This document shows, in pieces, positions 1-64,000 of a stretch of DNA of 64,000 nt (the stretch's first letter is position 1; each line of letters starts with the position of its first letter). Where the stretch lies: positions 97 through 64,096 of IMG/VR virus record IMGVR_UViG_2974705165_000001. The stretch is one strand, 5' to 3'. Made by a program: the position numbers and the translations under genes. The notes beneath the pieces were generated by a model. That model was not told the origin of the DNA and did not search any database. It worked only from the letters and a program-made list of their open reading frames with translations. This DNA comes from a virus (lineage: Duplodnaviria; Caudoviricetes).

Positions 1-31
1 CCGCGTTCACGCCTATCCGCCACACCGGCAC
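1..31 (+). repeat. Terminal overlap identical to 63970-64000 (circular assembly overlap)
   Basis: CCGCGTTCACGCCTATCCGCCACACCGGCAC is present at both ends. Confidence 0.95.
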
Positions 32-869
32 CACGCTCGGCCTGTCGAAGGAAGCCCTCCAGTCAGAGGAAATCCGCGACGACCGTCAGATCGCCGACTT
101 CCGCCACGGTGCGTTCCAGACCGCTGGTGACATCAGCGCTGAACTGAGCTACGGCTCGTTCGACACTATGCTGGAAGCTGTGCTCTGCGGCACCTGGGCC
201 ACCGACGCACCCGCTGTCGGCACCGACCAGCTGAAGGCTGGCACCATCCGCCGTTCGTTCACCGTCGAGCGGTTCTTCGGCGACCTCCAGGCTGCCCAGA
301 AGCCGTACCACCGCTTCACGGGCGTGGAGTTCAACACCCTGGGCCTCGCCATCGCTGCGAACGCCATGGTCACCGCCACCTTCGGCGTGATCGGCCAGAA
401 CTTCGCGACGGACACTGCCCAGCTCGCTGGCGCGACCTACAGTGCTGCCTCGACCACCTCGCCCTTGGACTCGTTCTCCGGTACGCTGAACGAGAACGGC
501 TCGCTGATCGCCGTGATCACTGAGATCCAGTTGAACATCGAGAACGGCCTGGAGGCTCGCTACGTCGTGGGCTCGAAGGCTTCGATCCGCCCGTCCATCG
601 GTCGTTCGAATGTCTCCGGCACTATCACTGCCTACTTCGAAGACTCCGTCCTGCTCGACAAGTTCGTGAACGAAGTTGAGTCTGACATCGAGTTCACGCT
701 GCCGGACGGCGCTGGCAACGTGCTGAAGTTCAAGCTCCCGCGCATCAAGTACAACGGCGGCCAGCCGGATGTTCAGGGCGAAGGCCCGGTCACCCTCAGC
801 ATGCCCTTCCAGGCTCTGCTGGACTCCACCACTGGCACCAACCTCATCATCGAACGGACGCCTGCATAA
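1..869 (+). CDS. Major tail tube protein, C-terminal part (begins at 63900 and crosses the circular junction)
   Basis: Frame open from position 3 to TAA at 867-869 and in frame with ATG 63900 (MANGSRHSMRLVPEVAYGVTPANPAFTPIRHTGTTLGLSKEALQSEEIRDDRQ...). Lies between tail terminator and tail chaperone. Confidence 0.88.
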   Translation, partial: AFTPIRHTGTTLGLSKEALQSEEIRDDRQIADFRHGAFQTAGDISAELSYGSFDTMLEAVLCGTWATDAPAVGTDQLKAGTIRRSFTVERFFGDLQAAQKPYHRFTGVEFNTLGLAIAANAMVTATFGVIGQNFATDTAQLAGATYSAASTTSPLDSFSGTLNENGSLIAVITEIQLNIENGLEARYVVGSKASIRPSIGRSNVSGTITAYFEDSVLLDKFVNEVESDIEFTLPDGAGNVLKFKLPRIKYNGGQPDVQGEGPVTLSMPFQALLDSTTGTNLIIERTPA

Positions 870-1306
870 TGACTGACACGACCAAGAAGACTGGGATGGA
901 GGCGTTCTTCACGCGCTCCATCGCCAACGAAGGCATCGAGCTGCCCCTGTACGCCCCGACCGGGGAGAAGACCGAGCACTGGCTACGTGTGCGTGGTATC
1001 GACTCGGACGAGTTCCGCACAGCGGAGGCTAACTCCAAGCGGGACGCCTTCCAGATCGCCTCCGTGGAAGACCTGGCAGAGCGCACTCGCTTGATCGCCG
1101 AATCCCAGCGTAAGCTGGTCGCCAGTCTCGTGGTCGGTTGGTCCTTCGAGCAGGAGTGCACTCTCGAGAACGTGATGGCTTTCTTCCGGGAGGCCCCTCA
1201 GATCCAGGAGGCGGTTGACCGGACAGCGAGCCGTCGCGCACTTTTTTTCGCAGGAAGATCGAGCAGCTCGCCGCTTTCGCCGAGCACGAGTTCCGACTCG
1301 ATCTGA
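869..1306 (+). CDS. Tail assembly chaperone (gpG-like)
   Basis: Between tail tube and tape measure; contains slippery heptamer T TTT TTC at 1243-1249. Confidence 0.85.
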   Translation: MTDTTKKTGMEAFFTRSIANEGIELPLYAPTGEKTEHWLRVRGIDSDEFRTAEANSKRDAFQIASVEDLAERTRLIAESQRKLVASLVVGWSFEQECTLENVMAFFREAPQIQEAVDRTASRRALFFAGRSSSSPLSPSTSSDSI

Positions 1307-1605
1307 TACCCAAGGGGTCGAAGCAGACGCTTCGGGCGAGCCTCCAACAGGTCTGGAAGACCTTGCGGAGGAAGCCCAGGCAGCTGGCCGAGGCCCCTGC
1401 CCTGCCTGAGGAACTCAAGTATGTGTGGGAGTGGTACAGGGAAGTGTTCACCGGCCAGCCGCTGACGTATTCAGAGCTGCACCACTGGTCCAGTCTGACG
1501 GGCAAGCGGCTCCAAGGCTGGGAGGCAGAACTGATTAAGTCGTTAGACAGGATTTTCTGGAAGGTGCAGCATGACGGATATCGCTCGGCTACAGATTCGA
1601 ATTGA
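1243..1605 (+). CDS. Tail chaperone -1 frameshift extension (gpGT-like)
   Basis: The -1 frame is open from the slippery site (FFRRKIEQLAAFAEHEFRLDL...) through the listed 1363..1605 ORF. Confidence 0.8.
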   Translation, partial: FFRRKIEQLAAFAEHEFRLDLIPKGSKQTLRASLQQVWKTLRRKPRQLAEAPALPEELKYVWEWYREVFTGQPLTYSELHHWSSLTGKRLQGWEAELIKSLDRIFWKVQHDGYRSATDSN

Positions 1606-4042
1606 GTCCCTGGAAGCCCAGGTGGCGCAGCGCCGCCTGGACTCCCTGGGCAAGAGCGCCGGGGGCGCTGAACGAGCTTCCTCCGGTCTTATGGGCGCTT
1701 TCAAGGGCCTGCTCGGACCGCTCACTGCGGTGGTTTCGGCTACCGCAGCTCTCAACAAGTTGGTCGACGTACAACGCCAGTTCGACGTTCTCAATGCTGG
1801 GCTCGTAACCGCCACAGGTTCCGCCGAGGGTGCATCTCAGGCATTCGAGGCGCTCCAGGACTTCGCAGCCAACACTCCGTACGACCTCGCCCAAGTGACC
1901 GACGGCTTCACCAAGCTCGTGAACCTGGGCCTCACGCCCAGCGAGCGAGCCCTGCAGTCCTACGGCAACACCGCTTCGGCCATGGGCAAGGACATGATGC
2001 AGCTGATCGAGGCCGTCGCTGACGCCTCCACCGGCGAGTTCGAACGTCTCAAGGAGTTCGGCATCAAGGCCAAGCAGGAGGGTGACAAGGTCACCTTCAC
2101 CTTCCGTGGCGTCAAGACGGAGATCGGCAACAACGCCCAGGAAATCGAAGAGTACCTGATGCGCCTCGGCGAGAACGAGTTCGCCGGTTCCATGGCAGCT
2201 CGAATGGACACCCTCGACGGGGCGCTCTCCAACCTGGGCGACGAGTGGGACGCTCTATTCCGCAATGTCTCGCAGCAGGGCGTGGGCGATGTCATCGAGG
2301 ACGGCGTGCGCCTCGCTATTGATGTGCTGGCCGAGCTGAACGCGATGCTCTCTTCTGGCGAGATGGAGGGCTACCTGGACGCAATTGCAGGCAAGTTCTC
2401 CGGCTTCGGAGAGGACATACAGCAGACCGTTCAGATTCTAACCAAGTTCATCAAGGACAACTTTGGGGAGTGGTCGGACGAAGGTTCCGCCGTGGTGGAC
2501 TTCATCATCGACGCCTTCAAGAACTTCCCAGAGAACGTGCGGGCCTTCGTCCAGATCGCAGCGGTGGAGTTCTCCCACCAGCTGGAACTGATGAAGTCCG
2601 ACGCGACCCTCTGGGCAGACTCTGTCAAGGCCATCTTCAACGACGACACCCTGGACTCCGCTGCCCAGCGGCACGCGGCACGCTACCAGGCCCTGGCGGA
2701 GGCTCGTCTCAGTTCCATCAGCGATATCATGGCGGAGCGCGATGCGGCACTGAAGTCGTTCGACGATCAGATGGCCGCTTCGAAGAAGCTGAGAGAGCAG
2801 TACGACAAGGACCAGGAAGCTCGCAGGGCACAGGGCGGCGACCGGCTGGCTGGCTTCAAGGTCGGCGGCGATGGTGGTTCCTCGGCCTCCTCCGGGGCTT
2901 CGAAGGAGCAGGAGCGTGCGGCCAAGCAGCGGGAGAAGGACTTCCAGAATCTGGTGGCCTCCCTACGGACCGAGGAGGAGGCTATCGCTGAGTCCTACGC
3001 CAAGCGCAGGGCCATCATTGAGGCCAACACCCCGGACGGCTCTGCGCAGCGGGCAGACCTTCTAGCGCGGCTCGACCAGGACCATGCGGCACAGCTCGAG
3101 AAGATCCAGGAGCAGCAGAACTCCGAGGTGGAGAGCCTGCGTTCTCAGCTGATGACCGAAGAGGAAGCCATCGCTGAGTCCTACCAGAAGCGCATGGAGA
3201 TCATCGCGCAAGCCAAGAACCTGGAGTCGGCTCAGCGCACCGAGATGGAAGCTCGGGTCGCTGAAGAGCGGGACAAGGCTCTGGCCAACATCGAAGCCCA
3301 GCGGCAGCAGGAGCGGGATTCGCTCTACAACAGCCTCCTCACCGAGGAGGAGATGCTGATTCAGGCATATGATCGCAAGAAGCAGTTGATCCTTGACAGC
3401 GAAGCGGTCACCGAGGTTGAGCGCCAGGATCTTCTCCGACGACTGAAGCAACAGTTCGACGAGGAGCAGGCTCAGGCGGAGAACAAGCGGCTCCAGACCC
3501 AGCTGAACGGAGCGGCTCAGCTGTTCGACGGCATGGCTGGGCTGGCGAAGGCTTACGGTGGCGAGCAGTCGAAGGCTTACAAGGCTCTCTTCGCCGTAAG
3601 CAAGGCGTTCTCCATCGCCCAGGCCGCAATGTCCATTTCCACCGGCCTCGCTAAGGCCCAGGAGCTGGGGTGGCCCGCCAACCTCGCTGAGATGGCACGG
3701 GTCGCGGCGACTGGGGCCGGCATCGTCTCCCAGATTCAGGGGTCGAACTTCTCGGGTGCATACGACCAGGGCGGCCAGATCCCTGCCGGCAAGTTCGGCA
3801 TCGTAGGAGAGTACGGCCCTGAAATAGTTCGTGGTCCGGCCTCTGTCACTGGGCGAGTTGCCACGGAGCGGATGATGCGCGAAACTTCCGGGGAAAGTGC
3901 TCAGGCCTCTCCTCCTGTGGTGAACGTCCGCAACATCAACGTGATGGATCCGTCCGTTGTGGGCGACTACCTCGGCACGGACGACGGCGAGCAAATGATC
4001 ATGAACGTGGTGCAGCGTAACCAAGCTGTCCTCGGTCGATAA
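1571..4042 (+). CDS. Tail tape measure protein
   Basis: 823 aa, Ala/Glu-rich; tape-measure motif LQDFAANTPYDL...EAVADASTGEFERLKEFGI; internal TEEEAIAESY repeats; position after chaperones. Confidence 0.93.
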   Translation: MTDIARLQIRIESLEAQVAQRRLDSLGKSAGGAERASSGLMGAFKGLLGPLTAVVSATAALNKLVDVQRQFDVLNAGLVTATGSAEGASQAFEALQDFAANTPYDLAQVTDGFTKLVNLGLTPSERALQSYGNTASAMGKDMMQLIEAVADASTGEFERLKEFGIKAKQEGDKVTFTFRGVKTEIGNNAQEIEEYLMRLGENEFAGSMAARMDTLDGALSNLGDEWDALFRNVSQQGVGDVIEDGVRLAIDVLAELNAMLSSGEMEGYLDAIAGKFSGFGEDIQQTVQILTKFIKDNFGEWSDEGSAVVDFIIDAFKNFPENVRAFVQIAAVEFSHQLELMKSDATLWADSVKAIFNDDTLDSAAQRHAARYQALAEARLSSISDIMAERDAALKSFDDQMAASKKLREQYDKDQEARRAQGGDRLAGFKVGGDGGSSASSGASKEQERAAKQREKDFQNLVASLRTEEEAIAESYAKRRAIIEANTPDGSAQRADLLARLDQDHAAQLEKIQEQQNSEVESLRSQLMTEEEAIAESYQKRMEIIAQAKNLESAQRTEMEARVAEERDKALANIEAQRQQERDSLYNSLLTEEEMLIQAYDRKKQLILDSEAVTEVERQDLLRRLKQQFDEEQAQAENKRLQTQLNGAAQLFDGMAGLAKAYGGEQSKAYKALFAVSKAFSIAQAAMSISTGLAKAQELGWPANLAEMARVAATGAGIVSQIQGSNFSGAYDQGGQIPAGKFGIVGEYGPEIVRGPASVTGRVATERMMRETSGESAQASPPVVNVRNINVMDPSVVGDYLGTDDGEQMIMNVVQRNQAVLGR

Positions 4043-4051
4043 GGAGCTGAC

Positions 4052-5608
4052 ATGGCGTTCGAAGTAGGCACAGCGGCCAACATGGAGGACTTCTTCACGA
4101 AGATCCTCAACTTCCTGACCACCAGCCCCGCGCTGGTGGAGGCCAACCAACAGTGGGAGGTTCTGGAAGTCTACCGCGACAACCTGGAATCTCTGGCGAT
4201 TAACTTCACCGAGGTTGACAGTTCCGTCGCTGGTGGTAAGCGACCCATCCACGGCATGCGACGTGACAATCGCACCCTGGGCAGCGACAACCCGACCAGC
4301 GCGAACTCCATTGGGGCGGTCCAGGGTGGGGGCGTCGTGGCCGGAACTTCCCACATGACCATGAAGTTGAGGGTGGCGAAGGAGATCACGAGTGTCCGGC
4401 TGAGAAGCCCATACAGCTCCGCTGTGAGCACCATGATCTCAAACTTCCGACTTCAGTATTCTGACGATGGTGCAACCTGGACCACCGCTCTCACTGTAAG
4501 CTCGAACCCGACCTACGCCATGGGTGAGCAGAAGAGCTTCAACGTGCCAGTCGCAACAGGCCCCCGCCTTTACTGGAGGCTCCGCATTGACAGCCTGCAG
4601 AATGGATCCACTACTGCCACCACCGCCTACTGGGACAGCGTGTTGCTGATGACCGCCTCTGGCGAGATTGCCAACCACTTCGGCAGTGAATGTGTGCTGA
4701 AGGCGAGAGGCAACGCGGGGGCCGATGCCATCTACACCGGCCTCGCTACCGAGTATGACAGCGCTGCTGGGTGGTATAATCTCTTCATCAATGGTTACAC
4801 CGGCTACGACCCGAACGTGACCTCCTGGTTCGAGCAGCCCGGCGCTCTGCCCAGCTACCGCAATCAGCAGGGCGGCTATACGCTGGCAGTGCCGATGGTG
4901 CCACTGTGGAACGATCAGATGCCGTACTGGTTCGCAGCCTCTGGGCGATCCTTCCGGTTCGGTGTCAAGGTTTCGACCCAGTACGAGGGAGGCTACATGG
5001 GGTTCATCCTCCCGTACGCCACCCCTGGACAATATCCGTACCCACTGGCCATCGGCGGTTCTCTGGTCCCCACCTCGGGTTCTCGCTCCGACGTATGGCG
5101 TTATTCGTTCAATAGCTTTCGCCACAGCGTGTTCGTCTGCCCTGGGTGTGGGGGCGACCCGGACGCTAGTGCCGAGAGCGTGGACACTACACTATACCTT
5201 CGATTGCCGGACGGCACCTGGGGCTTCGTCGGGCAGAGATATACCCGCTCCGGCTCGGATCCGAATGCCATCATAGCATCCGGTTACTCCGGTGGCACAG
5301 CCCCCACCTTCAGCGGGCCTCGCCGAGGCATGTGGCCTTTGTCGACGCGGCACCATGGAAACACTGCCGGCTTTGCCCGAAGAGACTACAGGGAGATTAT
5401 GGGAGGAGGCTACCTCACTCAACCGCTCATCATCCATCAGCGATTGCCGTTCGCTGCGGTCTGGGGCGAACTCGAAGGAGTATATCAGATCTCCGGGTTC
5501 AGCAACGCAGCTGAGAACACTGCAGTGGTGGGTGGGAAGAACCACATCATTCTCCAGAACGTGGCTCGTACTGAAGTCCACGAATACTGGTCTCTCGAAC
5601 TGAGCTAA
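4052..5608 (+). CDS. Virion tail protein with inserted discoidin/F5-8C-like carbohydrate-binding domain
   Basis: Follows tape measure; AAGGAG RBS; segment ITSVRLRS...FRLQYSDDGATWT...RLYWRLRI resembles the F5/8 type C fold. Confidence 0.65.
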   Translation: MAFEVGTAANMEDFFTKILNFLTTSPALVEANQQWEVLEVYRDNLESLAINFTEVDSSVAGGKRPIHGMRRDNRTLGSDNPTSANSIGAVQGGGVVAGTSHMTMKLRVAKEITSVRLRSPYSSAVSTMISNFRLQYSDDGATWTTALTVSSNPTYAMGEQKSFNVPVATGPRLYWRLRIDSLQNGSTTATTAYWDSVLLMTASGEIANHFGSECVLKARGNAGADAIYTGLATEYDSAAGWYNLFINGYTGYDPNVTSWFEQPGALPSYRNQQGGYTLAVPMVPLWNDQMPYWFAASGRSFRFGVKVSTQYEGGYMGFILPYATPGQYPYPLAIGGSLVPTSGSRSDVWRYSFNSFRHSVFVCPGCGGDPDASAESVDTTLYLRLPDGTWGFVGQRYTRSGSDPNAIIASGYSGGTAPTFSGPRRGMWPLSTRHHGNTAGFARRDYREIMGGGYLTQPLIIHQRLPFAAVWGELEGVYQISGFSNAAENTAVVGGKNHIILQNVARTEVHEYWSLELS

Positions 5609-5617
5609 GGGGCTGTC

Positions 5618-6622
5618 ATGGGATATCAAACTGGGGTTGCTAGCGGCGTCAACGATCTGCTGGACAAGATTCGACTGTTCGCCATCGACCAGGGCTGGAC
5701 TGTCAACCGCTGGAGCACACACACCTACGGGCGAGAGCTGTGTGTCCAGAAGGGCACGGCCTTCTTCAACATGCGCTCCTATGAGCAGGGTCAGAGCGTC
5801 CTGGTCAACGGAAGCTCTTCCGGCACAGCAGCCAATCCTAAGTATGGCATCGTCCTGACCGGATCCGATGGCTACTCGGGAGGCGCAGCCTGGGACCTTC
5901 AACCTGGGTATCCCCGGCGTTCCGCCGACGCGTCGCAGGCAGCCCATGCCTTCCTGCCGCTTGTCACCAACTTCGGCCCGTTTCCGACCTACCACTTGTT
6001 GGCACCGGACGACAAGTGTATCTACCTGGAGCTGGAAGTCACGACCGGCGTGTTCCAGCGCCTTGGCTTCGGATCGCTGGACCTCTTCAACCCCGCTGTC
6101 GCAGGCGGTGGCCGATTCTTCTACTCCACGCGGAACGACCATGTAACGAACTCGACCGCTTCGAACACGTGGCTGGGCAGTGATATTGACAACGGCAACT
6201 TCGCTGGCGAAGAAGTGCCCTTCAGGTCGGCCCAGTTCGCGTCCACGATGAACTCCGCCTCTTACGTTCGATGCTCCTTCGGGGCATTCGACGGGTGGGC
6301 AGGTTCCGCTCGCTGGCCATCTTACACGCAGACAAGCCAGTGCTGCCAGGGTGGGTTCACCCACGATGGCCTGCTGGCTGAGCTGGGCTCTAACCCGCTG
6401 AACGGCATCGCGATGCTGACCCCCAACGTGGTCTCTGTCCAGATTGGGGGTGAGTTCCTCAGCCCGCTGGGAGTTGTGCCGGGCATGCGCTACATGGACA
6501 TGACGAAGTATCTTCCAGGTGACGAGTTCACCCTGGGCAGCGACACCTGGAAGGTGTTTCCTTGGTATCAAAAGGGTGGTCGTTCTTGGCAGCGCGGTAT
6601 CGCACACAAGAAGGTGATCTGA
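5618..6622 (+). CDS. Virion tail structural protein
   Basis: 334 aa in the tail module; N-terminus MGYQTG...DLLDKIRLFA and C-terminus PGDEFTLGSDTWKVFP are typical of this tail type. Confidence 0.65.
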   Translation: MGYQTGVASGVNDLLDKIRLFAIDQGWTVNRWSTHTYGRELCVQKGTAFFNMRSYEQGQSVLVNGSSSGTAANPKYGIVLTGSDGYSGGAAWDLQPGYPRRSADASQAAHAFLPLVTNFGPFPTYHLLAPDDKCIYLELEVTTGVFQRLGFGSLDLFNPAVAGGGRFFYSTRNDHVTNSTASNTWLGSDIDNGNFAGEEVPFRSAQFASTMNSASYVRCSFGAFDGWAGSARWPSYTQTSQCCQGGFTHDGLLAELGSNPLNGIAMLTPNVVSVQIGGEFLSPLGVVPGMRYMDMTKYLPGDEFTLGSDTWKVFPWYQKGGRSWQRGIAHKKVI

Positions 6623-6623
6623 A

Positions 6624-8297
6624 ATGGCTGAGGTCGTGATCCTCGGGAAGTATCCCGTCCTCTACGGCGCACGCCCCGTTCCGGGGCAGCAGGAGGGGGC
6701 AGACGGCGTGTTCTACGAGGACGGCAGCCCGCCGTACCTCGACAACGTGCTCGCCCCGTCTGCAGCCTCTAGGGGCGTCGTAACCAGCAACCTACCCATC
6801 GGCGAGGTGGAAAACCGGGTAGCGGCCCAGCGGAGGCCAACCTTCCTGGACGACTTCTACAACCGCATCCACATACAGCCCTCCCGGTTGGAGCTGGGCA
6901 ACCTCCTGTCCACCCAGGTTCGTCAGGTGGAGGTGTGGAGCGCCTACTTGGAGCCACAGCTGCTGAACGCCGTGACCCAGGTGGGCACGGATGGCATTCA
7001 GCTGACTCAGCCGCAGGCAGCCCCAACCTACTTCGCTGCGCTCGAGACCAGAGTTTACGTGCTGAACATCAGCACCAACGGGTCGCCGGTGATCGACGCC
7101 ACGTACACCTTCGACTTCCAGGGCGAAAACCCGACGCTGCGCATCACTGGTCGAAGAGTGGTGGTGTGGCCGTTCATGCCCCAGACCAAGCACCGCGAAG
7201 GTCTTGAATGGAAAACCGACATCATCCCGAGCTTCAAGAACGAGCAGCGTCTCGCGCTGCGAGCGGCCCCGCGACAGACGTTCTCGTTCGACTTCCAGCT
7301 TGATAACCACCAGTTCAGCCGTGCCAAGGCCATCGCCACCCAGTGGGCCCACCGGGTCTACGGCATCCCGGTCTGGTCCGAGCTGACCCGCCTGGGCGCT
7401 CTCCCCATGGGCACGTCTGAGCTTCAACTCGACACGACCCAGGCGGACTATCGGGCCGACGATCTAGTCATACTCTGGGAGAGCGACAGCAAGTGGGTCG
7501 CGGTGGAAACGACTACTGTCACGCCGACTTCGGTCGCTCTCAAGCTCCCACTCGAGTCCAGCTTCATGAACGCCTACGTGGCCCCGCTCCGGTTCGCTCG
7601 CACTCCAGGGGGGATGGAGTTCCGGCGCTCCAGCAACGATATTGCCACGGCCAAGGCCACGTTCCTGGTGACGGTGAACAAAGACCTCGGAGGCTCCGGT
7701 TCCTGGCCGACCTACCGTGGTAAGGATGTCATGCTGGAGCGACCTGTGCTTGTCGGAGACCTGACGGAAAGGCTCGTCCGGAGCACAGATGAGTTCGACA
7801 ACGGTTCCGGCCCTGTGATTGTAGACATCCAGAACGACTGGGTGACTAGCACCAAGATGGTCACGTTCGACACCCTGACCCGAGCCGACCGCTGGGCTGT
7901 TCGCCGCTGGATCCACTCTCGTCGTGGCCGTCAGAAGGCGTTCTGGCTGCCGAGCTGGAACCCGGACTTGATCATGGTCGAGAACCAAGGTGCCCAGAGC
8001 ACAGCGCTGACTGTCCGCCCGATCAGCTATCCTCTATACTACGGCATCAAGGACATCATGGTCCAGCTGAACGACGGCAGAAGGTTCTTCCGCCGAGTTC
8101 TGAACGCCTCGGTGGATCCCCAGGGCAACGAGATTCTGAACCTGGACGAGTCGTTTGGCACCGCCTTCACAATCGGCGAAGTGGCGTTCATCTGCTTCAT
8201 GTCCCATGTCCGCTTTAACGCTGACAAGATCGATGTATCCCACGCCAGTGCTGGTCGGGCCACGATCTCTATCCCAGTAACGGAGACGCCTGAATGA
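6624..8297 (+). CDS. Tail/distal structural protein
   Basis: 557 aa; EQRLALRAAPRQTF and RRGRQKAFWLPSW motifs; tail module context. Confidence 0.7.
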   Translation: MAEVVILGKYPVLYGARPVPGQQEGADGVFYEDGSPPYLDNVLAPSAASRGVVTSNLPIGEVENRVAAQRRPTFLDDFYNRIHIQPSRLELGNLLSTQVRQVEVWSAYLEPQLLNAVTQVGTDGIQLTQPQAAPTYFAALETRVYVLNISTNGSPVIDATYTFDFQGENPTLRITGRRVVVWPFMPQTKHREGLEWKTDIIPSFKNEQRLALRAAPRQTFSFDFQLDNHQFSRAKAIATQWAHRVYGIPVWSELTRLGALPMGTSELQLDTTQADYRADDLVILWESDSKWVAVETTTVTPTSVALKLPLESSFMNAYVAPLRFARTPGGMEFRRSSNDIATAKATFLVTVNKDLGGSGSWPTYRGKDVMLERPVLVGDLTERLVRSTDEFDNGSGPVIVDIQNDWVTSTKMVTFDTLTRADRWAVRRWIHSRRGRQKAFWLPSWNPDLIMVENQGAQSTALTVRPISYPLYYGIKDIMVQLNDGRRFFRRVLNASVDPQGNEILNLDESFGTAFTIGEVAFICFMSHVRFNADKIDVSHASAGRATISIPVTETPE

Positions 8298-9103
8298 GCT
8301 ATTCCGAATTTGAAGACTCGCTCGATCGGGGGACGCCGGTCGAGCTCTACGAGTTCACGCAGGGTCTCAGCCGGTGGTACTACGCCAGCGGAGAGGAGCA
8401 GGTCATCCGCCTGGGCCAGGTCTACAAGCCCATGCCGCTGGTCCGGGATCGGATCAAGCAGACCCAGGACACCTTCAAGGATAGCCTTCGCCTCACCTTC
8501 CCACGGGACGATGAGTTCGCCTCCCAGTTCCTAGGCTTCGCGCCGGAGGAAGTCACGACAGTCTCAGTCCTCCGTGGGCACTACGGCGACGCCGCTGCAG
8601 AGTTCATGACTTACTGGAAGGGTCGGGTGGTCGGAGCCAAGGCCAGCGGGAACACTGTCAACATCGATTGCGAGTCAGTGTTCACCTCGATCAAGCGCCC
8701 TGGGCTTCGCGCCAAGTTCGAGTACGGCTGCCGCCGCACCCTGTACGCCAGGGGCTGCAACGTGAACCGCGAGGCTTACCGGCTCGACGGCGAGGTGATA
8801 TCCATCGCTGGTGGGCTCCGTGTCGGGGTGGCGGGCTCCGCGAACAAGGGGGACGGCTACTTCACGGGTGGTATGCTAATCGCTCCTAGCGGTGCCTCGC
8901 GGTTCCTGACAGCCCACTCAGGGGATATCGTCACTCTTGCGAGGCCCCTGCCCGAGCTCGTGGGTGGGATGGTCGTCAAGATCTACCCTGGGTGCGACCA
9001 CCTCATGGGCACTTGCCAGGGCAAGTTCAACAACCTGGATAACTTCGGAGGGTTCCCTTGGGTCCCGACGAGAAATCCGTTCGACGGCAGCTCAATCGTC
9101 TGA
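8294..9103 (+). CDS. Tail hub protein (BR0599/gpL-like, Cys-containing)
   Basis: CRRTLYARGC and YPGCDHLMGTCQGKFNNLDNFGGFPWVP signature. Confidence 0.85.
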   Translation: MSYSEFEDSLDRGTPVELYEFTQGLSRWYYASGEEQVIRLGQVYKPMPLVRDRIKQTQDTFKDSLRLTFPRDDEFASQFLGFAPEEVTTVSVLRGHYGDAAAEFMTYWKGRVVGAKASGNTVNIDCESVFTSIKRPGLRAKFEYGCRRTLYARGCNVNREAYRLDGEVISIAGGLRVGVAGSANKGDGYFTGGMLIAPSGASRFLTAHSGDIVTLARPLPELVGGMVVKIYPGCDHLMGTCQGKFNNLDNFGGFPWVPTRNPFDGSSIV

Positions 9104-9113
9104 GGAGTTCACC

Positions 9114-9347
9114 ATGGGCTGGGTAGCACTAGTCATCGCAGTCATCGCCATCGTTGTGGCCTACGTCATGGCTCCCAAGCCGGAGAGCAGGCCCCCGGCA
9201 GGGCTCAGCGAGTTCCAACTGCCAACCGCAGAGGTAGGTCGAGAGATCCCTGTTCTGTTCGGCACCAGAATTATCGAAGGTCCTAACGTAGTGTGGTACG
9301 GCCACCTCAAGGCCGTGCCCGTCAAGAAGAAGGGTGGCAAGAAGTGA
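9114..9347 (+). CDS. Small tail assembly protein
   Basis: GAGGAG RBS, ATG 9114; hydrophobic N-terminus followed by PTAEVGREIPVLFGT...GPNVVWYG. Confidence 0.75.
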   Translation: MGWVALVIAVIAIVVAYVMAPKPESRPPAGLSEFQLPTAEVGREIPVLFGTRIIEGPNVVWYGHLKAVPVKKKGGKK

Positions 9348-9541
9348 CAGATCAGGTTATAGTCCGCATGGAGCACTGCCGCCAGCTGCGCTACTGCGCA
9401 AGGGGAGTGCGAGAACTGTTCCTCCGCTGTGGGTTGGATTACTCCGACTTTCTGGCGAACGGCATACCTGCCGAGAAGCTCCTGGAGGCTTCTAACAACG
9501 ACGCGATGGTCCAGGACGTGGTGGAGGTGGCTCGTGGGTAG
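9344..9541 (+). CDS. Small tail-associated protein
   Basis: GTG start overlapping the upstream stop; YCARGVRELF...GLDYSDFLANGIP. Confidence 0.65.
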   Translation: MTDQVIVRMEHCRQLRYCARGVRELFLRCGLDYSDFLANGIPAEKLLEASNNDAMVQDVVEVARG

Positions 9542-11741
9542 TAGCAGCAGCAAGGCACAAACAGTCGGCTACAAGTACCACCTCGGCATCCACATGATTC
9601 TGTGCCACGGCCCAATTGATGCTATCACACGCGTCGACGTTGATGGCAAGGTCGCGTGGACGGGCAAGGCCACCAGCCGCATCTCGATCAACAAGCCAGA
9701 CTTGTTCGGCGGCGAAGAGCGAGAGGGCGGGGTAAGCGGGGAAGTCGACGTCGCGCTCGGGGCTGTTTCCCAGGGGCGGAACGACTACCTACAGGGTCGA
9801 CTTGGATCTGCCATACCTGCGTTCCGTGGAGTGGTGGGCGCAATCCTGCGCCAGTGCTACGTAGGGATGAACCCATACATCAAACGATGGGCCTTCTGGG
9901 GCCAGCGCATCCTGGTTCGCCAGGACGGCATTCCCCAGTGGTACATAGCAAAGGCTGCCATCGGCCAGGACATGAACCCGGCCCACATCATCCGCGAGTG
10001 CCTGACCGACCCTGACTGGGGCATGGGCTACCCGGAGGAGGACATCGACGAGGACACCTTCCGCGCTGCGGCGGACCAGCTCTTCTCCGAGGGCATGGGT
10101 ATGTCACTGCTGTGGGACCGCTCAATGGAGCTCAAGGACTTCATTCAGGAAGTTCTCAAGCACATCCACGGCTCAGTATTCGTAGATCGCAGCTCCGGCA
10201 AGTTCAAGCTGAAACTAGCTCGGGGTGGATACAACATCGACACTCTCCTTGTGCTCGACGAGAGCTCCATTGAGAGAGTCTCCGACTTCAAGCGCAACAC
10301 CGTTGGGGAGCTGACGAACTCTATCACCGTTGTGTACTGGGACGCCTCCACAGGGCAGCAGGGTTCGGTCACCGTCCAGGACATCGCGCTCGCGGCCCAG
10401 CAGCAGGCCACCGTTGGGACCACCATGCAGTACACCGGGTTCACCAACGGCACCATCGCGACCAGGGTGGCGGCCCGCGACCTGAAGGCCCTCTCGACGC
10501 CTCTGGCGGGCGCTACGATATACGCCACCCGCAAGGCCGCAGGGCTCAACATCGGTGATCTGTTCGTGTTCAGCTGGCCCCGGTTCGGCGTTGAGAAGAT
10601 GGTGATGCGGGTTTCCAACGTAGAGCTGGGCACCCTGGGCAGCAACATCGTCAAGATCACCGCTGCGGAGGACGTGTTTGCCCTCTCCGAAGCCATCTAC
10701 GCGCCTCCACCTCCGAGCGGTTGGACTCCTCCACACTCGGCACCTGCCCCGGTGCCCTACCAGATCGTAATGGAGGCTCCGTACTGGGAGCTGGTGCAGC
10801 GCATCGGGGAGACAAACGCCCAGGGCATCAGCGCTGACACCGGCTACATTGTTACTACGGGCACACGGCCTGTCGGGGATGCCATCAACAGCCGCATCTT
10901 CTCCAGTACGAGCGCCAATAGCGGGTACGAGCAGGGAGGCACCGCCGACTTCTGCCCTTCCGCCTTGCTGGGCGTGGCGATCGGCGAGACTGAGACGGTT
11001 CTTTCGCTGACCTCTGGGGAAGATCTCTCACAGGTCGCTGTGGACAGTTACGTTGCTCTCAACAACGAGATCATGTCAGTGGTGTCGATCACGGACACGA
11101 CGATGACTGTCAAGCGTGGGCTCCTCGACACCATCCCTCAGTCGCACGCGGCCAACTCCCGTTTCTTCTTCTACGATGACTTCTGCGAGACGGACACGTT
11201 CGAGTATGCAGTCGGGGAGACCGCCTATGTGAAGCTGTGCCCAGTCACGGGCCAGGGTACGCTGGAGCTGGCCTCCGCTCCAGCCCGCTCCACGCTCATC
11301 CAGGGGCGAGCAGCGCGGCCCTACCCACCGGGGAGGGTGCGGCTCAACACGGTTGCCTACCCCACCTCTCTGAGCGGCCAGCTGAGCATCACCTGGGCAC
11401 ACCGCAGCCGTACCCAGCAGACCACCGGCGCAATCATCGACCAGGACTACGCAAGCATCGGCCCAGAGGACAAGACCCGCTATGGACTGCGGTTCCTGAA
11501 CGCCTCGAACAACTCAGTGCTGGCGGAGAAGACTGACGTCTCCGGGACCGAAGCCACTGCTGTTCTCAACTTTACTGGCAACGTCACGATGGAGCTATAC
11601 TCTATCACCGACAATGGCCCGAGCCTCATGCGGCACCGGCGAACCTTCGCCTACACCCCGCCAGCAGGAACGACAGCCAGCACAATCACCGCTGGGACCT
11701 ACGTCCCGGATAGCATCATCTTTGACGGCGGAGGCGCGTAA
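9534..11741 (+). CDS. Tail tip / central tail protein
   Basis: GGAGG RBS then GTG 9534 (MGSSSKAQTVGYKY); MNPAHIIRECLTDPDWGMG motif of phage tail-tip proteins. Confidence 0.85.
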   Translation: MGSSSSKAQTVGYKYHLGIHMILCHGPIDAITRVDVDGKVAWTGKATSRISINKPDLFGGEEREGGVSGEVDVALGAVSQGRNDYLQGRLGSAIPAFRGVVGAILRQCYVGMNPYIKRWAFWGQRILVRQDGIPQWYIAKAAIGQDMNPAHIIRECLTDPDWGMGYPEEDIDEDTFRAAADQLFSEGMGMSLLWDRSMELKDFIQEVLKHIHGSVFVDRSSGKFKLKLARGGYNIDTLLVLDESSIERVSDFKRNTVGELTNSITVVYWDASTGQQGSVTVQDIALAAQQQATVGTTMQYTGFTNGTIATRVAARDLKALSTPLAGATIYATRKAAGLNIGDLFVFSWPRFGVEKMVMRVSNVELGTLGSNIVKITAAEDVFALSEAIYAPPPPSGWTPPHSAPAPVPYQIVMEAPYWELVQRIGETNAQGISADTGYIVTTGTRPVGDAINSRIFSSTSANSGYEQGGTADFCPSALLGVAIGETETVLSLTSGEDLSQVAVDSYVALNNEIMSVVSITDTTMTVKRGLLDTIPQSHAANSRFFFYDDFCETDTFEYAVGETAYVKLCPVTGQGTLELASAPARSTLIQGRAARPYPPGRVRLNTVAYPTSLSGQLSITWAHRSRTQQTTGAIIDQDYASIGPEDKTRYGLRFLNASNNSVLAEKTDVSGTEATAVLNFTGNVTMELYSITDNGPSLMRHRRTFAYTPPAGTTASTITAGTYVPDSIIFDGGGA

Positions 11742-12482
11742 ATGGCTGACATAGTCATCCCCCAGCGGTTCGCCCAGAAGCGGGACACCACGACCAACTG
11801 GACGGCCAAGAACCCCATTCTGTGGAGCGGGGAGATCGGTCTCACCATCGACCCTGGGCAGGCCATACGCCTGAAGATCGGCGACGGGACCACCAAGTGG
11901 TCAGACCTCCCCTACTTCGCCAGCAACGGCAAGGAAGTCGAGCTCCAGAAGACCGCCACCCATATCCAGTGGAGGCTGAAGGGCGACACCGCCTGGATCG
12001 ACCTCGTGCCTCTTTCGGAACTGAAGGGAGAGAAGGGCGACACTGGAGCCAGCGCCTACACACTCGCCATGAGCGACGGCTTCGTCGGAACCCTAACCGA
12101 GTGGCTGGCCTCGCTGAAGGGTGAGAAGGGCGACACTGGAGCCCCCGGTATTGCATACCAGAAGCGCATCCTGGTTGTTCCTGACACCAACTCAGGGACG
12201 CTTGCTTGCGACTGGGGTGCCTACGATGAAATCCGAGTGACGCTCACGGCGAACGTCGCTCTTAGCTTCTCGGGCGCTCTCGACGGGCAGGCATGTCTGA
12301 TCAAGATGCGTCAAGACTCCACTGGCGGCAGGGTAGTTTCTCTGCCAGCGGGCGTGCGGTTCAACTCGTTGATTACTTCGTACGCAGTTTCCACGGCTCC
12401 GGGTAAGGCTGACAAGATCGGCTTCATCTACGACGGGGAAGACTCCAAGTACGACTTGGTCTCGATCATCCCTGGGCTATAG
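11742..12482 (+). CDS. Tail fibre-like protein with short collagen-like repeats
   Basis: N-terminal WTAKNPILWSGEIG...LKIGDGTTKWSDLPY module; LKGEKGDTGA occurs twice. Confidence 0.7.
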   Translation: MADIVIPQRFAQKRDTTTNWTAKNPILWSGEIGLTIDPGQAIRLKIGDGTTKWSDLPYFASNGKEVELQKTATHIQWRLKGDTAWIDLVPLSELKGEKGDTGASAYTLAMSDGFVGTLTEWLASLKGEKGDTGAPGIAYQKRILVVPDTNSGTLACDWGAYDEIRVTLTANVALSFSGALDGQACLIKMRQDSTGGRVVSLPAGVRFNSLITSYAVSTAPGKADKIGFIYDGEDSKYDLVSIIPGL

Positions 12483-12483
12483 T

Positions 12484-12732
12484 ATGGGCTACGTACCGGA
12501 AGAGGAAGCGAACTTCAGTGGGGAGTCTTACGAGGCCCCTTCGGGTTCGGTTGCTGTGTTCAGCTTCGGCGACCTAAACAGCGCCGAGTTTCTGTTCCCA
12601 GGGACCGGCTACCTGCCGCCCAGCGGCAGCTCCGCCAGCTTCCTCTTCCTGGCTGGTGAGGATCCAGGAGGCGAACCACAGCCGGACACCGGCCCACTCA
12701 GGGCCAACTTTATGATTCTACTAGCTATGTGA
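12484..12732 (+). CDS. Hypothetical tail-associated protein
   Basis: 82 aa ORF tightly packed between fibre genes; internal repeat YEAPSGS/YLPPSGS. Confidence 0.55.
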   Translation: MGYVPEEEANFSGESYEAPSGSVAVFSFGDLNSAEFLFPGTGYLPPSGSSASFLFLAGEDPGGEPQPDTGPLRANFMILLAM

Positions 12733-12739
12733 GGCAACC

Positions 12740-13699
12740 ATGACCGTTCGAGTTTACAAGTCCACCGACACCGACGCTCCCCAGATCCTGGGCTCCCGCG
12801 CCGGTGATCTTATCAATCTCCTAGACAAGTGCCTTGTCACGGGCTATGGCTCCAAGCTGCCCGCTGGGTGGACCAAGCCCTTCGTAGGCACGAACATCGC
12901 TGCGTTCAAGCAGGGGGCCGGGAGCAACGGCATGTACCTCCGGGTCGACGACACTTCTACGGCGGCCACCAGCCGCATGGCGAAGGTGAAGGGCTTCACC
13001 TCCATGACGGACGTGAACACGGGGCTGGGGCAGTTCCCCACTGAGAGTCAGTACGCCGGAGGCCTGAACTGGATGCTGTTCCAGAGTGGGACGGCCTCCT
13101 TCGCCCGCAACTGGATCCTCGTTGCCGACGAGAAGCTGTTCTATCTCTCCATCGAGACGGCACCGGAACAAACTAGCACCCAGTCGTCAGACTACTATCG
13201 CGAGTTCATGTACTTCGGTGACATCAACAAGTACGGCACCACAGACGAATCGGCTACTGTTCTGTGGGGGCACCAGAACACAACGTTCAACACGTCTCAC
13301 AACGTGCCGTTCGATTCTTCGACTCTCAACGCCAGCTACCCTGGCCTATTCCTGGCACGTTCGTTCAGCAACCTGGGAGGTTCTTTGCCGGCTGGCCAGC
13401 ACCATGACTACTACAAGTCTGGCGCCAGCAGCATCTGGGGAGCTGTCGGTTCCTATCTGTCGTACCCGCACGGCCCAGACGGTGGGCTTATCTTCTCCCC
13501 TGTCTGGGTTCATGAGCCGGGGACCGCAGGTGGAGCCCATATCCGAGGCACCTTGCCGGGGGTCTGGGCTCCTCTCCAGAACGTCTTCGCACACGGGGAC
13601 ACGTTTGAGGGCCAGGGAGAGCTCGCAGGGAGAACCTTCCTGGTGTTTAAGCACTACCAATGCCGATGCGCCTTGGAGATCAGCGACACCTGGAGGTAA
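12740..13699 (+). CDS. Tail fibre/structural protein
   Basis: LINLLDKCLVTGYG...AGWTKPF N-terminus and RGTLPG C-terminal motif. Confidence 0.65.
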   Translation: MTVRVYKSTDTDAPQILGSRAGDLINLLDKCLVTGYGSKLPAGWTKPFVGTNIAAFKQGAGSNGMYLRVDDTSTAATSRMAKVKGFTSMTDVNTGLGQFPTESQYAGGLNWMLFQSGTASFARNWILVADEKLFYLSIETAPEQTSTQSSDYYREFMYFGDINKYGTTDESATVLWGHQNTTFNTSHNVPFDSSTLNASYPGLFLARSFSNLGGSLPAGQHHDYYKSGASSIWGAVGSYLSYPHGPDGGLIFSPVWVHEPGTAGGAHIRGTLPGVWAPLQNVFAHGDTFEGQGELAGRTFLVFKHYQCRCALEISDTWR

Positions 13700-13701
13700 C
13701 C

Positions 13702-14175
13702 ATGGCAGACCTCGGACCAATTAACGTTACCATCGGAGCCAGGGTCGCTGTTCACGACCCCGGCACTGTCTCGTTCGTACGCTCTGGCCTGACGGTGATC
13801 GCCATTGCGCGATCTCCGACGGCTGGGACTCCCCCAACGATGGTCTACGAGAGGCCGGTGGACATGCCCGACCACCCGCTGTGGTGGGAGCCCCAGGCAG
13901 GGTCAGGTCGCAAGTATGCTTGGTACTCTGTGCGCGGCTACGTCAGGCAGCTGGCCAACCAGCAGGAGGTTCCTGTCAAGAACGCGAGGGTGCGCCTCTA
14001 CCTTCGCTCCACAGGAGTTATGGTTGGCACGGCCATTACGGCGGAGGATGGTTCTTACGAGTTCCAGCGGCTCATGTATGATTCCTCTGCGTACTATGCA
14101 ATCGCACTGGACCCGGACGGGGAGCCTCTCCAGAACTCCTTAATTCTTGACAGGCTCACGCCAGTACTGACATAG
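13702..14175 (+). CDS. Tail-associated protein (Ig/carboxypeptidase-regulatory-like beta fold)
   Basis: GGAGG RBS, ATG 13702; VRLYLRSTG...TAEDGSYEF. Confidence 0.55.
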   Translation: MADLGPINVTIGARVAVHDPGTVSFVRSGLTVIAIARSPTAGTPPTMVYERPVDMPDHPLWWEPQAGSGRKYAWYSVRGYVRQLANQQEVPVKNARVRLYLRSTGVMVGTAITAEDGSYEFQRLMYDSSAYYAIALDPDGEPLQNSLILDRLTPVLT

Positions 14176-14238
14176 CCCTCCGTCAGGAGTCATGTAAGAT
14201 GACTCCCCAGATCATTTCGCTTTCTGGGGAGTCAGCTC
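14173..14238 (+). promoter_or_regulatory. Lysis cassette leader: putative promoter plus competing hairpins over the RBS
   Basis: TAGCCC-N16-TAAGAT; GGAGTCAT(14186-93)/ATGACTCC(14199-206); TGACTCCCCAGA(14200-11)/TCTGGGGAGTCA(14223-34) covers the SD. Confidence 0.6.
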
Positions 14239-14817
14239 ATGGCCGACAACGAACAAGCAGTAGCCGTCGAGCTGGCGCAACTGAGAGAACAAGTGAAGAC
14301 CGTCGGGGAGAACGTCTCCGAAATCAAGGCCACTATGGCCGCTCTCATTTCGCTCGACAAGACCATTGCTGAGCTCGCAATCTATTCAAAGCAGACCCAG
14401 GACAACGTCCGCCTCCTGTGGGAGCGGTTCGAAGAGTCCAAGCAGTGGCAGCAGGCCCACGAGCGCGAGCTCCACGAAGTCCGCAAGATCAGCCACGACG
14501 CCCTGGACAACGTCCGGGACGAGGTCCACAAGGAAATCCTCACCACTGACCGCAAGGTCGAAGCCTGGACCAACCGCGTGCGCGGTGCCTCCTGGGCCGC
14601 TGGCATCATCATGGGCGTCGTCCAGGTCGCTGTGTTCGCCTCCATTGGCTGGACCTTCACCAACGTGACGAGCCTCCGCGAGTCCTCCCAGGTGGACACG
14701 CTGCGGATCGACCGGCTGGAGGAACGCGCCCAGAAGCGCGACGCCGAGGAGCGCGAGCAGGACATCCGTCTCAGGGCGCTCCAGCAGCAGCCCGCAACCA
14801 TCATTGACCGGAGGTAA
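14239..14817 (+). CDS. Coiled-coil single-TM membrane protein at the head of the lysis cassette (putative holin/antiholin)
   Basis: TM segment ASWAAGIIMGVVQVAVFASIGWTF; directly upstream of the endolysin. Confidence 0.55.
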   Translation: MADNEQAVAVELAQLREQVKTVGENVSEIKATMAALISLDKTIAELAIYSKQTQDNVRLLWERFEESKQWQQAHERELHEVRKISHDALDNVRDEVHKEILTTDRKVEAWTNRVRGASWAAGIIMGVVQVAVFASIGWTFTNVTSLRESSQVDTLRIDRLEERAQKRDAEEREQDIRLRALQQQPATIIDRR

Positions 14818-14822
14818 CACCG

Positions 14823-15227
14823 ATGTCTAAGTTCATCCTGGGGCACCGCTCCGTCCAGCGACTGCTGACCGTCCACCCAGACCTCGTTCGCGTGGTCCAC
14901 CGGGCCATCGAACTGACTGAGGTCGACTTTACCGTCCTCGAGACCCTGCGCACCGTAGAGCGCCAGCGCGAGCTGGTGAAGGCTGGGGCCAGCCAGACGA
15001 TGAACAGCCGCCACCTCCCCGGCAAGGATGGCCTCTCCCGTGCGGTCGACCTGGGCGCTTACGTCGCTGGTGAGGTCCGCTGGGACTGGCCGCTCTACCA
15101 CAAAATCGCTGCAGCGATGAAGCAGGCCGCGAAGGAGTGCAACGTCCCGATCGAGTGGGGCGGTGACTGGAAGTCCTTCAAGGACGGCCCGCACTTCCAG
15201 CTGCCACACAAGGAGTACCCGGCATGA
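14823..15227 (+). CDS. Endolysin, M15 family L-Ala-D-Glu peptidase
   Basis: RTVERQRELV...SRHL...AVDL...WGGDWKSFKDGPHFQL motifs. Confidence 0.92.
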   Translation: MSKFILGHRSVQRLLTVHPDLVRVVHRAIELTEVDFTVLETLRTVERQRELVKAGASQTMNSRHLPGKDGLSRAVDLGAYVAGEVRWDWPLYHKIAAAMKQAAKECNVPIEWGGDWKSFKDGPHFQLPHKEYPA

Positions 15228-15655
15228 ACCCTCTCCTGATCGGCCCGGTGTTCGAGCTGGGCTCCAAGCTCATCGACAAGATGTTCCCGGACAAGGAGAA
15301 GCAGGCCGCAGAACGCGCCCAGGCGGAGCTAGCACTGCTCAAGGCGCAGCAGGACGGTACGTTCCGGGAAACCGCCCAGCAGCTCTCTGCAATCCTCGCG
15401 GAGGCCCAGTCGGCGGACCCCTGGACCAGCCGCGCCCGACCCAGCTTCTTGTACGTTATGTACGTGATGCTGCTGGCCGCCATCCCCATGGGCTTCCTCT
15501 CCGCGTTCAACCCGGCGATGGCCGAGGCGGTGGCCAACGGCATGAAGATGTGGCTGTCCGCCATCCCGGAGGAGCTGTACACGCTGTTCGGCGTCGGCTA
15601 CCTTGGGTACGCTGGTGCACGCACCTGGGAAAAGCGAAAGGGTTCGGCCCGGTAG
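15224..15655 (+). CDS. Holin-like protein (3TM GTA-holin-like family)
   Basis: ILAEAQSADPWTSRARPSFLYV...GYLGYAGARTWEK; hydrophobic segments; adjacent to the endolysin. Confidence 0.75.
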   Translation: MNPLLIGPVFELGSKLIDKMFPDKEKQAAERAQAELALLKAQQDGTFRETAQQLSAILAEAQSADPWTSRARPSFLYVMYVMLLAAIPMGFLSAFNPAMAEAVANGMKMWLSAIPEELYTLFGVGYLGYAGARTWEKRKGSAR

Positions 15656-15956
15656 CGGCTTGGGTTGCTTGGGTTGCGCTAGTGGCCTTGCTTTTTCTAA
15701 AGTCACCGCAACCCCGCATGCCCACAGGGTCCTAGGCCCCCGACTCTAGTTACTCTACTTTCTTTAGAGAGAAAGAGGAGTAAGAAAATAGCCTTCCCGA
15801 GGCGGCTATCCCCGCCCTGGGCCTCAAAAGCCTAGCGACTTGCAAAGCACCCGAGTAACCCGAGTAACCCGAGCCAGCCCTGTGCTGGCGCGGGTCCTAG
15901 CTGTCTTGGGGTTGCCTCCCAACCCGAGTCGGGCGGAGCAACCCAAGTCGGGTGCA
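15656..15956 (+). repeat. Long non-coding element, copy A (inverted homologue of 49165-49484); candidate replication origin/priming site
   Basis: Exact blocks shared with the reverse complement of copy B: 23 nt (15713-35), 32 nt (15742-73), 16 nt (15790-805), 22 nt (15816-37); tandem 9-mers CCCGAGTAA. Confidence 0.9.
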
Positions 15957-15962
15957 AGGTGA

Positions 15963-16015
15963 TTGCGCCTGGGCGACAGCGCCACAATAATTCGCCTTGG
16001 CCCTTAGAAAAGGAG
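15963..16015 (+). promoter_or_regulatory. Putative promoter and AGAAAAGGAG RBS
   Basis: TTGCGC-N17-AATAAT; RBS at 16006-16015. Confidence 0.55.
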
Positions 16016-16022
16016 GACGAAC

Positions 16023-17597
16023 ATGCGTCCCTATGAACCGAAAACAAAACCCTTCAAGCACCAAGCTGAAGAGTTCGAGCGAAGCAAGGACGCCCCAGCC
16101 CGCGCCATCTTCTGGGAGCAGGGCACCGGCAAGAGCAAGATCACCATCGACACCGCTGGTCACCTCTACGCTTCGGGGCAGATCGACTGCGTCGTCGTGG
16201 TCGCCCCCTCCGGCGTGCACCTGAACTGGGTGACCGACGAAATCCCAACCCACATGCCCGACTGGATTCGAGAGCAGATGTTCGCTCACGTCTACGCTGG
16301 AGACAAGGCCGGTACGAAGTACCACCAAGCCCAGTGTCAGCAGCTGGTCGAGCACAAGGGCTTGGCCTTCCTGGCCATCACGTACGACTCGCTGGTGACC
16401 GAGCGTGCGAAGGAGCTCCTCTGGGCATTGCTCCAGCGGCGCAAGGTGCTCTACGTCGCCGACGAGAGCCAGCGCATCAAGACGCCCAAGGCGACCCGGA
16501 CCAAGGTGGCTGTCGCATCCGCCAAGTTCGCGGCCTTCCGCCGAGTGCTGTCCGGCACCCCGGTGACCCAGGGTCCGTTCGACGTGTACAGTCAAGTGCT
16601 GTTCCTGGACGAAGACTTCTGGAAGCGCGAGGAGATGTCTCCGTTCACCGTCTTCAAGAACCACTTCGGCGTGTGGCGCAAGCAGGCCACCGACACTGGG
16701 CGGAAGTACGATGTCCTTGTCAAATACCGCCGTCTGAACGACCTGAACGCCCTGCTGGAGCAGATCAGCTCCCGCGTGACGAAGGAGGACGTGCTCGACC
16801 TGCCGCCGAAGCTGTACAGCCGCCGCTACTTCACCATGACCGCCGAGCAGCGCCGGATCTACGAGTCCATCAAGGAAGAGTTCATGGCGATCATGCTCTC
16901 CGAAGGAGACTGCCGGAACTGCGGCGGAACTGGGCGCGTCGAGTACGAAGGCTTCGCCGGAGAGTGCCCAACCTGCGAAGGGACCGGCAAGCGCCTGGGC
17001 GGCATGGTAACTGCCCCGCTGGCCATTGTCCGCCTCCTGCGTCTTCAGCAGACTCTGTGCGGCTACGTGCCGGTCGAAACCTTCGAGGAAGGCAAGGAGC
17101 CTGAGCTGACGATGCTGCCCGGTGGGAACCCGCGCCTTGCCCTCCTGGGCGAGATAGTGGAGGATCTTCCCCATCAGTTCATCGTGTTCGCCCGCTTCCG
17201 GAAGGACATCGACCTGATCATGGACCTCATGAAGGAGCTGAAGATCGAGGCTGTGCGCTACGATGGAGCTCTGGACGTTGACGCCCGCGCCGCCTCGAAG
17301 AAGGCGTTCCAGGACGGCAAGGCCCAGGCGTTCGTGGCTAACCCAGCTGTGGCGGCTGAAGGGCTGACGCTCGTCGGGGCGAAGACCGTTGTATACTACA
17401 ACAACAGCTTCAAGCTCGCGGAGCGACTGCAGTCCGAAGACCGGGCTCACCGTATTGGCCAGGATCAGGCTGTGAACTACATCGACCTAGCGTGCCCAGG
17501 GACCGTCGACATGGCGGTCATAGATGCGCTGAAGAATAAGCTTGACATCGCCAGTCAGATTACTGGCGATCGACTGAAGGAGTGGCTCTATGAGTAG
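16023..17597 (+). CDS. SNF2-family (SF2) DNA helicase with inserted CxxCxGxG zinc finger
   Basis: EQGTGKS, DESQ, LSGTP, QSEDRAHRIGQ; insert CRNCGGTG...CPTCEGTG. Confidence 0.92.
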   Translation: MRPYEPKTKPFKHQAEEFERSKDAPARAIFWEQGTGKSKITIDTAGHLYASGQIDCVVVVAPSGVHLNWVTDEIPTHMPDWIREQMFAHVYAGDKAGTKYHQAQCQQLVEHKGLAFLAITYDSLVTERAKELLWALLQRRKVLYVADESQRIKTPKATRTKVAVASAKFAAFRRVLSGTPVTQGPFDVYSQVLFLDEDFWKREEMSPFTVFKNHFGVWRKQATDTGRKYDVLVKYRRLNDLNALLEQISSRVTKEDVLDLPPKLYSRRYFTMTAEQRRIYESIKEEFMAIMLSEGDCRNCGGTGRVEYEGFAGECPTCEGTGKRLGGMVTAPLAIVRLLRLQQTLCGYVPVETFEEGKEPELTMLPGGNPRLALLGEIVEDLPHQFIVFARFRKDIDLIMDLMKELKIEAVRYDGALDVDARAASKKAFQDGKAQAFVANPAVAAEGLTLVGAKTVVYYNNSFKLAERLQSEDRAHRIGQDQAVNYIDLACPGTVDMAVIDALKNKLDIASQITGDRLKEWLYE

Positions 17598-17967
17598 CCA
17601 ACAGAAGAAGGGCCGCGTGTTCGTGGTCCAGAAGACAATGCGATGGGACAGCACCAAGGGTGAACTGGTCCCTAAGTTCGACGTGAGCCCGGCCCAGGAG
17701 TATGGCGAGATCGTCTACCTGCTGAGCCCCACAGCCTCGCCGTTCCGCCCCGACAGCCTCCTGGGCGAACTCCACGAGAAGCTGAAGGACTTCACCCCGG
17801 ACGACTACCTGCTGCTGATCGGCAGCCCGGTCATCATCGGGCTAGCGGTTGCCATCGCTGCCGACTATACCGACGGCGAGGTCAAGGTTCTCCAGTGGAG
17901 CGGCAAGGCGGGCAAGTATCTCCCAATCGAGGTTCGCGGCCTCTTTAATGATTGCGGGCCGGTTTAG
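17590..17967 (+). CDS. Hypothetical protein
   Basis: 125 aa, AAGGAG RBS, phage-like codon usage. Confidence 0.7.
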   Translation: MSSQQKKGRVFVVQKTMRWDSTKGELVPKFDVSPAQEYGEIVYLLSPTASPFRPDSLLGELHEKLKDFTPDDYLLLIGSPVIIGLAVAIAADYTDGEVKVLQWSGKAGKYLPIEVRGLFNDCGPV

Positions 17968-18030
17968 TCTTCAACAGACTTCATCTTGCAATGTAACGGC
18001 GGCGATCCGCCACGAACTGGAAGAGAAAAC

Positions 18031-18585
18031 ATGAGCCAAGACAACGACGCACTGGCATACGCCCAGTACACCGACAGCACCGCTACCTCGGAGAACGCCC
18101 TGGCGGAGCTCTCCCGCCTCGCTGACGAGCAGGCCCAGGCCGCTGCCCAGGTCGCCGACCTGGAAGCCCAGCTGGACAAGGCCCGCGACCGCTTCCGCGA
18201 CATCAGCGAGCGCATCATCCCCGAGAAGATGGACGAGCTCGGCATGGAAGAGTTCAAGACCCGCACCGGCCTGAAGATCAAGATCAAGGAAGCCATCCGC
18301 GCCTCGATCCCGAAGGCCCGGCAGGGCGAAGCCTTCCGCTGGCTCCGTGACAACGGCTATGCTGGCCTGATCAAGCGCAACGTCGCTATCAAGTTCGGCA
18401 AGGGCGAAGACGAGACCGCTGAAGAGCTGGCCAAGCAGCTCAGCGAGAAGTTCGAGGTGGAAGACAACACCTCCGTCCACCCGTCCACCCTGAAGGCGTT
18501 CGTCAACGAGCAGCTCTCCAACGGCGTCGAGATCCCGATGGACCTGTTTGGTGTCCACCGCCAGCGAGTTTCGGTCATCGCCTAA
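18031..18585 (+). CDS. Conserved replication-module protein
   Basis: ATG 18031; IPEKMDELG...AFRWLRDNG...VHPSTLKAFV motif, commonly found next to phage SSB/polymerase genes. Confidence 0.7.
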   Translation: MSQDNDALAYAQYTDSTATSENALAELSRLADEQAQAAAQVADLEAQLDKARDRFRDISERIIPEKMDELGMEEFKTRTGLKIKIKEAIRASIPKARQGEAFRWLRDNGYAGLIKRNVAIKFGKGEDETAEELAKQLSEKFEVEDNTSVHPSTLKAFVNEQLSNGVEIPMDLFGVHRQRVSVIA

Positions 18586-18707
18586 CCTGGGCGACCGACC
18601 ACAGAATCCCGTCACCTGGGCAGTGGTGAGCTTGTCGGCAGACTGACGTCTATCGCACCGGGGGACGCTAAACCGCCTGCTGCTTACTATGTAACAAGGA
18701 GCCAACC

Positions 18708-19547
18708 ATGGCTAACGAAAAAGCTGTCGCAGAAGCCAAGTCCAACCTGCCCGTCGTCCACGACTACGGCGACTATGCCGGTGCCGGCTTCGAGAATCAG
18801 GATCGTTCCGATTACTCGATTCCGTTCCTGGCGGTCCTCCAGGGCCTGAGCCCCGAGCTCGAGACTCTGGAAAGCGCCAAGCCTGGGTTCATCCTGAACA
18901 AGGTCACCCAGGACGTTGTGTCGGGCAAGGACGGCATCGTCTTCGTTCCGTGCTACACCCAGCACGTGTACGTCGAGTGGGTGCCGCGTGACGCTGGTGG
19001 TGGCATCGTCGGTATGCACGAACTCGACTCGGAAGTGGTTGCCCAGGCTCGCGCCGCAGCCCGCACCGGCAAGTTCACCATGCCGAACGGCAACGAGCTG
19101 ATCGAAACCTTCTACGTCTACGGCATCGTGGTCGGCGAAGACGAAACGACCTCTCACGCGGTCATCGCCTTCACCTCGACCAAGATCAAGAAGTACAAGG
19201 CGTGGATGACGAAGGCTCGCACCGTCCAGATGCGCCTGCCCGACGGTCGTAAGATCAACCCGCCGCTGTTCGCCCACCGCTACCGCCTGAAGACGGTAAA
19301 GGAGAAGAACGCCAAGGGTGAGTTCTACAACTGGGACGTCAGCTTCGACGGCGCAACCGCCGAAGCCTGCCGTCTGGCTCCAGCCGACTCCGTGTTCCAG
19401 GAAGCGGCCCAGTGCATGGAACTGGTGAAGTCCGGTCAGGCGAAGGCTGACCTCTCCACCGAAGGCCGTGACCCCGATGAAGCAATGGCAGCCGAGGCGG
19501 AAGCCGAAACTGCTGGCGCTCCGAAGGGCGGCAAGGCCCCGTTCTAA
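18708..19547 (+). CDS. Putative single-stranded DNA-binding protein
   Basis: IPFLAVLQGLSPE N-terminal motif; acidic tail ending in PF; followed by a terminator. Confidence 0.6.
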   Translation: MANEKAVAEAKSNLPVVHDYGDYAGAGFENQDRSDYSIPFLAVLQGLSPELETLESAKPGFILNKVTQDVVSGKDGIVFVPCYTQHVYVEWVPRDAGGGIVGMHELDSEVVAQARAAARTGKFTMPNGNELIETFYVYGIVVGEDETTSHAVIAFTSTKIKKYKAWMTKARTVQMRLPDGRKINPPLFAHRYRLKTVKEKNAKGEFYNWDVSFDGATAEACRLAPADSVFQEAAQCMELVKSGQAKADLSTEGRDPDEAMAAEAEAETAGAPKGGKAPF

Positions 19548-19563
19548 CGAACGGCGGTCTACG

Positions 19564-19590
19564 AAGCGGGAGGGTGACCTCCCGCTTTTC
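19564..19590 (+). terminator. Rho-independent terminator
   Basis: AAGCGGGAGG-GTGA-CCTCCCGCTT then TT. Confidence 0.7.
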
Positions 19591-19610
19591 ACATGAGAAA
19601 AGGAGCCACC

Positions 19611-20807
19611 ATGGACTTCGCGCCACAGCAGGACCAAGCCCTCCGGGCGATCGACTACTGGTTCAAGAACCGCACGAAAGAGCAACCAATCTTCCGCCTG
19701 TTCGGGTTCGCCGGGACGGGCAAAACCACATTGGCGAAACACATAGCCGCCAACATCGACGGTCTGGTCATCTTCGCAGCCTTCACGGGCAAGGCCACCC
19801 ACGTCCTCAAGATGAAGGGCTGTCCGGTCACCTCGACCATCCACCAACTGATCTATGCACCGCGTGAGAAGGGTCAGGCCCGGCTCCGCGACCTCCAGTC
19901 GCAGCTGGTGCGCGAGAAGACGAAGAAGGACGCCAGCCCGAAGCGCGTCAAGGAGCTGGAGGAGTTGATCGCCGCAGAGCAGGCGAACCTCCGCCGCCCC
20001 TCCTGGACCCTGAAGTCCGAGTCCGAGCTGCGCAAGGCGAAACTCCTCATCGTAGACGAAGCGTCCATGGTCGACCAGCCCATGGGAGAAGACCTCCTGT
20101 CGTTCGGTGTGCCGATCCTCGCCCTGGGCGACCCTGGGCAGCTGGCCCCCATCAAGGGCACCGGCTTCTTCACCAACGTGAAGGCCGACTTCCTCCTGAC
20201 CGACATCCACCGCCAAGCCCGCGACAACCCCATCATTGAGATGTCACGTATTGTCCGGGAGGGAGGGTTCCTCCGCCTTGGCCAGTACGGCTCGAGCGAG
20301 GTCGTCGACGGTCGCCAGTTCCAGCGCGACTGGGTGTTCTCCGCTGACCAGATCCTGGTCGGGAAGAACGACACCCGGAAGAGCTACAACGCACGAATCC
20401 GGGAACTGTCCGGAGCGGCTCAGCCGCTACCGTCCCTGGGCGACAAGCTGGTCTGCCTCCGCAACAACCACGACGTAGGGCTGCTCAACGGCTCCCTCTG
20501 GCGCGTGGACGGCCCAGCCCTAGACACCGGGGACGGGCAGGTCTACCTGGAGCTCCTAGGTGAGGAGGGGCAGCGGATCGTGACTTCGGCCCACGCGTGC
20601 TACTTCCACGGCGGAGAGCCGGAATGGTACGAGAAGAAGGAAGCCGACGAATTTGACTATGGATACGCGCTGACGGTTCACAAGTCCCAGGGTTCGCAGT
20701 GGGACAAGGTTCTGGTCATCGACGAATGGAAGCGACAGGACCACAAGCAGTGGCTCTACACGGCAATCACGAGAGCCGCAGAGTCAGTCCGTGTCGTAAA
20801 GATGTAA
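19611..20807 (+). CDS. RecD/Dda-like SF1B DNA helicase
   Basis: GFAGTGKT, VDEASMV, GDPGQLAPI, YALTVHKSQGSQW, LYTAITRA. Confidence 0.93.
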   Translation: MDFAPQQDQALRAIDYWFKNRTKEQPIFRLFGFAGTGKTTLAKHIAANIDGLVIFAAFTGKATHVLKMKGCPVTSTIHQLIYAPREKGQARLRDLQSQLVREKTKKDASPKRVKELEELIAAEQANLRRPSWTLKSESELRKAKLLIVDEASMVDQPMGEDLLSFGVPILALGDPGQLAPIKGTGFFTNVKADFLLTDIHRQARDNPIIEMSRIVREGGFLRLGQYGSSEVVDGRQFQRDWVFSADQILVGKNDTRKSYNARIRELSGAAQPLPSLGDKLVCLRNNHDVGLLNGSLWRVDGPALDTGDGQVYLELLGEEGQRIVTSAHACYFHGGEPEWYEKKEADEFDYGYALTVHKSQGSQWDKVLVIDEWKRQDHKQWLYTAITRAAESVRVVKM

Positions 20808-20868
20808 TGCCGGCAAGCCCTTGCCGGTATAAACTTGACCGCTCCAACCCTGTTTTAGAGGATTCCTC

Positions 20869-21927
20869 ATGAACGAACCAACCGACAAGGAGACTTCGCC
20901 GGAAGGCGAAGGTAGACTATACCTTAGTCAGATCGAAACACCAACTGATTCTTACGTCACCCGCTACCCGAAGGCCGTTGAAATGGCCATCCAGCAGCAG
21001 GACATCTTCTGGCCCGCCGAGGAACTCGGTGTCGAGGAGGATGAAGGCGACTTCCGAACCAAGCTGACCGAGGGCGAGCTGCACGGCATCCTCACCGCCC
21101 AGTCGATCCTCACCCAGTACGAGCTGATGATCGGCGGCGACGAGTTCTGGGGTGGCACCATCTCCCGCATGTTCCCGCGCCCTGAGATTCAGCGCATGTG
21201 CGCCTGCTTCTCGCACGTCGAGCTGGGCAGCCACGCCCCGTTCTACGCCCTGGGCAACGAGGTTCTGGGCAAGGCCACCGACGAGTTCTACACTGAGTGG
21301 AAGCGCGACCCGGTACTGGCTCAGCGAATCAAGTTCATCAGTCAGAAGGCTGCCTCCAAGGACGCCCTGGAAGTCACCGCCGCCCTGGCCTTCTTCGAGG
21401 GTGCTGTGCTGTTCGCGAACTTCGCGTACTTCAAGGCGTTCAACAGCCGGGGCTTCAACATGATCCCCCACTTCGTCGCCGGGATCGACGGCTCCGCGAA
21501 GGACGAGAACTTCCACTCCCTGGCCTCCAGCTGGCTCTTCCGCCAGTGTAAGGCCGAGCGCGTCCAGCTGGGCAACCACTCGGTCGAGCAAGAGCAACGG
21601 CTGGCGGACTACATCCTGCGCATGGCACAGGACGTGTACGAGCACGAGCTGCGCATCGTCGACATGATCTTCGAGAAGGGCGGCATACGCGTCATCACGA
21701 AGGAAGAGCTCATTCAGTTCATCCGCAACCGCGTCGACGTAGTGCTGGCCTACCTGGGCTACCCCGCGCTGTTCGGCGACGAGAAGGGTGTCGTGTCCGG
21801 TTGGTTCTACCAGCAGCTGTCGACCTTCAAGTTCTCCGACTTCTTCGCCGCCACCCAACTCCAGTACACCCGCAACTGGGCCAAGCACAAACTGACCTTC
21901 CGGAAGGAGCTCGCAAATGGCGTTTGA
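20869..21927 (+). CDS. nrdB: Ribonucleotide reductase class I beta subunit
   Basis: Ferritin-like metal ligands (YE, VELGSH..FY, FEG, DENFH); FWPAEE motif; adjacent to nrdA. Confidence 0.9.
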   Translation: MNEPTDKETSPEGEGRLYLSQIETPTDSYVTRYPKAVEMAIQQQDIFWPAEELGVEEDEGDFRTKLTEGELHGILTAQSILTQYELMIGGDEFWGGTISRMFPRPEIQRMCACFSHVELGSHAPFYALGNEVLGKATDEFYTEWKRDPVLAQRIKFISQKAASKDALEVTAALAFFEGAVLFANFAYFKAFNSRGFNMIPHFVAGIDGSAKDENFHSLASSWLFRQCKAERVQLGNHSVEQEQRLADYILRMAQDVYEHELRIVDMIFEKGGIRVITKEELIQFIRNRVDVVLAYLGYPALFGDEKGVVSGWFYQQLSTFKFSDFFAATQLQYTRNWAKHKLTFRKELANGV

Positions 21928-23647
21928 GATCACGGGTGGCGTTGACGAAGCCACCATCCAACAATTCGAGCTGCTCAGCGCCGAGCGCAAGCGGCTCCAG
22001 GCCCTCGGGCTGCTGCCAGAATGGTACACGACTCAGGGTTGGCAGATGTTCAAGCAGAAGTACGCGGTCGAAGGCGAAGAGGCGGTCTACGGTCGCCATC
22101 GGACCATCGCCCGAACCCTGGCCCGCCACCTCCGTGGTCGCGAGGACGAGTGGGAGGAGAAGTTCTTCAACCTCCTGTGGAACGGCATCCTGTCGCCCGC
22201 CAGCCCAGCCTTGGGCAACACGGGCACCGACCGGGGCATGGTCGTCTCCTGCTCTGGGCAGGTGGTCGGCGACAGTGTGGACGAGTTCTACAGCGCCCTG
22301 CGCGAGACCGCATTGCTGTCCAAGTGGGGCTTCGGCACCTCTGCAGACTTCAGCGGCATCCGCCCACGAGGAGCCAAGATCTCCACTGGTGGCCTGGCCA
22401 ACGGAGCTGTGGAAGTGATGGAAGACTTCTTCACCACAACTGGCAAGATCTCTCAGGGCGGCAAGCGCCGGGGCTCCATCGGTGCCTACCTGGACATCGA
22501 GCACGACGACTGGGACGAGGCCGTCGACGGTCTGGTCAGCGAGCCCAACGGGAAGAACTACGGCTGGATCGTGCGTGACTCCTTCGTGGAGAAGCTGAAG
22601 AACGACGACCCGGAAGCCAACCGCCGCTTCACCAAGGCTCTGCACGCCAAGCTGGTGACCGGCAAGGGCTATATCTTCTGCATCGACAAGGCAAACCGCC
22701 ACCGTCCGGCGATGTACAAGAAGTGGGGCCTGGACATCAAGGCGTCGAACCTGTGCACCGAGATCATGCTCCACTCGAGCCCGGAGTTCACCTACAGCTG
22801 CATCCTCTCCTCGCTGAACCTGATTCACTGGGACCGCATCAAGAACTCGGACGCGGCCTTCGTCGCCACCGTGTTCCTGGACTGCCTGTGTCAGGAGTTC
22901 ATCGAGAAGAGCGCCAGCATCCCTGGGCTCGAGAAGGTTCGCGAGTTCACGATCAAGGGCCGCGCCATCGGCCTGGGCATCATGGGCTTCCATACCTACC
23001 TCCAGCAGGAGCGCATCCCGTACATCGGCCTGGAGGCCCAGTTCCTGTCCAATGAGATCTCCAAGCACCTCCACGACGAGAGCCTCCGCGCCTCCCAGTG
23101 GTTGGCCCAGGAGTACGGCGAGCCGGAGTGGTGCGAAGGCTTCGGGGTGCGTAACACCCATCGCACAGCCTACGCTCCGACGAAGTCCACCGCGCTGCTC
23201 ATGGGCGGTGTCTCCGAGTCCTGGTCGCCCGATCCGGGCATGATCTTCGACGCAGGCTCCGCCGTGGGCGAGCTCCGCCGCATCCCTCCGGTCATCTATG
23301 AACTGATGAAGGAGCGCGGGGTCTACAGCGAGGCCACGATCCAGGACATCATCGACCACTTGGGCTCCGTCCAGCATGTCGACTGGCTGAGCGCCGAAGA
23401 GAAGCTGGTCTTCTTGAACGCCTTCGAGATGGACCAGCGGATCATCCTCCGTCACGCCTCCCAGCGCCAGAAGTGGACCTGCCAGGGGCAGTCGCTGAAC
23501 TTCTTCGTTCCGGAAGACGGCAGCGAAGACCTCATCGCCGAGCTCATGACCCGCGTGCTGCTCGACGAAGAGATCCTGTCTCAGTACTACATCTACAGCC
23601 GCTCCGGGGTGGTTGTCAAGGATGAGTGCGTGGCCTGCGCTGCCTAA
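21917..23647 (+). CDS. nrdA: Ribonucleotide reductase class I alpha subunit (short, no obvious ATP cone)
   Basis: VSC, SNLCTEI active site, APTKST, QGQSLN, YYIYS, C-terminal CVAC. Confidence 0.93.
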   Translation: MAFEITGGVDEATIQQFELLSAERKRLQALGLLPEWYTTQGWQMFKQKYAVEGEEAVYGRHRTIARTLARHLRGREDEWEEKFFNLLWNGILSPASPALGNTGTDRGMVVSCSGQVVGDSVDEFYSALRETALLSKWGFGTSADFSGIRPRGAKISTGGLANGAVEVMEDFFTTTGKISQGGKRRGSIGAYLDIEHDDWDEAVDGLVSEPNGKNYGWIVRDSFVEKLKNDDPEANRRFTKALHAKLVTGKGYIFCIDKANRHRPAMYKKWGLDIKASNLCTEIMLHSSPEFTYSCILSSLNLIHWDRIKNSDAAFVATVFLDCLCQEFIEKSASIPGLEKVREFTIKGRAIGLGIMGFHTYLQQERIPYIGLEAQFLSNEISKHLHDESLRASQWLAQEYGEPEWCEGFGVRNTHRTAYAPTKSTALLMGGVSESWSPDPGMIFDAGSAVGELRRIPPVIYELMKERGVYSEATIQDIIDHLGSVQHVDWLSAEEKLVFLNAFEMDQRIILRHASQRQKWTCQGQSLNFFVPEDGSEDLIAELMTRVLLDEEILSQYYIYSRSGVVVKDECVACAA

Positions 23648-23653
23648 GGCCAA

Positions 23654-23684
23654 GCCCCGGTCTTCGGGCCGGGGCAATTTATTT
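23654..23684 (+). terminator. Rho-independent terminator
   Basis: GCCCCGGTC-TTCG-GGCCGGGGC followed by an A/T run. Confidence 0.75.
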
Positions 23685-23696
23685 TGCCAAAGGGGC

Positions 23697-23764
23697 TTGC
23701 TTTCTGTCTTCGCCGAGGCATAATGGCGTCACTGGGTCGCTACTGACCTAAACCAGAAAAGGAG
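23697..23764 (+). promoter_or_regulatory. Putative promoter, leader hairpin and AGAAAAGGAG RBS
   Basis: TTGCTT-N16-CATAAT; TGGGTC/GACCTA stem; RBS at 23755-64. Confidence 0.65.
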
Positions 23765-23771
23765 AAGCGCC

Positions 23772-24356
23772 ATGAAATCCATCCAGATCGAAACCACCCA
23801 AGTATCCAAGTTCGAAGACCTGAGCGCCGTGTCGACCGCTGGCCTCCTGGCCTTCTACAACGCCGAGACCGGCAAGAATACCTCGAAGTTTGCCTCCCGT
23901 GCCAAGGGCCTGATGCAGGTCTGGGCTCTGGTCGAAGGCAAGCTGGCCGCCCAGGAGGCCAACCCGCACGCTGCTTCGAATAAGCTCATCGGCGAGTTCC
24001 TGGCCCGCGAGGAGGCCGCTGCCGCCCCGGCCCCCGAGGTTGCCCCCGCCCCCGCCCCGGAAGAGGCTTCTAGCGCCGCTCCGGCAGCCGAGAAGGCTCC
24101 CAAAGAGCGCAAGGCACGCGGCTTCCGCTTCAAGTTCATGAAGCGTGACGAAATCAAGAAGGTCAAGGAAGGCTCGAAGCGTGCCGTACTCCTGGACCTG
24201 CTGAAGCGCGAGGGCGGTGCAACCTTCGAAGAGTGCATGGCCGCCACCGGCTGGAACCGCAAGGACTGCTACGAAGGCATCCGCCTGCTGCACTACTACG
24301 TTGGCTACGGCCTGAACCAGGACGAGAAGACCGGCAAGATCTGGGTCGTCGCCTAA
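23772..24356 (+). CDS. DUF3489-like winged-helix DNA-binding protein
   Basis: C-terminal GSKRAVLLDLLKREGGATFEECMAATGW; Ala/Pro linker. Confidence 0.65.
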   Translation: MKSIQIETTQVSKFEDLSAVSTAGLLAFYNAETGKNTSKFASRAKGLMQVWALVEGKLAAQEANPHAASNKLIGEFLAREEAAAAPAPEVAPAPAPEEASSAAPAAEKAPKERKARGFRFKFMKRDEIKKVKEGSKRAVLLDLLKREGGATFEECMAATGWNRKDCYEGIRLLHYYVGYGLNQDEKTGKIWVVA

Positions 24357-24410
24357 GTTCCCACCTGGAGGGCTCCGGCCCTCCTCTCAACCCTGAAAAG
24401 GAGCAACACC

Positions 24411-25289
24411 GTGTCAAGAACCTACGAACGCCTCCCCATCGAAGTCTTCGGAGCGCACCTGCTCTCCACCGTCGACCTCGACCCGATCTACCTCGCCCTC
24501 CGCAAGATGGAGATGTCGGAAGCCCAGATGCACCGCTGGCTGCTGGCCTACTGGTGCTGCTACCACGCTGGCGTGGCATCCTACCTCTCCGAGTTCGAAG
24601 GCAACGACTTCTTCGAGGCTCTCATGGTCGCCGCCGTGAACGAGCAGCCGACTCCCCTGGGCGACCGCTGGCCCCGTGGTGGTGAACGTCGCCACTGGCG
24701 TGGTGCCCAGGCCACCAGCTGCGTCGAGTCGCTGGTCAAGCGTTACGGCAACAACGCTGAAGGCATGGCCGAGTACTGCGCGGGCAATGGCGGCACCTTC
24801 CAGGAGGTCACCAAGCGCGTCCAGGAGCACCGGCTCTTCGGCCCGTGGATCGGGTTCAAGGTCGCTGACATGGTCGACCGCGTCCTGGGCCTCCCGGTCA
24901 CCTTCGACAACGCTGCGGTGTTCATGTTCAAAGACCCGTACAAGGCCGCGACGATTCAGTACGAGGTGAACCCCAACATCCCGACGAAGGTCTACCCGGA
25001 CGGCTCCGAGGCCCCGCGTGACCGCGAGCTGGTGACCCCGGACGTAGTCCACCACGTGGCCGAGCACCTGATCAAGCACTTCAGCGGCTTCAACGCTCCG
25101 CCGCTCGGCGACCGCCCTGTGAACATCCAGGAGGTTGAGACGATCCTGTGCAAGTGGAAGTCGCACATGAACGGCCACTACCCTCTGTTCAACGACATCA
25201 CCGAGATCCGTCATGGTGCAGCGCCCTGGGCAGCCCACTCCAAGACGGCCCAGGCATTCTTGAACGCCATGCCGGAGGCATCCAAGTGA
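24411..25289 (+). CDS. Amino acid:DNA transferase (aGPT-Pplase2-type, HhH glycosylase fold) for thymidine hypermodification
   Basis: [42 protein letters not shown]; first gene of the modification cluster. Confidence 0.85.
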
Positions 25290-26125
25290 AAGAAGTAGTC
25301 ATCATCGGAGGAGGCCTGTTCGGCTCCATCGCCGCAGCCGCCCTGCGGAAGGACGGCCACGAAGTGACCGTCATCGACGCCCAGAAGGAGGGTGCTGGCT
25401 CCAAGCCTGCCGCCTGCCTCATGAAACCGAGCTGGTTCAGCTCCATGGGCAAGGAGAAGTTCGGCCCGTCCCTGGAACTGCTGGACAGCCTGTATGGTGT
25501 ACAAGACCTGAGCCTTCGCGTTGGACCGCTGCACTCCACCGTGCACTGGTGCGACCCGGCCCAGATCCTCCAGCCTGCGGACCTGTACGACGAGGTCGAG
25601 GCGATCCAGTACAACGTCGGTGGCCCATTCATCCTGGTGATGAAGAGCGGCCTGTTCATCGAAGCCAAGACCGTCATCGTCGCGGCTGGCGTCTGGTCCG
25701 GTGTGCTGGCCCACGTCCCTGGGCTGGTGGGGCGTGCCGGGGTGGCGTTCCGCTGGAGAGACATGCAGCTGACTGAAGGGTTCGTAAAGCCCTGGGCACC
25801 GTATCGCCAGACTGTGGGCTTCAACATCAGCCCGAACGAGGTGTGGGTTGGCGACGGCTCCGCCATCAAGCCCAGCAACTGGAACGCCGAGCGCGAGGCC
25901 CAGAGCTACGCTCGCAGCGCCTCGGCCATCGGTCGGGAAGGCTACGGCGACCTCGCCCAGGGGCGTGCTCGCTCGCTCTACGGCATTCGACCCTACATCC
26001 CGGACGCCAAGCCGTGTCTCATCAAGGAGAACCTGCCCGGCCTCTGGGTCAACACTGGCGGTGCCAAGAACGGCACCATCGCAGCTGGCTACTCGGCCAG
26101 CGTTCTCCGGGAGGCTCTGAAATGA
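25286..26125 (+). CDS. FAD-dependent oxidoreductase/lyase (PaMx11-type hypermodification)
   Basis: GTG 25286; Rossmann motif IIGGGLFG; GIRPY; TGGAKNG. Confidence 0.85.
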
Positions 26126-26535
26126 TCCGTACCGCAACCCCAGCAGACCACAAGGCGATCCTCCAGGTCGCCAAGCAATCGAAGTACACCAAGGACTTCT
26201 CTAACCAAGTGATGTTCAGCTCCGAAGCCGCCTATGCGAAGGGCTGGATTCGTGTCAAGGAAGTCGGCGGTGAGATCGTCGGGTTCACCTGTATCCGCGA
26301 GAAGGTCCGCTCTCCGGAGACCGTGCTCTACTTCATCGGTGTGCACCCGAAGGTGACCGGCTGCGGCATCGGCCAAGAGCTCATCCAGGACATCATGGAT
26401 CGCACCAAGCACCGCTGCATGACGCTGAACGTCTCGAAGGACAACAGCGCCAAGCAGTTCTACGACAAGCTAGGCTTCAGCGTCGTCGGGGAGTCCCTGA
26501 AGGGCACCGGCTTCGCTCTCAAGAAGGAGTGGTAA
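26122..26535 (+). CDS. GNAT acetyltransferase
   Basis: ATG 26122; [17 protein letters not shown]...[11 protein letters not shown]. Confidence 0.88.
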
Positions 26536-26537
26536 GC

Positions 26538-27101
26538 ATGAAACAACGAGTGATCAACATCCGCGGAACCTCCGGCTCCGGCAAGTCGACCCTGATCCGC
26601 CGCCTCGTCGAGCTGTACCCGGAGAAGACTCCGGTGCACGTGGAAGGCCGCAAGCAGCCGCTGTACTACGAGCTTCGCGGCGAGGGCCTCGCCCCGCTCT
26701 CCCTCCTGGGCCACTATGAGACGGCCTGTGGCGGTTGCGACACCATCCCTTCGATGGACCGCATCTACGAGCTGGTGCGCGAGCGCCTGGGCGCTGGGGA
26801 CTCCGTGCTGTACGAGGGGCTCCTAATCTCCGCCGAGGTGAACCGAGCGGTGGCGCTCCACACCGACGGCTTCGACCTGACCGTGGTCCACCTCCAGACG
26901 CCTCTCGAGCTCTGCGTGGACAGCGTCAACCAGCGCCGCTGGGCCAAGACTCCGGACAAGCCCGGCGTCAACCCCAAGAACACCGAGGCCAAGTTCAAGC
27001 AGACCATTGCGACCTGCAAGAAGCTGAAGGCCCAGGGTATCCCAGTCATCGAGGCGGATCGGGACGGCGCGTTCGACGCCATCAAGGAGCTGCTGAAGTG
27101 A
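26538..27101 (+). CDS. P-loop kinase, putative 5-hmdU DNA kinase
   Basis: INIRGTSGSGKST; LGHYETACGGCDTI; cluster context. Confidence 0.85.
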   Translation: MKQRVINIRGTSGSGKSTLIRRLVELYPEKTPVHVEGRKQPLYYELRGEGLAPLSLLGHYETACGGCDTIPSMDRIYELVRERLGAGDSVLYEGLLISAEVNRAVALHTDGFDLTVVHLQTPLELCVDSVNQRRWAKTPDKPGVNPKNTEAKFKQTIATCKKLKAQGIPVIEADRDGAFDAIKELLK

Positions 27102-27985
27102 TCAACGCTCCCGCTTTCTTCGAGTACGCTCGGAAGCGGTTCGCCATCCACTTGGCCAAGGACGTCGAAGGACGTCCCGGCCCCTGGACCGACGACCCGA
27201 TCCTCCAGAGCTATCGCTTCTGCAACGTCCACCGCGAGGACGACAAGGTCACCAAGTGGTTCCGCGAGAACATCCGTGGGCCGCTGGCGGGCAGCCCCCA
27301 CTGCCTCCTGGCGACCGTAGCGTTCCGCTGGTTCAACCGCATCGAAACGGGCGAGCTGATGCTGGACCCATCGGTCGGGCTGATGGAGGGCCGCTACGAT
27401 GGGGAGGCCCTCAAGAAGCTCCTGCTCGAGAAGTTCCCGAAAGGCCCATGGACGACCGGCGCGTACATGATCAAGAGCCCCGGTGGAATGTCCAAGATCG
27501 ACGGCCTGAACTGGTGCATCAACAACATCGCGAAGGAGGCCCAGCACCTCGCTCAGCACATGCTAGACGAAGAGCCCCAGCTGGAGGGTGTGTGGGAGGT
27601 TCTCCGTGAGTATCCGTACCTTGGCGACTTCATGGCCTACGAGGTAGTGACCGACCTCCGCTTCACGGAGCTGCTCCAGGACGCTCCGGACGTACTCACC
27701 TGGGCCAACCCCGGCCCCGGCGCGGCACGCGGCCTCTCGCGCGTCCTCGGCCTCCCTCTGGACGCCTTCAACCGGCATTCTGAGAAGGATCGGGTGAAGC
27801 TGATTGCTGGCATGCGCGATCTGCTGGAACTTTCGCTCCAGCCTCAGTACTGGCCCCAGGAATGGCCCCACTGGGAGCTGCGCGAAGTTGAACACACGCT
27901 CTGCGAGTTCGACAAGTACGAACGCGCCCGGCTGGGCGAAGGCCGACCCAAACAACTCTACCGACACAACAGAAACGGAGCCTGA
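27098..27985 (+). CDS. aGPT-Pplase1-type protein (HhH fold, hypermodification cluster)
   Basis: GTG 27098; PWTDDPILQSYRFCNVHREDD, GPGAARGL, EHTLCEFDKYER. Confidence 0.85.
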   Translation: MINAPAFFEYARKRFAIHLAKDVEGRPGPWTDDPILQSYRFCNVHREDDKVTKWFRENIRGPLAGSPHCLLATVAFRWFNRIETGELMLDPSVGLMEGRYDGEALKKLLLEKFPKGPWTTGAYMIKSPGGMSKIDGLNWCINNIAKEAQHLAQHMLDEEPQLEGVWEVLREYPYLGDFMAYEVVTDLRFTELLQDAPDVLTWANPGPGAARGLSRVLGLPLDAFNRHSEKDRVKLIAGMRDLLELSLQPQYWPQEWPHWELREVEHTLCEFDKYERARLGEGRPKQLYRHNRNGA

Positions 27986-27986
27986 C

Positions 27987-29042
27987 ATGCAAGTGATCCA
28001 AGGGCGGAACGCCCACTCCATCCTCCCCGAGGCGCTCTACCAGATGCGCACCCACGGCGTCAACCGCGACAGCCGCAACGGCCCCGTGCTGAAGTTCCCT
28101 GGGCCAGCCACCATCCACTACGCCTGCCCAACTGAGCGCGTGGTCTTCTGGGGCGAGCGCGACTGCAACCCGTTCTTCCACCTGATGGAATCGCTGTGGA
28201 TGCTGTCCGGTCGCAACGATGTCAGCTATCTGTCTCAGTTCGTGCCCCGCATGGCTTCGTACTCGGACGACGGCAAGACCTTCCACGGTGCCTACGGCCA
28301 CCGCTGGCGTCAGCACTTCATGACCGACCAGCTCGACCTCGTGGTCGAGGCTCTGAAGAAGAACCCGGACGACCGCCGCTGTGTCGTTCAGATGTGGGAC
28401 TCCCGCACTGACCTGGGCTTCGAGGGCAAGGACTTCCCGTGCAACACCCAGGTGGTGTTCTCGGTGAACGAAGGCAGCCTTGACATGTCTGTCTTCAACC
28501 GCTCCAACGACCTCGTCTGGGGTGCCCTGGGCGCGAACGCGGTGCACTTCAGCTTCCTCCAGGAGTACATGGCCGCTCGCATCGGGGTGCCGGTCGGCCA
28601 CTACTGGCAGATCTCCAACAACATGCACCTGTACCTGGAGCAGCACGAAGGTCTGATGCACTCCCTGGGCGACCGCGCCGAGGAGTTCTACCAGTTCCGC
28701 ACCGGCAAGGACGACCCCTACGCCACTGGCGAAGTGAAGCCGTTCCCGCTGATGTCAATCAGTCCGGAGCAGTGGGAGCTGGAGCTTGAAGTCTTCATGC
28801 ACTTCCCTGACTCCACCGGGCTCACCGACCCGTTCTTCCGCGAAGTGGCCCGCCCATTGTTCTTCGCCCATCGCACCTTCAAGCAGATGAAGGACGCGGG
28901 GCTGGATCGCTACGACTGCGCCGCCGAACACCTGGAACTGTGCGCCGCTTCCGACTGGAAGAAGGCCGCTGAAGAATGGCTCCTGCGCCGACGCGCCAAC
29001 TACCTGCGAGCACGCGACGATGGCCCACGCTACGACAATTGA
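27987..29042 (+). CDS. Thymidylate synthase homologue, putative dUMP hydroxymethylase
   Basis: YGHRW, DRRCV, catalytic PCN, RSND..WG..GAN (Asn, dUMP-type specificity), NMHLY; cluster context. Confidence 0.88.
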   Translation: MQVIQGRNAHSILPEALYQMRTHGVNRDSRNGPVLKFPGPATIHYACPTERVVFWGERDCNPFFHLMESLWMLSGRNDVSYLSQFVPRMASYSDDGKTFHGAYGHRWRQHFMTDQLDLVVEALKKNPDDRRCVVQMWDSRTDLGFEGKDFPCNTQVVFSVNEGSLDMSVFNRSNDLVWGALGANAVHFSFLQEYMAARIGVPVGHYWQISNNMHLYLEQHEGLMHSLGDRAEEFYQFRTGKDDPYATGEVKPFPLMSISPEQWELELEVFMHFPDSTGLTDPFFREVARPLFFAHRTFKQMKDAGLDRYDCAAEHLELCAASDWKKAAEEWLLRRRANYLRARDDGPRYDN

Positions 29043-29319
29043 GGCAAGCGAAGTGAAGATTCCCCAGACCCGACTCGAGTCCGTGATCGAACAAGCCGTG
29101 AACACCGTGTCCGGCTTCATCCTGGCGTGGCTCGCGTGGCAGTTCCTGGTGCCGGTGCTGGTCCCTGGGCTCCAGCCCTCCGCTGGGCAGTCTTGGGCTG
29201 TCATCTTCATCTTCACGGCGATCTCGATCGTGCGCGGCTACTTCTGGCGTCGCTTCTTCGAGAACGGTGTTCACCACTTCATCAAGACGTTGATCGGACG
29301 GTTCTATGAGCGTAAATGA
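29020..29319 (+). CDS. Small two-TM membrane protein
   Basis: ESVIEQAVNTVSGF...FTAISIVRGYFWRRFF. Confidence 0.65.
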   Translation: MAHATTIEASEVKIPQTRLESVIEQAVNTVSGFILAWLAWQFLVPVLVPGLQPSAGQSWAVIFIFTAISIVRGYFWRRFFENGVHHFIKTLIGRFYERK

Positions 29320-29746
29320 CAAGCAGGTGGCGGGGAGCCACTACAAGTCGAAGATCCAGCACTGGGACTTCGTGGAGCTGAACGAGCTCCGCTACATCGA
29401 AGGTTGCGCAACGAAGTACGTGACCCGCTGGCGCGGCAAGCACAACTACCCGGACATGCTCCGCAAGGTTGTCGCCTGTTTCGGCATCGAGCTGCCGACG
29501 CCCAAGGAAGACCTCGCCAAGTCGCTCCACTACGTGGAGAAGATGATCGACCTGAACTCCCGTGGGCTGTTCGACCCACGCCCAGGTCCGGTGCTGACCA
29601 TCACGGTCGACGACTTCGCCGAAGCGAACTCGCTCGACAACGACGAGAAGGTGATCATCGACTTGCTGGTGAACTGGGAAGACGCGGATCAGCTTCGGCT
29701 GGCGACTTACGCGATCCAGAGACTCCTGGAAGCGCCGGACAAGTAA
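29306..29746 (+). CDS. DUF3310-like protein
   Basis: QVAGSHYK...YIEGCATKYVTRWRGK...EDLAKSLHY. Confidence 0.75.
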   Translation: MSVNDKQVAGSHYKSKIQHWDFVELNELRYIEGCATKYVTRWRGKHNYPDMLRKVVACFGIELPTPKEDLAKSLHYVEKMIDLNSRGLFDPRPGPVLTITVDDFAEANSLDNDEKVIIDLLVNWEDADQLRLATYAIQRLLEAPDK

Positions 29747-29760
29747 ACTAAGCGAAACAG

Positions 29761-29783
29761 CGAAGGGCTCCGGCCCTTCGTTT
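29761..29783 (+). terminator. Putative terminator/stem-loop
   Basis: CGAAGGGC-TCCG-GCCCTTCG-TTT. Confidence 0.5.
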
Positions 29784-29805
29784 CATTCAGAAAGGGAGAA
29801 CACCC

Positions 29806-30363
29806 GTGAAGACGTTCCAATACACCCAAGACCTCAAGCCCTGGGGCAACCACCACTGGTCGACCGCCGTTCGCCTGGAGGGCGGCAGCGAGTTCCCGGT
29901 CCTCTACATCAAGCATTCGAGCCGACACGCGAATGTGGCGATCAACCACGCCATCGGCACTGAGATGCTGAACCGCGAGGGGGTGGTGCTCATCAAGTCC
30001 CGCTCCCAGTACTTCCTGCTGGAGGCGTTCGAGCTGAACCAGCTGCTCATCAAGCACGGTGCCTTCACCAAGAAGACAAACGAAGCGGAAAGCTACTGGC
30101 TGCTCAGCAGCGAGCACTTGGGCGAAGAGTTCCTGGTCGAATGCCTGGGCCGTGCTGAAGAGCCGAAGCCCAAGGTGCAGTGGACCCAGTTTAAGTTCGC
30201 CGAGTCCGACCGCGCCTTCGAAGAAGTACGCGACAGCCTGGGCATGGTCAGCACCTTCTACAACCCCACCACCGCTCGTATTCTCAAGGAGTTGCCGCCG
30301 GAGTTCGATCTCGTCATGATCGACCGCAGCGAAAACACCATCTGGCTTGGACGGAAGAACTGA
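29806..30363 (+). CDS. Hypothetical protein
   Basis: AGAAAGGGAG RBS, GTG start, 185 aa. Confidence 0.7.
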   Translation: MKTFQYTQDLKPWGNHHWSTAVRLEGGSEFPVLYIKHSSRHANVAINHAIGTEMLNREGVVLIKSRSQYFLLEAFELNQLLIKHGAFTKKTNEAESYWLLSSEHLGEEFLVECLGRAEEPKPKVQWTQFKFAESDRAFEEVRDSLGMVSTFYNPTTARILKELPPEFDLVMIDRSENTIWLGRKN

Positions 30364-32300
30364 TGCAGGTACCACTCTTGACTCCATTCTCTGGTTGGAA
30401 GGCTCCAGACCTGAACGCCCTGCCCTCCTGGGCGGGGCACAAGCGCATCGCGGTCGACTGCGAAACTCGAGACCCGTTCCTGAAGACCCTGGGCCCAGGC
30501 GTTCGCCGTGGTGGTGACTCCTACCTTGTGGGTATCTCGTTCGCCATCGAGGACGGCCCCAGCGGCTACCTACCCATCGCCCACGCGGGTGGTGGGAATC
30601 TCCCGAAGGAGATGGTTCTGAAGTACATGAAGGATCAGGCAGCTGTGTTCGACGGTGAGATCGTCGGGGCGAACCTCCAGTATGACCTGGACTGGTTGGC
30701 CCAGTACGGCATCGTGTTCCGCCGGGCGAAATACTTCCGCGACGTCCAAGTGGCCGAGCCGCTCATCGACGAGCTTCAGCTGTCGTACAGCCTGGACAAT
30801 ATCGCCAAGCGCCACGGCATCGCCGGTAAGGACGAGACCCTCCTGATGCAGGCGGCTCGCGCCTACGGCATCCACCCGAAGAAAGACCTGTGGAGGCTGC
30901 CTGCCCAGTTCGTCGGCCCCTACGCCGAGGAAGACGCCCGCCTCCCGCTCCAGCTGCTTCGCCGCCAGGAACGCATCATCGACGACCAGGAGATCTGGGA
31001 CATCTACAACCTCGAGTCGAAGGTTCTGCCCGTGCTGGTGAAGATGCGTCGCCGGGGTGTCCGGGTGCACGAAGGTCGGCTCACTGAGATCGAGCGTTGG
31101 AGCCTCCAGCAGGAGACCGAAGCCCTCGCCCAGGTCCGGCACCTGACCGGCGTGAACATCGCCGTTGGCGACGTTTGGAAGAACGAAGCCCTGGCCCCGG
31201 CCCTCACCCACATCGGCCTGAAACTGAACAAGACCGCCGAGGGTAAGGTCTCCATCGACAAGGAGTTCCTGGCTGGCGTCGACCACGATGTGGCCCGAGC
31301 CCTGGAGCGAGCGCGCAAGACGAACAAGCTGCGCACGACCTTCGCCGCCTCCGTGCGAGAGCACATGGTCAACGGGCGAATCCACGCCACCTTCAACCAG
31401 CTGCGCATGGAGAAGGACAACGGTGACCTGGGTGGGGCAGCCTATGGGCGTCTCAGCTGCGTTCAACCGAACCTCCAGCAGCAACCGGCACGGGACGACT
31501 TCGCCAAGATGTGGCGTGGTATCTACCTCCCCGAGGAAGGTCAGCTCTGGGCCGCGCTCGACTACTCTCAGCAGGAGCCCAGGATGACGGTGCACTTCGC
31601 TGAGCTCTGCGGTCTGCCCGGCTCGAAGGAGGCTGGCGACAAGTACCGAACTGACCCGAACGCGGACAACCACCAGATGATGGCGGACATGGCCAAGATC
31701 CAGCGGAAGGCCGCGAAGGAGATCTTCCTGGGCCTCTGCTACGGGATGGGTGGAGCCAAGCTCTGCCGGAAGCTCGGCCTGCCGACCGCCTGGGCCGTGC
31801 AGCACCGCAACATCCGGGGCCTCGTCGCGCTGGATACCGAGCGCGGGCAGGAGCTCCTGCGCCAGGGTGGGAAGAAGCTCGAGATTGCTGGCCCAGAAGG
31901 GCAGGCGCTGCTCGACACCTTCGACGCCAAGGTTCCGTTCGTGCGCCAGCTGGCCCGCCGCTGCTCGAAGGTTGCCGCCGAGCGTGGCTACCTCATGACA
32001 CTGGCCGGTCGTCGCTGCCGCTTCCCGAAGACGCCCGAGGGCAAGTACGACTGGACCCACAAGGGCCTGAACCGGCTGATCCAGGGCTCCTCTGGGGACC
32101 AGACCAAGACCGCGATGGTCATGCTCGACGAGGCTGGGCACTACCTCCAGCTGCAAGTCCACGACGAAATGGACGGCTCCGTCCAGTCGCCGGAGGAAGC
32201 CGAGGCTATGGCCGAAATCATGCGCACCTGCACCCCGCTGACCGTTCCGTCTAAGGTCGACGTGGAGTTGGGCGCTTCCTGGGGAGAATCGATGTCATGA
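30363..32300 (+). CDS. DNA polymerase family A with 3'-5' exonuclease
   Basis: VDCET (Exo I), NLQYD, GRLS..PNLQQ, DYSQQEPR, KEIFLGLCYG, IQGS, QVHDE. Confidence 0.96.
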   Translation: MQVPLLTPFSGWKAPDLNALPSWAGHKRIAVDCETRDPFLKTLGPGVRRGGDSYLVGISFAIEDGPSGYLPIAHAGGGNLPKEMVLKYMKDQAAVFDGEIVGANLQYDLDWLAQYGIVFRRAKYFRDVQVAEPLIDELQLSYSLDNIAKRHGIAGKDETLLMQAARAYGIHPKKDLWRLPAQFVGPYAEEDARLPLQLLRRQERIIDDQEIWDIYNLESKVLPVLVKMRRRGVRVHEGRLTEIERWSLQQETEALAQVRHLTGVNIAVGDVWKNEALAPALTHIGLKLNKTAEGKVSIDKEFLAGVDHDVARALERARKTNKLRTTFAASVREHMVNGRIHATFNQLRMEKDNGDLGGAAYGRLSCVQPNLQQQPARDDFAKMWRGIYLPEEGQLWAALDYSQQEPRMTVHFAELCGLPGSKEAGDKYRTDPNADNHQMMADMAKIQRKAAKEIFLGLCYGMGGAKLCRKLGLPTAWAVQHRNIRGLVALDTERGQELLRQGGKKLEIAGPEGQALLDTFDAKVPFVRQLARRCSKVAAERGYLMTLAGRRCRFPKTPEGKYDWTHKGLNRLIQGSSGDQTKTAMVMLDEAGHYLQLQVHDEMDGSVQSPEEAEAMAEIMRTCTPLTVPSKVDVELGASWGESMS

Positions 32301-32821
32301 TGCCTGTCACCTGCAAGAGCTGCGAACTTCGCTACCTCGACCACCTGAGCCACTGCCCAGGGTGTGACACGCCCAGGGTCGAGCAGACCCGCCAGGAGAA
32401 GTGGGACCTCCGCTTCATGGAGCTGGCGAAACACTACGCCGGGTGGAGCAAGGATCCATCCACCCAGATCGGGGCTGTCGTCGTTGACAGCCTCAACCGC
32501 CAGCTTGGGCAGGGCTACAACGGGTTCCCTCGCGGGGTGAACGACGACCCAGAGCGGTATGCCAACCGCGAGGAGAAGTATCCCCTGGTGGTGCACGCCG
32601 AGCTCAACGCCATCCTCAACTGCACGCTCTCTCCGCGTGGAGCGACCCTCTACGTGTACCCTCTGCCGCCCTGCCCGGAGTGCACCAAGGCTATCATCCA
32701 GTCCGGCATCAAGCGGGTGGTGATCTCCAGCGATTGCGATCGACCAGAGTGGATGCAAGCGTTCCGGCGTCACAGCAAGGTGATGCTCGACGAGGCCGGG
32801 GTGGGGGTGTCCATTGTCTGA
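32297..32821 (+). CDS. dCMP deaminase
   Basis: SKDPSTQIGA, GYNGFPRG, HAELNAI, PCPEC. Confidence 0.93.
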   Translation: MMPVTCKSCELRYLDHLSHCPGCDTPRVEQTRQEKWDLRFMELAKHYAGWSKDPSTQIGAVVVDSLNRQLGQGYNGFPRGVNDDPERYANREEKYPLVVHAELNAILNCTLSPRGATLYVYPLPPCPECTKAIIQSGIKRVVISSDCDRPEWMQAFRRHSKVMLDEAGVGVSIV

Positions 32822-33239
32822 ACAGAACATGTGGGGAACGGTCCGCCAGAAGATGGCGGGCCTGGACCCGGTTCGTGTGGAAAACCCGGCGGATCCCGGC
32901 ACCCCTGACGTGAACTACGTAGAGGGCTGGATCGAGCTGAAGCAGGTGGATCAGTGGCCCAAGCGGGCCGCTACTCCCCTGCGCGTACCACACTTCACCG
33001 CTCAACAACGGGTGTGGCTCCGCCGACGTGTCATGTCTGGTGGCCGCGCCTTCGTCCTGATCAAGGTGGCGAGGGACTGGCTCCTCCTGCGAGGGGATGT
33101 CGCCGCCCGTCACTTGGGCAACGTGCCGAAAGAGGAGCTGATTGCTTTTTCGCTTGCTTTCTGGCCTAATTCCCTCCCTGAGGAGGAGTTCCGAACATGG
33201 TTGAAGACCTACAACTTTCAAGGTCCGAGCGACTGCTAA
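32814..33239 (+). CDS. PD-(D/E)xK nuclease / Holliday junction resolvase-like
   Basis: RVEN...GTPDV...WIELK...Q..W. Confidence 0.75.
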   Translation: MSEQNMWGTVRQKMAGLDPVRVENPADPGTPDVNYVEGWIELKQVDQWPKRAATPLRVPHFTAQQRVWLRRRVMSGGRAFVLIKVARDWLLLRGDVAARHLGNVPKEELIAFSLAFWPNSLPEEEFRTWLKTYNFQGPSDC

Positions 33240-33535
33240 TTTGGCGTCGCCGGGCCGGGCTGCGGCAGGAGGAAGCCGCAGCTCAGCACGGTGTTAGTCA
33301 CCGTCGCTATGGCCGCTGGGAGCGGGGCGTTGAGGAGCCGGACACCGACAAGTCGGTCGGTATCCTCGACGTGTACGAAAAGCTGTTCATACTGCGCCGT
33401 CGCGAAGGTGTGTCCCAGCAGGAGATCGCAAACGAACTTGGCTGCACCAGGGCCTGGGTCCAGATGATGGAAACAGGTGAGAGCAGCTCCGAACAACTAC
33501 AGAACTACTGGAAGGGCCGTGCAAATGCAAGCTGA
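33197..33535 (+). CDS. XRE-family protein with two HTH domains
   Basis: RRRAGLRQEEAA...RWERG and RRREGVSQQEIANELG...METG. Confidence 0.8.
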   Translation: MVEDLQLSRSERLLIWRRRAGLRQEEAAAQHGVSHRRYGRWERGVEEPDTDKSVGILDVYEKLFILRRREGVSQQEIANELGCTRAWVQMMETGESSSEQLQNYWKGRANAS

Positions 33536-35897
33536 CATCCAGATGTCCGTCGCCTTCCTCCAGCGGTTCCACCCCAACGGACCCTGGGCGCTAACGGCCA
33601 TCTCACCCGACAAGAAGGCTATCCAGACCCGCTCCTTCCGACCAGGGCAGGAGGATGCGCTGAAGGCGTGGTTGGGCAAGAACGTCGGCGAGATGAACGT
33701 GTACTTCCACGTCAACTTGCCCATGGGCGACATCAGCAAGAAGGCCGAAAAGACCGACATCGAAGCCATGTGCTGGCTCCACATCGACATCGACCCTCGG
33801 GCCGGTGAGGACATCGAAGAGGAGCGGGCTCGGGCCTTCCGCATGCTGGACCAGCACAAGCCCCGCCCCACGGTCATCATCGACTCCGGCGGTGGCTACC
33901 AGGGCTTCTGGAAGCTCGACGAGTGCATCCCGGTCAACGGCGACCTCATGGCCGCTGAAGACGCCGAACGCTACAACATCCACCTGGAGCGCATCTTCGG
34001 GGCAGACAACTGCCATAACGTCGACCGCATCATGCGCCTGCCGGGCACCATCAACCTGCCCGACGCCAAGAAGCGGAAGAAGGGTCGCGTCAAGGCCCTG
34101 GCCACCCTGGTCGAGTTCAACGACCTGTCCTACCCACTCCGGGAGTTCACGCCTGCGCCCAAGGTGCAGACCGCGGACGAGACTGGCTTTGCCTCGGGCA
34201 AGACGGTGCGTGTCAGCGGAAACGTCGAGCGCCTCGACTCTGTCGACGACCTCGACAAGTGGGAAGTGCCGGACTGGCTGAAGGTGCTCATCGTCCAGGG
34301 CAAGGATCCAGACGAGCCCCACAAGTACGCCAGCCGTTCCGAGGCGCTGTTCGCCTGCTCCTGCGAGCTGGTGCGCCGGGGCGTGCCGGACGACGTCATC
34401 TTCTCGGTCCTGACCGACGAGTCCTTCGGCATTGCCGAGTCGGTGGTGGAGCACAAGCGTCCTGAGAAGTACGCCATGCGCCAGATCGAGCGGGCTCACG
34501 AAGACGCTATCGACCCGATGCTCCGCCAGCTGAACGAGAAGCACGCGGTCATCGGCGACATGGGCGGCAAGTGCCGCATCATCAGCGAGGTCTTCGACCC
34601 GGCCATGAAGCGCCACAAGATCAGCCGCCAGTCCTTCGAGGACTTCAAGAACCGCTACCGTCACATCAAGGTCCAGGTTGGCGACGACGGCAAGGGGAAC
34701 CCGATCCTCAAGGCTGCAGGCTCCTGGTGGGTCGACCACCCGAACCGCCGACAGTACGAGACCATCGTGTTCGCCCCTGGGCACGAGCTGCCGGACGCCT
34801 ATAACCTGTGGAAGGGCTTCGCGGTGGACGCCATCCCCGGCGACAAGCACCTGAACTTCCTGGAGCACATCCGGAAGAACATCTGCTCCGGCGACGAAGA
34901 CCTCTACAAGTACATGATCGGCTGGTTCGCTCGAGCCGTCCAGGAGCCGGACAGCCCAGGCGAGGTCGCTGTGGTCCTCCGAGGCAAGATGGGTACTGGT
35001 AAGTCATTCGTGGTCAAGGTGTTCGGGAACCTGTTTGGGCGTCACTTCATGCAGGTCTCGGATCCGAAGCACCTCGTGGGCTCGTTCAACGCCCACCTCC
35101 GCGACTGCGTGGTCCTGTTCGGCGACGAGGCGTTCTACGCCGGAGACAAGAAGCACGAGTCGATCCTCAAGACCCTGATCACCGAAGAAGTCATCGTGGT
35201 GGAAGGCAAGGGCGTAGACGCGGAAGCGGCCCCAAACTACGTCCACCTGCTCATGGCCTCCAACAGCGACTGGGTGGTCCCTGCCGGCCCGGAGGAGCGC
35301 CGCTACCTCGTCATCGACGTTAGCGCCGACCGGATGCAGGACCGCGAATACTTCAAGGCCCTGCGGAAGGAAATGGACGAAGGCGGCTCGGAGAACCTGC
35401 TGCACTTCCTCATGACCTACGACCTGTCCGAGTACGAGGTCCGGGCGGTGCCCAAGACCCAGGCGCTTCAAGACCAGAAGATGATGTCGCTCTCCCCGGA
35501 GCAGCAGTGGTGGTATGAGAAGCTCCACTACGGCAGGCTCATGGGCGAGCACACCAAGTGGGAGCCGGAGGTTCAGCAGAAGGAGCTCCAGGAGGACTAC
35601 CTCGCGTTCATGCAGAAGCTGGGCGTGTATCGCAAGATGTCCAACGTCGCCCTGGGCAAGTTCCTCCAGAAGGTCTGCCCTCCAGGCTACCCGAAGTCCT
35701 ACCAGAAGCGGGCTGAGATGGTGGAGTACACGCCGGACGGCTTCGCGATCAAGAAGATGGGACGCCCGTACTTCTACGAGCTGCCGGGGCTCGACATCCT
35801 GCGCAAGACGTGGGACGAGAACTTCGGCGGGCCTTACCCGTGGGAGCCAATCAACGAGGGCAAGGAAGACGCCCAGGAAGACAAGAACCCGTTCTGA
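33525..35897 (+). CDS. Primase-helicase: RepB-like primase N-terminus plus SF3-like helicase
   Basis: LHIDID...IIDSGGGYQGFW...RIMRLPGT; Walker A GKMGTGKS; FGDE; MASN; ERRY. Confidence 0.88.
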   Translation: MQADIQMSVAFLQRFHPNGPWALTAISPDKKAIQTRSFRPGQEDALKAWLGKNVGEMNVYFHVNLPMGDISKKAEKTDIEAMCWLHIDIDPRAGEDIEEERARAFRMLDQHKPRPTVIIDSGGGYQGFWKLDECIPVNGDLMAAEDAERYNIHLERIFGADNCHNVDRIMRLPGTINLPDAKKRKKGRVKALATLVEFNDLSYPLREFTPAPKVQTADETGFASGKTVRVSGNVERLDSVDDLDKWEVPDWLKVLIVQGKDPDEPHKYASRSEALFACSCELVRRGVPDDVIFSVLTDESFGIAESVVEHKRPEKYAMRQIERAHEDAIDPMLRQLNEKHAVIGDMGGKCRIISEVFDPAMKRHKISRQSFEDFKNRYRHIKVQVGDDGKGNPILKAAGSWWVDHPNRRQYETIVFAPGHELPDAYNLWKGFAVDAIPGDKHLNFLEHIRKNICSGDEDLYKYMIGWFARAVQEPDSPGEVAVVLRGKMGTGKSFVVKVFGNLFGRHFMQVSDPKHLVGSFNAHLRDCVVLFGDEAFYAGDKKHESILKTLITEEVIVVEGKGVDAEAAPNYVHLLMASNSDWVVPAGPEERRYLVIDVSADRMQDREYFKALRKEMDEGGSENLLHFLMTYDLSEYEVRAVPKTQALQDQKMMSLSPEQQWWYEKLHYGRLMGEHTKWEPEVQQKELQEDYLAFMQKLGVYRKMSNVALGKFLQKVCPPGYPKSYQKRAEMVEYTPDGFAIKKMGRPYFYELPGLDILRKTWDENFGGPYPWEPINEGKEDAQEDKNPF

Positions 35898-36175
35898 TGA
35901 TGACGTCTATCAACAACGAGCAACGGAGAGACGTGCTGGTGCGGCTGGGGTGGAACCCAGTCGCTGTGCGCCGACTCGGACCCGAGGAGCTTGCCCAGGC
36001 CCTGAACCGCGCCTGGGCGGAGCGCCCTCTCCGGGTTGAGTTCGAAGCATTACGTCAACTTGGTCATGCTTTTGAACAATCCGAAATATCTGACTTGCCA
36101 AGACACCGAACTTTCGACCAGAATGGCGGTCGTTCCCACGAAGGAACTTCTGCCAAGAACTTAGAAACGGAGTAA
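35897..36175 (+). CDS. Hypothetical protein
   Basis: ATG overlaps the primase stop; 3' part overlaps a promoter-like site. Confidence 0.45.
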   Translation: MMTSINNEQRRDVLVRLGWNPVAVRRLGPEELAQALNRAWAERPLRVEFEALRQLGHAFEQSEISDLPRHRTFDQNGGRSHEGTSAKNLETE

Positions 36176-36181
36176 AGAAGA

Positions 36182-36658
36182 ATGAACGCAGCAAACAACC
36201 TGTTCAAGACCCAACTGGAAGGTGAAACCCTGGCCGCTGCTCTCGAGCTGCGCGAGCACAGCAAGCGCCTGGGCGACGAGGTCAACCCGCTGGTTGAGCA
36301 ACACAAGGCCCTCCTCAAGCAGCTCAACGAGCTTGAGGCCCAGATCGACCAGAAGCATGAGGCGTTTGACACCGCCCGCGTGGCCTTCTTCGAAGGGCTG
36401 GAAGTATCCCTGGGTCACGACCTGGACGCAACCTCCCTGGAATACGCTGACAACGGCGCTGTGTACGTCCAGCGCACCCAGGAAGACCTCGACCGGAAGG
36501 CCGCTATGGCCTCGCTCCAAGGCGGCAACCCGCTGGCTGCCCTGGCGGCTGCGCTGGGCGCTGCACGGGCCGAGGACGGCGCTCTCGACCTCGAGAACCT
36601 GGAAGCATGCAACAACCCCGACTGCCAGGCCTGCGGCCCACTGCGCAGCGTCCACTAA
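36182..36658 (+). CDS. Hypothetical coiled-coil protein
   Basis: AGAAACGGAG RBS; upstream TTGCCA-N18-CAGAAT; C-terminal CxxxxCxxC. Confidence 0.7.
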   Translation: MNAANNLFKTQLEGETLAAALELREHSKRLGDEVNPLVEQHKALLKQLNELEAQIDQKHEAFDTARVAFFEGLEVSLGHDLDATSLEYADNGAVYVQRTQEDLDRKAAMASLQGGNPLAALAAALGAARAEDGALDLENLEACNNPDCQACGPLRSVH

Positions 36659-36721
36659 CTCCGTTTCCACCCACTTCGAGCCCCGGTTGCCGGGGCTCCA
36701 CTGTTTTCGAGGTACTCTCAA

Positions 36722-37432
36722 ATGTCCAATACCAATCCGCTCCTCCTCGTCCGTGACTTCACCCTCGCCTTCGGCCAAGAATGGAAGGAGGAGCCCGGCC
36801 TGCCCACGCCGCGCACCGCCATGCTCCGTGTTCAGCTGGTCATGGAAGAGATCGGGGAACTGGCCCACGCGCTGGCCGCTGCTGACAAGGTCGAGGCGGT
36901 CGACGCCCTGACCGACATCGACTATGTGACCTACGGCTGCATGGGCGCGTTCGGCACCCACAGCCCCGTCGCCCACACCCTGACACCGTCCATGGCCCTG
37001 CCCCGCGCCTGGGGAGACCTTGACATGTCCGGCCAACTCGCCGTGTTCCATGAGATCGCGAAGCTGGCCAACGTCGCCACCATGGGCATGTCGATGGCGT
37101 TCTTCCCGGACGACCACAAGAGCCGGAACGGCCTGCAGAGCCTCACCTTCGCCCTTCCGCTCATCCTCCAGGCGACCGCCAATGCTTGGTCGGTCCTGGG
37201 CCTCATGCCGTACCGCGAGGCTGCCTTCCTGGAAGTTCAGCGGGCCAACATGTCCAAGCTGGGCGAAGACGGCAAGCCTATCCTGAACGAAGCCGGTCGC
37301 GTCGTGAAGGGTCCGAACTACGTCGCTCCGGACCTTGCCCGCGTCGTGGCTGAAATTGACAACCAGCTGGCGCTCGAAGTCGCGCTGGCCAAGTCCACTG
37401 AAGAAGAGGAGATTGCCCATGGCAACGCCTGA
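36722..37432 (+). CDS. MazG-like/PRA-PH family nucleoside triphosphate pyrophosphatase
   Basis: EEIGEL...EAVDALTDIDYV and EVQRANMSKLGEDGKP...GRVVKGPNY. Confidence 0.8.
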   Translation: MSNTNPLLLVRDFTLAFGQEWKEEPGLPTPRTAMLRVQLVMEEIGELAHALAAADKVEAVDALTDIDYVTYGCMGAFGTHSPVAHTLTPSMALPRAWGDLDMSGQLAVFHEIAKLANVATMGMSMAFFPDDHKSRNGLQSLTFALPLILQATANAWSVLGLMPYREAAFLEVQRANMSKLGEDGKPILNEAGRVVKGPNYVAPDLARVVAEIDNQLALEVALAKSTEEEEIAHGNA

Positions 37433-37799
37433 GATGGAAGTTCGCCTCGTCGAGCAATTGCGTGGCGACTTCAAGATCGTCGTGTACCTTCGCTCGCGCC
37501 GGATGAGCCACATCCGCACCCTGGGCGAGCTGAACCCGGCTGCCGCCCACAGCGCACCTGACCTGATCCACAAGGTCGGCATCCTTGCTGGTGCCGTGGC
37601 CGAGCGCCAGGGCCGGAACTACGGCGACAACCACGATCCGGACGAGTGCTACCGCATCGCGACGGAGCTCTTCAAGGAGGCCATGCTGGAATACGCCCAG
37701 CGGAAGCCTGACCTGCGTCTCGCCGTACAGAAGATCGTTCGCGATCCCGAGAACCACATCGGCCAGACCGCCCACGTTTCGGCCACCACAAAGGGGTGA
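37419..37799 (+). CDS. Hypothetical protein
   Basis: GAGGAG RBS, ATG 37419. Confidence 0.65.
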   Translation: MATPEMEVRLVEQLRGDFKIVVYLRSRRMSHIRTLGELNPAAAHSAPDLIHKVGILAGAVAERQGRNYGDNHDPDECYRIATELFKEAMLEYAQRKPDLRLAVQKIVRDPENHIGQTAHVSATTKG

Positions 37800-37802
37800 T
37801 CC

Positions 37803-38201
37803 ATGGCAAAGGCGAATGAACCTGTCGGTGAAGTGGTCGTCAAGCTGATCATCGGAGACGAGTACCAGGAGGTGACTGTCCCGGTGGTCGCCTTCGTCGG
37901 AAAGCTGGCCGTCCACGAAACGATTGCGGACCATCGCCTCGCCGAGGCGAAGTCGGCAGCCTTCAGCGTGACGCACACCACCACCGGCCTCGGGCTGGTG
38001 AACGGGGTGTCCACCAAGAAGCTCGCCCTCGCCTTTGCGGAGGAGGCGCTCGCCGCTGCGGAGGAGCACGGCCTGGACCTGGGCGTTGCAACGCAGGAGC
38101 AGCTGCTCCAGCAGCAACCGGCCTACTCCATGTGGCTCATGTGGGCGCTCGCGGCGCGGGCCGAGCTCAAGACACGAAAGGGCTTCCTGTATGAAGAGTA
38201 A
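37803..38201 (+). CDS. Hypothetical protein
   Basis: 132 aa, packed operon. Confidence 0.65.
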   Translation: MAKANEPVGEVVVKLIIGDEYQEVTVPVVAFVGKLAVHETIADHRLAEAKSAAFSVTHTTTGLGLVNGVSTKKLALAFAEEALAAAEEHGLDLGVATQEQLLQQQPAYSMWLMWALAARAELKTRKGFLYEE

Positions 38202-38805
38202 GCTGGCCTGGATTGTCAGCGCCGGGGAATGCGACACGGACGACGAGTGCGCCTGTGTCGTGTTCGCGCCGGACGACGAGAGCTCGATCCAGATTGGGTT
38301 CCGCGCCCTTGGGCTGGAGGACCAGGAAGGCTGCTCGACCTCCCGAGCGCCCGAGTTCGACGCCTGGGCAGCCCAGGGCGAAGTTCCGCCCAGGGTGCTG
38401 CTGGAGCACGGCTGGTTCATCGGCTGTCATGGGTGTGGGAGCTGCATCCACCAGGACGATGGAGACGCCACCGAGAAGGTCATCGAACACGGGAGCTTCT
38501 TGTTCTGTTCGAAGGAGTGTCAGGCGGAGCAGATCGCCGAGGTCATGAAGGTGAACGCAGCCTTCGAGGAGTTCCAGGAGGAGGTGAAGGCCCGGTGGCC
38601 TGGGCTCACCTTCACTGGCTTCGAGGGCGGCTGGCCCATCCTAACACCGTTCGGAAGGTTCACGTTCCCAGGCTCGCTATACGGCGGGGGCAGGGTCCGG
38701 AAGACCAGGGACGGGAAGCTGGAGCTGGCTGTGGCAGCCGGAGACATGAAAGCCTGGGAGCTTTGGAGCTCCCAGGCCGACAAGTCTTCTGAGGTCGGAG
38801 GTTAG
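38191..38805 (+). CDS. Hypothetical Cys-rich protein
   Basis: ATG 38191; RAPEFD...GWFIGCHGCG...FCSKEC. Confidence 0.65.
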   Translation: MKSKLAWIVSAGECDTDDECACVVFAPDDESSIQIGFRALGLEDQEGCSTSRAPEFDAWAAQGEVPPRVLLEHGWFIGCHGCGSCIHQDDGDATEKVIEHGSFLFCSKECQAEQIAEVMKVNAAFEEFQEEVKARWPGLTFTGFEGGWPILTPFGRFTFPGSLYGGGRVRKTRDGKLELAVAAGDMKAWELWSSQADKSSEVGG

Positions 38806-39119
38806 GCGCTTTGACGGCGCTCTTCTTGGCGGCGACGGCGCTCAACACCGTCCCAAACGGGAGCAGCGTCGTTGCTGGGCTGCTTCATGCGGGCTGCCGG
38901 CTTACGAACGTCGGCGACTACGTGTTCGCACTGGAACTTGCCCTTGGCGAGACGCTGAACCGGGACGCCCTTCCGGCGCAGGCGGTCGATAACCGAGCGA
39001 GCTTGGCGCTCTTCCATCTCAAGACGGTCACACAGGGTAGGCACATCAACACCACGCTTGCGCTCCAGCAGACGGAGGGCTTTGGCTTCAGCGACGCTCA
39101 GGTTTGCGATCTTTTCCAT
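38802..39119 (-). CDS. HTH DNA-binding protein; the only convincing minus-strand gene
   Basis: LCDRLEMEERQARSVIDRLRRKG; minus-strand AGAAATGGAG RBS (39127-36) and TTGCCT-N16-TAAGAT upstream. Confidence 0.8.
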   Translation of the reverse strand: MEKIANLSVAEAKALRLLERKRGVDVPTLCDRLEMEERQARSVIDRLRRKGVPVQRLAKGKFQCEHVVADVRKPAARMKQPSNDAAPVWDGVERRRRQEERRQSA

Positions 39120-39315
39120 GGTAAGGCTCCATTTCTATCAAGGTTGATTAGGCGAGACATCTTACTCCGCGAACCAGGGGGAACCGTTTCCACCCTTGGT
39201 GAGCATCATCTTAGTGCTTCGGAGGCAGAAGGCAAGCGTTTTATGCAAAACTATTTACTTCGGTCTCCGGCTGGGCTCTGCGAACGAACTCAGCACCCAG
39301 CGAAGGAGTAGACCC

Positions 39316-39549
39316 ATGAAAGTGCATCGAGTTCGGTTGACCTCTGAGGAAGGCTTCTACGAGAAGTGCAGCCTCCTGGCCGTAGGCCCTCCGAATGAGC
39401 GGGGCATGTGCCCTATCTATAAACTGCCCCGGCGCGACCTATCTAAAGAGAAGGCGGAGGAGCTCATGGCCAAAATCCTCACCACTGGGCAGTTCGACCC
39501 GGCCAACTGGGAGTTCGCCCAGGAGTACGACGCCGGCAAAATACTTTGA
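39316..39549 (+). CDS. Hypothetical protein
   Basis: AAGGAG RBS, ATG 39316. Confidence 0.6.
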   Translation: MKVHRVRLTSEEGFYEKCSLLAVGPPNERGMCPIYKLPRRDLSKEKAEELMAKILTTGQFDPANWEFAQEYDAGKIL

Positions 39550-39558
39550 CAAAGGCGC

Positions 39559-39627
39559 TTGCCCATCTTCGACGTTGGGCCCATGATCTGCTTACACCGG
39601 GGCGGTCCCGGAAACTTAGAAAAGGAG
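39559..39627 (+). promoter_or_regulatory. Promoter / leader hairpin / RBS cassette
   Basis: TTGCCC-N17-CATGAT; CCGGG-GCGGT-CCCGG stem; AGAAAAGGAG. Confidence 0.7.
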
Positions 39628-39634
39628 AGTCACC

Positions 39635-40234
39635 ATGGCCCGCAATGTTTCCTTCTACGTAGAACGCGCCAACGAAGCCTTTGAAAAGGGCTTCACCAGC
39701 AAGGCTGGCCAGAAGGCTGCGATGGACTCCGTGACCAAGGCTTACGAGCTGCTCCGCGCCGAGATCACCACTCTTGTCCTGGGCATCGAGCACAGCGAGC
39801 GCACCGAAGCCCACAGCAACGTCTACTGGGACCTGCCGAGCTACCCCCACCAGTGGAAGGCCAAGCACCGCGAACTGGCCACCTCCGTCTTCCCTCAAAC
39901 TGCCTCCATCTGCGACCAGATCGAAGAGCTGGTGGCGCTGCGTCAGGCCCTGAAGGACGCCCCGGTCGTCAAGCAGGAGCGCCAGGAAGATGAGCGCGTT
40001 ACCCTGGTCCAGAGCACCATCCGCGACATGATGGAGAAGCGCAAGGCTCAGTACGCTAGGGGCCTGGAGCTGCACGACATCTTCGGCGGCCTCCCGGTCC
40101 ACGCAAATGTCCACCTCGTGACCAACCAGCACGGCACCACCTTCCTCCGGGCCTTCTATTTCATGGACGACAAGCTAACCCCGCTGAGCGTGATCCTGGC
40201 CGTGCTCCAGACCAAGGCGGACGAGGCCAAGTAA
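39635..40234 (+). CDS. Hypothetical protein
   Basis: 199 aa with its own promoter cassette. Confidence 0.75.
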   Translation: MARNVSFYVERANEAFEKGFTSKAGQKAAMDSVTKAYELLRAEITTLVLGIEHSERTEAHSNVYWDLPSYPHQWKAKHRELATSVFPQTASICDQIEELVALRQALKDAPVVKQERQEDERVTLVQSTIRDMMEKRKAQYARGLELHDIFGGLPVHANVHLVTNQHGTTFLRAFYFMDDKLTPLSVILAVLQTKADEAK

Positions 40235-40302
40235 GAGACGATTGCCGGGCTCTTCGGAGCCCGCGCATACTAACCACACAACCCAGAAACGGAGCACCAC
40301 CC

Positions 40303-40890
40303 GTGAAACACGATACTCGCGAGGCCTGGCTGAAGGCCGCAACCGCCCTGCTCGACAAGGAGTTCTTCGAGGGCCGGGGCTACAAGCTCCCCGAGAAGAT
40401 CCAGGTCGCCGTTGGGTTCCCCTACCGCGCCTCCAAGGCCATCGGCCAGTGCTTCTCCCCAGACGTCACGACCGACGAGACCACCCACATCTTCATCTGC
40501 CCGTCCATGGGCGACGCCCTCCAGGTTCTGGCCACCCACCTGCACGAGCTCATCCACGCAGCCGTGGGCATCAAGGAAGGCCACCGCGGGCTCTTCGCCA
40601 AGCTGGCGCGAGAGTTCGGCCTCCAGGGTAAGCTGACCGCCACCTACGCTGAGGAAGGCTCGGAGCTCTGGACGCGCCTCTGCAACATCCAGGCGGAGCT
40701 GGGGCCTTACCCTCACTCGGCCATGAAGAAGACCCAGCGGCCTCGCGGGCAGGCCCAGGGTGGCTGGGTCCGCATGTTCTCCCCGGACAACCCGGCCTAC
40801 AAGGCGCTGGTCTCTCCGAAGATGCTGGAAGAGTTCGGCCCGCCGCTGGACCCGTGGGGTAACGAGATGCGCCCGGTAGGAGAGCAGTGA
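40303..40890 (+). CDS. SprT-like zinc metalloprotease-domain protein
   Basis: HELIH...GH motif; IGQC. Confidence 0.7.
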   Translation: MKHDTREAWLKAATALLDKEFFEGRGYKLPEKIQVAVGFPYRASKAIGQCFSPDVTTDETTHIFICPSMGDALQVLATHLHELIHAAVGIKEGHRGLFAKLAREFGLQGKLTATYAEEGSELWTRLCNIQAELGPYPHSAMKKTQRPRGQAQGGWVRMFSPDNPAYKALVSPKMLEEFGPPLDPWGNEMRPVGEQ

Positions 40891-41510
40891 TGCAGAAGCC
40901 GTTCCTCGTCAAGGGCCTGGGCTGGCCCACCACCTGGGGCAAGGGCCTGACCATGGAGAAGGCCATCAAGGCTTCCGGGCTGCCGTCGGGCGACCCGGTC
41001 CAGGTCTGGCTGGTCAATCCCCAGGCGGAGATCAACGACCAGGGAGAGCTGGTAGCCACGTCCGCCGAGCACATTGGCTCCGGCGAGATCAGCGCCGACC
41101 GACGCTCTGTCAAGATCATGCACCAAGGCAGGGGGGAGCTGTCAGTTCCGAGCGAAAATTCCTTGCCCAAGCCCATCGAACCAAGCAAGATTCGCTCAGG
41201 CAATGAGCCGACCCAACCACCTACCTCTGAAACAGGGAACATCGAAATGTCCGAGAATACTGAAGCCAAGACCCGCGCCCCGAAAGCCTTCCGCCTGGAA
41301 GCTGCTGAGAACGCCAAAGCTCCGGCTGCCGGCTCCAAGCGCCACACCGCTTACGAGCTGATCGCCCGCCCCGAAGGCGCCACCATCGAGCAGATCATGG
41401 AAGCGACCGGCTGGAACAAGCGCAACGCCACCGAAGGTGTCCGCCTGCTGAACAAGCACAACGGCCTGGGCCTCGTCGGCGACGAAGCCGGTGTGATCAA
41501 GCTGATCTAA
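40887..41510 (+). CDS. Hypothetical ORF whose C-terminal part (likely separate start 41247) is a DUF3489-like winged helix
   Basis: GSKRHTAYELIARPEGATIEQIMEATGW; internal promoter-like site TTGCCC-N17-CAAGAT starting at 41163. Confidence 0.6.
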   Translation: MMQKPFLVKGLGWPTTWGKGLTMEKAIKASGLPSGDPVQVWLVNPQAEINDQGELVATSAEHIGSGEISADRRSVKIMHQGRGELSVPSENSLPKPIEPSKIRSGNEPTQPPTSETGNIEMSENTEAKTRAPKAFRLEAAENAKAPAAGSKRHTAYELIARPEGATIEQIMEATGWNKRNATEGVRLLNKHNGLGLVGDEAGVIKLI

Positions 41511-41525
41511 GATCGGCCTGATAGA

Positions 41526-41550
41526 AAAGCCCTCTCCGGAGGGCTTTCTT
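41526..41550 (+). terminator. Terminator (possibly bidirectional)
   Basis: AAAGCCCTC-TCCG-GAGGGCTTT-CTT. Confidence 0.7.
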
Positions 41551-41573
41551 CCAATAGAAAAGGAGCAACACCC

Positions 41574-42458
41574 ATGGCGTTCAAGCCCATGCTCGCAGCG
41601 ACGCTCGAGCCCTCCGAAGTACACAAGATCAAGTTCCCCGTGCTGGTCTCCCCGAAGCTCGACGGCATCCGCTGTCTGGTCCGCGAGGGCAAGGCCGTTA
41701 CCCGTTCCCTGAAGCCCGTCCCGAACGAGCACATCCGGCTGATGCTGGAGCGCCCCGACCTGGAAGGCTTCGACGGCGAGCTGGCCGTTGGGCCGCTCAC
41801 CGCGCCTGACCTCTACAACAAGACGAACTCCGGTGTCATGTCCCGCTCTGGGCAGCCGGACTTCTGCTACCATGTCTTTGACATGCACAACCTCCCGACG
41901 ACCGGCTTCCGAGAGCGCCACCTCGAAGTGCGGGCGTCCCTGCCTTCCACCCCGCTGGTGCAGGTGGTCGAGCACAAGCTGGTCGAGAGCCCCGAGGAGC
42001 TCCTGGAGGCTGAGGCGGAGTACACCGCAGCCGGTTACGAGGGCATGATGGGCCGCAGCCTGGAGGGCCTCTACAAGCAGGGCCGCTCCACCCTGAACCA
42101 GGGCTGGCTGTGGAAGCTCAAGCGGTTCCTGGACGCCGAAGCTGTCATCATTGGCTACGAGGAGCTCTATTCGAACCAGAACGAGGCTAAGGTCAACGCC
42201 CTGGGCCACACCGAGCGGTCCAGTCACAAGGCCAACCTAGTGCCCATGGGCGTCCTGGGCGCTCTGCACTGCCGGACTCCGGAAGGAGTCGAGTTCTCCA
42301 TCGGCTCCGGCTTCACCATGGCGGAGCGGGCCTCGCTCTGGATCATCCGGGACACACTCCCTGGGCAACTGGCCAAGTACAAGTTCTTCGCGGTCGGTGT
42401 CAAGGTCGCTCCCAGGTTCCCGACCTGGAAGGGTCTTCGTTCTCCGCTTGACATGTGA
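41574..42458 (+). CDS. ATP-dependent DNA ligase
   Basis: SPKLDGIR, FDGEL, VFD, EGMM, KLK, IGSGF, PRFP. Confidence 0.95.
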   Translation: MAFKPMLAATLEPSEVHKIKFPVLVSPKLDGIRCLVREGKAVTRSLKPVPNEHIRLMLERPDLEGFDGELAVGPLTAPDLYNKTNSGVMSRSGQPDFCYHVFDMHNLPTTGFRERHLEVRASLPSTPLVQVVEHKLVESPEELLEAEAEYTAAGYEGMMGRSLEGLYKQGRSTLNQGWLWKLKRFLDAEAVIIGYEELYSNQNEAKVNALGHTERSSHKANLVPMGVLGALHCRTPEGVEFSIGSGFTMAERASLWIIRDTLPGQLAKYKFFAVGVKVAPRFPTWKGLRSPLDM

Positions 42459-42533
42459 TGAATTTGGCGAAGGGCGCTTGCCTTATGCTCGCTCTTCGCC
42501 AACAATTCGCTCATCACGAATTAGGAGCTCGCC

Positions 42534-42734
42534 ATGAAATCCACTCTTCTCTTCTCTGCTGCCGTTGCCGCCCTGACCTGGGGCATCATCACCTCGGTCT
42601 GTGCTGCCCTGGACGCTCCGGACGTTCACATCTCCTACACAACCAAGAAGTGCGTTCGGATCATTGACGAGAACGGCGAGCGCCCCTGCCCGAAGGAACT
42701 GCCTGCCAAGTACCATCGGGTGTGGGTCGAGTAA
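42534..42734 (+). CDS. Small secreted/membrane protein
   Basis: Hydrophobic N-terminus; upstream TTGCCT-N17-AACAAT and AGGAG. Confidence 0.6.
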   Translation: MKSTLLFSAAVAALTWGIITSVCAALDAPDVHISYTTKKCVRIIDENGERPCPKELPAKYHRVWVE

Positions 42735-42767
42735 GCCCGCCAACACAGCAGAAACGGAGTAACAGAA

Positions 42768-43835
42768 ATGCTTGACAAGATCTACGAGCTCCCGCTCAGC
42801 CGAACCTACGTCCGCCACTGGGGCGTCGTGGAGGCTGTTCGAGAGCTGTTCCAGAACGCCCTCGACAGCGACTCGCCGTTCGAGTACACAGTCGGCCCCG
42901 ACTCCCTGAGCATCACCAGCCGCTTTGCGCGCCTGGAGCCCAAGACGCTCCTCCTGGGCACCACCTCCAAGGCCGACGCCAAGGACAAGATCGGCTCCTT
43001 CGGCGAGGGCTACAAGATCGCGCTGCTGGTGCTGACCCGCGAGGGCATCAAGGTCACCGTCCTGAACCACGACCGCAAGTGGACTCCAGAGTTCCGCCGG
43101 TCGCGTCAGTTCGACGACGAGGTCCTAGCGATCCGAGACAGCTCGTACCCGGAGAACCGGGGCCAGGGCCTGACCTTCCTGCTGGAGGGCCTCTCGCAGG
43201 CCGACCTGGAGGCTATCCACGACTCCAACCTGCACATGTGGAGCTCCGTGGGCGAGGTCGACAACACCTCCCGTGGGCAGATCCTCCACGACCACCCAGG
43301 CAAGCTCTACGTCAACGGCCTCTTCGTCTGCAAGACAGAGCTGAAGTACGGCTACAGCATGAAGCCCGAGTTCCTCCGGCTGGAGCGCGACCGCCAGACG
43401 GTGAGCACCTTCGACCTGAAGTTCCACGCCAAGGACATGTGGTTCGAGACCCGGAAGGCCGACTCGGTCAGCCAGATGATCGCGGACAATGTTCCTGACA
43501 TGGAGTACGCCAACTACGGCACTCCTGACATCGTCAAGGAAGCCTGCTACCGGCTCTTCCTCCAGAACCACCCAGACTCCGTGGTCGCCAGCTCTCAGCA
43601 AGAGCTCGAGCACATGGTGGCCCAGGGTATGGAGCGTGTGGTCGTGGTCAACCAGACCTTCGCCGAGATCGTCAAGACCTCTTCCGGCTACACGGCGGGG
43701 CCGCTGGTCGTTCTGCGCAGCCCGTGCCAAGTCATGGAAGACTGGTTCTCCCAGAACCGCCGCCACATGCGGAAGGACGGCATCATCGCCTTCCGTGAAC
43801 TCATCGACCAATCCAAGCAATGGAAACTGAAATGA
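42768..43835 (+). CDS. GHKL (HATPase-like) ATPase-domain protein
   Basis: AVRELFQNALD, LLLGTTSK, IGSFGEGYK, GLT. Confidence 0.8.
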   Translation: MLDKIYELPLSRTYVRHWGVVEAVRELFQNALDSDSPFEYTVGPDSLSITSRFARLEPKTLLLGTTSKADAKDKIGSFGEGYKIALLVLTREGIKVTVLNHDRKWTPEFRRSRQFDDEVLAIRDSSYPENRGQGLTFLLEGLSQADLEAIHDSNLHMWSSVGEVDNTSRGQILHDHPGKLYVNGLFVCKTELKYGYSMKPEFLRLERDRQTVSTFDLKFHAKDMWFETRKADSVSQMIADNVPDMEYANYGTPDIVKEACYRLFLQNHPDSVVASSQQELEHMVAQGMERVVVVNQTFAEIVKTSSGYTAGPLVVLRSPCQVMEDWFSQNRRHMRKDGIIAFRELIDQSKQWKLK

Positions 43836-44041
43836 CTCAGCTGATACCGAAGGACAAAGAACCCGCCACCGTCCGCGTGGGCGGCACTGCCCCGGCGGAG
43901 CGCATCCCGACCGCGATGGAGCTGGCGCTCCAGAAGGCCAAGCAGAAGAAAGACGGCCTCAAGGCCGCTGGCTACGCCGAAGCCTACGGCGCTAGCAAGA
44001 AGCGCGTGAAGGAAATGAAGAAGGAGGCCCGTCGTGGCTAA
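43832..44041 (+). CDS. Hypothetical basic protein
   Basis: Start overlaps upstream stop; Lys-rich. Confidence 0.55.
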   Translation: MTQLIPKDKEPATVRVGGTAPAERIPTAMELALQKAKQKKDGLKAAGYAEAYGASKKRVKEMKKEARRG

Positions 44042-44243
44042 GTGCCAGGGCTGGACCAAGCCCAACGGTGGAGCCCGCAAGTTCCACTACTTCATGGAGG
44101 GCGACCCCCGGTCGCTCTGCCAGAAGTTGATGATCCTGCGGCCCGACCCTGAAGCGTTCGAGGACGCTCACCACGACCACAAAGAGAACTGCGCGGCCTG
44201 CCGCAAAGAGCTCTATCGTCGACTGGAGAAGGAAGATGATTGA
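44034..44243 (+). CDS. Hypothetical small Cys/His protein
   Basis: GGAGG RBS; KFHYF...SLC...CAAC. Confidence 0.6.
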   Translation: MAKCQGWTKPNGGARKFHYFMEGDPRSLCQKLMILRPDPEAFEDAHHDHKENCAACRKELYRRLEKEDD

Positions 44244-44766
44244 CTTCATGATCATTGGCCTGCCCCGCTCCGGCACCACCTGGGCGTCGAACTGGCTGAC
44301 AACGGACGCGATCCACTGCGTTCACGACCCGTTGTACACCGAGCACTACTCGGACTGGGACGAGCGCCTGCCCGCCCTGGCCCCTGCTGGTGCCGTGGTC
44401 GGCGTCTCCTGCACCGGCATCTGGCGCTGGGCTGACTGGGTCAACGCTCACCCGGCGCGGAAGGTCATCCTCCACCGTGACCCGGACGAGATCCGCAAGT
44501 CGATGGCTGAGATCGGCATGCCTGGACACATCGGCGACGCCGAGCTGGAAGCCCTTGACAGCGTCATCGGCCTGCACGTTCCCCACTCCGACCTGTTCGA
44601 CACCGAGCACGCGGAGGAGATCTGGAAGCACCTCGTCCCTGGGCAGCCGTTCAACGCCCATCGGCACCGGGCGCTGGTGCAGGTCGAAATGCAACCCCAA
44701 TTCTCTGGTCTGTCAGTCGGCCCAGAGGTAATGCGAAGGCTGCTCAACGAACTTGAGCGAATCTAA
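44236..44766 (+). CDS. Sulfotransferase-like P-loop-fold protein
   Basis: FMIIGLPRSGTTW (PAPS-binding-loop-like), HDP, VILHRDP...S. Confidence 0.65.
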   Translation: MIDFMIIGLPRSGTTWASNWLTTDAIHCVHDPLYTEHYSDWDERLPALAPAGAVVGVSCTGIWRWADWVNAHPARKVILHRDPDEIRKSMAEIGMPGHIGDAELEALDSVIGLHVPHSDLFDTEHAEEIWKHLVPGQPFNAHRHRALVQVEMQPQFSGLSVGPEVMRRLLNELERI

Positions 44767-44777
44767 GGAGTGACACC

Positions 44778-45014
44778 ATGAAACGAACCGCCTCGATGCG
44801 TGCCCTGGCCATCGCTGCAATGATGGGCCTCGGCTCCGTCCTGCCCTTCGGGCAGACCTCCCTCTCCGAGCGCCGTGGGCCGGGCTACGAGCGCCTAGTG
44901 CGCAGCCGCCCTGAGCGTTCCCCGGAAGAGTCCCAGGCACGCCTCTCTGCCGCCGAGGCGAAGCGCGAGCGCCGTCGCCAGCGCAACCTCCGCCTGGAGG
45001 CCCGCCAGCCATGA
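44778..45014 (+). CDS. Hypothetical protein
   Basis: TAAGGAG RBS; AAEAKRERRRQRNL tail. Confidence 0.6.
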   Translation: MKRTASMRALAIAAMMGLGSVLPFGQTSLSERRGPGYERLVRSRPERSPEESQARLSAAEAKRERRRQRNLRLEARQP

Positions 45015-45265
45015 TGAACGCCTACGCCATCATGTACTGGACCGGCGTCTTCACCTACGTGGTCAGTGTCCTCCCGACCCTCGCGCTGGTGCTGTGGTTC
45101 GGGATCAAGGTCGTCGACCTCATGGGCAACCGGCTGTGGAAGAAGCTGCGTGCGTACCACGACCTGAAGGTTCTCCAAGAGGAGCTTCGTCGGCTCGAGT
45201 ATCAAGGCAAGCTCTGGAAGAAGCCCGAGCCGCCGAAGTTTGATATCGAGGATGAGGACGACTAG
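45011..45265 (+). CDS. Hypothetical membrane protein
   Basis: N-terminal TM helix. Confidence 0.6.
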   Translation: MMNAYAIMYWTGVFTYVVSVLPTLALVLWFGIKVVDLMGNRLWKKLRAYHDLKVLQEELRRLEYQGKLWKKPEPPKFDIEDEDD

Positions 45266-45338
45266 CCGTCCAGCGGCACGTGCCGTGGGCTGCCGCTCCG
45301 CTGGATAATACCCTCCTTGACAACCGGGGAGGGTGCAT

Positions 45339-45567
45339 CATGAAACCGAGTTACTGTGAAATGCAGAAGAAGTTGATCGACCTCCTGGAGAGCCTCCCTT
45401 GTGGCGGAACCCTGGAGGAACTGGTGAACGGTCTGAACTCCAACGCGAGCGAGCTGCGCCGGTTGATCCTGCCTCTCTGTTACGCTGGGCGAATCTCCGT
45501 CACCCCCTACCGCCACCCGTCCAACGGGAGAGCGACCTACCTGTTCAAACTTAGGAAGCGAGAATGA
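45339..45567 (+). CDS. Small HTH-like hypothetical protein (start approximate)
   Basis: GGAGG RBS; TLEELVNGLNSNASELRRLI. Confidence 0.45.
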
Positions 45568-46241
45568 AACGACCGAACGCATACGTCTTTGACACCGAAA
45601 CGACCGGCATGAAGGAGCCGGTCGTTGTTGAATCCGGCCTCCTGGCCGTCGCCTTCAACGAGCACGGGGCGCTCCGCCCCTTGTGGACCGACCCCCAGGT
45701 CGAACGCTTCAACCCCGGCAAGCCCATCGAGTGCGGTGCCTGGGCGACACACTTCATCTCCAACGCGGACGTGGAGAACGCCCAGCCCGCTTCCGAGTTC
45801 GCCCTGCCCGAAGGCACCGAATACATCATCGGCCACAACGTCGACTACGACTGGGAAGTCATCGGCAAGCCCGACGTCAAGCGCATCTGCACCCTCGCCC
45901 TGGCTCGCCAGCTCTGGCCCGACGCCGACTCCCACAAGCAGCTCGCCCTCGTCTACATGCTGTCGCCCAGTCGGGCTGCTGGCTGGGCTAAGGGTGCCCA
46001 CAGCGCCGGTGCCGACGTTCAGATGTGCGGCTTCATCCTCTGGGCAGTCTGCCACGAGCTGGGCATCAAGTCGATGGAGGAGCTCTGGGAAGCCTCCGAA
46101 CGGGCTCGCATCCCAACGCACATGCCCTTCGGCAAGCACAAGGGTATGCTGATTGCCGAACTTCCTTCGGACTATGTAAAGTGGCTTCGTCGGCAAACAG
46201 ACGTCGACCCCTATCTCATGATCGCCCTTGGAGGCAAGTGA
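45564..46241 (+). CDS. DEDDh 3'-5' exonuclease (ExoX-like)
   Basis: FDTETTG, GHNVDYD, HSAGADV; C-terminal PFGKHKG...YVKWL module. Confidence 0.9.
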   Translation: MKRPNAYVFDTETTGMKEPVVVESGLLAVAFNEHGALRPLWTDPQVERFNPGKPIECGAWATHFISNADVENAQPASEFALPEGTEYIIGHNVDYDWEVIGKPDVKRICTLALARQLWPDADSHKQLALVYMLSPSRAAGWAKGAHSAGADVQMCGFILWAVCHELGIKSMEELWEASERARIPTHMPFGKHKGMLIAELPSDYVKWLRRQTDVDPYLMIALGGK

Positions 46242-46999
46242 TGGACAACATAGAAAAGGAGCCAGCCCCGGCGCAGGATGAGCGGGAGGCGGTGGAGCGG
46301 TTCAGCCCGACGACCAGCGTGCCGCATTGCGGGCGCGCCTCTGAGGTTGAGGCGTACATGACCGATGATGACGACGGGGAGTATATGGCCGTCGCCCAGC
46401 ACGAACGCATCGTCGCAGCACTCACCCGCCCCGCGCAGACCGAGCAGCAGCCCATCCGGCTGCCTGAACGTAAGCGCACCGATCACCTGCCGAAAGAATA
46501 CAAGACCATGTCCGTGGTTCGGGCTGGCCTTGAGGCGTATAACCGCGCACTCGACGACGTGGCCGCATTGAACGCCGCCCCCATCGCGCAGACCGATCCC
46601 TGGGCACCCTCGGGTGGGGACTACGATCGCTCCATCCACGCGAACCCGGACGCCAAGGCGTGGGCCGATTTCTTCGTGAAGACGTTCCCTGGACAGGCTG
46701 ACGAGCACGACCTCTTGCTGGGCTGGTTCGCCAACGCAATGATGGCGATGCACGACCGCCTGCGCCAGGGCACCACGGTCCACCGCCTCGAGAACGACGA
46801 GCGCGTCGTGACCTTCCGGGTGAACGCTGAGACGAAGGACGCCGTGTTCGATCGCGTCATGAAGTTCTTCGAGGAGCAGGACCAGTTCTCCGGCGAAGGC
46901 ATCCACCAGAGCGACAACTGCCTGATCGAGGCCCCGAGCGTCCTGTCGGACATCGCCGACAAGATCCTGAAGTTCAACGTCAACCACAAGGAGGAGTGA
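46238..46999 (+). CDS. Mosaic hypothetical protein
   Basis: GGAGG RBS; segmented by TRPAQTEQQP and AAPIAQT linkers. Confidence 0.6.
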   Translation: MMDNIEKEPAPAQDEREAVERFSPTTSVPHCGRASEVEAYMTDDDDGEYMAVAQHERIVAALTRPAQTEQQPIRLPERKRTDHLPKEYKTMSVVRAGLEAYNRALDDVAALNAAPIAQTDPWAPSGGDYDRSIHANPDAKAWADFFVKTFPGQADEHDLLLGWFANAMMAMHDRLRQGTTVHRLENDERVVTFRVNAETKDAVFDRVMKFFEEQDQFSGEGIHQSDNCLIEAPSVLSDIADKILKFNVNHKEE

Positions 47000-47288
47000 C
47001 ATGACGAGCAAGACCTTTGTTCCTGACATGCCGCTGCGCTACCGCCGCCTTGGGCTGTCCTGCCCAAGGACTTGCGATGTGTGCGGCCTGCCTCGGGGCT
47101 CCAGGAAGGTGAACCACAGCAAGTGCTCCAAGATTCGCCAGCAGAGGCCGAACTGATGCCCTGCCCGAACTGCGGAGAGGACATGGAAGGCGACGGCTTC
47201 AAGGTCGTTCGCCACTGCCCCAACTACGAAGACCACTGGGACAAGGAGCCGGACGCTGGGCCGTTCCACTGTTCCGAGGAGAAGCAAG

Positions 47289-47624
47289 ATGAAGAAGACC
47301 CTTCGCGGCCTGAAGCGTAAGGTCGCCCCGGACGGACGCTACGTCCTCCTGCACAAGTGGAAGACCGAGCACGGCCACCGGCTGGTGCGCATCTGGTCCG
47401 GCGAGTGGGACTGCTACTGGAGACCCAGCCGAGCAGGCTACACCACCGATGTCGCCCAGGCGGGCATCTACCGTCTCGACGACGCCATCGACGCCTCTGG
47501 ACATTGCGGCCCGGAGAAGAAGATCGTCTACGAGTTCCTGCCCAAGAACACCAAGCAGATCCCGACTCAGGAGAGCGCGGGCGACCCACAGCTGATGCTG
47601 AAGTGCCTGGGCGAACCGCGATGA
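47289..47624 (+). CDS. Hypothetical protein
   Basis: IWSGEWDCYWRPSRAGYT...AGIY. Confidence 0.6.
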   Translation: MKKTLRGLKRKVAPDGRYVLLHKWKTEHGHRLVRIWSGEWDCYWRPSRAGYTTDVAQAGIYRLDDAIDASGHCGPEKKIVYEFLPKNTKQIPTQESAGDPQLMLKCLGEPR

Positions 47625-47968
47625 CCCGCCCAGAGGAAGTGCTTAGCCGCGAGGCCGAGGGTAATGTGACCCGATTCGATGCTGCACCGCGCCTCTACAA
47701 CGCTCGGAAGGTCGGGACGATGGTCCAGGGGCCTGTCTACATTGGCCGACCGTCGGAGTGGGGCAATCCCTTCGAGGTGGGCCGCGACGGCACGCGAGAG
47801 GAGGTCATCCAGAAGCACCGCGAGTGGTTCCTGGGCCAGCCTGAGCTCGTTGAGCGAGCAAGGCGAGAGCTCCGTGGGCGAGACCTCTTGTGCTGGTGCG
47901 CACCGCGCAAGTGCCATGGCGAAGTGCTGCTGGAGGTGGCGAATGAAGCTGCTACTGCTGAAGGCTAA
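47621..47968 (+). CDS. DUF4326-like protein
   Basis: ATG 47621; VYIGRPSEWGNPF...LRGRDLLCWCAPRKCHGEVL. Confidence 0.85.
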   Translation: MTRPEEVLSREAEGNVTRFDAAPRLYNARKVGTMVQGPVYIGRPSEWGNPFEVGRDGTREEVIQKHREWFLGQPELVERARRELRGRDLLCWCAPRKCHGEVLLEVANEAATAEG

Positions 47969-48019
47969 CCTCCTGCTGGCGTTCTCCGCCCTCGGCTGGG
48001 CTTTCTGGGAGATAGCGCG

Positions 48020-48244
48020 ATGGGCGATGTGGTAACGTGTCCGAAGTGTGGACAAACGTCCGGGAACTCCTGGTCGCAGTGCGAAGGACGCTGTCCCATG
48101 AGCGTGTCGCCGTGGTTCGATCCGACGCTTGACTATGGACCTTCGACGTTGGACAGAGGACAACGGACGGTGGACCTGGGAGCTGCACACAACACACGAG
48201 TTGGAGAAACTGAGACGCCATCGCGAGAGGTTCGCCAACCTTGA
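48020..48244 (+). CDS. Small Cys-rich hypothetical protein
   Basis: CPKCGQTSGNSWSQCEGRCPM. Confidence 0.5.
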   Translation: MGDVVTCPKCGQTSGNSWSQCEGRCPMSVSPWFDPTLDYGPSTLDRGQRTVDLGAAHNTRVGETETPSREVRQP

Positions 48245-48453
48245 CACATCGGCCTTGCCTCTTCGTTCGCCTCCAGCGACCATGAGCGCCTAACGAACCA
48301 CGAGGGCCGAATCATGACTTGCCAGAAATGCGGAGCCATCAACGATCGCAAGACCAGCAAACACACATCCTTCATCGTCCAGGGTCGCCGCTGCTGCGGA
48401 CACTGTGGGTCGGTGATGGGCCGTTCCACCAAAACTAGCTGACAGAGGTATCT

Positions 48454-48678
48454 ATGACAACGCTGAACGACGCATCCGCCAACGACATCGTCGACGCCAT
48501 TGGGCCGCGCTCCAAGGCTCGCTACTGGGTCCGCGACAAGGACCGCCGCTGCTCCATCACCCTGGGCAAAGAACCCGCCGAGGAGAACCTCCAGGAGGGC
48601 TTCCGCGAGGTTACTGCCGAGGAGCAGGACGCCTTCCGGGCCGAAACACGTGCCCACTTCGCTCACCTACTGAAGTGA
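48454..48678 (+). CDS. Hypothetical protein
   Basis: GAGGT RBS. Confidence 0.6.
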   Translation: MTTLNDASANDIVDAIGPRSKARYWVRDKDRRCSITLGKEPAEENLQEGFREVTAEEQDAFRAETRAHFAHLLK

Positions 48679-48685
48679 GGTCGAC

Positions 48686-49162
48686 ATGAGTGACATTCTT
48701 CTCGGCAATCGAGCGGTGCTGGTCGCCGCCAGCCACGCCATCCAGGCCGCAGAGCGGGTCGAGGAGCTCCGTCGGGAGCTGGCCCAGGCAGAGTCCTTCC
48801 TGGTTGCTCGACGCTGTGAGGTGGTCGACGAGCTGGACGCTCTGAGGGCTTGCGATCCGGACGCGTGGCCTGCCCCTGGGCTAACGTCCCTGCAGATGGG
48901 CGAGTGGCGCGTGGACATCCAGCCCCGGTACTACGACTGCACCCAGAAGTTCGGCGGGGTGGAGGTCTCGAAGATCGTCCCCGAGCAGCTGACCAACATC
49001 GGAGAGGCGATCGCCCAGATCGACCGGCAGGTGGGTGCGGTCGTGCGGGAGAACCGGGCGAGCGAGGGGTGTCGCTGCAACCCCAAGCAGAAGGAAGCGT
49101 GTGCCCGTGCGAGGCACGCTCGACCGAACGACCCAGTCGTTGACGGCTGCCGCAACGCCTAG
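48686..49162 (+). CDS. Hypothetical protein
   Basis: GAGGT RBS; last gene before the terminator. Confidence 0.6.
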   Translation: MSDILLGNRAVLVAASHAIQAAERVEELRRELAQAESFLVARRCEVVDELDALRACDPDAWPAPGLTSLQMGEWRVDIQPRYYDCTQKFGGVEVSKIVPEQLTNIGEAIAQIDRQVGAVVRENRASEGCRCNPKQKEACARARHARPNDPVVDGCRNA

Positions 49163-49164
49163 GT

Positions 49165-49484
49165 TCGCCCGACTTAGGTTGCCCGAGCCCGACTCTAGTT
49201 GGTTTGACGAACTAGAGTCGGGTTTTTGCGTTAAAAGCCTGTAAAAACAACAGGTTGCAGCGCCCGACTCTAGATACTTGAGTTACTCAGCCCTTTTTAA
49301 AACGCTAGGCTTTTGAGGCCCAGGCGCGGGATCACCGCCTCGGGAAGGCTCTTTTTATACTCTCTCTTCTCTCTAAAGAAAGTAGAGTAACTAGAGTCTC
49401 CCCTCTAGGACCCTGTGGGCATGCGGGTCACAGCTGTCTTTAGATAAAGCAAGGTCATGTGAGCAACTAGAGTAACCCGAGTCC
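49165..49484 (-). repeat. Long non-coding element, copy B (inverted homologue of 15656-15956)
   Basis: Exact blocks 49405-27, 49367-98, 49335-50 and 49303-24 are reverse complements of the copy A blocks. Confidence 0.9.
49188..49227 (+). terminator. Rho-independent terminator ending the non-structural region
   Basis: CCCGACTCTAGTT-9 nt-AACTAGAGTCGGG-TTTTT. Confidence 0.8.
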
Positions 49485-49547
49485 AGCGGAGCCTCCCTGG
49501 GCAGGAAGACAAGGGGCGTTGCGGTATCAGTCCAGGGGCCTTCGCTC

Positions 49548-49576
49548 TTGTCTCTAGGCGCTCCGCGAAGGAAGAT
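49548..49576 (+). promoter_or_regulatory. Putative promoter for the terminase genes
   Basis: TTGTCT-N17-GAAGAT. Confidence 0.5.
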
Positions 49577-49606
49577 TCACGGCAAATTGCTGATGGACCA
49601 ACCACC

Positions 49607-50131
49607 ATGACTGACGAAAATAACCGCCACCTCGGAGCCAAGCCCGGCTCTCAGCGATACACCGGCACTGGCCGAAAGTTCACCGAGGATCGTTGGGAGA
49701 TCTTCCTCCAGGCGTTCGCCAAGACGGGCCTCGTCAACAAGTCCGCCTGGGCAGCCGACGTTGTGCCCTCGACGATCACCCAGACCCGCAAGAAGCATCC
49801 CGAGTTCGAGGAGATGTTCCAGCTGGCGCTGTCCGACTACCGTGAGTCGATCGAGCAGGAGATCCACCGCCGTGCCATCGAAGGCTGGGACGAGCCGGTG
49901 TACCAGAAGGGCGAGCTCGTCGGCACTGTGCGGCGCTACTCCGACCGGATGCTGGAGCTGAAGGCCAAGCGCCACATCGCCGAGTACCGCGACAAGGTGA
50001 CCGTCGACCAGACCGTTCGCGGAGGCGTGATGGTCGTCCCTGGGCAGGCTGCCGATGCCGATGCCTGGGAGAAGGAGTTCGGCGAGAAGGCGCGGGGCAC
50101 CACCCGCCATGAGCCAGGAGCGGACGACTGA
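49607..50131 (+). CDS. terS: Terminase small subunit
   Basis: HTH-like N-terminus; IHRRAIEGWDEPVYQKG...YSDRML; directly upstream of TerL. Confidence 0.85.
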   Translation: MTDENNRHLGAKPGSQRYTGTGRKFTEDRWEIFLQAFAKTGLVNKSAWAADVVPSTITQTRKKHPEFEEMFQLALSDYRESIEQEIHRRAIEGWDEPVYQKGELVGTVRRYSDRMLELKAKRHIAEYRDKVTVDQTVRGGVMVVPGQAADADAWEKEFGEKARGTTRHEPGADD

Positions 50132-51621
50132 TGGCCGCTGCTGTCAAGTGGGAGGTTGACGCACTAGGCGGGCTCCGGCCCGTCGTTCGCGACGGCTCCA
50201 ACGTCATCTACCCGGTGTGGGCACCCCAGGAGGGTAGCCAACAGGCGTTCCTCGCCTGCCCCGTGTTCGAGACCCTCTACGAGGGAACTCGAGGCCCAGG
50301 GAAGACGGACGCCCTGCTCATGGACTTCGCCCAGCACTGCGGCCAGGGCTTCGGGGCAGAGTGGCGAGGAATCCTCTTCCGCCAGACCTATCCCCAGCTG
50401 GTCGACTTGATCAACAAGTCGCTGAAGTGGTTCCCGCTGATGTTCCCTGAGGCGAAGTACAACAAGGGTGACCACACGTGGACGTTCCCGGACGGAGAGC
50501 AGCTCCTCCTTCGCCACATGAAGTCGCCCTCCGACTATTGGAACTATCACGGCCACGCCTACCCCTGGATCGGGTTCGAGGAACTGACAAACTGGCACGA
50601 GCCGACCTGCTACCTGTCGATGATGTCGTGCTCCCGCTCGACCGTCCCTGGCATGCCCAGGAAGTTCCGCGCCACCACGAACCCATATGGTCCTGGGCAC
50701 AACTGGGTGAAGCGCCGGTTCCGGCTGCCTCACTACCGAGGCAAGGTCATTCGCGACTCGTACCGGGACGGTGACCTGGAGCCGCCACGCGTCGCCATTC
50801 ACGGCAACATCCACGAGAACCGGATCCTGCTCCACGCTGACCCGGACTACATCCAGCGTATTCGGGCTGCGGCCCGGAACCCGGCTGAGCTGGCGGCCTG
50901 GATCGACGGTTCCTGGGACGTCACCTCTGGCGGCATGTTCGACGACATCTGGGACTCCCAGCGACACATACTCCCGGCCTTCGACCTTACCAAGATCCCT
51001 CGTGGCTGGCGCATCGACCGCTCCTTCGACTGGGGCTCGTCCAAGCCCTTCAGCGTGGGCTGGTGGGCCGAGTCCAATGGCGAGCCGCTCACGATCAACG
51101 GCGTGACCTATGGCCGGAAGCGGGGCGACCTGATTCGCATCGCCGAGTGGTACGGCTGGAACGGCAACCGGAACGAGGGCGTCAAGATGCTGGCGAAGAA
51201 CATCGCCATCGGCATCCGTGACCGGGAGGACGACTGGGGCATCGCCGGGCGCGTCAAGCCTGGGCCAGCGGACTCCTCGATCTACGACGAGGAGAACGGC
51301 GTCTCGATCGCTCGGGACATGGAGAAGGAGAAGGTCTTCTGGGAGAAGGCCAACAAGAGCCCAGGTTCGCGGAAGCAGGGCTGGCAGGCCATCCGGAGGA
51401 TGCTCGAAGGGGCTCTCCCGCCCAAGGCTGGCGGCCCGCGTGAGGAGCCAGGGGTGTTCATCCTGGCGAACTGTCAACAGTTCATCGAGACCGTGCCTTC
51501 GATCCCTCGGGATGAGAAAGACCCGGACGACGTGGACACAACCGCCGAGGACCACATCGCGGACGAGTTCCGCTACCGAGTCCTGGCAGTACGGAAGACG
51601 GTGAAGAGCGGTGGGTTCTGA
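50131..51621 (+). CDS. terL: Terminase large subunit
   Basis: Walker A GTRGPGKT, GFEEL, ATTNP, RNase H-like FDWG...PADS...DHIADEFRY. Confidence 0.95.
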   Translation: MAAAVKWEVDALGGLRPVVRDGSNVIYPVWAPQEGSQQAFLACPVFETLYEGTRGPGKTDALLMDFAQHCGQGFGAEWRGILFRQTYPQLVDLINKSLKWFPLMFPEAKYNKGDHTWTFPDGEQLLLRHMKSPSDYWNYHGHAYPWIGFEELTNWHEPTCYLSMMSCSRSTVPGMPRKFRATTNPYGPGHNWVKRRFRLPHYRGKVIRDSYRDGDLEPPRVAIHGNIHENRILLHADPDYIQRIRAAARNPAELAAWIDGSWDVTSGGMFDDIWDSQRHILPAFDLTKIPRGWRIDRSFDWGSSKPFSVGWWAESNGEPLTINGVTYGRKRGDLIRIAEWYGWNGNRNEGVKMLAKNIAIGIRDREDDWGIAGRVKPGPADSSIYDEENGVSIARDMEKEKVFWEKANKSPGSRKQGWQAIRRMLEGALPPKAGGPREEPGVFILANCQQFIETVPSIPRDEKDPDDVDTTAEDHIADEFRYRVLAVRKTVKSGGF

Positions 51622-51631
51622 CGGAACCCTC

Positions 51632-51660
51632 TTGCTGTTCCTCCGTCGCGGCCCGATAAT
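51632..51660 (+). promoter_or_regulatory. Putative promoter
   Basis: TTGCTG-N17-GATAAT. Confidence 0.6.
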
Positions 51661-51683
51661 CTAGCGACCCGTAGGAGACAACC

Positions 51684-51938
51684 ATGGATTATTGCACGTT
51701 CTGGCCTGAAGGCTGGTGGACCTATTGCTGCAAGGCCCACGACGAGGACTATGCCGCTCAGGTGGGACAGGCCCTGGCTGATGGCAGCCTGTTCCAGTGC
51801 GTTGCCTCCTCGGCCCCGACCCCAGCTCTGGCTGTGATAGCCTCGCTCGTCGGCGGAGTGATGTGGGTGGGAGTTCGAGTGTTCGGCTCTCGCTTCTATC
51901 GCAAAGCTGGCACCACCAACCCAACCAAGGATCTCTGA
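51684..51938 (+). CDS. Small protein with a phospholipase A2-like CCxxHDxxY motif
   Basis: DYCT...CCKAHDEDY...AD..L..C; C-terminal hydrophobic helix; AGGAG RBS. Confidence 0.6.
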   Translation: MDYCTFWPEGWWTYCCKAHDEDYAAQVGQALADGSLFQCVASSAPTPALAVIASLVGGVMWVGVRVFGSRFYRKAGTTNPTKDL

Positions 51939-51940
51939 CG

Positions 51941-53425
51941 ATGAGCCAACAAGCCAAGAAGGAGGCGACCCCGGCAACGCCGAGTAGCGCCTACGAGTAC
52001 ATGAAGCCCGACTGGGACTTGGTCAACGCCCTCCTGGGCGGAACCAAGGCCATGCGCGAAGCGGGCGAGACCTACCTCCCGAAGCATCGCCGCGAATACA
52101 GCGACGACTACAAGGAGCGCCTCGAGACCAACGTCCTGGTGAACTACTTCGAGTGGACCCTGGAGGGTCTGGTCTCCAAGCCGTTCGCTGAGGCTCCGAA
52201 GTTCGACAAGGTGCCATCGGAGATCGAGAAGCACATGGACGACATCGACCTCCAGGGTAACGACATCGTCGTGTTCCTCCGCAACTGGTTCCGCGAGGGC
52301 TACGCCAAGGCGTTCTCCCACGTGCTCATCGAGTTCCCCAGGGTGCAGGCCCGCGAGGACGGTCAGCCCCGGACCCTGGAAGACGACCGCAAGGACGGCC
52401 TGCGCCCCTACTGGGTTCACGTCTGCCCGGAGAACATCGTGTTCGCCCATGCTGAGATGATCAACGGGGTCGAGACGCTGACCCACGTTCGCATCCTCGA
52501 AGAGGAGACGGTGGTCGACGGTTGGGAGGAGAAGACGATTCAGCGCATCCGCGTTCTCGAGCCTGGGCGGACCCAGCTGTGGATTGTCAAGGACAAGAAA
52601 TGGACCAAGGAAGACGAGTGGGAAACTGGCCTGGACTTCGTGCCGCTGGTCACCTTCTACTCCAACGGTCGCGAGTCGGTCATGAAGGCCAAGCCCCCGC
52701 TGCTCGACCTCGCTCACATGAACGTCACCCACTGGCAGAGCTCCTCCGACCAGCGCAACTGCCTCACCGTGGCCCGCTTCCCGCTCCTGGCCGGTTCCGG
52801 CGTCTCGAGCGAGGATGCTGACGCCCTGGTGGTCGGCCCGAACCGTCTGCTGACGACTACGGCCCCCGACGGCAAGTTCTACTACGTGGAGCACACCGGC
52901 GCGGCCCTGACCGCTGGGCAGAAGGACCTGGAAGCCCTCGAAGGGCAGATGGCAGCCTACGGCGCGACCTACCTGAAGGAGCAGACCGGCACCCAGACGG
53001 CCACCGCCCGCGCCCTGGACTCTGCCGAGGCCATCAGCCCTCTCAAGGCTACCACCCTGGTCTTCGCGGACGCCGTTGAGCAGGCGCTCGACATGCACGC
53101 GGCCTGGATGAAGCTCGAGTCGGGTGGTGAAGTGGAGTTCAACACCGAGTTCGGCCTGACCATGGGCGACCAAGCCGGTCTGGACGTTCTGTTCAAGACT
53201 CGCCAAGCCAAGGACATCAGCCGTTCCGCCTACCTGGACGAACTGAAGCGCCGTGCCCTGCTGAAGGGAGACTTCGACGCTGAAGCCGACCAGGAGCTGC
53301 TGGACGAAGAGGCCGCCAACGGCATGCCGAGCCTCGACCTGGATCCGGCCCAGCCGAAGACCGACCCGAACGAGCCACCGGCCCCTAACCAACCGCCTGT
53401 GCCGCCGACTGGAGGTGCCCAGTGA
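51941..53425 (+). CDS. Portal protein (DUF4055-like)
   Basis: ATG 51941; GGTKAMREAGETYLPK, KPPLLDLAHMNVTHWQSSSD; follows TerL. Confidence 0.9.
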   Translation: MSQQAKKEATPATPSSAYEYMKPDWDLVNALLGGTKAMREAGETYLPKHRREYSDDYKERLETNVLVNYFEWTLEGLVSKPFAEAPKFDKVPSEIEKHMDDIDLQGNDIVVFLRNWFREGYAKAFSHVLIEFPRVQAREDGQPRTLEDDRKDGLRPYWVHVCPENIVFAHAEMINGVETLTHVRILEEETVVDGWEEKTIQRIRVLEPGRTQLWIVKDKKWTKEDEWETGLDFVPLVTFYSNGRESVMKAKPPLLDLAHMNVTHWQSSSDQRNCLTVARFPLLAGSGVSSEDADALVVGPNRLLTTTAPDGKFYYVEHTGAALTAGQKDLEALEGQMAAYGATYLKEQTGTQTATARALDSAEAISPLKATTLVFADAVEQALDMHAAWMKLESGGEVEFNTEFGLTMGDQAGLDVLFKTRQAKDISRSAYLDELKRRALLKGDFDAEADQELLDEEAANGMPSLDLDPAQPKTDPNEPPAPNQPPVPPTGGAQ

Positions 53426-53524
53426 TCGTGCTGAAGCTGATGCTCGCATGGTTGGCCGTTTCGTTTCTCGTAGGCATCCTCCTGGGCCGGTGCATCCGGT
53501 TCGGGATGGGAGAGGAAAACCAAC

Positions 53525-54769
53525 ATGGCGAATGCTAACGACAGGCTGTTCGATCTGGCGCTTCGGCACCAGATCGACCTCCGTCGGTTCACTGTCGGGG
53601 AGCTGAAGCGCATTCTTCGGCTCCTCGAGAGCATCGACGCAGAGGTAACGAAGAAGCTCCGGCGCGACCTTGTGGGGCTGGCCGACGGCACCCCGCTGTC
53701 GTTCACTCCCAACCAGGAGAAGCGCCTCCAGGCCATCTTCGCTGATGTGGCGCTGGTGCGCGAGGCCGGGTGGAAGCAGGTGACCGGCGAGACGACAAAG
53801 TCGCTGGAGGAGCTCGCCGTCATCGAGGCCGATGTGGAGCTCAAGACGATCGAGAGCGCCTCGCCGGTGGTGCTCCAGCTGACCGGCGTTGAGGTCTCCC
53901 AGCTTCGCGCTGTGGCCGTCTCCCGACCGTTCCATGGCAAGCTCCTGGGCGAGTGGTTCCAGAGCCTGGAGGTTGCCGACCGGCAACGGCTGGAGCAGGC
54001 GGTGCGCCTTGGGCTGGCCCAGGGTGAGAACCTTGACACCATCGTCCGTCGAGTGGTCGGGACGCGAGCGAACAACTACAAGGACGGGGCGATGACCATC
54101 AGTCGGCGGAATGCCGAGGCCGTGGTGCGAACCGCCATCAACCACACGTCCAACGTGGCCCGCGAAGAGGTCTGGAGCCGGAACGCGGACATCCTGGTCG
54201 GGCTGAGGGTGACCGCCACCCTGGACGGGCGCACGAGCGCCGTCTGCCGTGCGCGAGACGGACAATACGCCCCAGTGGGAAGCAACCCCCTGCCTCCAGG
54301 CGTGGAGCAGCTCTCGCCCCCTGGAGCGCGTCCTCCGTTCCATATCAACTGCCGTACCACGATGGTTCCCATCCTGGGCGGTGAGCAGATACTCGGTGAG
54401 CGGGCGACGGTGAAGGACACCCGGACTCGGAAGACCCGTGAGAAGGACTTCCGCGCCGAGGCCAGGGAGGCAGCCGGAGACAAGTGGAAGGACATGTCTG
54501 AGGCCGACCGGCGGAAGGCGGTGGCCCGCATTCGGGACAAGTGGTCTCGGGAGAACATCGGCCATGAGCCTGAGGCGACGAACTACAACGGATGGCTGAA
54601 GAAGCAACCCGCCGCGTTCCAGGACGAAGTCCTCGGGGCGGCCAAGGGCAAGCTCTTCCGCCAGGGCGGGCTGGAGCTCAACCAGTACGTCGATCGGAAC
54701 GGCAACGAACTGACCTTGGAGCAGCTCCGGGGTCGCTATCCAGATGCTTTCGACAAGGCAGGGCTCTGA
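53525..54769 (+). CDS. Minor head / head morphogenesis protein (SPP1 gp7 / Mu F-like)
   Basis: AVVRTAINH, ATLDGRTSAVCRARDG, PPFHINCRT. Confidence 0.9.
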   Translation: MANANDRLFDLALRHQIDLRRFTVGELKRILRLLESIDAEVTKKLRRDLVGLADGTPLSFTPNQEKRLQAIFADVALVREAGWKQVTGETTKSLEELAVIEADVELKTIESASPVVLQLTGVEVSQLRAVAVSRPFHGKLLGEWFQSLEVADRQRLEQAVRLGLAQGENLDTIVRRVVGTRANNYKDGAMTISRRNAEAVVRTAINHTSNVAREEVWSRNADILVGLRVTATLDGRTSAVCRARDGQYAPVGSNPLPPGVEQLSPPGARPPFHINCRTTMVPILGGEQILGERATVKDTRTRKTREKDFRAEAREAAGDKWKDMSEADRRKAVARIRDKWSRENIGHEPEATNYNGWLKKQPAAFQDEVLGAAKGKLFRQGGLELNQYVDRNGNELTLEQLRGRYPDAFDKAGL

Positions 54770-54770
54770 A

Positions 54771-55061
54771 ATGGCTGAGATCATCAACTTCGCAAAGGCA
54801 AAGGAAGATCGCACGCCCCACGCTAGCGGCCCAGCCCGCTGCCTGGAGTGTGGTCACGAATGGCACGCGATCGCACCCGTGGGCACCACCCAGCTGGAGT
54901 GCTCCGAGTGCAAGACGATGAAGGGCATCTTCAAGCTGCCCTTCGCCCCGACGGAGAGCTACGTCTGCTCCTGTGGCAACGACCTGTTCTACGCGACGGA
55001 GTTCGGTGTCTTCTGCCCCAAGTGCGGCGAGGAAGATGATCATCTGGCAGACGACAACTGA
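54771..55061 (+). CDS. Small zinc-finger protein
   Basis: CLEC, CSEC, CSC, CPKC. Confidence 0.65.
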   Translation: MAEIINFAKAKEDRTPHASGPARCLECGHEWHAIAPVGTTQLECSECKTMKGIFKLPFAPTESYVCSCGNDLFYATEFGVFCPKCGEEDDHLADDN

Positions 55062-55123
55062 CAACGGAACGCCCCGAGGCACGGTATGCTGAAGGGCGTT
55101 GATTCACTTCCCGAGGCCACCCC

Positions 55124-55813
55124 ATGAAACGACGCGAGCAGCGCTACCCACACAAGCCCGACGAATCCCAAGGGCTGAAGATCAAGCGGTTGGTCAAGGC
55201 CAAGACGGCCACCCAGGCGCAGCTCCTGGAAGCACTCGATGAGACTCCCCTCACCATCGCCACCGGCCCAGCGGGCACCGGCAAGACCTTCCTCGCGGTC
55301 TACGCGGCTCTGAAGGCCCTGACCGACGGTCGCGTGAACAAGGTCGTACTGACCCGGCCCGTGGTCGAGGCGGGAGAGGCCCTGGGCTTCCTCCCAGGTG
55401 ACCTGGAGGACAAGCTCCACCCGTACCTGATCCCGCTGATGGACGCGGTCAACGACCTCGTTGGGCCGACCATGGCCAAGAAGCTCCGGGAAGACGGGAT
55501 CATCGAGATCGCCCCGCTGGCGTTCATGCGCGGACGCACCTTCAACGACTGCTTCCTGGTCGCTGACGAGATGCAAAACGCGACGATCGCCCAGATGAAG
55601 CTGCTGGCGACCCGCATGGGCGAGAACGCGACCTTCTCGCTGAACGGCGACCCGGCCCAGTGCGACCTGCCCTTCAAGGAGGACAACGGCATCGCCTGGA
55701 TGGCCGAGCGGCTGAAGGGTGTGGACCACCGTGTCAGCGTGGTGGAGTTCCGGGGCGGCGACATCGTCCGCTCGGAAATGGTGAAGATGCTCATGAAGCA
55801 CATAGGAGACTAA
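55124..55813 (+). CDS. phoH: PhoH-family ATPase
   Basis: GPAGTGKT, LTRP, LGFLPGDL, MRGRTF, DEMQN, TRMG, GDPAQCD. Confidence 0.95.
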   Translation: MKRREQRYPHKPDESQGLKIKRLVKAKTATQAQLLEALDETPLTIATGPAGTGKTFLAVYAALKALTDGRVNKVVLTRPVVEAGEALGFLPGDLEDKLHPYLIPLMDAVNDLVGPTMAKKLREDGIIEIAPLAFMRGRTFNDCFLVADEMQNATIAQMKLLATRMGENATFSLNGDPAQCDLPFKEDNGIAWMAERLKGVDHRVSVVEFRGGDIVRSEMVKMLMKHIGD

Positions 55814-55814
55814 G

Positions 55815-56039
55815 TTGGACAAGTGCACGAACGTCTGTGGCCTGACGGTGGCCGCTCTGAAGGAGGCCGGCACGACCGGCCTGGAGGTTCGCCGCCCGAG
55901 CGGGAAGGTGCTCCAGGTGGTCCTGTCCGGGAAGGACTACACCATCGACCAGCCGAGCGAGGAGGAGCCTGGGCACACGGTGCTGGTCGAGGTCCACTCC
56001 TCCCTGGGCGCTCTCAAGAAGGCGTTGCGAAAGTATTGA
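55815..56039 (+). CDS. Hypothetical protein
   Basis: TTG start after AGGAG; 3' end lies within the 85 bp direct repeat. Confidence 0.5.
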   Translation: MDKCTNVCGLTVAALKEAGTTGLEVRRPSGKVLQVVLSGKDYTIDQPSEEEPGHTVLVEVHSSLGALKKALRKY

Positions 56040-56090
56040 CACAAAGTTGTTGTCGCTCTTCGATGGGCCTGACACAATAGGCTCATCGAA
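56007..56090 (+). repeat. ~85 bp imperfect direct repeat, copy 1 (promoter cassette)
   Basis: GGCGCTCTCRAGAAGGCRTTGCGAAAGTATTG..CAAAGTTGTTGTCGCTCTTCGATGGG.CTGACACAATAGGCTCATCGAA; TTGTCG-N17-CACAAT. Confidence 0.9.
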
Positions 56091-56124
56091 CGGCGCGACG
56101 CCGAAACAGAAAAGGAGAAGAGTC

Positions 56125-56370
56125 ATGAAGGCATCAGAGATCATCAACTGCTCCACCGCCGAAGAAGTTATCGAAGCTCGCGAACTGGTCGCTAGCCTGG
56201 AAGCCGAGGGCTACAGCCGCGAGTTCATCGCTAAAGCCAAGGCTGACCTGGCGATTGTCGAAGGTCATAACCTTCCTTTCGCTTCCTGCCCCGACGAAGT
56301 CGAGCCACCCTACAACGAAGACGGCATCAACGAAGACGGCCAGAACGTCTTTCACCCAGGCGCCTACTAA
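56125..56370 (+). CDS. Small acidic hypothetical protein (cassette gene)
   Basis: Own promoter; AGAAAAGGAG; ATG 56125. Confidence 0.7.
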   Translation: MKASEIINCSTAEEVIEARELVASLEAEGYSREFIAKAKADLAIVEGHNLPFASCPDEVEPPYNEDGINEDGQNVFHPGAY

Positions 56371-56422
56371 CCACCCCGCCCCGGTCCGCCGGGGCTCCTC
56401 ATTTCAGAAAAGGAGATTCACC

Positions 56423-56665
56423 ATGCCACATCGTCTCGTAACCTTCCGCCCTGCCACTCCCGAAGAGGTCTCCGCCTGGGAGGAGCTCCGCCGCAACTTC
56501 CTGAGCGCCCTGGCCCAGCTGGCCGACCGCGATGTGGAGCGTGCCCAGGACCTCCAGGACCGCTACGACGACGAGTGCGCTCGCCGTGGGCTGTCGTTCC
56601 GCCTGGAGGGCGGTGAGCTCCAGGTCCGCGTGGTCGAGCGCGTCAGGCAGCCCGTCGCGGCCTGA
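56423..56665 (+). CDS. Small hypothetical protein (cassette gene)
   Basis: AGAAAAGGAG; ATG 56423. Confidence 0.7.
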   Translation: MPHRLVTFRPATPEEVSAWEELRRNFLSALAQLADRDVERAQDLQDRYDDECARRGLSFRLEGGELQVRVVERVRQPVAA

Positions 56666-56678
56666 AGAAGCCCACCTA

Positions 56679-56763
56679 GGCGCTCTCGAGAAGGCATTGC
56701 GAAAGTATTGTCGCAAAGTTGTTGTCGCTCTTCGATGGGACTGACACAATAGGCTCATCGAAA
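56679..56763 (+). repeat. ~85 bp imperfect direct repeat, copy 2 (promoter cassette)
   Basis: Near-identical to 56007-56090. Confidence 0.9.
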
Positions 56764-56791
56764 CGAAACACCCCAGAAAAGGAGCGACACA

Positions 56792-56995
56792 ATGACCCGC
56801 GAATCCATCACTGCCCTGATGACCCGCAAGGGCGACACCATCGAAGTTCGCCAAAACGGCCAGACCAAGGTGTTCCACGTCCTGGGGGTCGCTCTGCTCG
56901 GCACCAAGGTCTGCCTGGAGGTGCTCCAGGAGAACGGCCTGACTGGGTACATCAGTCTCGGGGCCAGCGACCACGTAGTTCGCTCTGTCAAATAA
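56792..56995 (+). CDS. Small hypothetical protein (cassette gene)
   Basis: Own promoter; AGAAAAGGAG. Confidence 0.7.
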   Translation: MTRESITALMTRKGDTIEVRQNGQTKVFHVLGVALLGTKVCLEVLQENGLTGYISLGASDHVVRSVK

Positions 56996-56999
56996 TCGA

Positions 57000-57065
57000 T
57001 TGCCTTTTGCCTCCGCCCCGGCGAAGATAGTCTTACGCCGGGGCGGTCCCGGTGCAGAAATGGAG
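57000..57065 (+). promoter_or_regulatory. Promoter with inverted repeat around -10, plus RBS
   Basis: TTGCCT-N17-GAAGAT; CCGCCCCGGCG...CGCCGGGGCGG; AGAAATGGAG. Confidence 0.7.
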
Positions 57066-57071
57066 AAAATC

Positions 57072-57365
57072 ATGAACTACGAAACTCTTCAAGCCTTCCT
57101 CGCTGAGCTGCTTCCAGCTGCCGAAGTCAAGCCCGCTCGCGAGATCGTCGCTGACTGGTTCGGTGTTGCCGTCACCGTCGGCGACCAAATGGCCACCATC
57201 TACGCCTGCGAAGATATCAATGGTCCTGGCGAACGGGGCTGGTTGGTCGACCACTTCTCCGTCGCTGAGAACGACCCGATGGCCTTCGTCCCTGACGTCT
57301 GGGACTTTCTCGACGAGGCTCGAGCTGTCCACCACCTGATCGGTTGGTACATCAATCGGGTGTGA
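57072..57365 (+). CDS. Small acidic hypothetical protein (cassette gene)
   Basis: ATG 57072 after AGAAATGGAG. Confidence 0.7.
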   Translation: MNYETLQAFLAELLPAAEVKPAREIVADWFGVAVTVGDQMATIYACEDINGPGERGWLVDHFSVAENDPMAFVPDVWDFLDEARAVHHLIGWYINRV

Positions 57366-57400
57366 CGGCCCACGGCCCACGGCCCCGGAAACGGGGCCAC

Positions 57401-57457
57401 TTGCCCATCTTCGGAGCGGCAGGCACACTTGCCCTTCGACAATACCAAGAAATGGAG
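57401..57457 (+). promoter_or_regulatory. Promoter with inverted repeat around -10, plus RBS
   Basis: TTGCCC-N17-CACACT; TCGGAGCGGCAGG/CTTGCCCTTCGA; AGAAATGGAG. Confidence 0.65.
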
Positions 57458-57463
57458 AACGAC

Positions 57464-58324
57464 ATGAGCTTCGCGCCCCACCTCTTCATCAGCGTCGGTG
57501 CCACTGGTGCCTTCTACACCCTCCGCGAGACCTACGAACATGAGACCTACATCCGGGGCGGAGGTCCCATGGGAGGTGCCGTGGTGAACGGTGTCTACCA
57601 GGGGCAGGTCCACCGTGAGGTCCGCTCCTTGCACCACTTCAACCTGTCCCAGAACCTGGACGAGGCCATCTCGAAGGCTGAGGCGTTCGCCGAGAGCGCC
57701 GGGCTGGAGCTCCGCTTCGACCGCGACACCCTGGGCGCAGAAATGCGCACCATCGAGCGGGCCTCCGCCGAGGCTCTCGAGCGTCGCAAGCGGGAGCAGG
57801 AGGAGCGGGAAGCGGCCTGGGCTGCAGAGCGGGAAGCGGCCCAAGCGGAGCGGCTGGCCATGCTCGCTAAGGGCATCTTCCCAGTCGGCCCCTACAGGGG
57901 CAAGGAGTTCAGGGAAGCGCCCAGGGACTACCTAACGTGGCTGGGCCGGGGCTACGAACGCTTCGAGGAGGGCTCCATCATGCGTACCCTGGGCCTCGTC
58001 GTTGCGTTGAAAGTACCAGAACTGCTGCTCCCGGAGCCGCACCCCGAGCTCCACCTGGGTGAGCCCAAGAAGCGCCTCAGCTTCCGGGTGACCGTGGTGC
58101 GTAGCGCGTACTTCGACCGCCCCGCCTATGGCTCCTACGATCGCTACGAGCGCGTATACGTGACTACGATGGTCGAGTCCGTGACCGGAGCCTGCTTGGT
58201 GGTCAAGTCGCCCAGCTTCTCAGCGGAGCCCGGTGCAGAGCTCACCATCAAGGGCACCGTGAAGGAGCACACCGAGTACAAGGGCCAGGCACAGACCGTC
58301 CTGCAGCGCGTGGTTGTTGAGTGA
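57464..58324 (+). CDS. Hypothetical protein with FxxGxYxG..YLxWL module and C-terminal OB-fold-like domain
   Basis: FPVGPYRGKEFREAPRDYLTWL; LTIKGTVKEHTEYKGQAQTVLQRV. Confidence 0.7.
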   Translation: MSFAPHLFISVGATGAFYTLRETYEHETYIRGGGPMGGAVVNGVYQGQVHREVRSLHHFNLSQNLDEAISKAEAFAESAGLELRFDRDTLGAEMRTIERASAEALERRKREQEEREAAWAAEREAAQAERLAMLAKGIFPVGPYRGKEFREAPRDYLTWLGRGYERFEEGSIMRTLGLVVALKVPELLLPEPHPELHLGEPKKRLSFRVTVVRSAYFDRPAYGSYDRYERVYVTTMVESVTGACLVVKSPSFSAEPGAELTIKGTVKEHTEYKGQAQTVLQRVVVE

Positions 58325-58329
58325 GGCTA

Positions 58330-58395
58330 TTGTCCTCTGTCGAAGTTCGTTAGATCATCTCAGCGTCGGTCGACTGGGCCGACGCAGAAATGGAG
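58330..58395 (+). promoter_or_regulatory. Promoter, leader hairpin, RBS
   Basis: TTGTCC-N17-GATCAT; GCGTCGGTC/GGCCGACGC; AGAAATGGAG. Confidence 0.65.
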
Positions 58396-58403
58396 AAACA
58401 ACG

Positions 58404-58667
58404 ATGTCCCCGAAAGAGCTCGAACGCGGCCTCCGCTTCCTGCTGAAGAAGCACAACGAGGGAGGCCGTACCAAGGTGCTGCCCCACCGCCCTCAGCGTA
58501 TCACGATCGTAATGTCCTGCCGCCCGGCGGACGGCATGGGCTTCAGCGTGGAGTTCCGCCACACGGTCGCCACCATCTCAATGTTTGACGCGGAGATCCA
58601 GGCCCACCAGGAGGCCAAGCGCCAGGGCCTGCGCCAGCCGGTCATCCTCGACAGGATCATCGAATAA
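58404..58667 (+). CDS. Small hypothetical protein (cassette gene)
   Basis: ATG 58404. Confidence 0.7.
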   Translation: MSPKELERGLRFLLKKHNEGGRTKVLPHRPQRITIVMSCRPADGMGFSVEFRHTVATISMFDAEIQAHQEAKRQGLRQPVILDRIIE

Positions 58668-58670
58668 CAG

Positions 58671-58729
58671 TTGTCGAACGTCGAAGCGGGGTCCATACTC
58701 TGCTTCGACTTCCCCAACCAGAAATGGAG
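58671..58729 (+). promoter_or_regulatory. Promoter with inverted repeat around -10, plus RBS
   Basis: TTGTCG-N17-CATACT; GTCGAAGCGGGGT-CCAT-ACTCTGCTTCGAC; AGAAATGGAG. Confidence 0.7.
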
Positions 58730-58735
58730 ACAGCG

Positions 58736-58951
58736 ATGTTCAGAGTTACTGACACAAGCCCCGCCAAAGCCAAGCTGTTCAAGACCGCCAAGATCAAGAA
58801 CCGTATCGGTTCGATGGTCGAGGACTCCTTCGTCTCTATCCGCTACCTCAGCACCGACATCCACGGCAACAATCTGTACTACGTCGTGGACGCCATGGGT
58901 CGGGAAGAGCGTGAAGTCATGGAAGGCGATCTCAAGGACTTCTGCCTGTAG
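58736..58951 (+). CDS. Small hypothetical protein (cassette gene)
   Basis: ATG 58736. Confidence 0.7.
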   Translation: MFRVTDTSPAKAKLFKTAKIKNRIGSMVEDSFVSIRYLSTDIHGNNLYYVVDAMGREEREVMEGDLKDFCL

Positions 58952-58962
58952 GAGGCACTGCC

Positions 58963-59208
58963 ATGGTGTATGAAGAATCAGCAACAATGGACGTGGAACT
59001 GGAGGACGGTACCATCGAAGTCCGTCCAGCTCAGCTGGTCTTCATGCACCAGCTGGACGGCTCTGCCCGGCTGGCCCACGCCGAGCCGGACCACTGCCTG
59101 GACACGGAGCTGGTGCTCTGGTCCATAGGCAATCCCATCCCCAAGATTGTGAAGGTAGTTCCACATGACCAAGATACCGAACCTGGAGTTCACTGTAACG
59201 CTCGTTGA
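58963..59208 (+). CDS. Small hypothetical protein
   Basis: AGGAGG RBS. Confidence 0.65.
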   Translation: MVYEESATMDVELEDGTIEVRPAQLVFMHQLDGSARLAHAEPDHCLDTELVLWSIGNPIPKIVKVVPHDQDTEPGVHCNAR

Positions 59209-59371
59209 GCCCCATCACCGCCGTGCCCTGGCCCAGCGGCTGCGCGCCGTAGCGGAGGCTCTAGAGGCCGAGGAGGCGGAGTGGGTAAGCGGTGGGGCCG
59301 TCCTGCAGCCCATGGAGGACGGGGTGTTCCGGCTCGAGTCCAACCTGGAGATCAAGATAGTTCGCAAATAG
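59165..59371 (+). CDS. Small hypothetical protein
   Basis: Overlaps the upstream gene; AAGGT RBS. Confidence 0.55.
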   Translation: MTKIPNLEFTVTLVEPHHRRALAQRLRAVAEALEAEEAEWVSGGAVLQPMEDGVFRLESNLEIKIVRK

Positions 59372-59374
59372 TTG

Positions 59375-59441
59375 TTGTCCGTCTTCGACTCTCAGGAGAG
59401 TATTCTCCTGTCGGCAACGTCGCCGACCCCAAGAAATGGAG
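59375..59441 (+). promoter_or_regulatory. Promoter with palindrome over -10, leader hairpin, RBS
   Basis: TTGTCC-N17-GAGTAT; CAGGAGA-GTAT-TCTCCTG; GTCGGC/GCCGAC; AGAAATGGAG. Confidence 0.65.
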
Positions 59442-59448
59442 AAACAAG

Positions 59449-59613
59449 ATGACCGTCATCAAATTCCCCGCCAAGTCCCACACCTACGTTGGCGAGATGA
59501 TCCGCCTGCCTCGCCCCGAAGCGAAGTTCTGGAAGGTCTACAAGATTGTGGATGGCAAGGCATACGCGAAGCCTGCAGGCTTCGGTACCGACCCGCGCGT
59601 CGCTTGCTGCTAA
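59449..59613 (+). CDS. Very small hypothetical protein (cassette gene)
   Basis: ATG 59449 after AGAAATGGAG. Confidence 0.6.
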   Translation: MTVIKFPAKSHTYVGEMIRLPRPEAKFWKVYKIVDGKAYAKPAGFGTDPRVACC

Positions 59614-59737
59614 TTCCCGATCCTGACACGCGAAGGCCCAGGGCGCTTGTCCTGGGTCGAATCCATATGGATGATTCATCCTACCCGTGGAGATCACGGG
59701 AATCATTGTGGGTGAGCCACACTACCAGGAGTCAACA

Positions 59738-60523
59738 ATGGATTTCGAATTTCAAGAAGTCGAGTCTCTCGACAACGTCCCCGAGCAGTTCCGTGGTCTC
59801 TACGCTGAGGCCGACGGCAAGTACAAGCTGAACGATACCTACAAGGGCGTTGCGGAAGCCGTGACCGGCCTCAACCGCAGTCTGAAGGCTTCCCGCGCTG
59901 AAGCCAAGGCGTTCAAGGGCAAGGCCGACCTGTCCCCTCTGGCCGAGTTCGGCGAAGACCCCGCCAGCATCGCGGAAACTGTCAAGGCCCGCCTCCAGGA
60001 GCTCGAAGGCCAGCTGGCTAACGGCGACAAGGCCAAGCTCAACGTCGACAAGATCAAAGAAGATCTCGCCAAGGCGCATTCGAAAGATCTCGAGAAGGTC
60101 ACCAAGCGTTCCGAAGCTCTGCAGACCCAGCTGTACGGCCTGCTGGTGGAGAACGCAGCTACCACCGCCATCGCTGAGCTGAAGGGCGTCCCAGAGCTGC
60201 TGATGCCGTTCGTCAAGACCCAGGTCAACGTCCTGGAAGAAGACGGCGAGTATCGCGTGTTCGTGGTCGACGGCCAGGGTGATCGCCGCTACTCCGGCGT
60301 CACTGGGCAGCCCATGTCCATCAAGGAACTGGTTGCTGAGATGAAGGCCAACGAGAAGTTCGGTCGCCTGTTCGAGAGCGAAGCTCCCCAGGGTGGCGGC
60401 ACTCCTCCGGGCCAGCGTCGCCCAGTGCAGCAGCCACGCGGTGAGATGTCCGCTACCGACAAGATCAAGGCGGGTCTGGCCAAGGGCCAAGCCGCTTCGC
60501 GTGGTGGACTGGGCCGTCGCTGA
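59738..60523 (+). CDS. Capsid scaffold protein
   Basis: AGGAG RBS, ATG 59738; VESLDNVPEQFRGLY, coiled coil, GGG/P tail; upstream of the capsid gene. Confidence 0.82.
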   Translation: MDFEFQEVESLDNVPEQFRGLYAEADGKYKLNDTYKGVAEAVTGLNRSLKASRAEAKAFKGKADLSPLAEFGEDPASIAETVKARLQELEGQLANGDKAKLNVDKIKEDLAKAHSKDLEKVTKRSEALQTQLYGLLVENAATTAIAELKGVPELLMPFVKTQVNVLEEDGEYRVFVVDGQGDRRYSGVTGQPMSIKELVAEMKANEKFGRLFESEAPQGGGTPPGQRRPVQQPRGEMSATDKIKAGLAKGQAASRGGLGRR

Positions 60524-60545
60524 TCAAGTAAGCCCCAATCGGGGC

Positions 60546-60574
60546 TTGCGCTGTTCTCTCGCCTGAGCGAGAAT
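60546..60574 (+). promoter_or_regulatory. Putative capsid promoter
   Basis: TTGCGC-N17-GAGAAT with TCTCGC/GCGAGA stem overlapping -10. Confidence 0.55.
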
Positions 60575-60711
60575 CTGCGTCACAGCGAGAAATCGGCGGC
60601 TTAGGTCGCCGGTTCCTCAAATGGCTCTCCGGAGGGTGATCCGCAGGAGGCCGAGTCCGGGTGACCCGGTTGCTACTCTTGTTATCAATCGCCAACTGAA
60701 GGAGAGATCCC

Positions 60712-61632
60712 ATGGCATCTGTAACCCTGGCCGAATCGGCCAAACTCGCTCTCGACGAGCTGGTGGCTGGCGTCATCGAAAACGTCATCACCGTGAACCG
60801 CATGTTCGAAGTCATCCCGTTCGACGGCATCTCCGGTAACGCTCTGGCGTACAACCGCGAGAACGTCCTCGGTAACGTCCAGGTTGCTGGCGTTGACGCG
60901 ACCATCACCGCCAAGGCACCGGCGACCTTCACCAAGGTCACCAGCGAACTGACCACCATCATCGGCGACGCCGAGGTGAACGGCCTGATCCAAGCCACCC
61001 GCTCCAGCGACGGCAACGACCAGACCGCTGTTCAGGTTGCGTCCAAGGCGAAGAGCTGCGGTCGTAAGTACCAGGACATGCTGATCAACGGCACCGGCGC
61101 TTCCGACGAGTTCGAAGGCATCATCAACCTCTGTGCCGAAGGCCAGAAGGTTGCCACCGGCGACAACGGCTCCGCGCTCAGCTTCGAGATCCTCGACGAG
61201 CTGATGGATCTGGTCGTCGACAAGGACGGTCAAGTCGACTACCTGACCATGCACGCTCGGACCCTGCGTTCCTACAACGCACTCCTGCGCAGCCTGGGCG
61301 GTGCGTCGATCGGCGACGTGGTCACTCTGCCTTCGGGCGCTGAAGTTCCGGCTTACCGTGGCGTGCCGATCTTCCGCAACGACTACATCCCGACCAACCA
61401 GACCAAGGGCACCGGCACCAACACCACCAGCATCTTCGCTGGTACGCTGGACGACGGCTCTCGCACCCACGGTCTGGCCGGTCTGACCGCCGAGGAAGCT
61501 GCTGGTATCCGCGTCGAAGACGTTGGTCCGGCGGAAGACAAGGACAACTACATCACTCGCGTGAAGTGGTACTGCGGTCTGGCTCTCTTCTCCGAGAAGG
61601 GCCTGGCAATGGCGGACGGTATCACCAACTAA
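60712..61632 (+). CDS. Major capsid protein
   Basis: 306 aa, strongest codon bias, followed by a terminator; YRGVPIFRNDYIP...RVKWYCGLALFS. Confidence 0.92.
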   Translation: MASVTLAESAKLALDELVAGVIENVITVNRMFEVIPFDGISGNALAYNRENVLGNVQVAGVDATITAKAPATFTKVTSELTTIIGDAEVNGLIQATRSSDGNDQTAVQVASKAKSCGRKYQDMLINGTGASDEFEGIINLCAEGQKVATGDNGSALSFEILDELMDLVVDKDGQVDYLTMHARTLRSYNALLRSLGGASIGDVVTLPSGAEVPAYRGVPIFRNDYIPTNQTKGTGTNTTSIFAGTLDDGSRTHGLAGLTAEEAAGIRVEDVGPAEDKDNYITRVKWYCGLALFSEKGLAMADGITN

Positions 61633-61667
61633 GGTGATGCCCGTTCTCCGGCAGTAGTCCATCCGAA

Positions 61668-61696
61668 GGCGGGCCAGGAAACTGGCTCGCCTTTTT
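61668..61696 (+). terminator. Rho-independent terminator after the capsid gene
   Basis: GGCGGGCCAG-GAAA-CTGGCTCGCC-TTTTT. Confidence 0.85.
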
Positions 61697-61714
61697 ACCA
61701 TCGAGGATAGAATC

Positions 61715-62164
61715 ATGAAAGTGACACGCGTATTCAAGACGGTCGGCCCGCTGGAGGGTCAGACCATCGCCCTGGCTGGGCTCCAGTTCGTTGACGGCTA
61801 TGCTACCTACCAGGGCCAGCACACTGAAGCCGACCGCCTGGGCAAGTTCCTCCACCGCAACTGGCAGGTCGTCGTAGACACCGGCGAGAAGGCCCAGGAG
61901 CTCACTCCTCCGCCCGCACCGCCTGCTCCTGAGGAAGTGCCCAACGCCAACCAGACCCTGGGCAACACCCGGCTGGCGGAAGCTCTGATGAAGCTGGATC
62001 CGGAGAAGGACGACCACTGGACCAAGCTGGACAAGCCAGCAATGTCCGCTGTCGAGCAGATCTTCGGCTCTGCTGACGTGACCCGCGCTGACGTGGAGGC
62101 TGCCATCGCAGGCTTCGATCGCAACGTGGCCCGCAAGATGGCTGCTGAAAAAGCGGCTGAGTAA
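61715..62164 (+). CDS. Hypothetical head-associated protein
   Basis: LDPEKDDHWTKLDKP...VTRADV module. Confidence 0.65.
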   Translation: MKVTRVFKTVGPLEGQTIALAGLQFVDGYATYQGQHTEADRLGKFLHRNWQVVVDTGEKAQELTPPPAPPAPEEVPNANQTLGNTRLAEALMKLDPEKDDHWTKLDKPAMSAVEQIFGSADVTRADVEAAIAGFDRNVARKMAAEKAAE

Positions 62165-62175
62165 GGAGAGCGAAG

Positions 62176-62718
62176 ATGGCCTTCAACGTCCAGAACGACA
62201 CCGGCACCATCCAGGACGCCAACGCCTATGTCTCCGTCGAGGAGTTCAAGTCGTTTCAGAGCGACCGAGGCGGCAACATCAGCGCCTTCACCGACGAGCA
62301 GATCGAGAAGGCCATCGTTCGCGCCACAGACTTCCTTGACACTCGCTACTCCTTCGTTGGAGAGCAGTGGCGACTGGAGCAGGGCACCCAGTTCCCGCGC
62401 CAGCTGGCCGACCGCCCCTTCTCGAGCTACGAGAAGGATCCTCGGAGCGGCCTGCCCCGTGCCCTGAAGCACGCTACCTGCCTGCTCGCAATGCGCTCCC
62501 TGGGCGGCGCTAAGCTCCTCCCGGACCCGACTTACAACCCTGGTGGGCAGGTGACCTCCGTGACCAAGAAGGTGGGGCCGATCGAGACCTCCACCGACTT
62601 CGCGGAACCGACCCCCGGTCAGGCCCCGGCTGCGCCGCAGTACCCGGACGTCGACCTGCTCCTGAAGAACGCCAAGCTCCTGGGCTCCTCGCTCAGCCGC
62701 CGCATCATGAGAGGTTGA
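62176..62718 (+). CDS. Head-tail adaptor (DnaT-like)
   Basis: ANAYVSVEEF, ATDFLD, FPR, KKVGPIET. Confidence 0.8.
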   Translation: MAFNVQNDTGTIQDANAYVSVEEFKSFQSDRGGNISAFTDEQIEKAIVRATDFLDTRYSFVGEQWRLEQGTQFPRQLADRPFSSYEKDPRSGLPRALKHATCLLAMRSLGGAKLLPDPTYNPGGQVTSVTKKVGPIETSTDFAEPTPGQAPAAPQYPDVDLLLKNAKLLGSSLSRRIMRG

Positions 62719-62719
62719 C

Positions 62720-63079
62720 ATGGGGCTCTACGAAGAACTGAAGGCTGACGCCGACGCCCTGCTTCAGGAGCTGGGTCAGGAAATGGTGCTGGTGCGCCCA
62801 GGGACGGGGCAGAGCCACGACCCGGTGACCGGCGCTGTCTCCAACGCACCCGACCAGCAGTTCTACGCCTTCGGTGTAGAGATCGAGTACGAAAACAAGG
62901 ACGTGGACGGCACGATCGTGAAGGTTGGCGACAAGCGTGTGATCCTCCAGGCCGTCGAGCCCATCCAGACGGGCGACCGCCTCCGGTACGGGCTCTCTAC
63001 CTCGTGGTCCATCGTTGGGTGGAAGGCCGTGGCCCCGGCTGGGCTGGCGCTGATCTACGAGCTCCAGGTGCGCCGGTAA
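62720..63079 (+). CDS. Head closure/stopper protein
   Basis: DPVTG...VDGTIVKVGD...YELQVRR; synteny. Confidence 0.75.
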   Translation: MGLYEELKADADALLQELGQEMVLVRPGTGQSHDPVTGAVSNAPDQQFYAFGVEIEYENKDVDGTIVKVGDKRVILQAVEPIQTGDRLRYGLSTSWSIVGWKAVAPAGLALIYELQVRR

Positions 63080-63477
63080 TGGCTCGCTTCGAGGATCAGG
63101 TGCGCCGGTTCGGTCGAACCACCATGGAGCGGATCGACAAGACCCGACGCGCCAGCACCCTCGAGCTGTTTCGACTGATCATCGTCGAGACTCCCGTGGA
63201 CGACGGGGTGCTTCGCAACAACTGGCGGACCCAGGTCAACGGCCCCAACACCGACTCGCTGGACTCGGAGGACCAGTCGGGCGCTCGGGCTCTGGCAGAG
63301 GCCGCTGCCAACCTGGGCGAGCTGAAGGATACCGTGTTCTTCACCAACAACCTCCCCTACGCCGAGCGTATCGAATACGACGGCTGGAGCCGGTTCAAGG
63401 CTCCCCAGGGAATGGTACGTAAGAACGTCGTCCGTTGGGACGACATAGTGGCCGCTAAGGCTCGGGAGTACATGTGA
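63079..63477 (+). CDS. Neck/tail completion protein (HK97 gp10-like)
   Basis: ATG 63079; TPVDDGVLRNNW, TNNLPYAERIEY, APQGMVR. Confidence 0.8.
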   Translation: MARFEDQVRRFGRTTMERIDKTRRASTLELFRLIIVETPVDDGVLRNNWRTQVNGPNTDSLDSEDQSGARALAEAAANLGELKDTVFFTNNLPYAERIEYDGWSRFKAPQGMVRKNVVRWDDIVAAKAREYM

Positions 63478-63887
63478 TGAGAAACAGCAATATCCGAAGC
63501 GCCCTGGTCCAAGGCTACCTCGCCGCTGGCCTAGCGCACCCGACTGCGTACGAGAACACGAAGTTCGACCAGCCCACAGACACCCCGTGGTGCTCGGTCT
63601 TTATACTGCCGAACCAGCCTCGCGTCGCCTCCCTGGGCATTGGCGGCACGGACGAGCACACCGGCATCATGCAGGTGGATGTCAACTACCCAACCGAATC
63701 GGGGATGCAAGACATTCTCGCTGACGTTGATGCGGTGGCGGACTACTTTACCGCAGGAAGGCGTCTCGTCTATAATGCCCAGGAAGTGATAGTCCGCTCT
63801 TGTGGCCGATCCCCAGGTCGAAAGGTGGATGGCTGGTATAGAATCAGTCTCACTATCGACTGGTATGCTCAAACACCTCGTTCCTAA
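63474..63887 (+). CDS. Tail terminator (DUF4128-like)
   Basis: AYEN..F..P, GIMQVDV; directly upstream of the tail tube gene. Confidence 0.78.
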   Translation: MMRNSNIRSALVQGYLAAGLAHPTAYENTKFDQPTDTPWCSVFILPNQPRVASLGIGGTDEHTGIMQVDVNYPTESGMQDILADVDAVADYFTAGRRLVYNAQEVIVRSCGRSPGRKVDGWYRISLTIDWYAQTPRS

Positions 63888-63899
63888 AGGAGAATTGTC

Positions 63900-64000
63900 A
63901 TGGCTAACGGCTCCCGCCACTCGATGCGACTCGTTCCGGAGGTCGCCTACGGCGTCACCCCCGCGAACCCCGCGTTCACGCCTATCCGCCACACCGGCAC
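63900..64000 (+). CDS. Major tail tube protein, N-terminal part (continues at the window start)
   Basis: AAGGAG RBS, ATG 63900; in frame with 3..869 through the terminal overlap. Confidence 0.88.
   Translation, partial: MANGSRHSMRLVPEVAYGVTPANPAFTPIRHTG

Follow-up and report, generated by a model that had tools for sequence, protein, structure and literature searches.

Background

The available part of the account of bacteriophage SPP1 describes two origins of like organisation, consisting of repeats and an AT-rich unwinding element, both of which are bound by a single initiator (PMC6316719). These origins, oriL and oriR, resemble the elements reported here in being two separate sites, one in the replication region and one in the late region, of a pac-type siphovirus with co-directional genes (PMC6316719). 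As far as that account goes, the SPP1 sites lie ~13 kb apart, oriL sits inside the initiator gene, and a DnaB-type helicase works with a separate loader. The sites analysed here, in contrast, lie at two module boundaries ~30 kb apart in a phage with an SF3 primase-helicase, which would be the protein binding them as initiator, and several phage genera have kept the pair, with iterons specific to each lineage.

Satellite phage P4 also requires two sites in cis, ori and crr, and its alpha protein, an SF3-type primase-helicase, binds short iterons in both through its C-terminal domain. Two cis sites and an SF3-type primase-helicase are thus common to both systems, with homology of the C-terminal domains as a lead, but only a few kb separate the P4 sites, which are not at module boundaries. 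The ssiA and ssiB signals of RSF1010 oriV are inverted, on opposite strands, and read by RepB'. Inverted signals and a primase with distant RepB-like similarity (Pfam score below cut-off) are found here too, whereas the RSF1010 signals are ~40 nt long, lie inside one compact origin and need opposite strands, unlike the copies in sister lineages of our phage. At the origins of T4 (oriF, oriG) and T7, an AT-rich unwinding element lies in the path of a promoter, and the start of replication is coupled to early or middle transcription; a candidate promoter and a candidate unwinding element occur here too, but, unlike the present elements, the T4 and T7 origins to our knowledge have no flanking iteron arrays. 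Finally, lambda has, on either side of a gene block, two related and mutually inverted regulatory regions, OL and OR, that share their binding proteins; they are ~2.4 kb apart and drive divergent transcription, whereas our phage has co-directional genes throughout and a distance of ~30 kb between its sites. In the literature searched we found neither a description of such an element pair nor an experimentally mapped origin in any relative.

Results

Structure of the two elements

The window, that is, the whole 64-kb stretch of Pseudomonas phage DNA analysed, contains one outstanding inverted repeat, with arms of 189 nt at 15659-15847 and 49293-49481 that are 79% complementary; the runners-up among its 208 inverted pairs measure 40-41 nt, at 71-73%. 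The repeat confirms the twin inverted elements that the first-pass annotation had reported at 15656-15956 and 49165-49484, and the four exact blocks described there were all recovered, each once on the plus and once on the minus strand in an exact-match check of the window (15713-35/49405-27, 15742-73/49367-98, 15790-805/49335-50 and 15816-37/49303-24). The longest exact inverted repeat is 32 nt in the elements and 16 nt elsewhere in the window, and the core 21-mer has two matches at three or fewer mismatches, against none expected from 100 shuffles. Since the first 31 nt of the window are identical to the last 31 (the record is listed with direct terminal repeats), the genome forms a circle of 63,969 bp, as had been proposed, on which the arc from element A to element B spans ~33.6 kb. 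The earlier placement of two non-coding copies on the structural/non-structural boundaries also holds: element A (15656-15955, plus strand) lies in the gap between the last lysis-cassette ORF and the helicase gene (15656-16022), and element B (49163-49484, reverse-complemented, minus strand) in the gap between an orphan ORF and terS (49163-49606).

Element A contains two tandem 9-mers, GCTTGGGTT (15658-15675; read on the minus strand, the iteron variant AACCCAAGC), which pair as left arm with 15937-15950 in a long-range dyad. A putative promoter, P1 (TTGCGC-N18-TAAAGT, 15674-15703, plus strand), is aimed at the AT-rich core; it matches the consensus at 7/12 positions and fails a stricter consensus scan, and its CTAAAG is invariant in 12/12 aligned copies. 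Within the exact block at 15713-15735 lies M1, a pseudo-palindromic motif of ~19 bp (ACCCCGCATGCCCACAGGG, 15711-15729, plus strand). The 32-nt exact core block (15742-15773, plus strand) joins the inverted iteron GACTCTAG, reverse complement of CTAGAGTC, to TTACTCTACTTTCTTTAGAGAGAA, and is alike at 18/24 positions to the block of a promoter trapped in phage YuA; the AT-rich pyrimidine-then-purine tract at 15741-15790 is a candidate DNA unwinding element. Further along the plus strand come exact block 4 (15816-15837), which ends in 12 nt, AAAAGCCTAGCG, that do not vary among the 12 aligned copies, and an array of 9-bp period (CCCGAGTAA twice, then CCCGAG; 15850-15873) corresponding to the AAGTAAGTT arrays of YuA and Bordetella phage MW2. 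A second copy of the pseudo-palindromic motif, M2 (15877-15893, minus strand), is inverted with respect to M1, and in relatives it is direct in A copies and inverted in B copies; two plus-strand iterons, CAACCCGAGTCGGG and CAACCCAAGTCGGG, follow at a spacing of 19 bp (15920-15952). Outside the shared element and directly before the first gene past it, which encodes an SNF2-family helicase (16023-17597, plus strand), lies an A-specific promoter, TTGCGC-N17-AATAAT with an overlapping CACAAT (15963-15991, plus strand), at the position where relatives carry TTGCCC/TTGCCT-N17-CACAAT.

The iteron cluster of element B (49167-49273) holds RAGTCGGGY at 49167(-), 49187(-), 49215(+) and 49262(-), together with a near-perfect 16-bp palindrome (49188-49203 with 49207-49222). 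The AT-rich core (49349-49398) includes the 32-nt exact block (49367-49398), and beyond it are the exact block containing M1 of this copy (49405-49427, minus strand) and CTTGCTTTATCTAAAG (49438-49453, minus strand), the counterpart of 15687-15702. Element B points away from terS, the plus-strand gene that follows it (49607-50131; phrog_4044, E 9e-48). The helicase gene and terS each have their own proximal promoter outside the element. No convincing terminator and no sigma-70 consensus was found in either element of the window, the best relaxed match being 7/12.

Iterons, duplex stability and symmetry

The iterons of the window (CYNRAGTCG / RAGTCGGGY) are clustered and occur in both orientations. 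The two elements contain 6 of the 9 matches to RAGTCGGGY in the 64 kb (chance expectation 3.9), 5/5 matches to CTAGAGTC (1.6) and 3/3 to YYMRAGTAAC (0.6), and iteron positions are constant over 10 relatives' copies (~15+, 37+, 69-, 101+, 146-, 285+, 294+ and 360+). In local 8-mer repetition, scored by segment (mean 6.3, sd 4.1), B ranks first (26) and A joint second (24), tied with segment 11951. The least stable 50-bp duplex of the window is the core of B (-57.6 kcal/mol) and the second least stable that of A (-58.8 kcal/mol), against a mean of -77.5 kcal/mol (sd 3.9); the two cores are also the lowest-GC 40-mers of the genome. The consensus fold reaches -39.9 kcal/mol, as compared with -9.1 +/- 2.8 for column shuffles, and its 13-bp long-range helix shows a few compensatory changes. 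The bottom strand, at -43.3 kcal/mol, folds as well as the top one, which indicates dyad symmetry of the DNA rather than an RNA. At four-fold degenerate sites, neither GC skew nor AT skew switches at A or B, a result that speaks neither for nor against origins.

Conservation of the pair

Both copies are kept in 14/14 Abidjanvirus records matched. In 5/5 relatives examined, element A stands at the boundary between the lysis cassette and the SNF2 helicase gene, element B stands upstream of terS, and the two are inverted, whereas they are direct elsewhere. Across relatives, A copies are 76-96% identical to each other and B copies 74-97%, while A and B copies, from the same or different genomes, are 67-78% identical. 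As had been claimed, this pattern argues for selection on both copies and against a recent duplication. The centres of A and B in the window are nonetheless 85% identical, as against 52-70% to relatives, and hence the copies must have exchanged sequence at some time. Relatives have ~400 nt of non-coding DNA left of B; in the window, element B adjoins a plus-strand ORF (GC1/2/3 = 0.72/0.47/0.82).

Judging from sequence comparison, the pair is much older than the Abidjanvirus clade. The two-site layout, with one copy before a helicase gene and one before terS, recurs in YuA, MW2, cyanophage Pam3 and 3/4 further IMG/VR genomes; in the fourth, G003 (76 kb), an iteron-rich region precedes the helicase gene and a second copy is not detectable. 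In these six sister lineages (YuA, MW2, Pam3, G001, G002 and G004) the copies are direct, on the same strand, and among the lineages compared only the Abidjanvirus clade has an inverted pair. The inverted bracketing geometry emphasised at first is therefore real within the clade, but it does not define the system. The copies of MW2 share 82% identity over 137 nt, those of Pam3 92% over 224 nt and those of G001, G002 and G004 75-86% across 100-282 nt; those of YuA have no more in common than two short exact blocks, of 30 and 12 nt. Each of the three IMG/VR genomes checked has its own iteron, clustered within roughly 250-580 nt in both copies: GGACCTGA (9 and 8 times, G002), GCACAACC (5 and 6 times, G001) and TCTTAACTT (7 and 6 times, G004). 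Co-evolution of this kind would be expected if a single lineage-specific protein read both sites. In 8/12 regions upstream of the helicase gene inspected by eye, iterons flank a 9-bp array of the AAGTTAAG type and an AT-rich simple repeat, e.g. (TAA)n or (TATC)n; the other four (L071, L072, L075 and L088) have no obvious architecture of this kind. The element is kept even though its orientation to neighbouring genes varies, which fits a self-contained DNA site.

The GenBank entry of YuA (NC_010116) places promoter-trap sigma-70 promoters at 489-568 and 33014-33160, one in each of the two regions and both with the -35 box TTAGGT, upstream of gp02 and gp50, and for one sigma-70-like YuA promoter, P014, the available part of an ONT-cappable-seq report agrees with the promoter-trap assay (PMC10914365). 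The YuA regions occupy the same two genomic positions as the window elements and share their iteron type (AACCYAAG...), the 9-bp AAGTAA array and the ACTTTCT block (18/24 positions), and are thus evidently homologous to them. They differ in that the YuA copies are direct, with exact blocks of 30 and 12 nt and recognisable -35/-10 boxes, whereas the window has inverted copies with 79% identity over 189 nt and no consensus -10. In direct lineages, A and B differ in the -10 region, in the same way each time.

Candidate binding proteins

The primase-helicase (33477-35897, plus strand) combines a DUF5906 domain (D5-like SF3 helicase) with a weak RepB_primase N-terminus (23.1 bits, below the curated cut-off of 24.3; E 7e-5) and a C-terminus of ~170 aa without domain assignment, for which the Atlas offers a weak lead (Pox_D5 in 12% of one cluster). 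Homologues of it were found in 5/5 other lineages tested, and we infer that it is the candidate iteron-binding initiator, acting through its C-terminal domain. A 112-aa Xre-like protein with two helix-turn-helix (HTH) motifs (33197-33535, plus strand), whose gene adjoins that of the primase, is an alternative candidate, with homologues detected in 2/5 other lineages. The distance from the primase gene to the elements is 13-18 kb. No tyrosine or serine recombinase (Phage_integrase or Resolvase family) was found in the genome, control genomes scoring as expected.

Discussion

Our analysis supports the proposal that selection maintains a two-site cis-acting system, and extends it to the whole family. 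With middling confidence, we read the elements as twin replication origins, each combining iterons with an unwinding element, or as initiator-docking hubs, resembling SPP1 oriL/oriR. This reading draws on the clustering and fixed positions of the iterons, the two least stable duplexes, the recurrent two-site layout with each genome's own iteron in both copies, the tolerance of either orientation, the YuA promoters, the primase-helicase homologues in 5/5 other lineages tested and the SPP1 precedent. Counting against it, promoter activity of the YuA kind could alone explain conservation at module starts, G003 has no detectable second copy and 4/12 upstream regions no obvious architecture of this kind, segments 11951 and 38051 nearly match the elements in local 8-mer repetition, the primase gene is distant rather than adjoining, the HTH candidate is found in 2/5 lineages, and a DNA-binding role for the primase C-terminus depends on the weak Atlas lead.

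It is possible, though we rather doubt it, that the elements serve transcription alone, as early promoter/operator regions at which host sigma-70 and regulator sites would switch the early and late modules with no role in replication; in the Abidjanvirus clade, B would then be the source of a leftward RNA, antisense or non-coding, or would serve solely as a roadblock or as a sink for the regulator. Sigma-70 promoters were indeed trapped in both YuA regions, both elements stand at module starts in every lineage examined, M1 and M2 are operator-like pseudo-palindromes of 19-20 bp, a double-HTH gene adjoins that of the primase, the consistent -10 difference in direct lineages suggests differential regulation, and the ~400 nt left of B in relatives could hold a leftward RNA. 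Nevertheless, the window elements yielded no sigma-70 consensus, the plus-strand ORF adjoining B leaves no space for a leftward gene, 6-9 iterons around an AT-rich simple repeat would be unusual for an operator, and the helicase gene and terS have promoters of their own. Moreover, B is inverted and still 74-97% conserved, and hence reading into terS cannot be essential to its role in the Abidjanvirus clade. Two copies of a self-contained small-RNA gene, specifying a regulatory RNA or a replication primer, would likewise be indifferent to orientation, and the promoter homologue inside the element, the excess of the fold over shuffles and the few compensatory changes are in line with it. We deem this improbable, given that there is no Rfam match and no convincing terminator, that the fold is no weaker on the bottom strand and its signal comes from inverted DNA repeats, and that the long-range helix has a left arm which overlaps the candidate -35 or precedes it and would be absent from the transcript. 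The surplus of G-U pairs on the top strand arises artificially, the fold having been predicted on that strand. The paired structured RNAs suggested by the first-pass annotation are disfavoured by the same Rfam result and lack of strand bias.

That annotation had also favoured an origin-type function, which our preferred reading retains, but not in the specific form of one ssi signal per strand for a RepB'-like primase. The weak RepB_primase match, the CTTTCT/AGAAAG hairpin that the core can form on either strand and the opposite strands of the copies in the Abidjanvirus clade suit that form, which requires opposite strands; the copies being direct in six sister lineages, and the match falling below its cut-off, make it very unlikely. 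In addition, ssiA and ssiB sit within one compact oriV, not 30 kb apart. Equally hard to credit are packaging sites, i.e. pac-like repeat arrays bound by TerS: terminase small subunits often bind repeat arrays close to their own gene, and in each lineage examined terS is immediately preceded by copy B, but copy A is ~30 kb away beside replication genes, and our results contain no link between terS and the iterons. The family is, moreover, described in the available part of its source as circularly permuted, without a fixed genome start (PMC11946847). Most improbable of all is the suggested flipping of the half-genome by recombination between the copies. Inverted copies with exact blocks of up to 32 nt, and the past exchange implied by centres 85% identical, would allow it, yet the genome encodes no recombinase of the families sought, all 14 records share one arrangement, direct copies in six lineages would delete rather than invert, and a flip would move half of the genes to the other strand, which no record shows.

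Returning to the preferred reading of origins or docking hubs, we suggest that one phage DNA-binding protein, presumably the SF3 primase-helicase via its C-terminal domain, would coat the iterons of both sites, after which the AT-rich core would open and the helicase be loaded. The pair would then most likely represent iteron-dependent, probably transcription-assisted origins, or one origin and a second initiator-bound site. More generally, the two elements appear to be ancient paralogous cis-acting hubs of a large group of tailed phages, each bringing together lineage-specific iteron clusters, the most meltable DNA of the genome and a promoter-like block (a trapped sigma-70 promoter in its YuA counterpart), and they may mark the starts of the replication/early module (A) and of the packaging/late module (B).

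Inverted twin elements in the window

One inverted repeat stands out in the window: a repeat search pairs positions 15659-15847 with 49293-49481 over 189 nt at 79% identity, the runner-up inverted pairs being only ~40 nt long. The longest exact inverted match within this pair spans 32 nt, as against 16 nt elsewhere in the window. The inverted non-coding twin proposed in the first-pass annotation is thus confirmed, together with its four exactly conserved blocks (15713-15735/49405-49427, 15742-15773/49367-49398, 15790-15805/49335-49350 and 15816-15837/49303-49324), each of which occurs once per strand. Element A (15656-15955, plus strand) takes up the gap that separates the last lysis-cassette ORF (end at 15655) from the SNF2-family helicase gene (start at 16023). 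Element B (49163-49484, minus strand) is flanked by an orphan plus-strand ORF, which ends at 49162, and by terS, which starts at 49607; its sequence is that of A reverse-complemented, so that it faces away from terS. Nearly all strong ORFs of the window are on the plus strand. As a phage record in IMG/VR, the window is complete and carries direct terminal repeats; the 31 nt shared identically by its two ends imply a circle of 63,969 bp. In Logan data from the probable source run, the 32-nt exact inverted repeat (15742-15773/49367-49398) is precisely where unitigs stop; its length suffices to break assemblies of such phages at k=31. A single contig of 30,372 nt covers the arc from B to A.

Beside B, a PHROG search with seven ORFs on both strands returned no families, tblastn of four window ORFs against the B loci of relatives gave no match, and GC by codon position favours plus-strand genes at 48454-49162. 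Further upstream, at 47550-48250, codon-position GC is ambiguous or reversed (GC2 > GC1 in the best plus frame), and the plus-strand ORF at 47679-48035 encodes Arg/Ser-rich junk, with PHROG matches absent on either strand; the real gene or genes of this stretch may use another frame or be encoded on the minus strand. In the related phages Ab18, PAKlein3, Lucjan and AIIMS (loci L016, L018, L019 and L014), the last early gene is followed directly by a conserved, terminator-like hairpin, GAAGGGC-GCTG-GCCCTTC followed by TTCGTTT; between this hairpin and element B lie ~400 nt of repetitive, G-rich non-coding DNA, in which no conserved ORF was seen. The window lacks this G-rich stretch, and the orphan ORF adjoins element B instead.

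Conservation among Abidjanvirus phages

Searches with A and with B retrieve the same 14 GenBank/RefSeq records, corresponding to 10 phages, all of them Pseudomonas Abidjanvirus or unclassified look-alikes. Two places were matched in every record by one element and in 13 of 14 by the other. The first-pass annotation had proposed looking for two inverted copies at the same boundaries in relatives, and this is what the five records searched whole contain (5/5): a plus-strand copy in the lysis-to-helicase gap and a minus-strand copy upstream of terS. The match strands in the remaining records fit an identical layout.

An alignment of 12 copies has a mean column identity of 72% and contains the invariant blocks GC.TT.TCTAAAG, TAGTTACTC..CTTTCT.TAGA.AGA.AGAG and AAAAGCCTAGCG. 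Among relatives, A copies are 76-96% identical to each other and B copies 74-97%, whereas A and B, within or between genomes, share 67-78%. Hence, the duplication is older than the clade and both copies have been under selection, which upholds the earlier argument against a recent duplication. In the lineage of the window, A and B agree at 85% over their central third, compared with 52-70% to relatives, and this alignment pattern indicates partial gene conversion between the two elements.

Two sites in more distant lineages

The pairing of sites extends well beyond this clade. In phage YuA, a 30-nt exact block and CTTAGGTTACTT recur, directly oriented, upstream of both the helicase gene (gp02) and terS (gp50), and the two regions have inverted CCCAAGCGCAC iterons in common as well. 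Bordetella phage MW2 has a direct copy upstream of terS (137 nt, 82%), and cyanophage Pam3, in which lysis genes, gap and helicase gene follow the same synteny as in the window, has one of 224 nt (92%) between the last early gene and terS. A scan of IMG/VR with a helicase alignment yielded 42 loci, 17 of them on contigs of at least 50 kb; the search for a second copy covered four of these 17 (G001-G004) and found it, again direct and just upstream of terS, in three (G001, G002 and G004). Two sites of like organisation thus occur in the window, its Abidjanvirus relatives, YuA, MW2, Pam3 and these three contigs. In G003, the 76,449-bp contig of locus L079, a second copy was not detected; a GTGTACA-iteron-rich region lies upstream of its helicase gene, and the genome may represent a one-site form within the group. 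Phages AAT-1 and Xoo-sp2, with a different gene order (helicase gene after the polymerase gene), and EKU1, whose helicase gene is annotated in pieces, were left out of the comparison, and a terS scan of IMG/VR (13 loci, three on contigs common to the helicase set) was not used for pairing A with B. Scanned with the core pattern, IMG/VR returned PaMx11 itself as the sole match, and metagenomes returned five loci: two are Ab18-like, one B-type and one A-type (L036 and L037), and three (L034, L035 and L038) were dismissed as chance matches in AT-rich DNA.

The two-site system is ancient. Since the copies are direct in the other lineages, the inverted geometry is specific to the Abidjanvirus clade. 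The repeats themselves change from lineage to lineage, each of the three two-site IMG/VR contigs having its own iteron clustered in both copies (GCACAACC in G001, GGACCTGA in G002 and TCTTAACTT in G004). By inspection, iterons lie on either side of a 9-bp array of the AAGTTAAG type and of an AT-rich simple repeat in 8 of 12 regions upstream of helicase genes, and the other four are without that layout.

In the direct-repeat lineages (Pam3, YuA and MW2), A and B differ specifically in ~20 nt around the presumed -10, the A-type area reading CACTTTCTCCAG..TTGAAAT or TTCAAT and the B-type GGTTCTTAGGTGG or GGGTTTCTTACCTG; elsewhere in the element, identity between the copies reaches 92% (Pam3 L039:1474-1797 versus L047:1578-2045; YuA; MW2). 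This difference hints at differential regulation of the two sites. A 15-nt exact match, CCTGCCCAGGGAGGC (E 1.5e-4), connects the terS-side flank of B in the window (49490-49504) with YuA (locus L022, ~567-581), where it lies in the leader downstream of the A-region promoter; MW2 has CGCCCAGGGAGGCG at the corresponding place.

Anatomy of the elements

Short repeats are concentrated in the two elements, which hold six of the nine window matches to RAGTCGGGY (3.9 expected by chance in the whole window), all five matches to CTAGAGTC (1.6 expected on the same basis) and all three to YYMRAGTAAC (0.6 expected). Such clustering of iterons at the site, a hallmark of iteron-type origins, is found in both A and B, and the 9-mer iteron CYNRAGTCG keeps fixed positions across the aligned copies. 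In local 8-mer repetition, the interval holding B ranks first and that holding A joint second, tied with the interval at 11951; those at 11951 and 38051 come close to A and B by this measure. No other 50-bp duplexes of the genome are as unstable as the AT-rich cores of A and B, which lie ~5 sd from the mean and would provide both elements with the adjacent AT-rich unwinding element of such origins; AT-rich simple repeats are present in relatives too. Each element also contains two copies of M, a pseudo-palindrome of 19-20 bp, the second of which is direct in the A copies of relatives and inverted in their B copies and in A of the window. At four-fold degenerate sites, neither GC nor AT skew switches at A or B. 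Few parts of the genome are as low in GC as 35898-36181, just 3' of the primase gene; as a competing origin candidate this stretch was rejected, having almost no internal repeats and an apparent small ORF.

The consensus fold reaches -39.9 and -43.3 kcal/mol on the two strands, compared with -9 to -10 +/- 3 for column shuffles. A fold equally good on both strands points to dyad symmetry in the DNA, that is, to inverted binding sites, and is no evidence for RNA. A strand-specific count of G-U pairs as an RNA signal was discarded as circular, the fair both-strand test showing no strand bias. Rfam 15 gave no match at gathering score in the whole window, and a scan for tRNA and tmRNA found none there. 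The idea of paired structured RNAs is therefore disfavoured by both the fold and Rfam.

Replication, recombination or transcription

Two further mechanisms put forward at first reading fare no better. A single-strand priming site on each strand, after ssiA/ssiB, is contradicted by the direct orientation of the copies in relatives: opposite-strand copies are confined to the Abidjanvirus clade, and YuA, MW2, Pam3, G001, G002 and G004 have them on the same strand. The match of the primase to the RepB' family (PF16793) is below cut-off (23.1 bits, E 7e-5, versus 24.3). Recombination flipping half of the genome lacks both a recombinase and a flipped relative on record: tyrosine and serine recombinases (PF00589 and PF00239) have no match in the whole 64,096-bp record, control genomes behaving as expected, and no record of a relative has the flipped isomer. 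Contigs of four sequencing runs (X1-X4) over 14000-18000 are silent on inverted isomers, because unitigs of the probable source run break at the 32-nt repeat.

A role in transcription deserves more weight. In the GenBank record of YuA, both regions are annotated with sigma-70 promoters found by promoter trap; their activity is medium, and each has the -35 TTAGGT. Among other results, PMC10914365 reports that, for one sigma-70-like YuA promoter, ONT-cappable-seq is in line with the promoter trap, and describes nine promoters with a common phage-specific motif. The 32-nt core of the window is like the YuA promoter block at 18 of 24 positions in our alignment, and CACTTTCTCCAG is exactly common to the A regions of YuA and Pam3. 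In the window, a consensus -10 was not found at the 32-nt core, although its YuA counterpart is annotated as an active promoter. A sigma-70 consensus scan (-35/-10, 16-18 bp spacing) gave no sites in either element, the best relaxed match being 7/12 (TTGCGC-N18-TAAAGT), and by eye neither contains correctly spaced sigma-54 -24/-12 GG/GC. The helicase gene and terS have proximal promoter-like sites of their own, each outside the shared element. That A and B serve solely as promoter/operator hubs is less probable than an origin role, though the main rival to it; origin and promoter/operator functions may coexist. A weak terminator-like site from a consensus scan (15671-15688) was set aside, its hairpin not being kept in relatives. 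Elsewhere in the window, an 88-nt direct repeat (56003-56090 and 56675-56762, 93%) holds a promoter-like TTGACA/TTGTCG...CTCTTCG...CACAAT. The A-specific promoter at 15963 belongs to this type as well, as do the repeat regions of YuA whose annotation is of sigma-70 promoters dependent on a phage cofactor.

Lineage-specific iterons at both sites, flanking the most meltable DNA, together with a promoter and tolerance of inversion, make up the textbook anatomy of an initiator-dependent origin, and this arrangement matches the described organisation of oriL and oriR in phage SPP1. On these comparative grounds, we give about an even chance to A and B being twin iteron-type, initiator-dependent replication origins of the SPP1 kind. 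The conserved candidate for an iteron binder is the SF3 primase-helicase (33477-35897, plus strand), with homologues in all five other lineages tested; its C-terminal domain gave only an Atlas lead. The 112-aa double-HTH protein encoded at 33197-33535 was found in only two of the five.

A more speculative extension of the twin-origin reading, which we consider improbable, is that one initiator coats and pairs both sites by handcuffing or looping, so that A and B form a single coupled system. Such a system would split the circular genome into early and late domains and would time the switch from origin-dependent to concatemer-producing replication, much as a similar switch role has been proposed for a stalled fork at SPP1 oriR. 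On this view, inversion of B in the Abidjanvirus clade would have turned two co-directional unidirectional origins, jointly able to copy the full circle, into two origins facing each other, which would first over-replicate the non-structural half or would insulate it. If this coupled reading were true, the flip would amount to a natural experiment in origin geometry.

Implications for the family

The literature searched, including the Pam3 genome paper, makes no mention of the pair, an origin or iterons for the family, with the 2008 YuA paper and the TSS tables of PMC10914365, which may bear on this claim, falling outside that search. What appears new here is a putative twin initiator-site architecture with its clade-specific inversion, testable directly in cultured relatives. 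The pair amounts to a conserved rule of genome architecture, in which a hub precedes the helicase gene and another precedes terS. This rule can aid the annotation of new genomes and also phage engineering, since deletion or separation of a hub may be lethal. The inversion of one hub in a single clade provides, moreover, a natural test of orientation dependence. If the elements are origins or initiator hubs, replication starts would become known for the Mesyanzhinovviridae, a large group of Pseudomonas phages in therapeutic use, and for their relatives, and the differences in iterons between lineages would supply a ready set of orthogonal iteron/initiator pairs.
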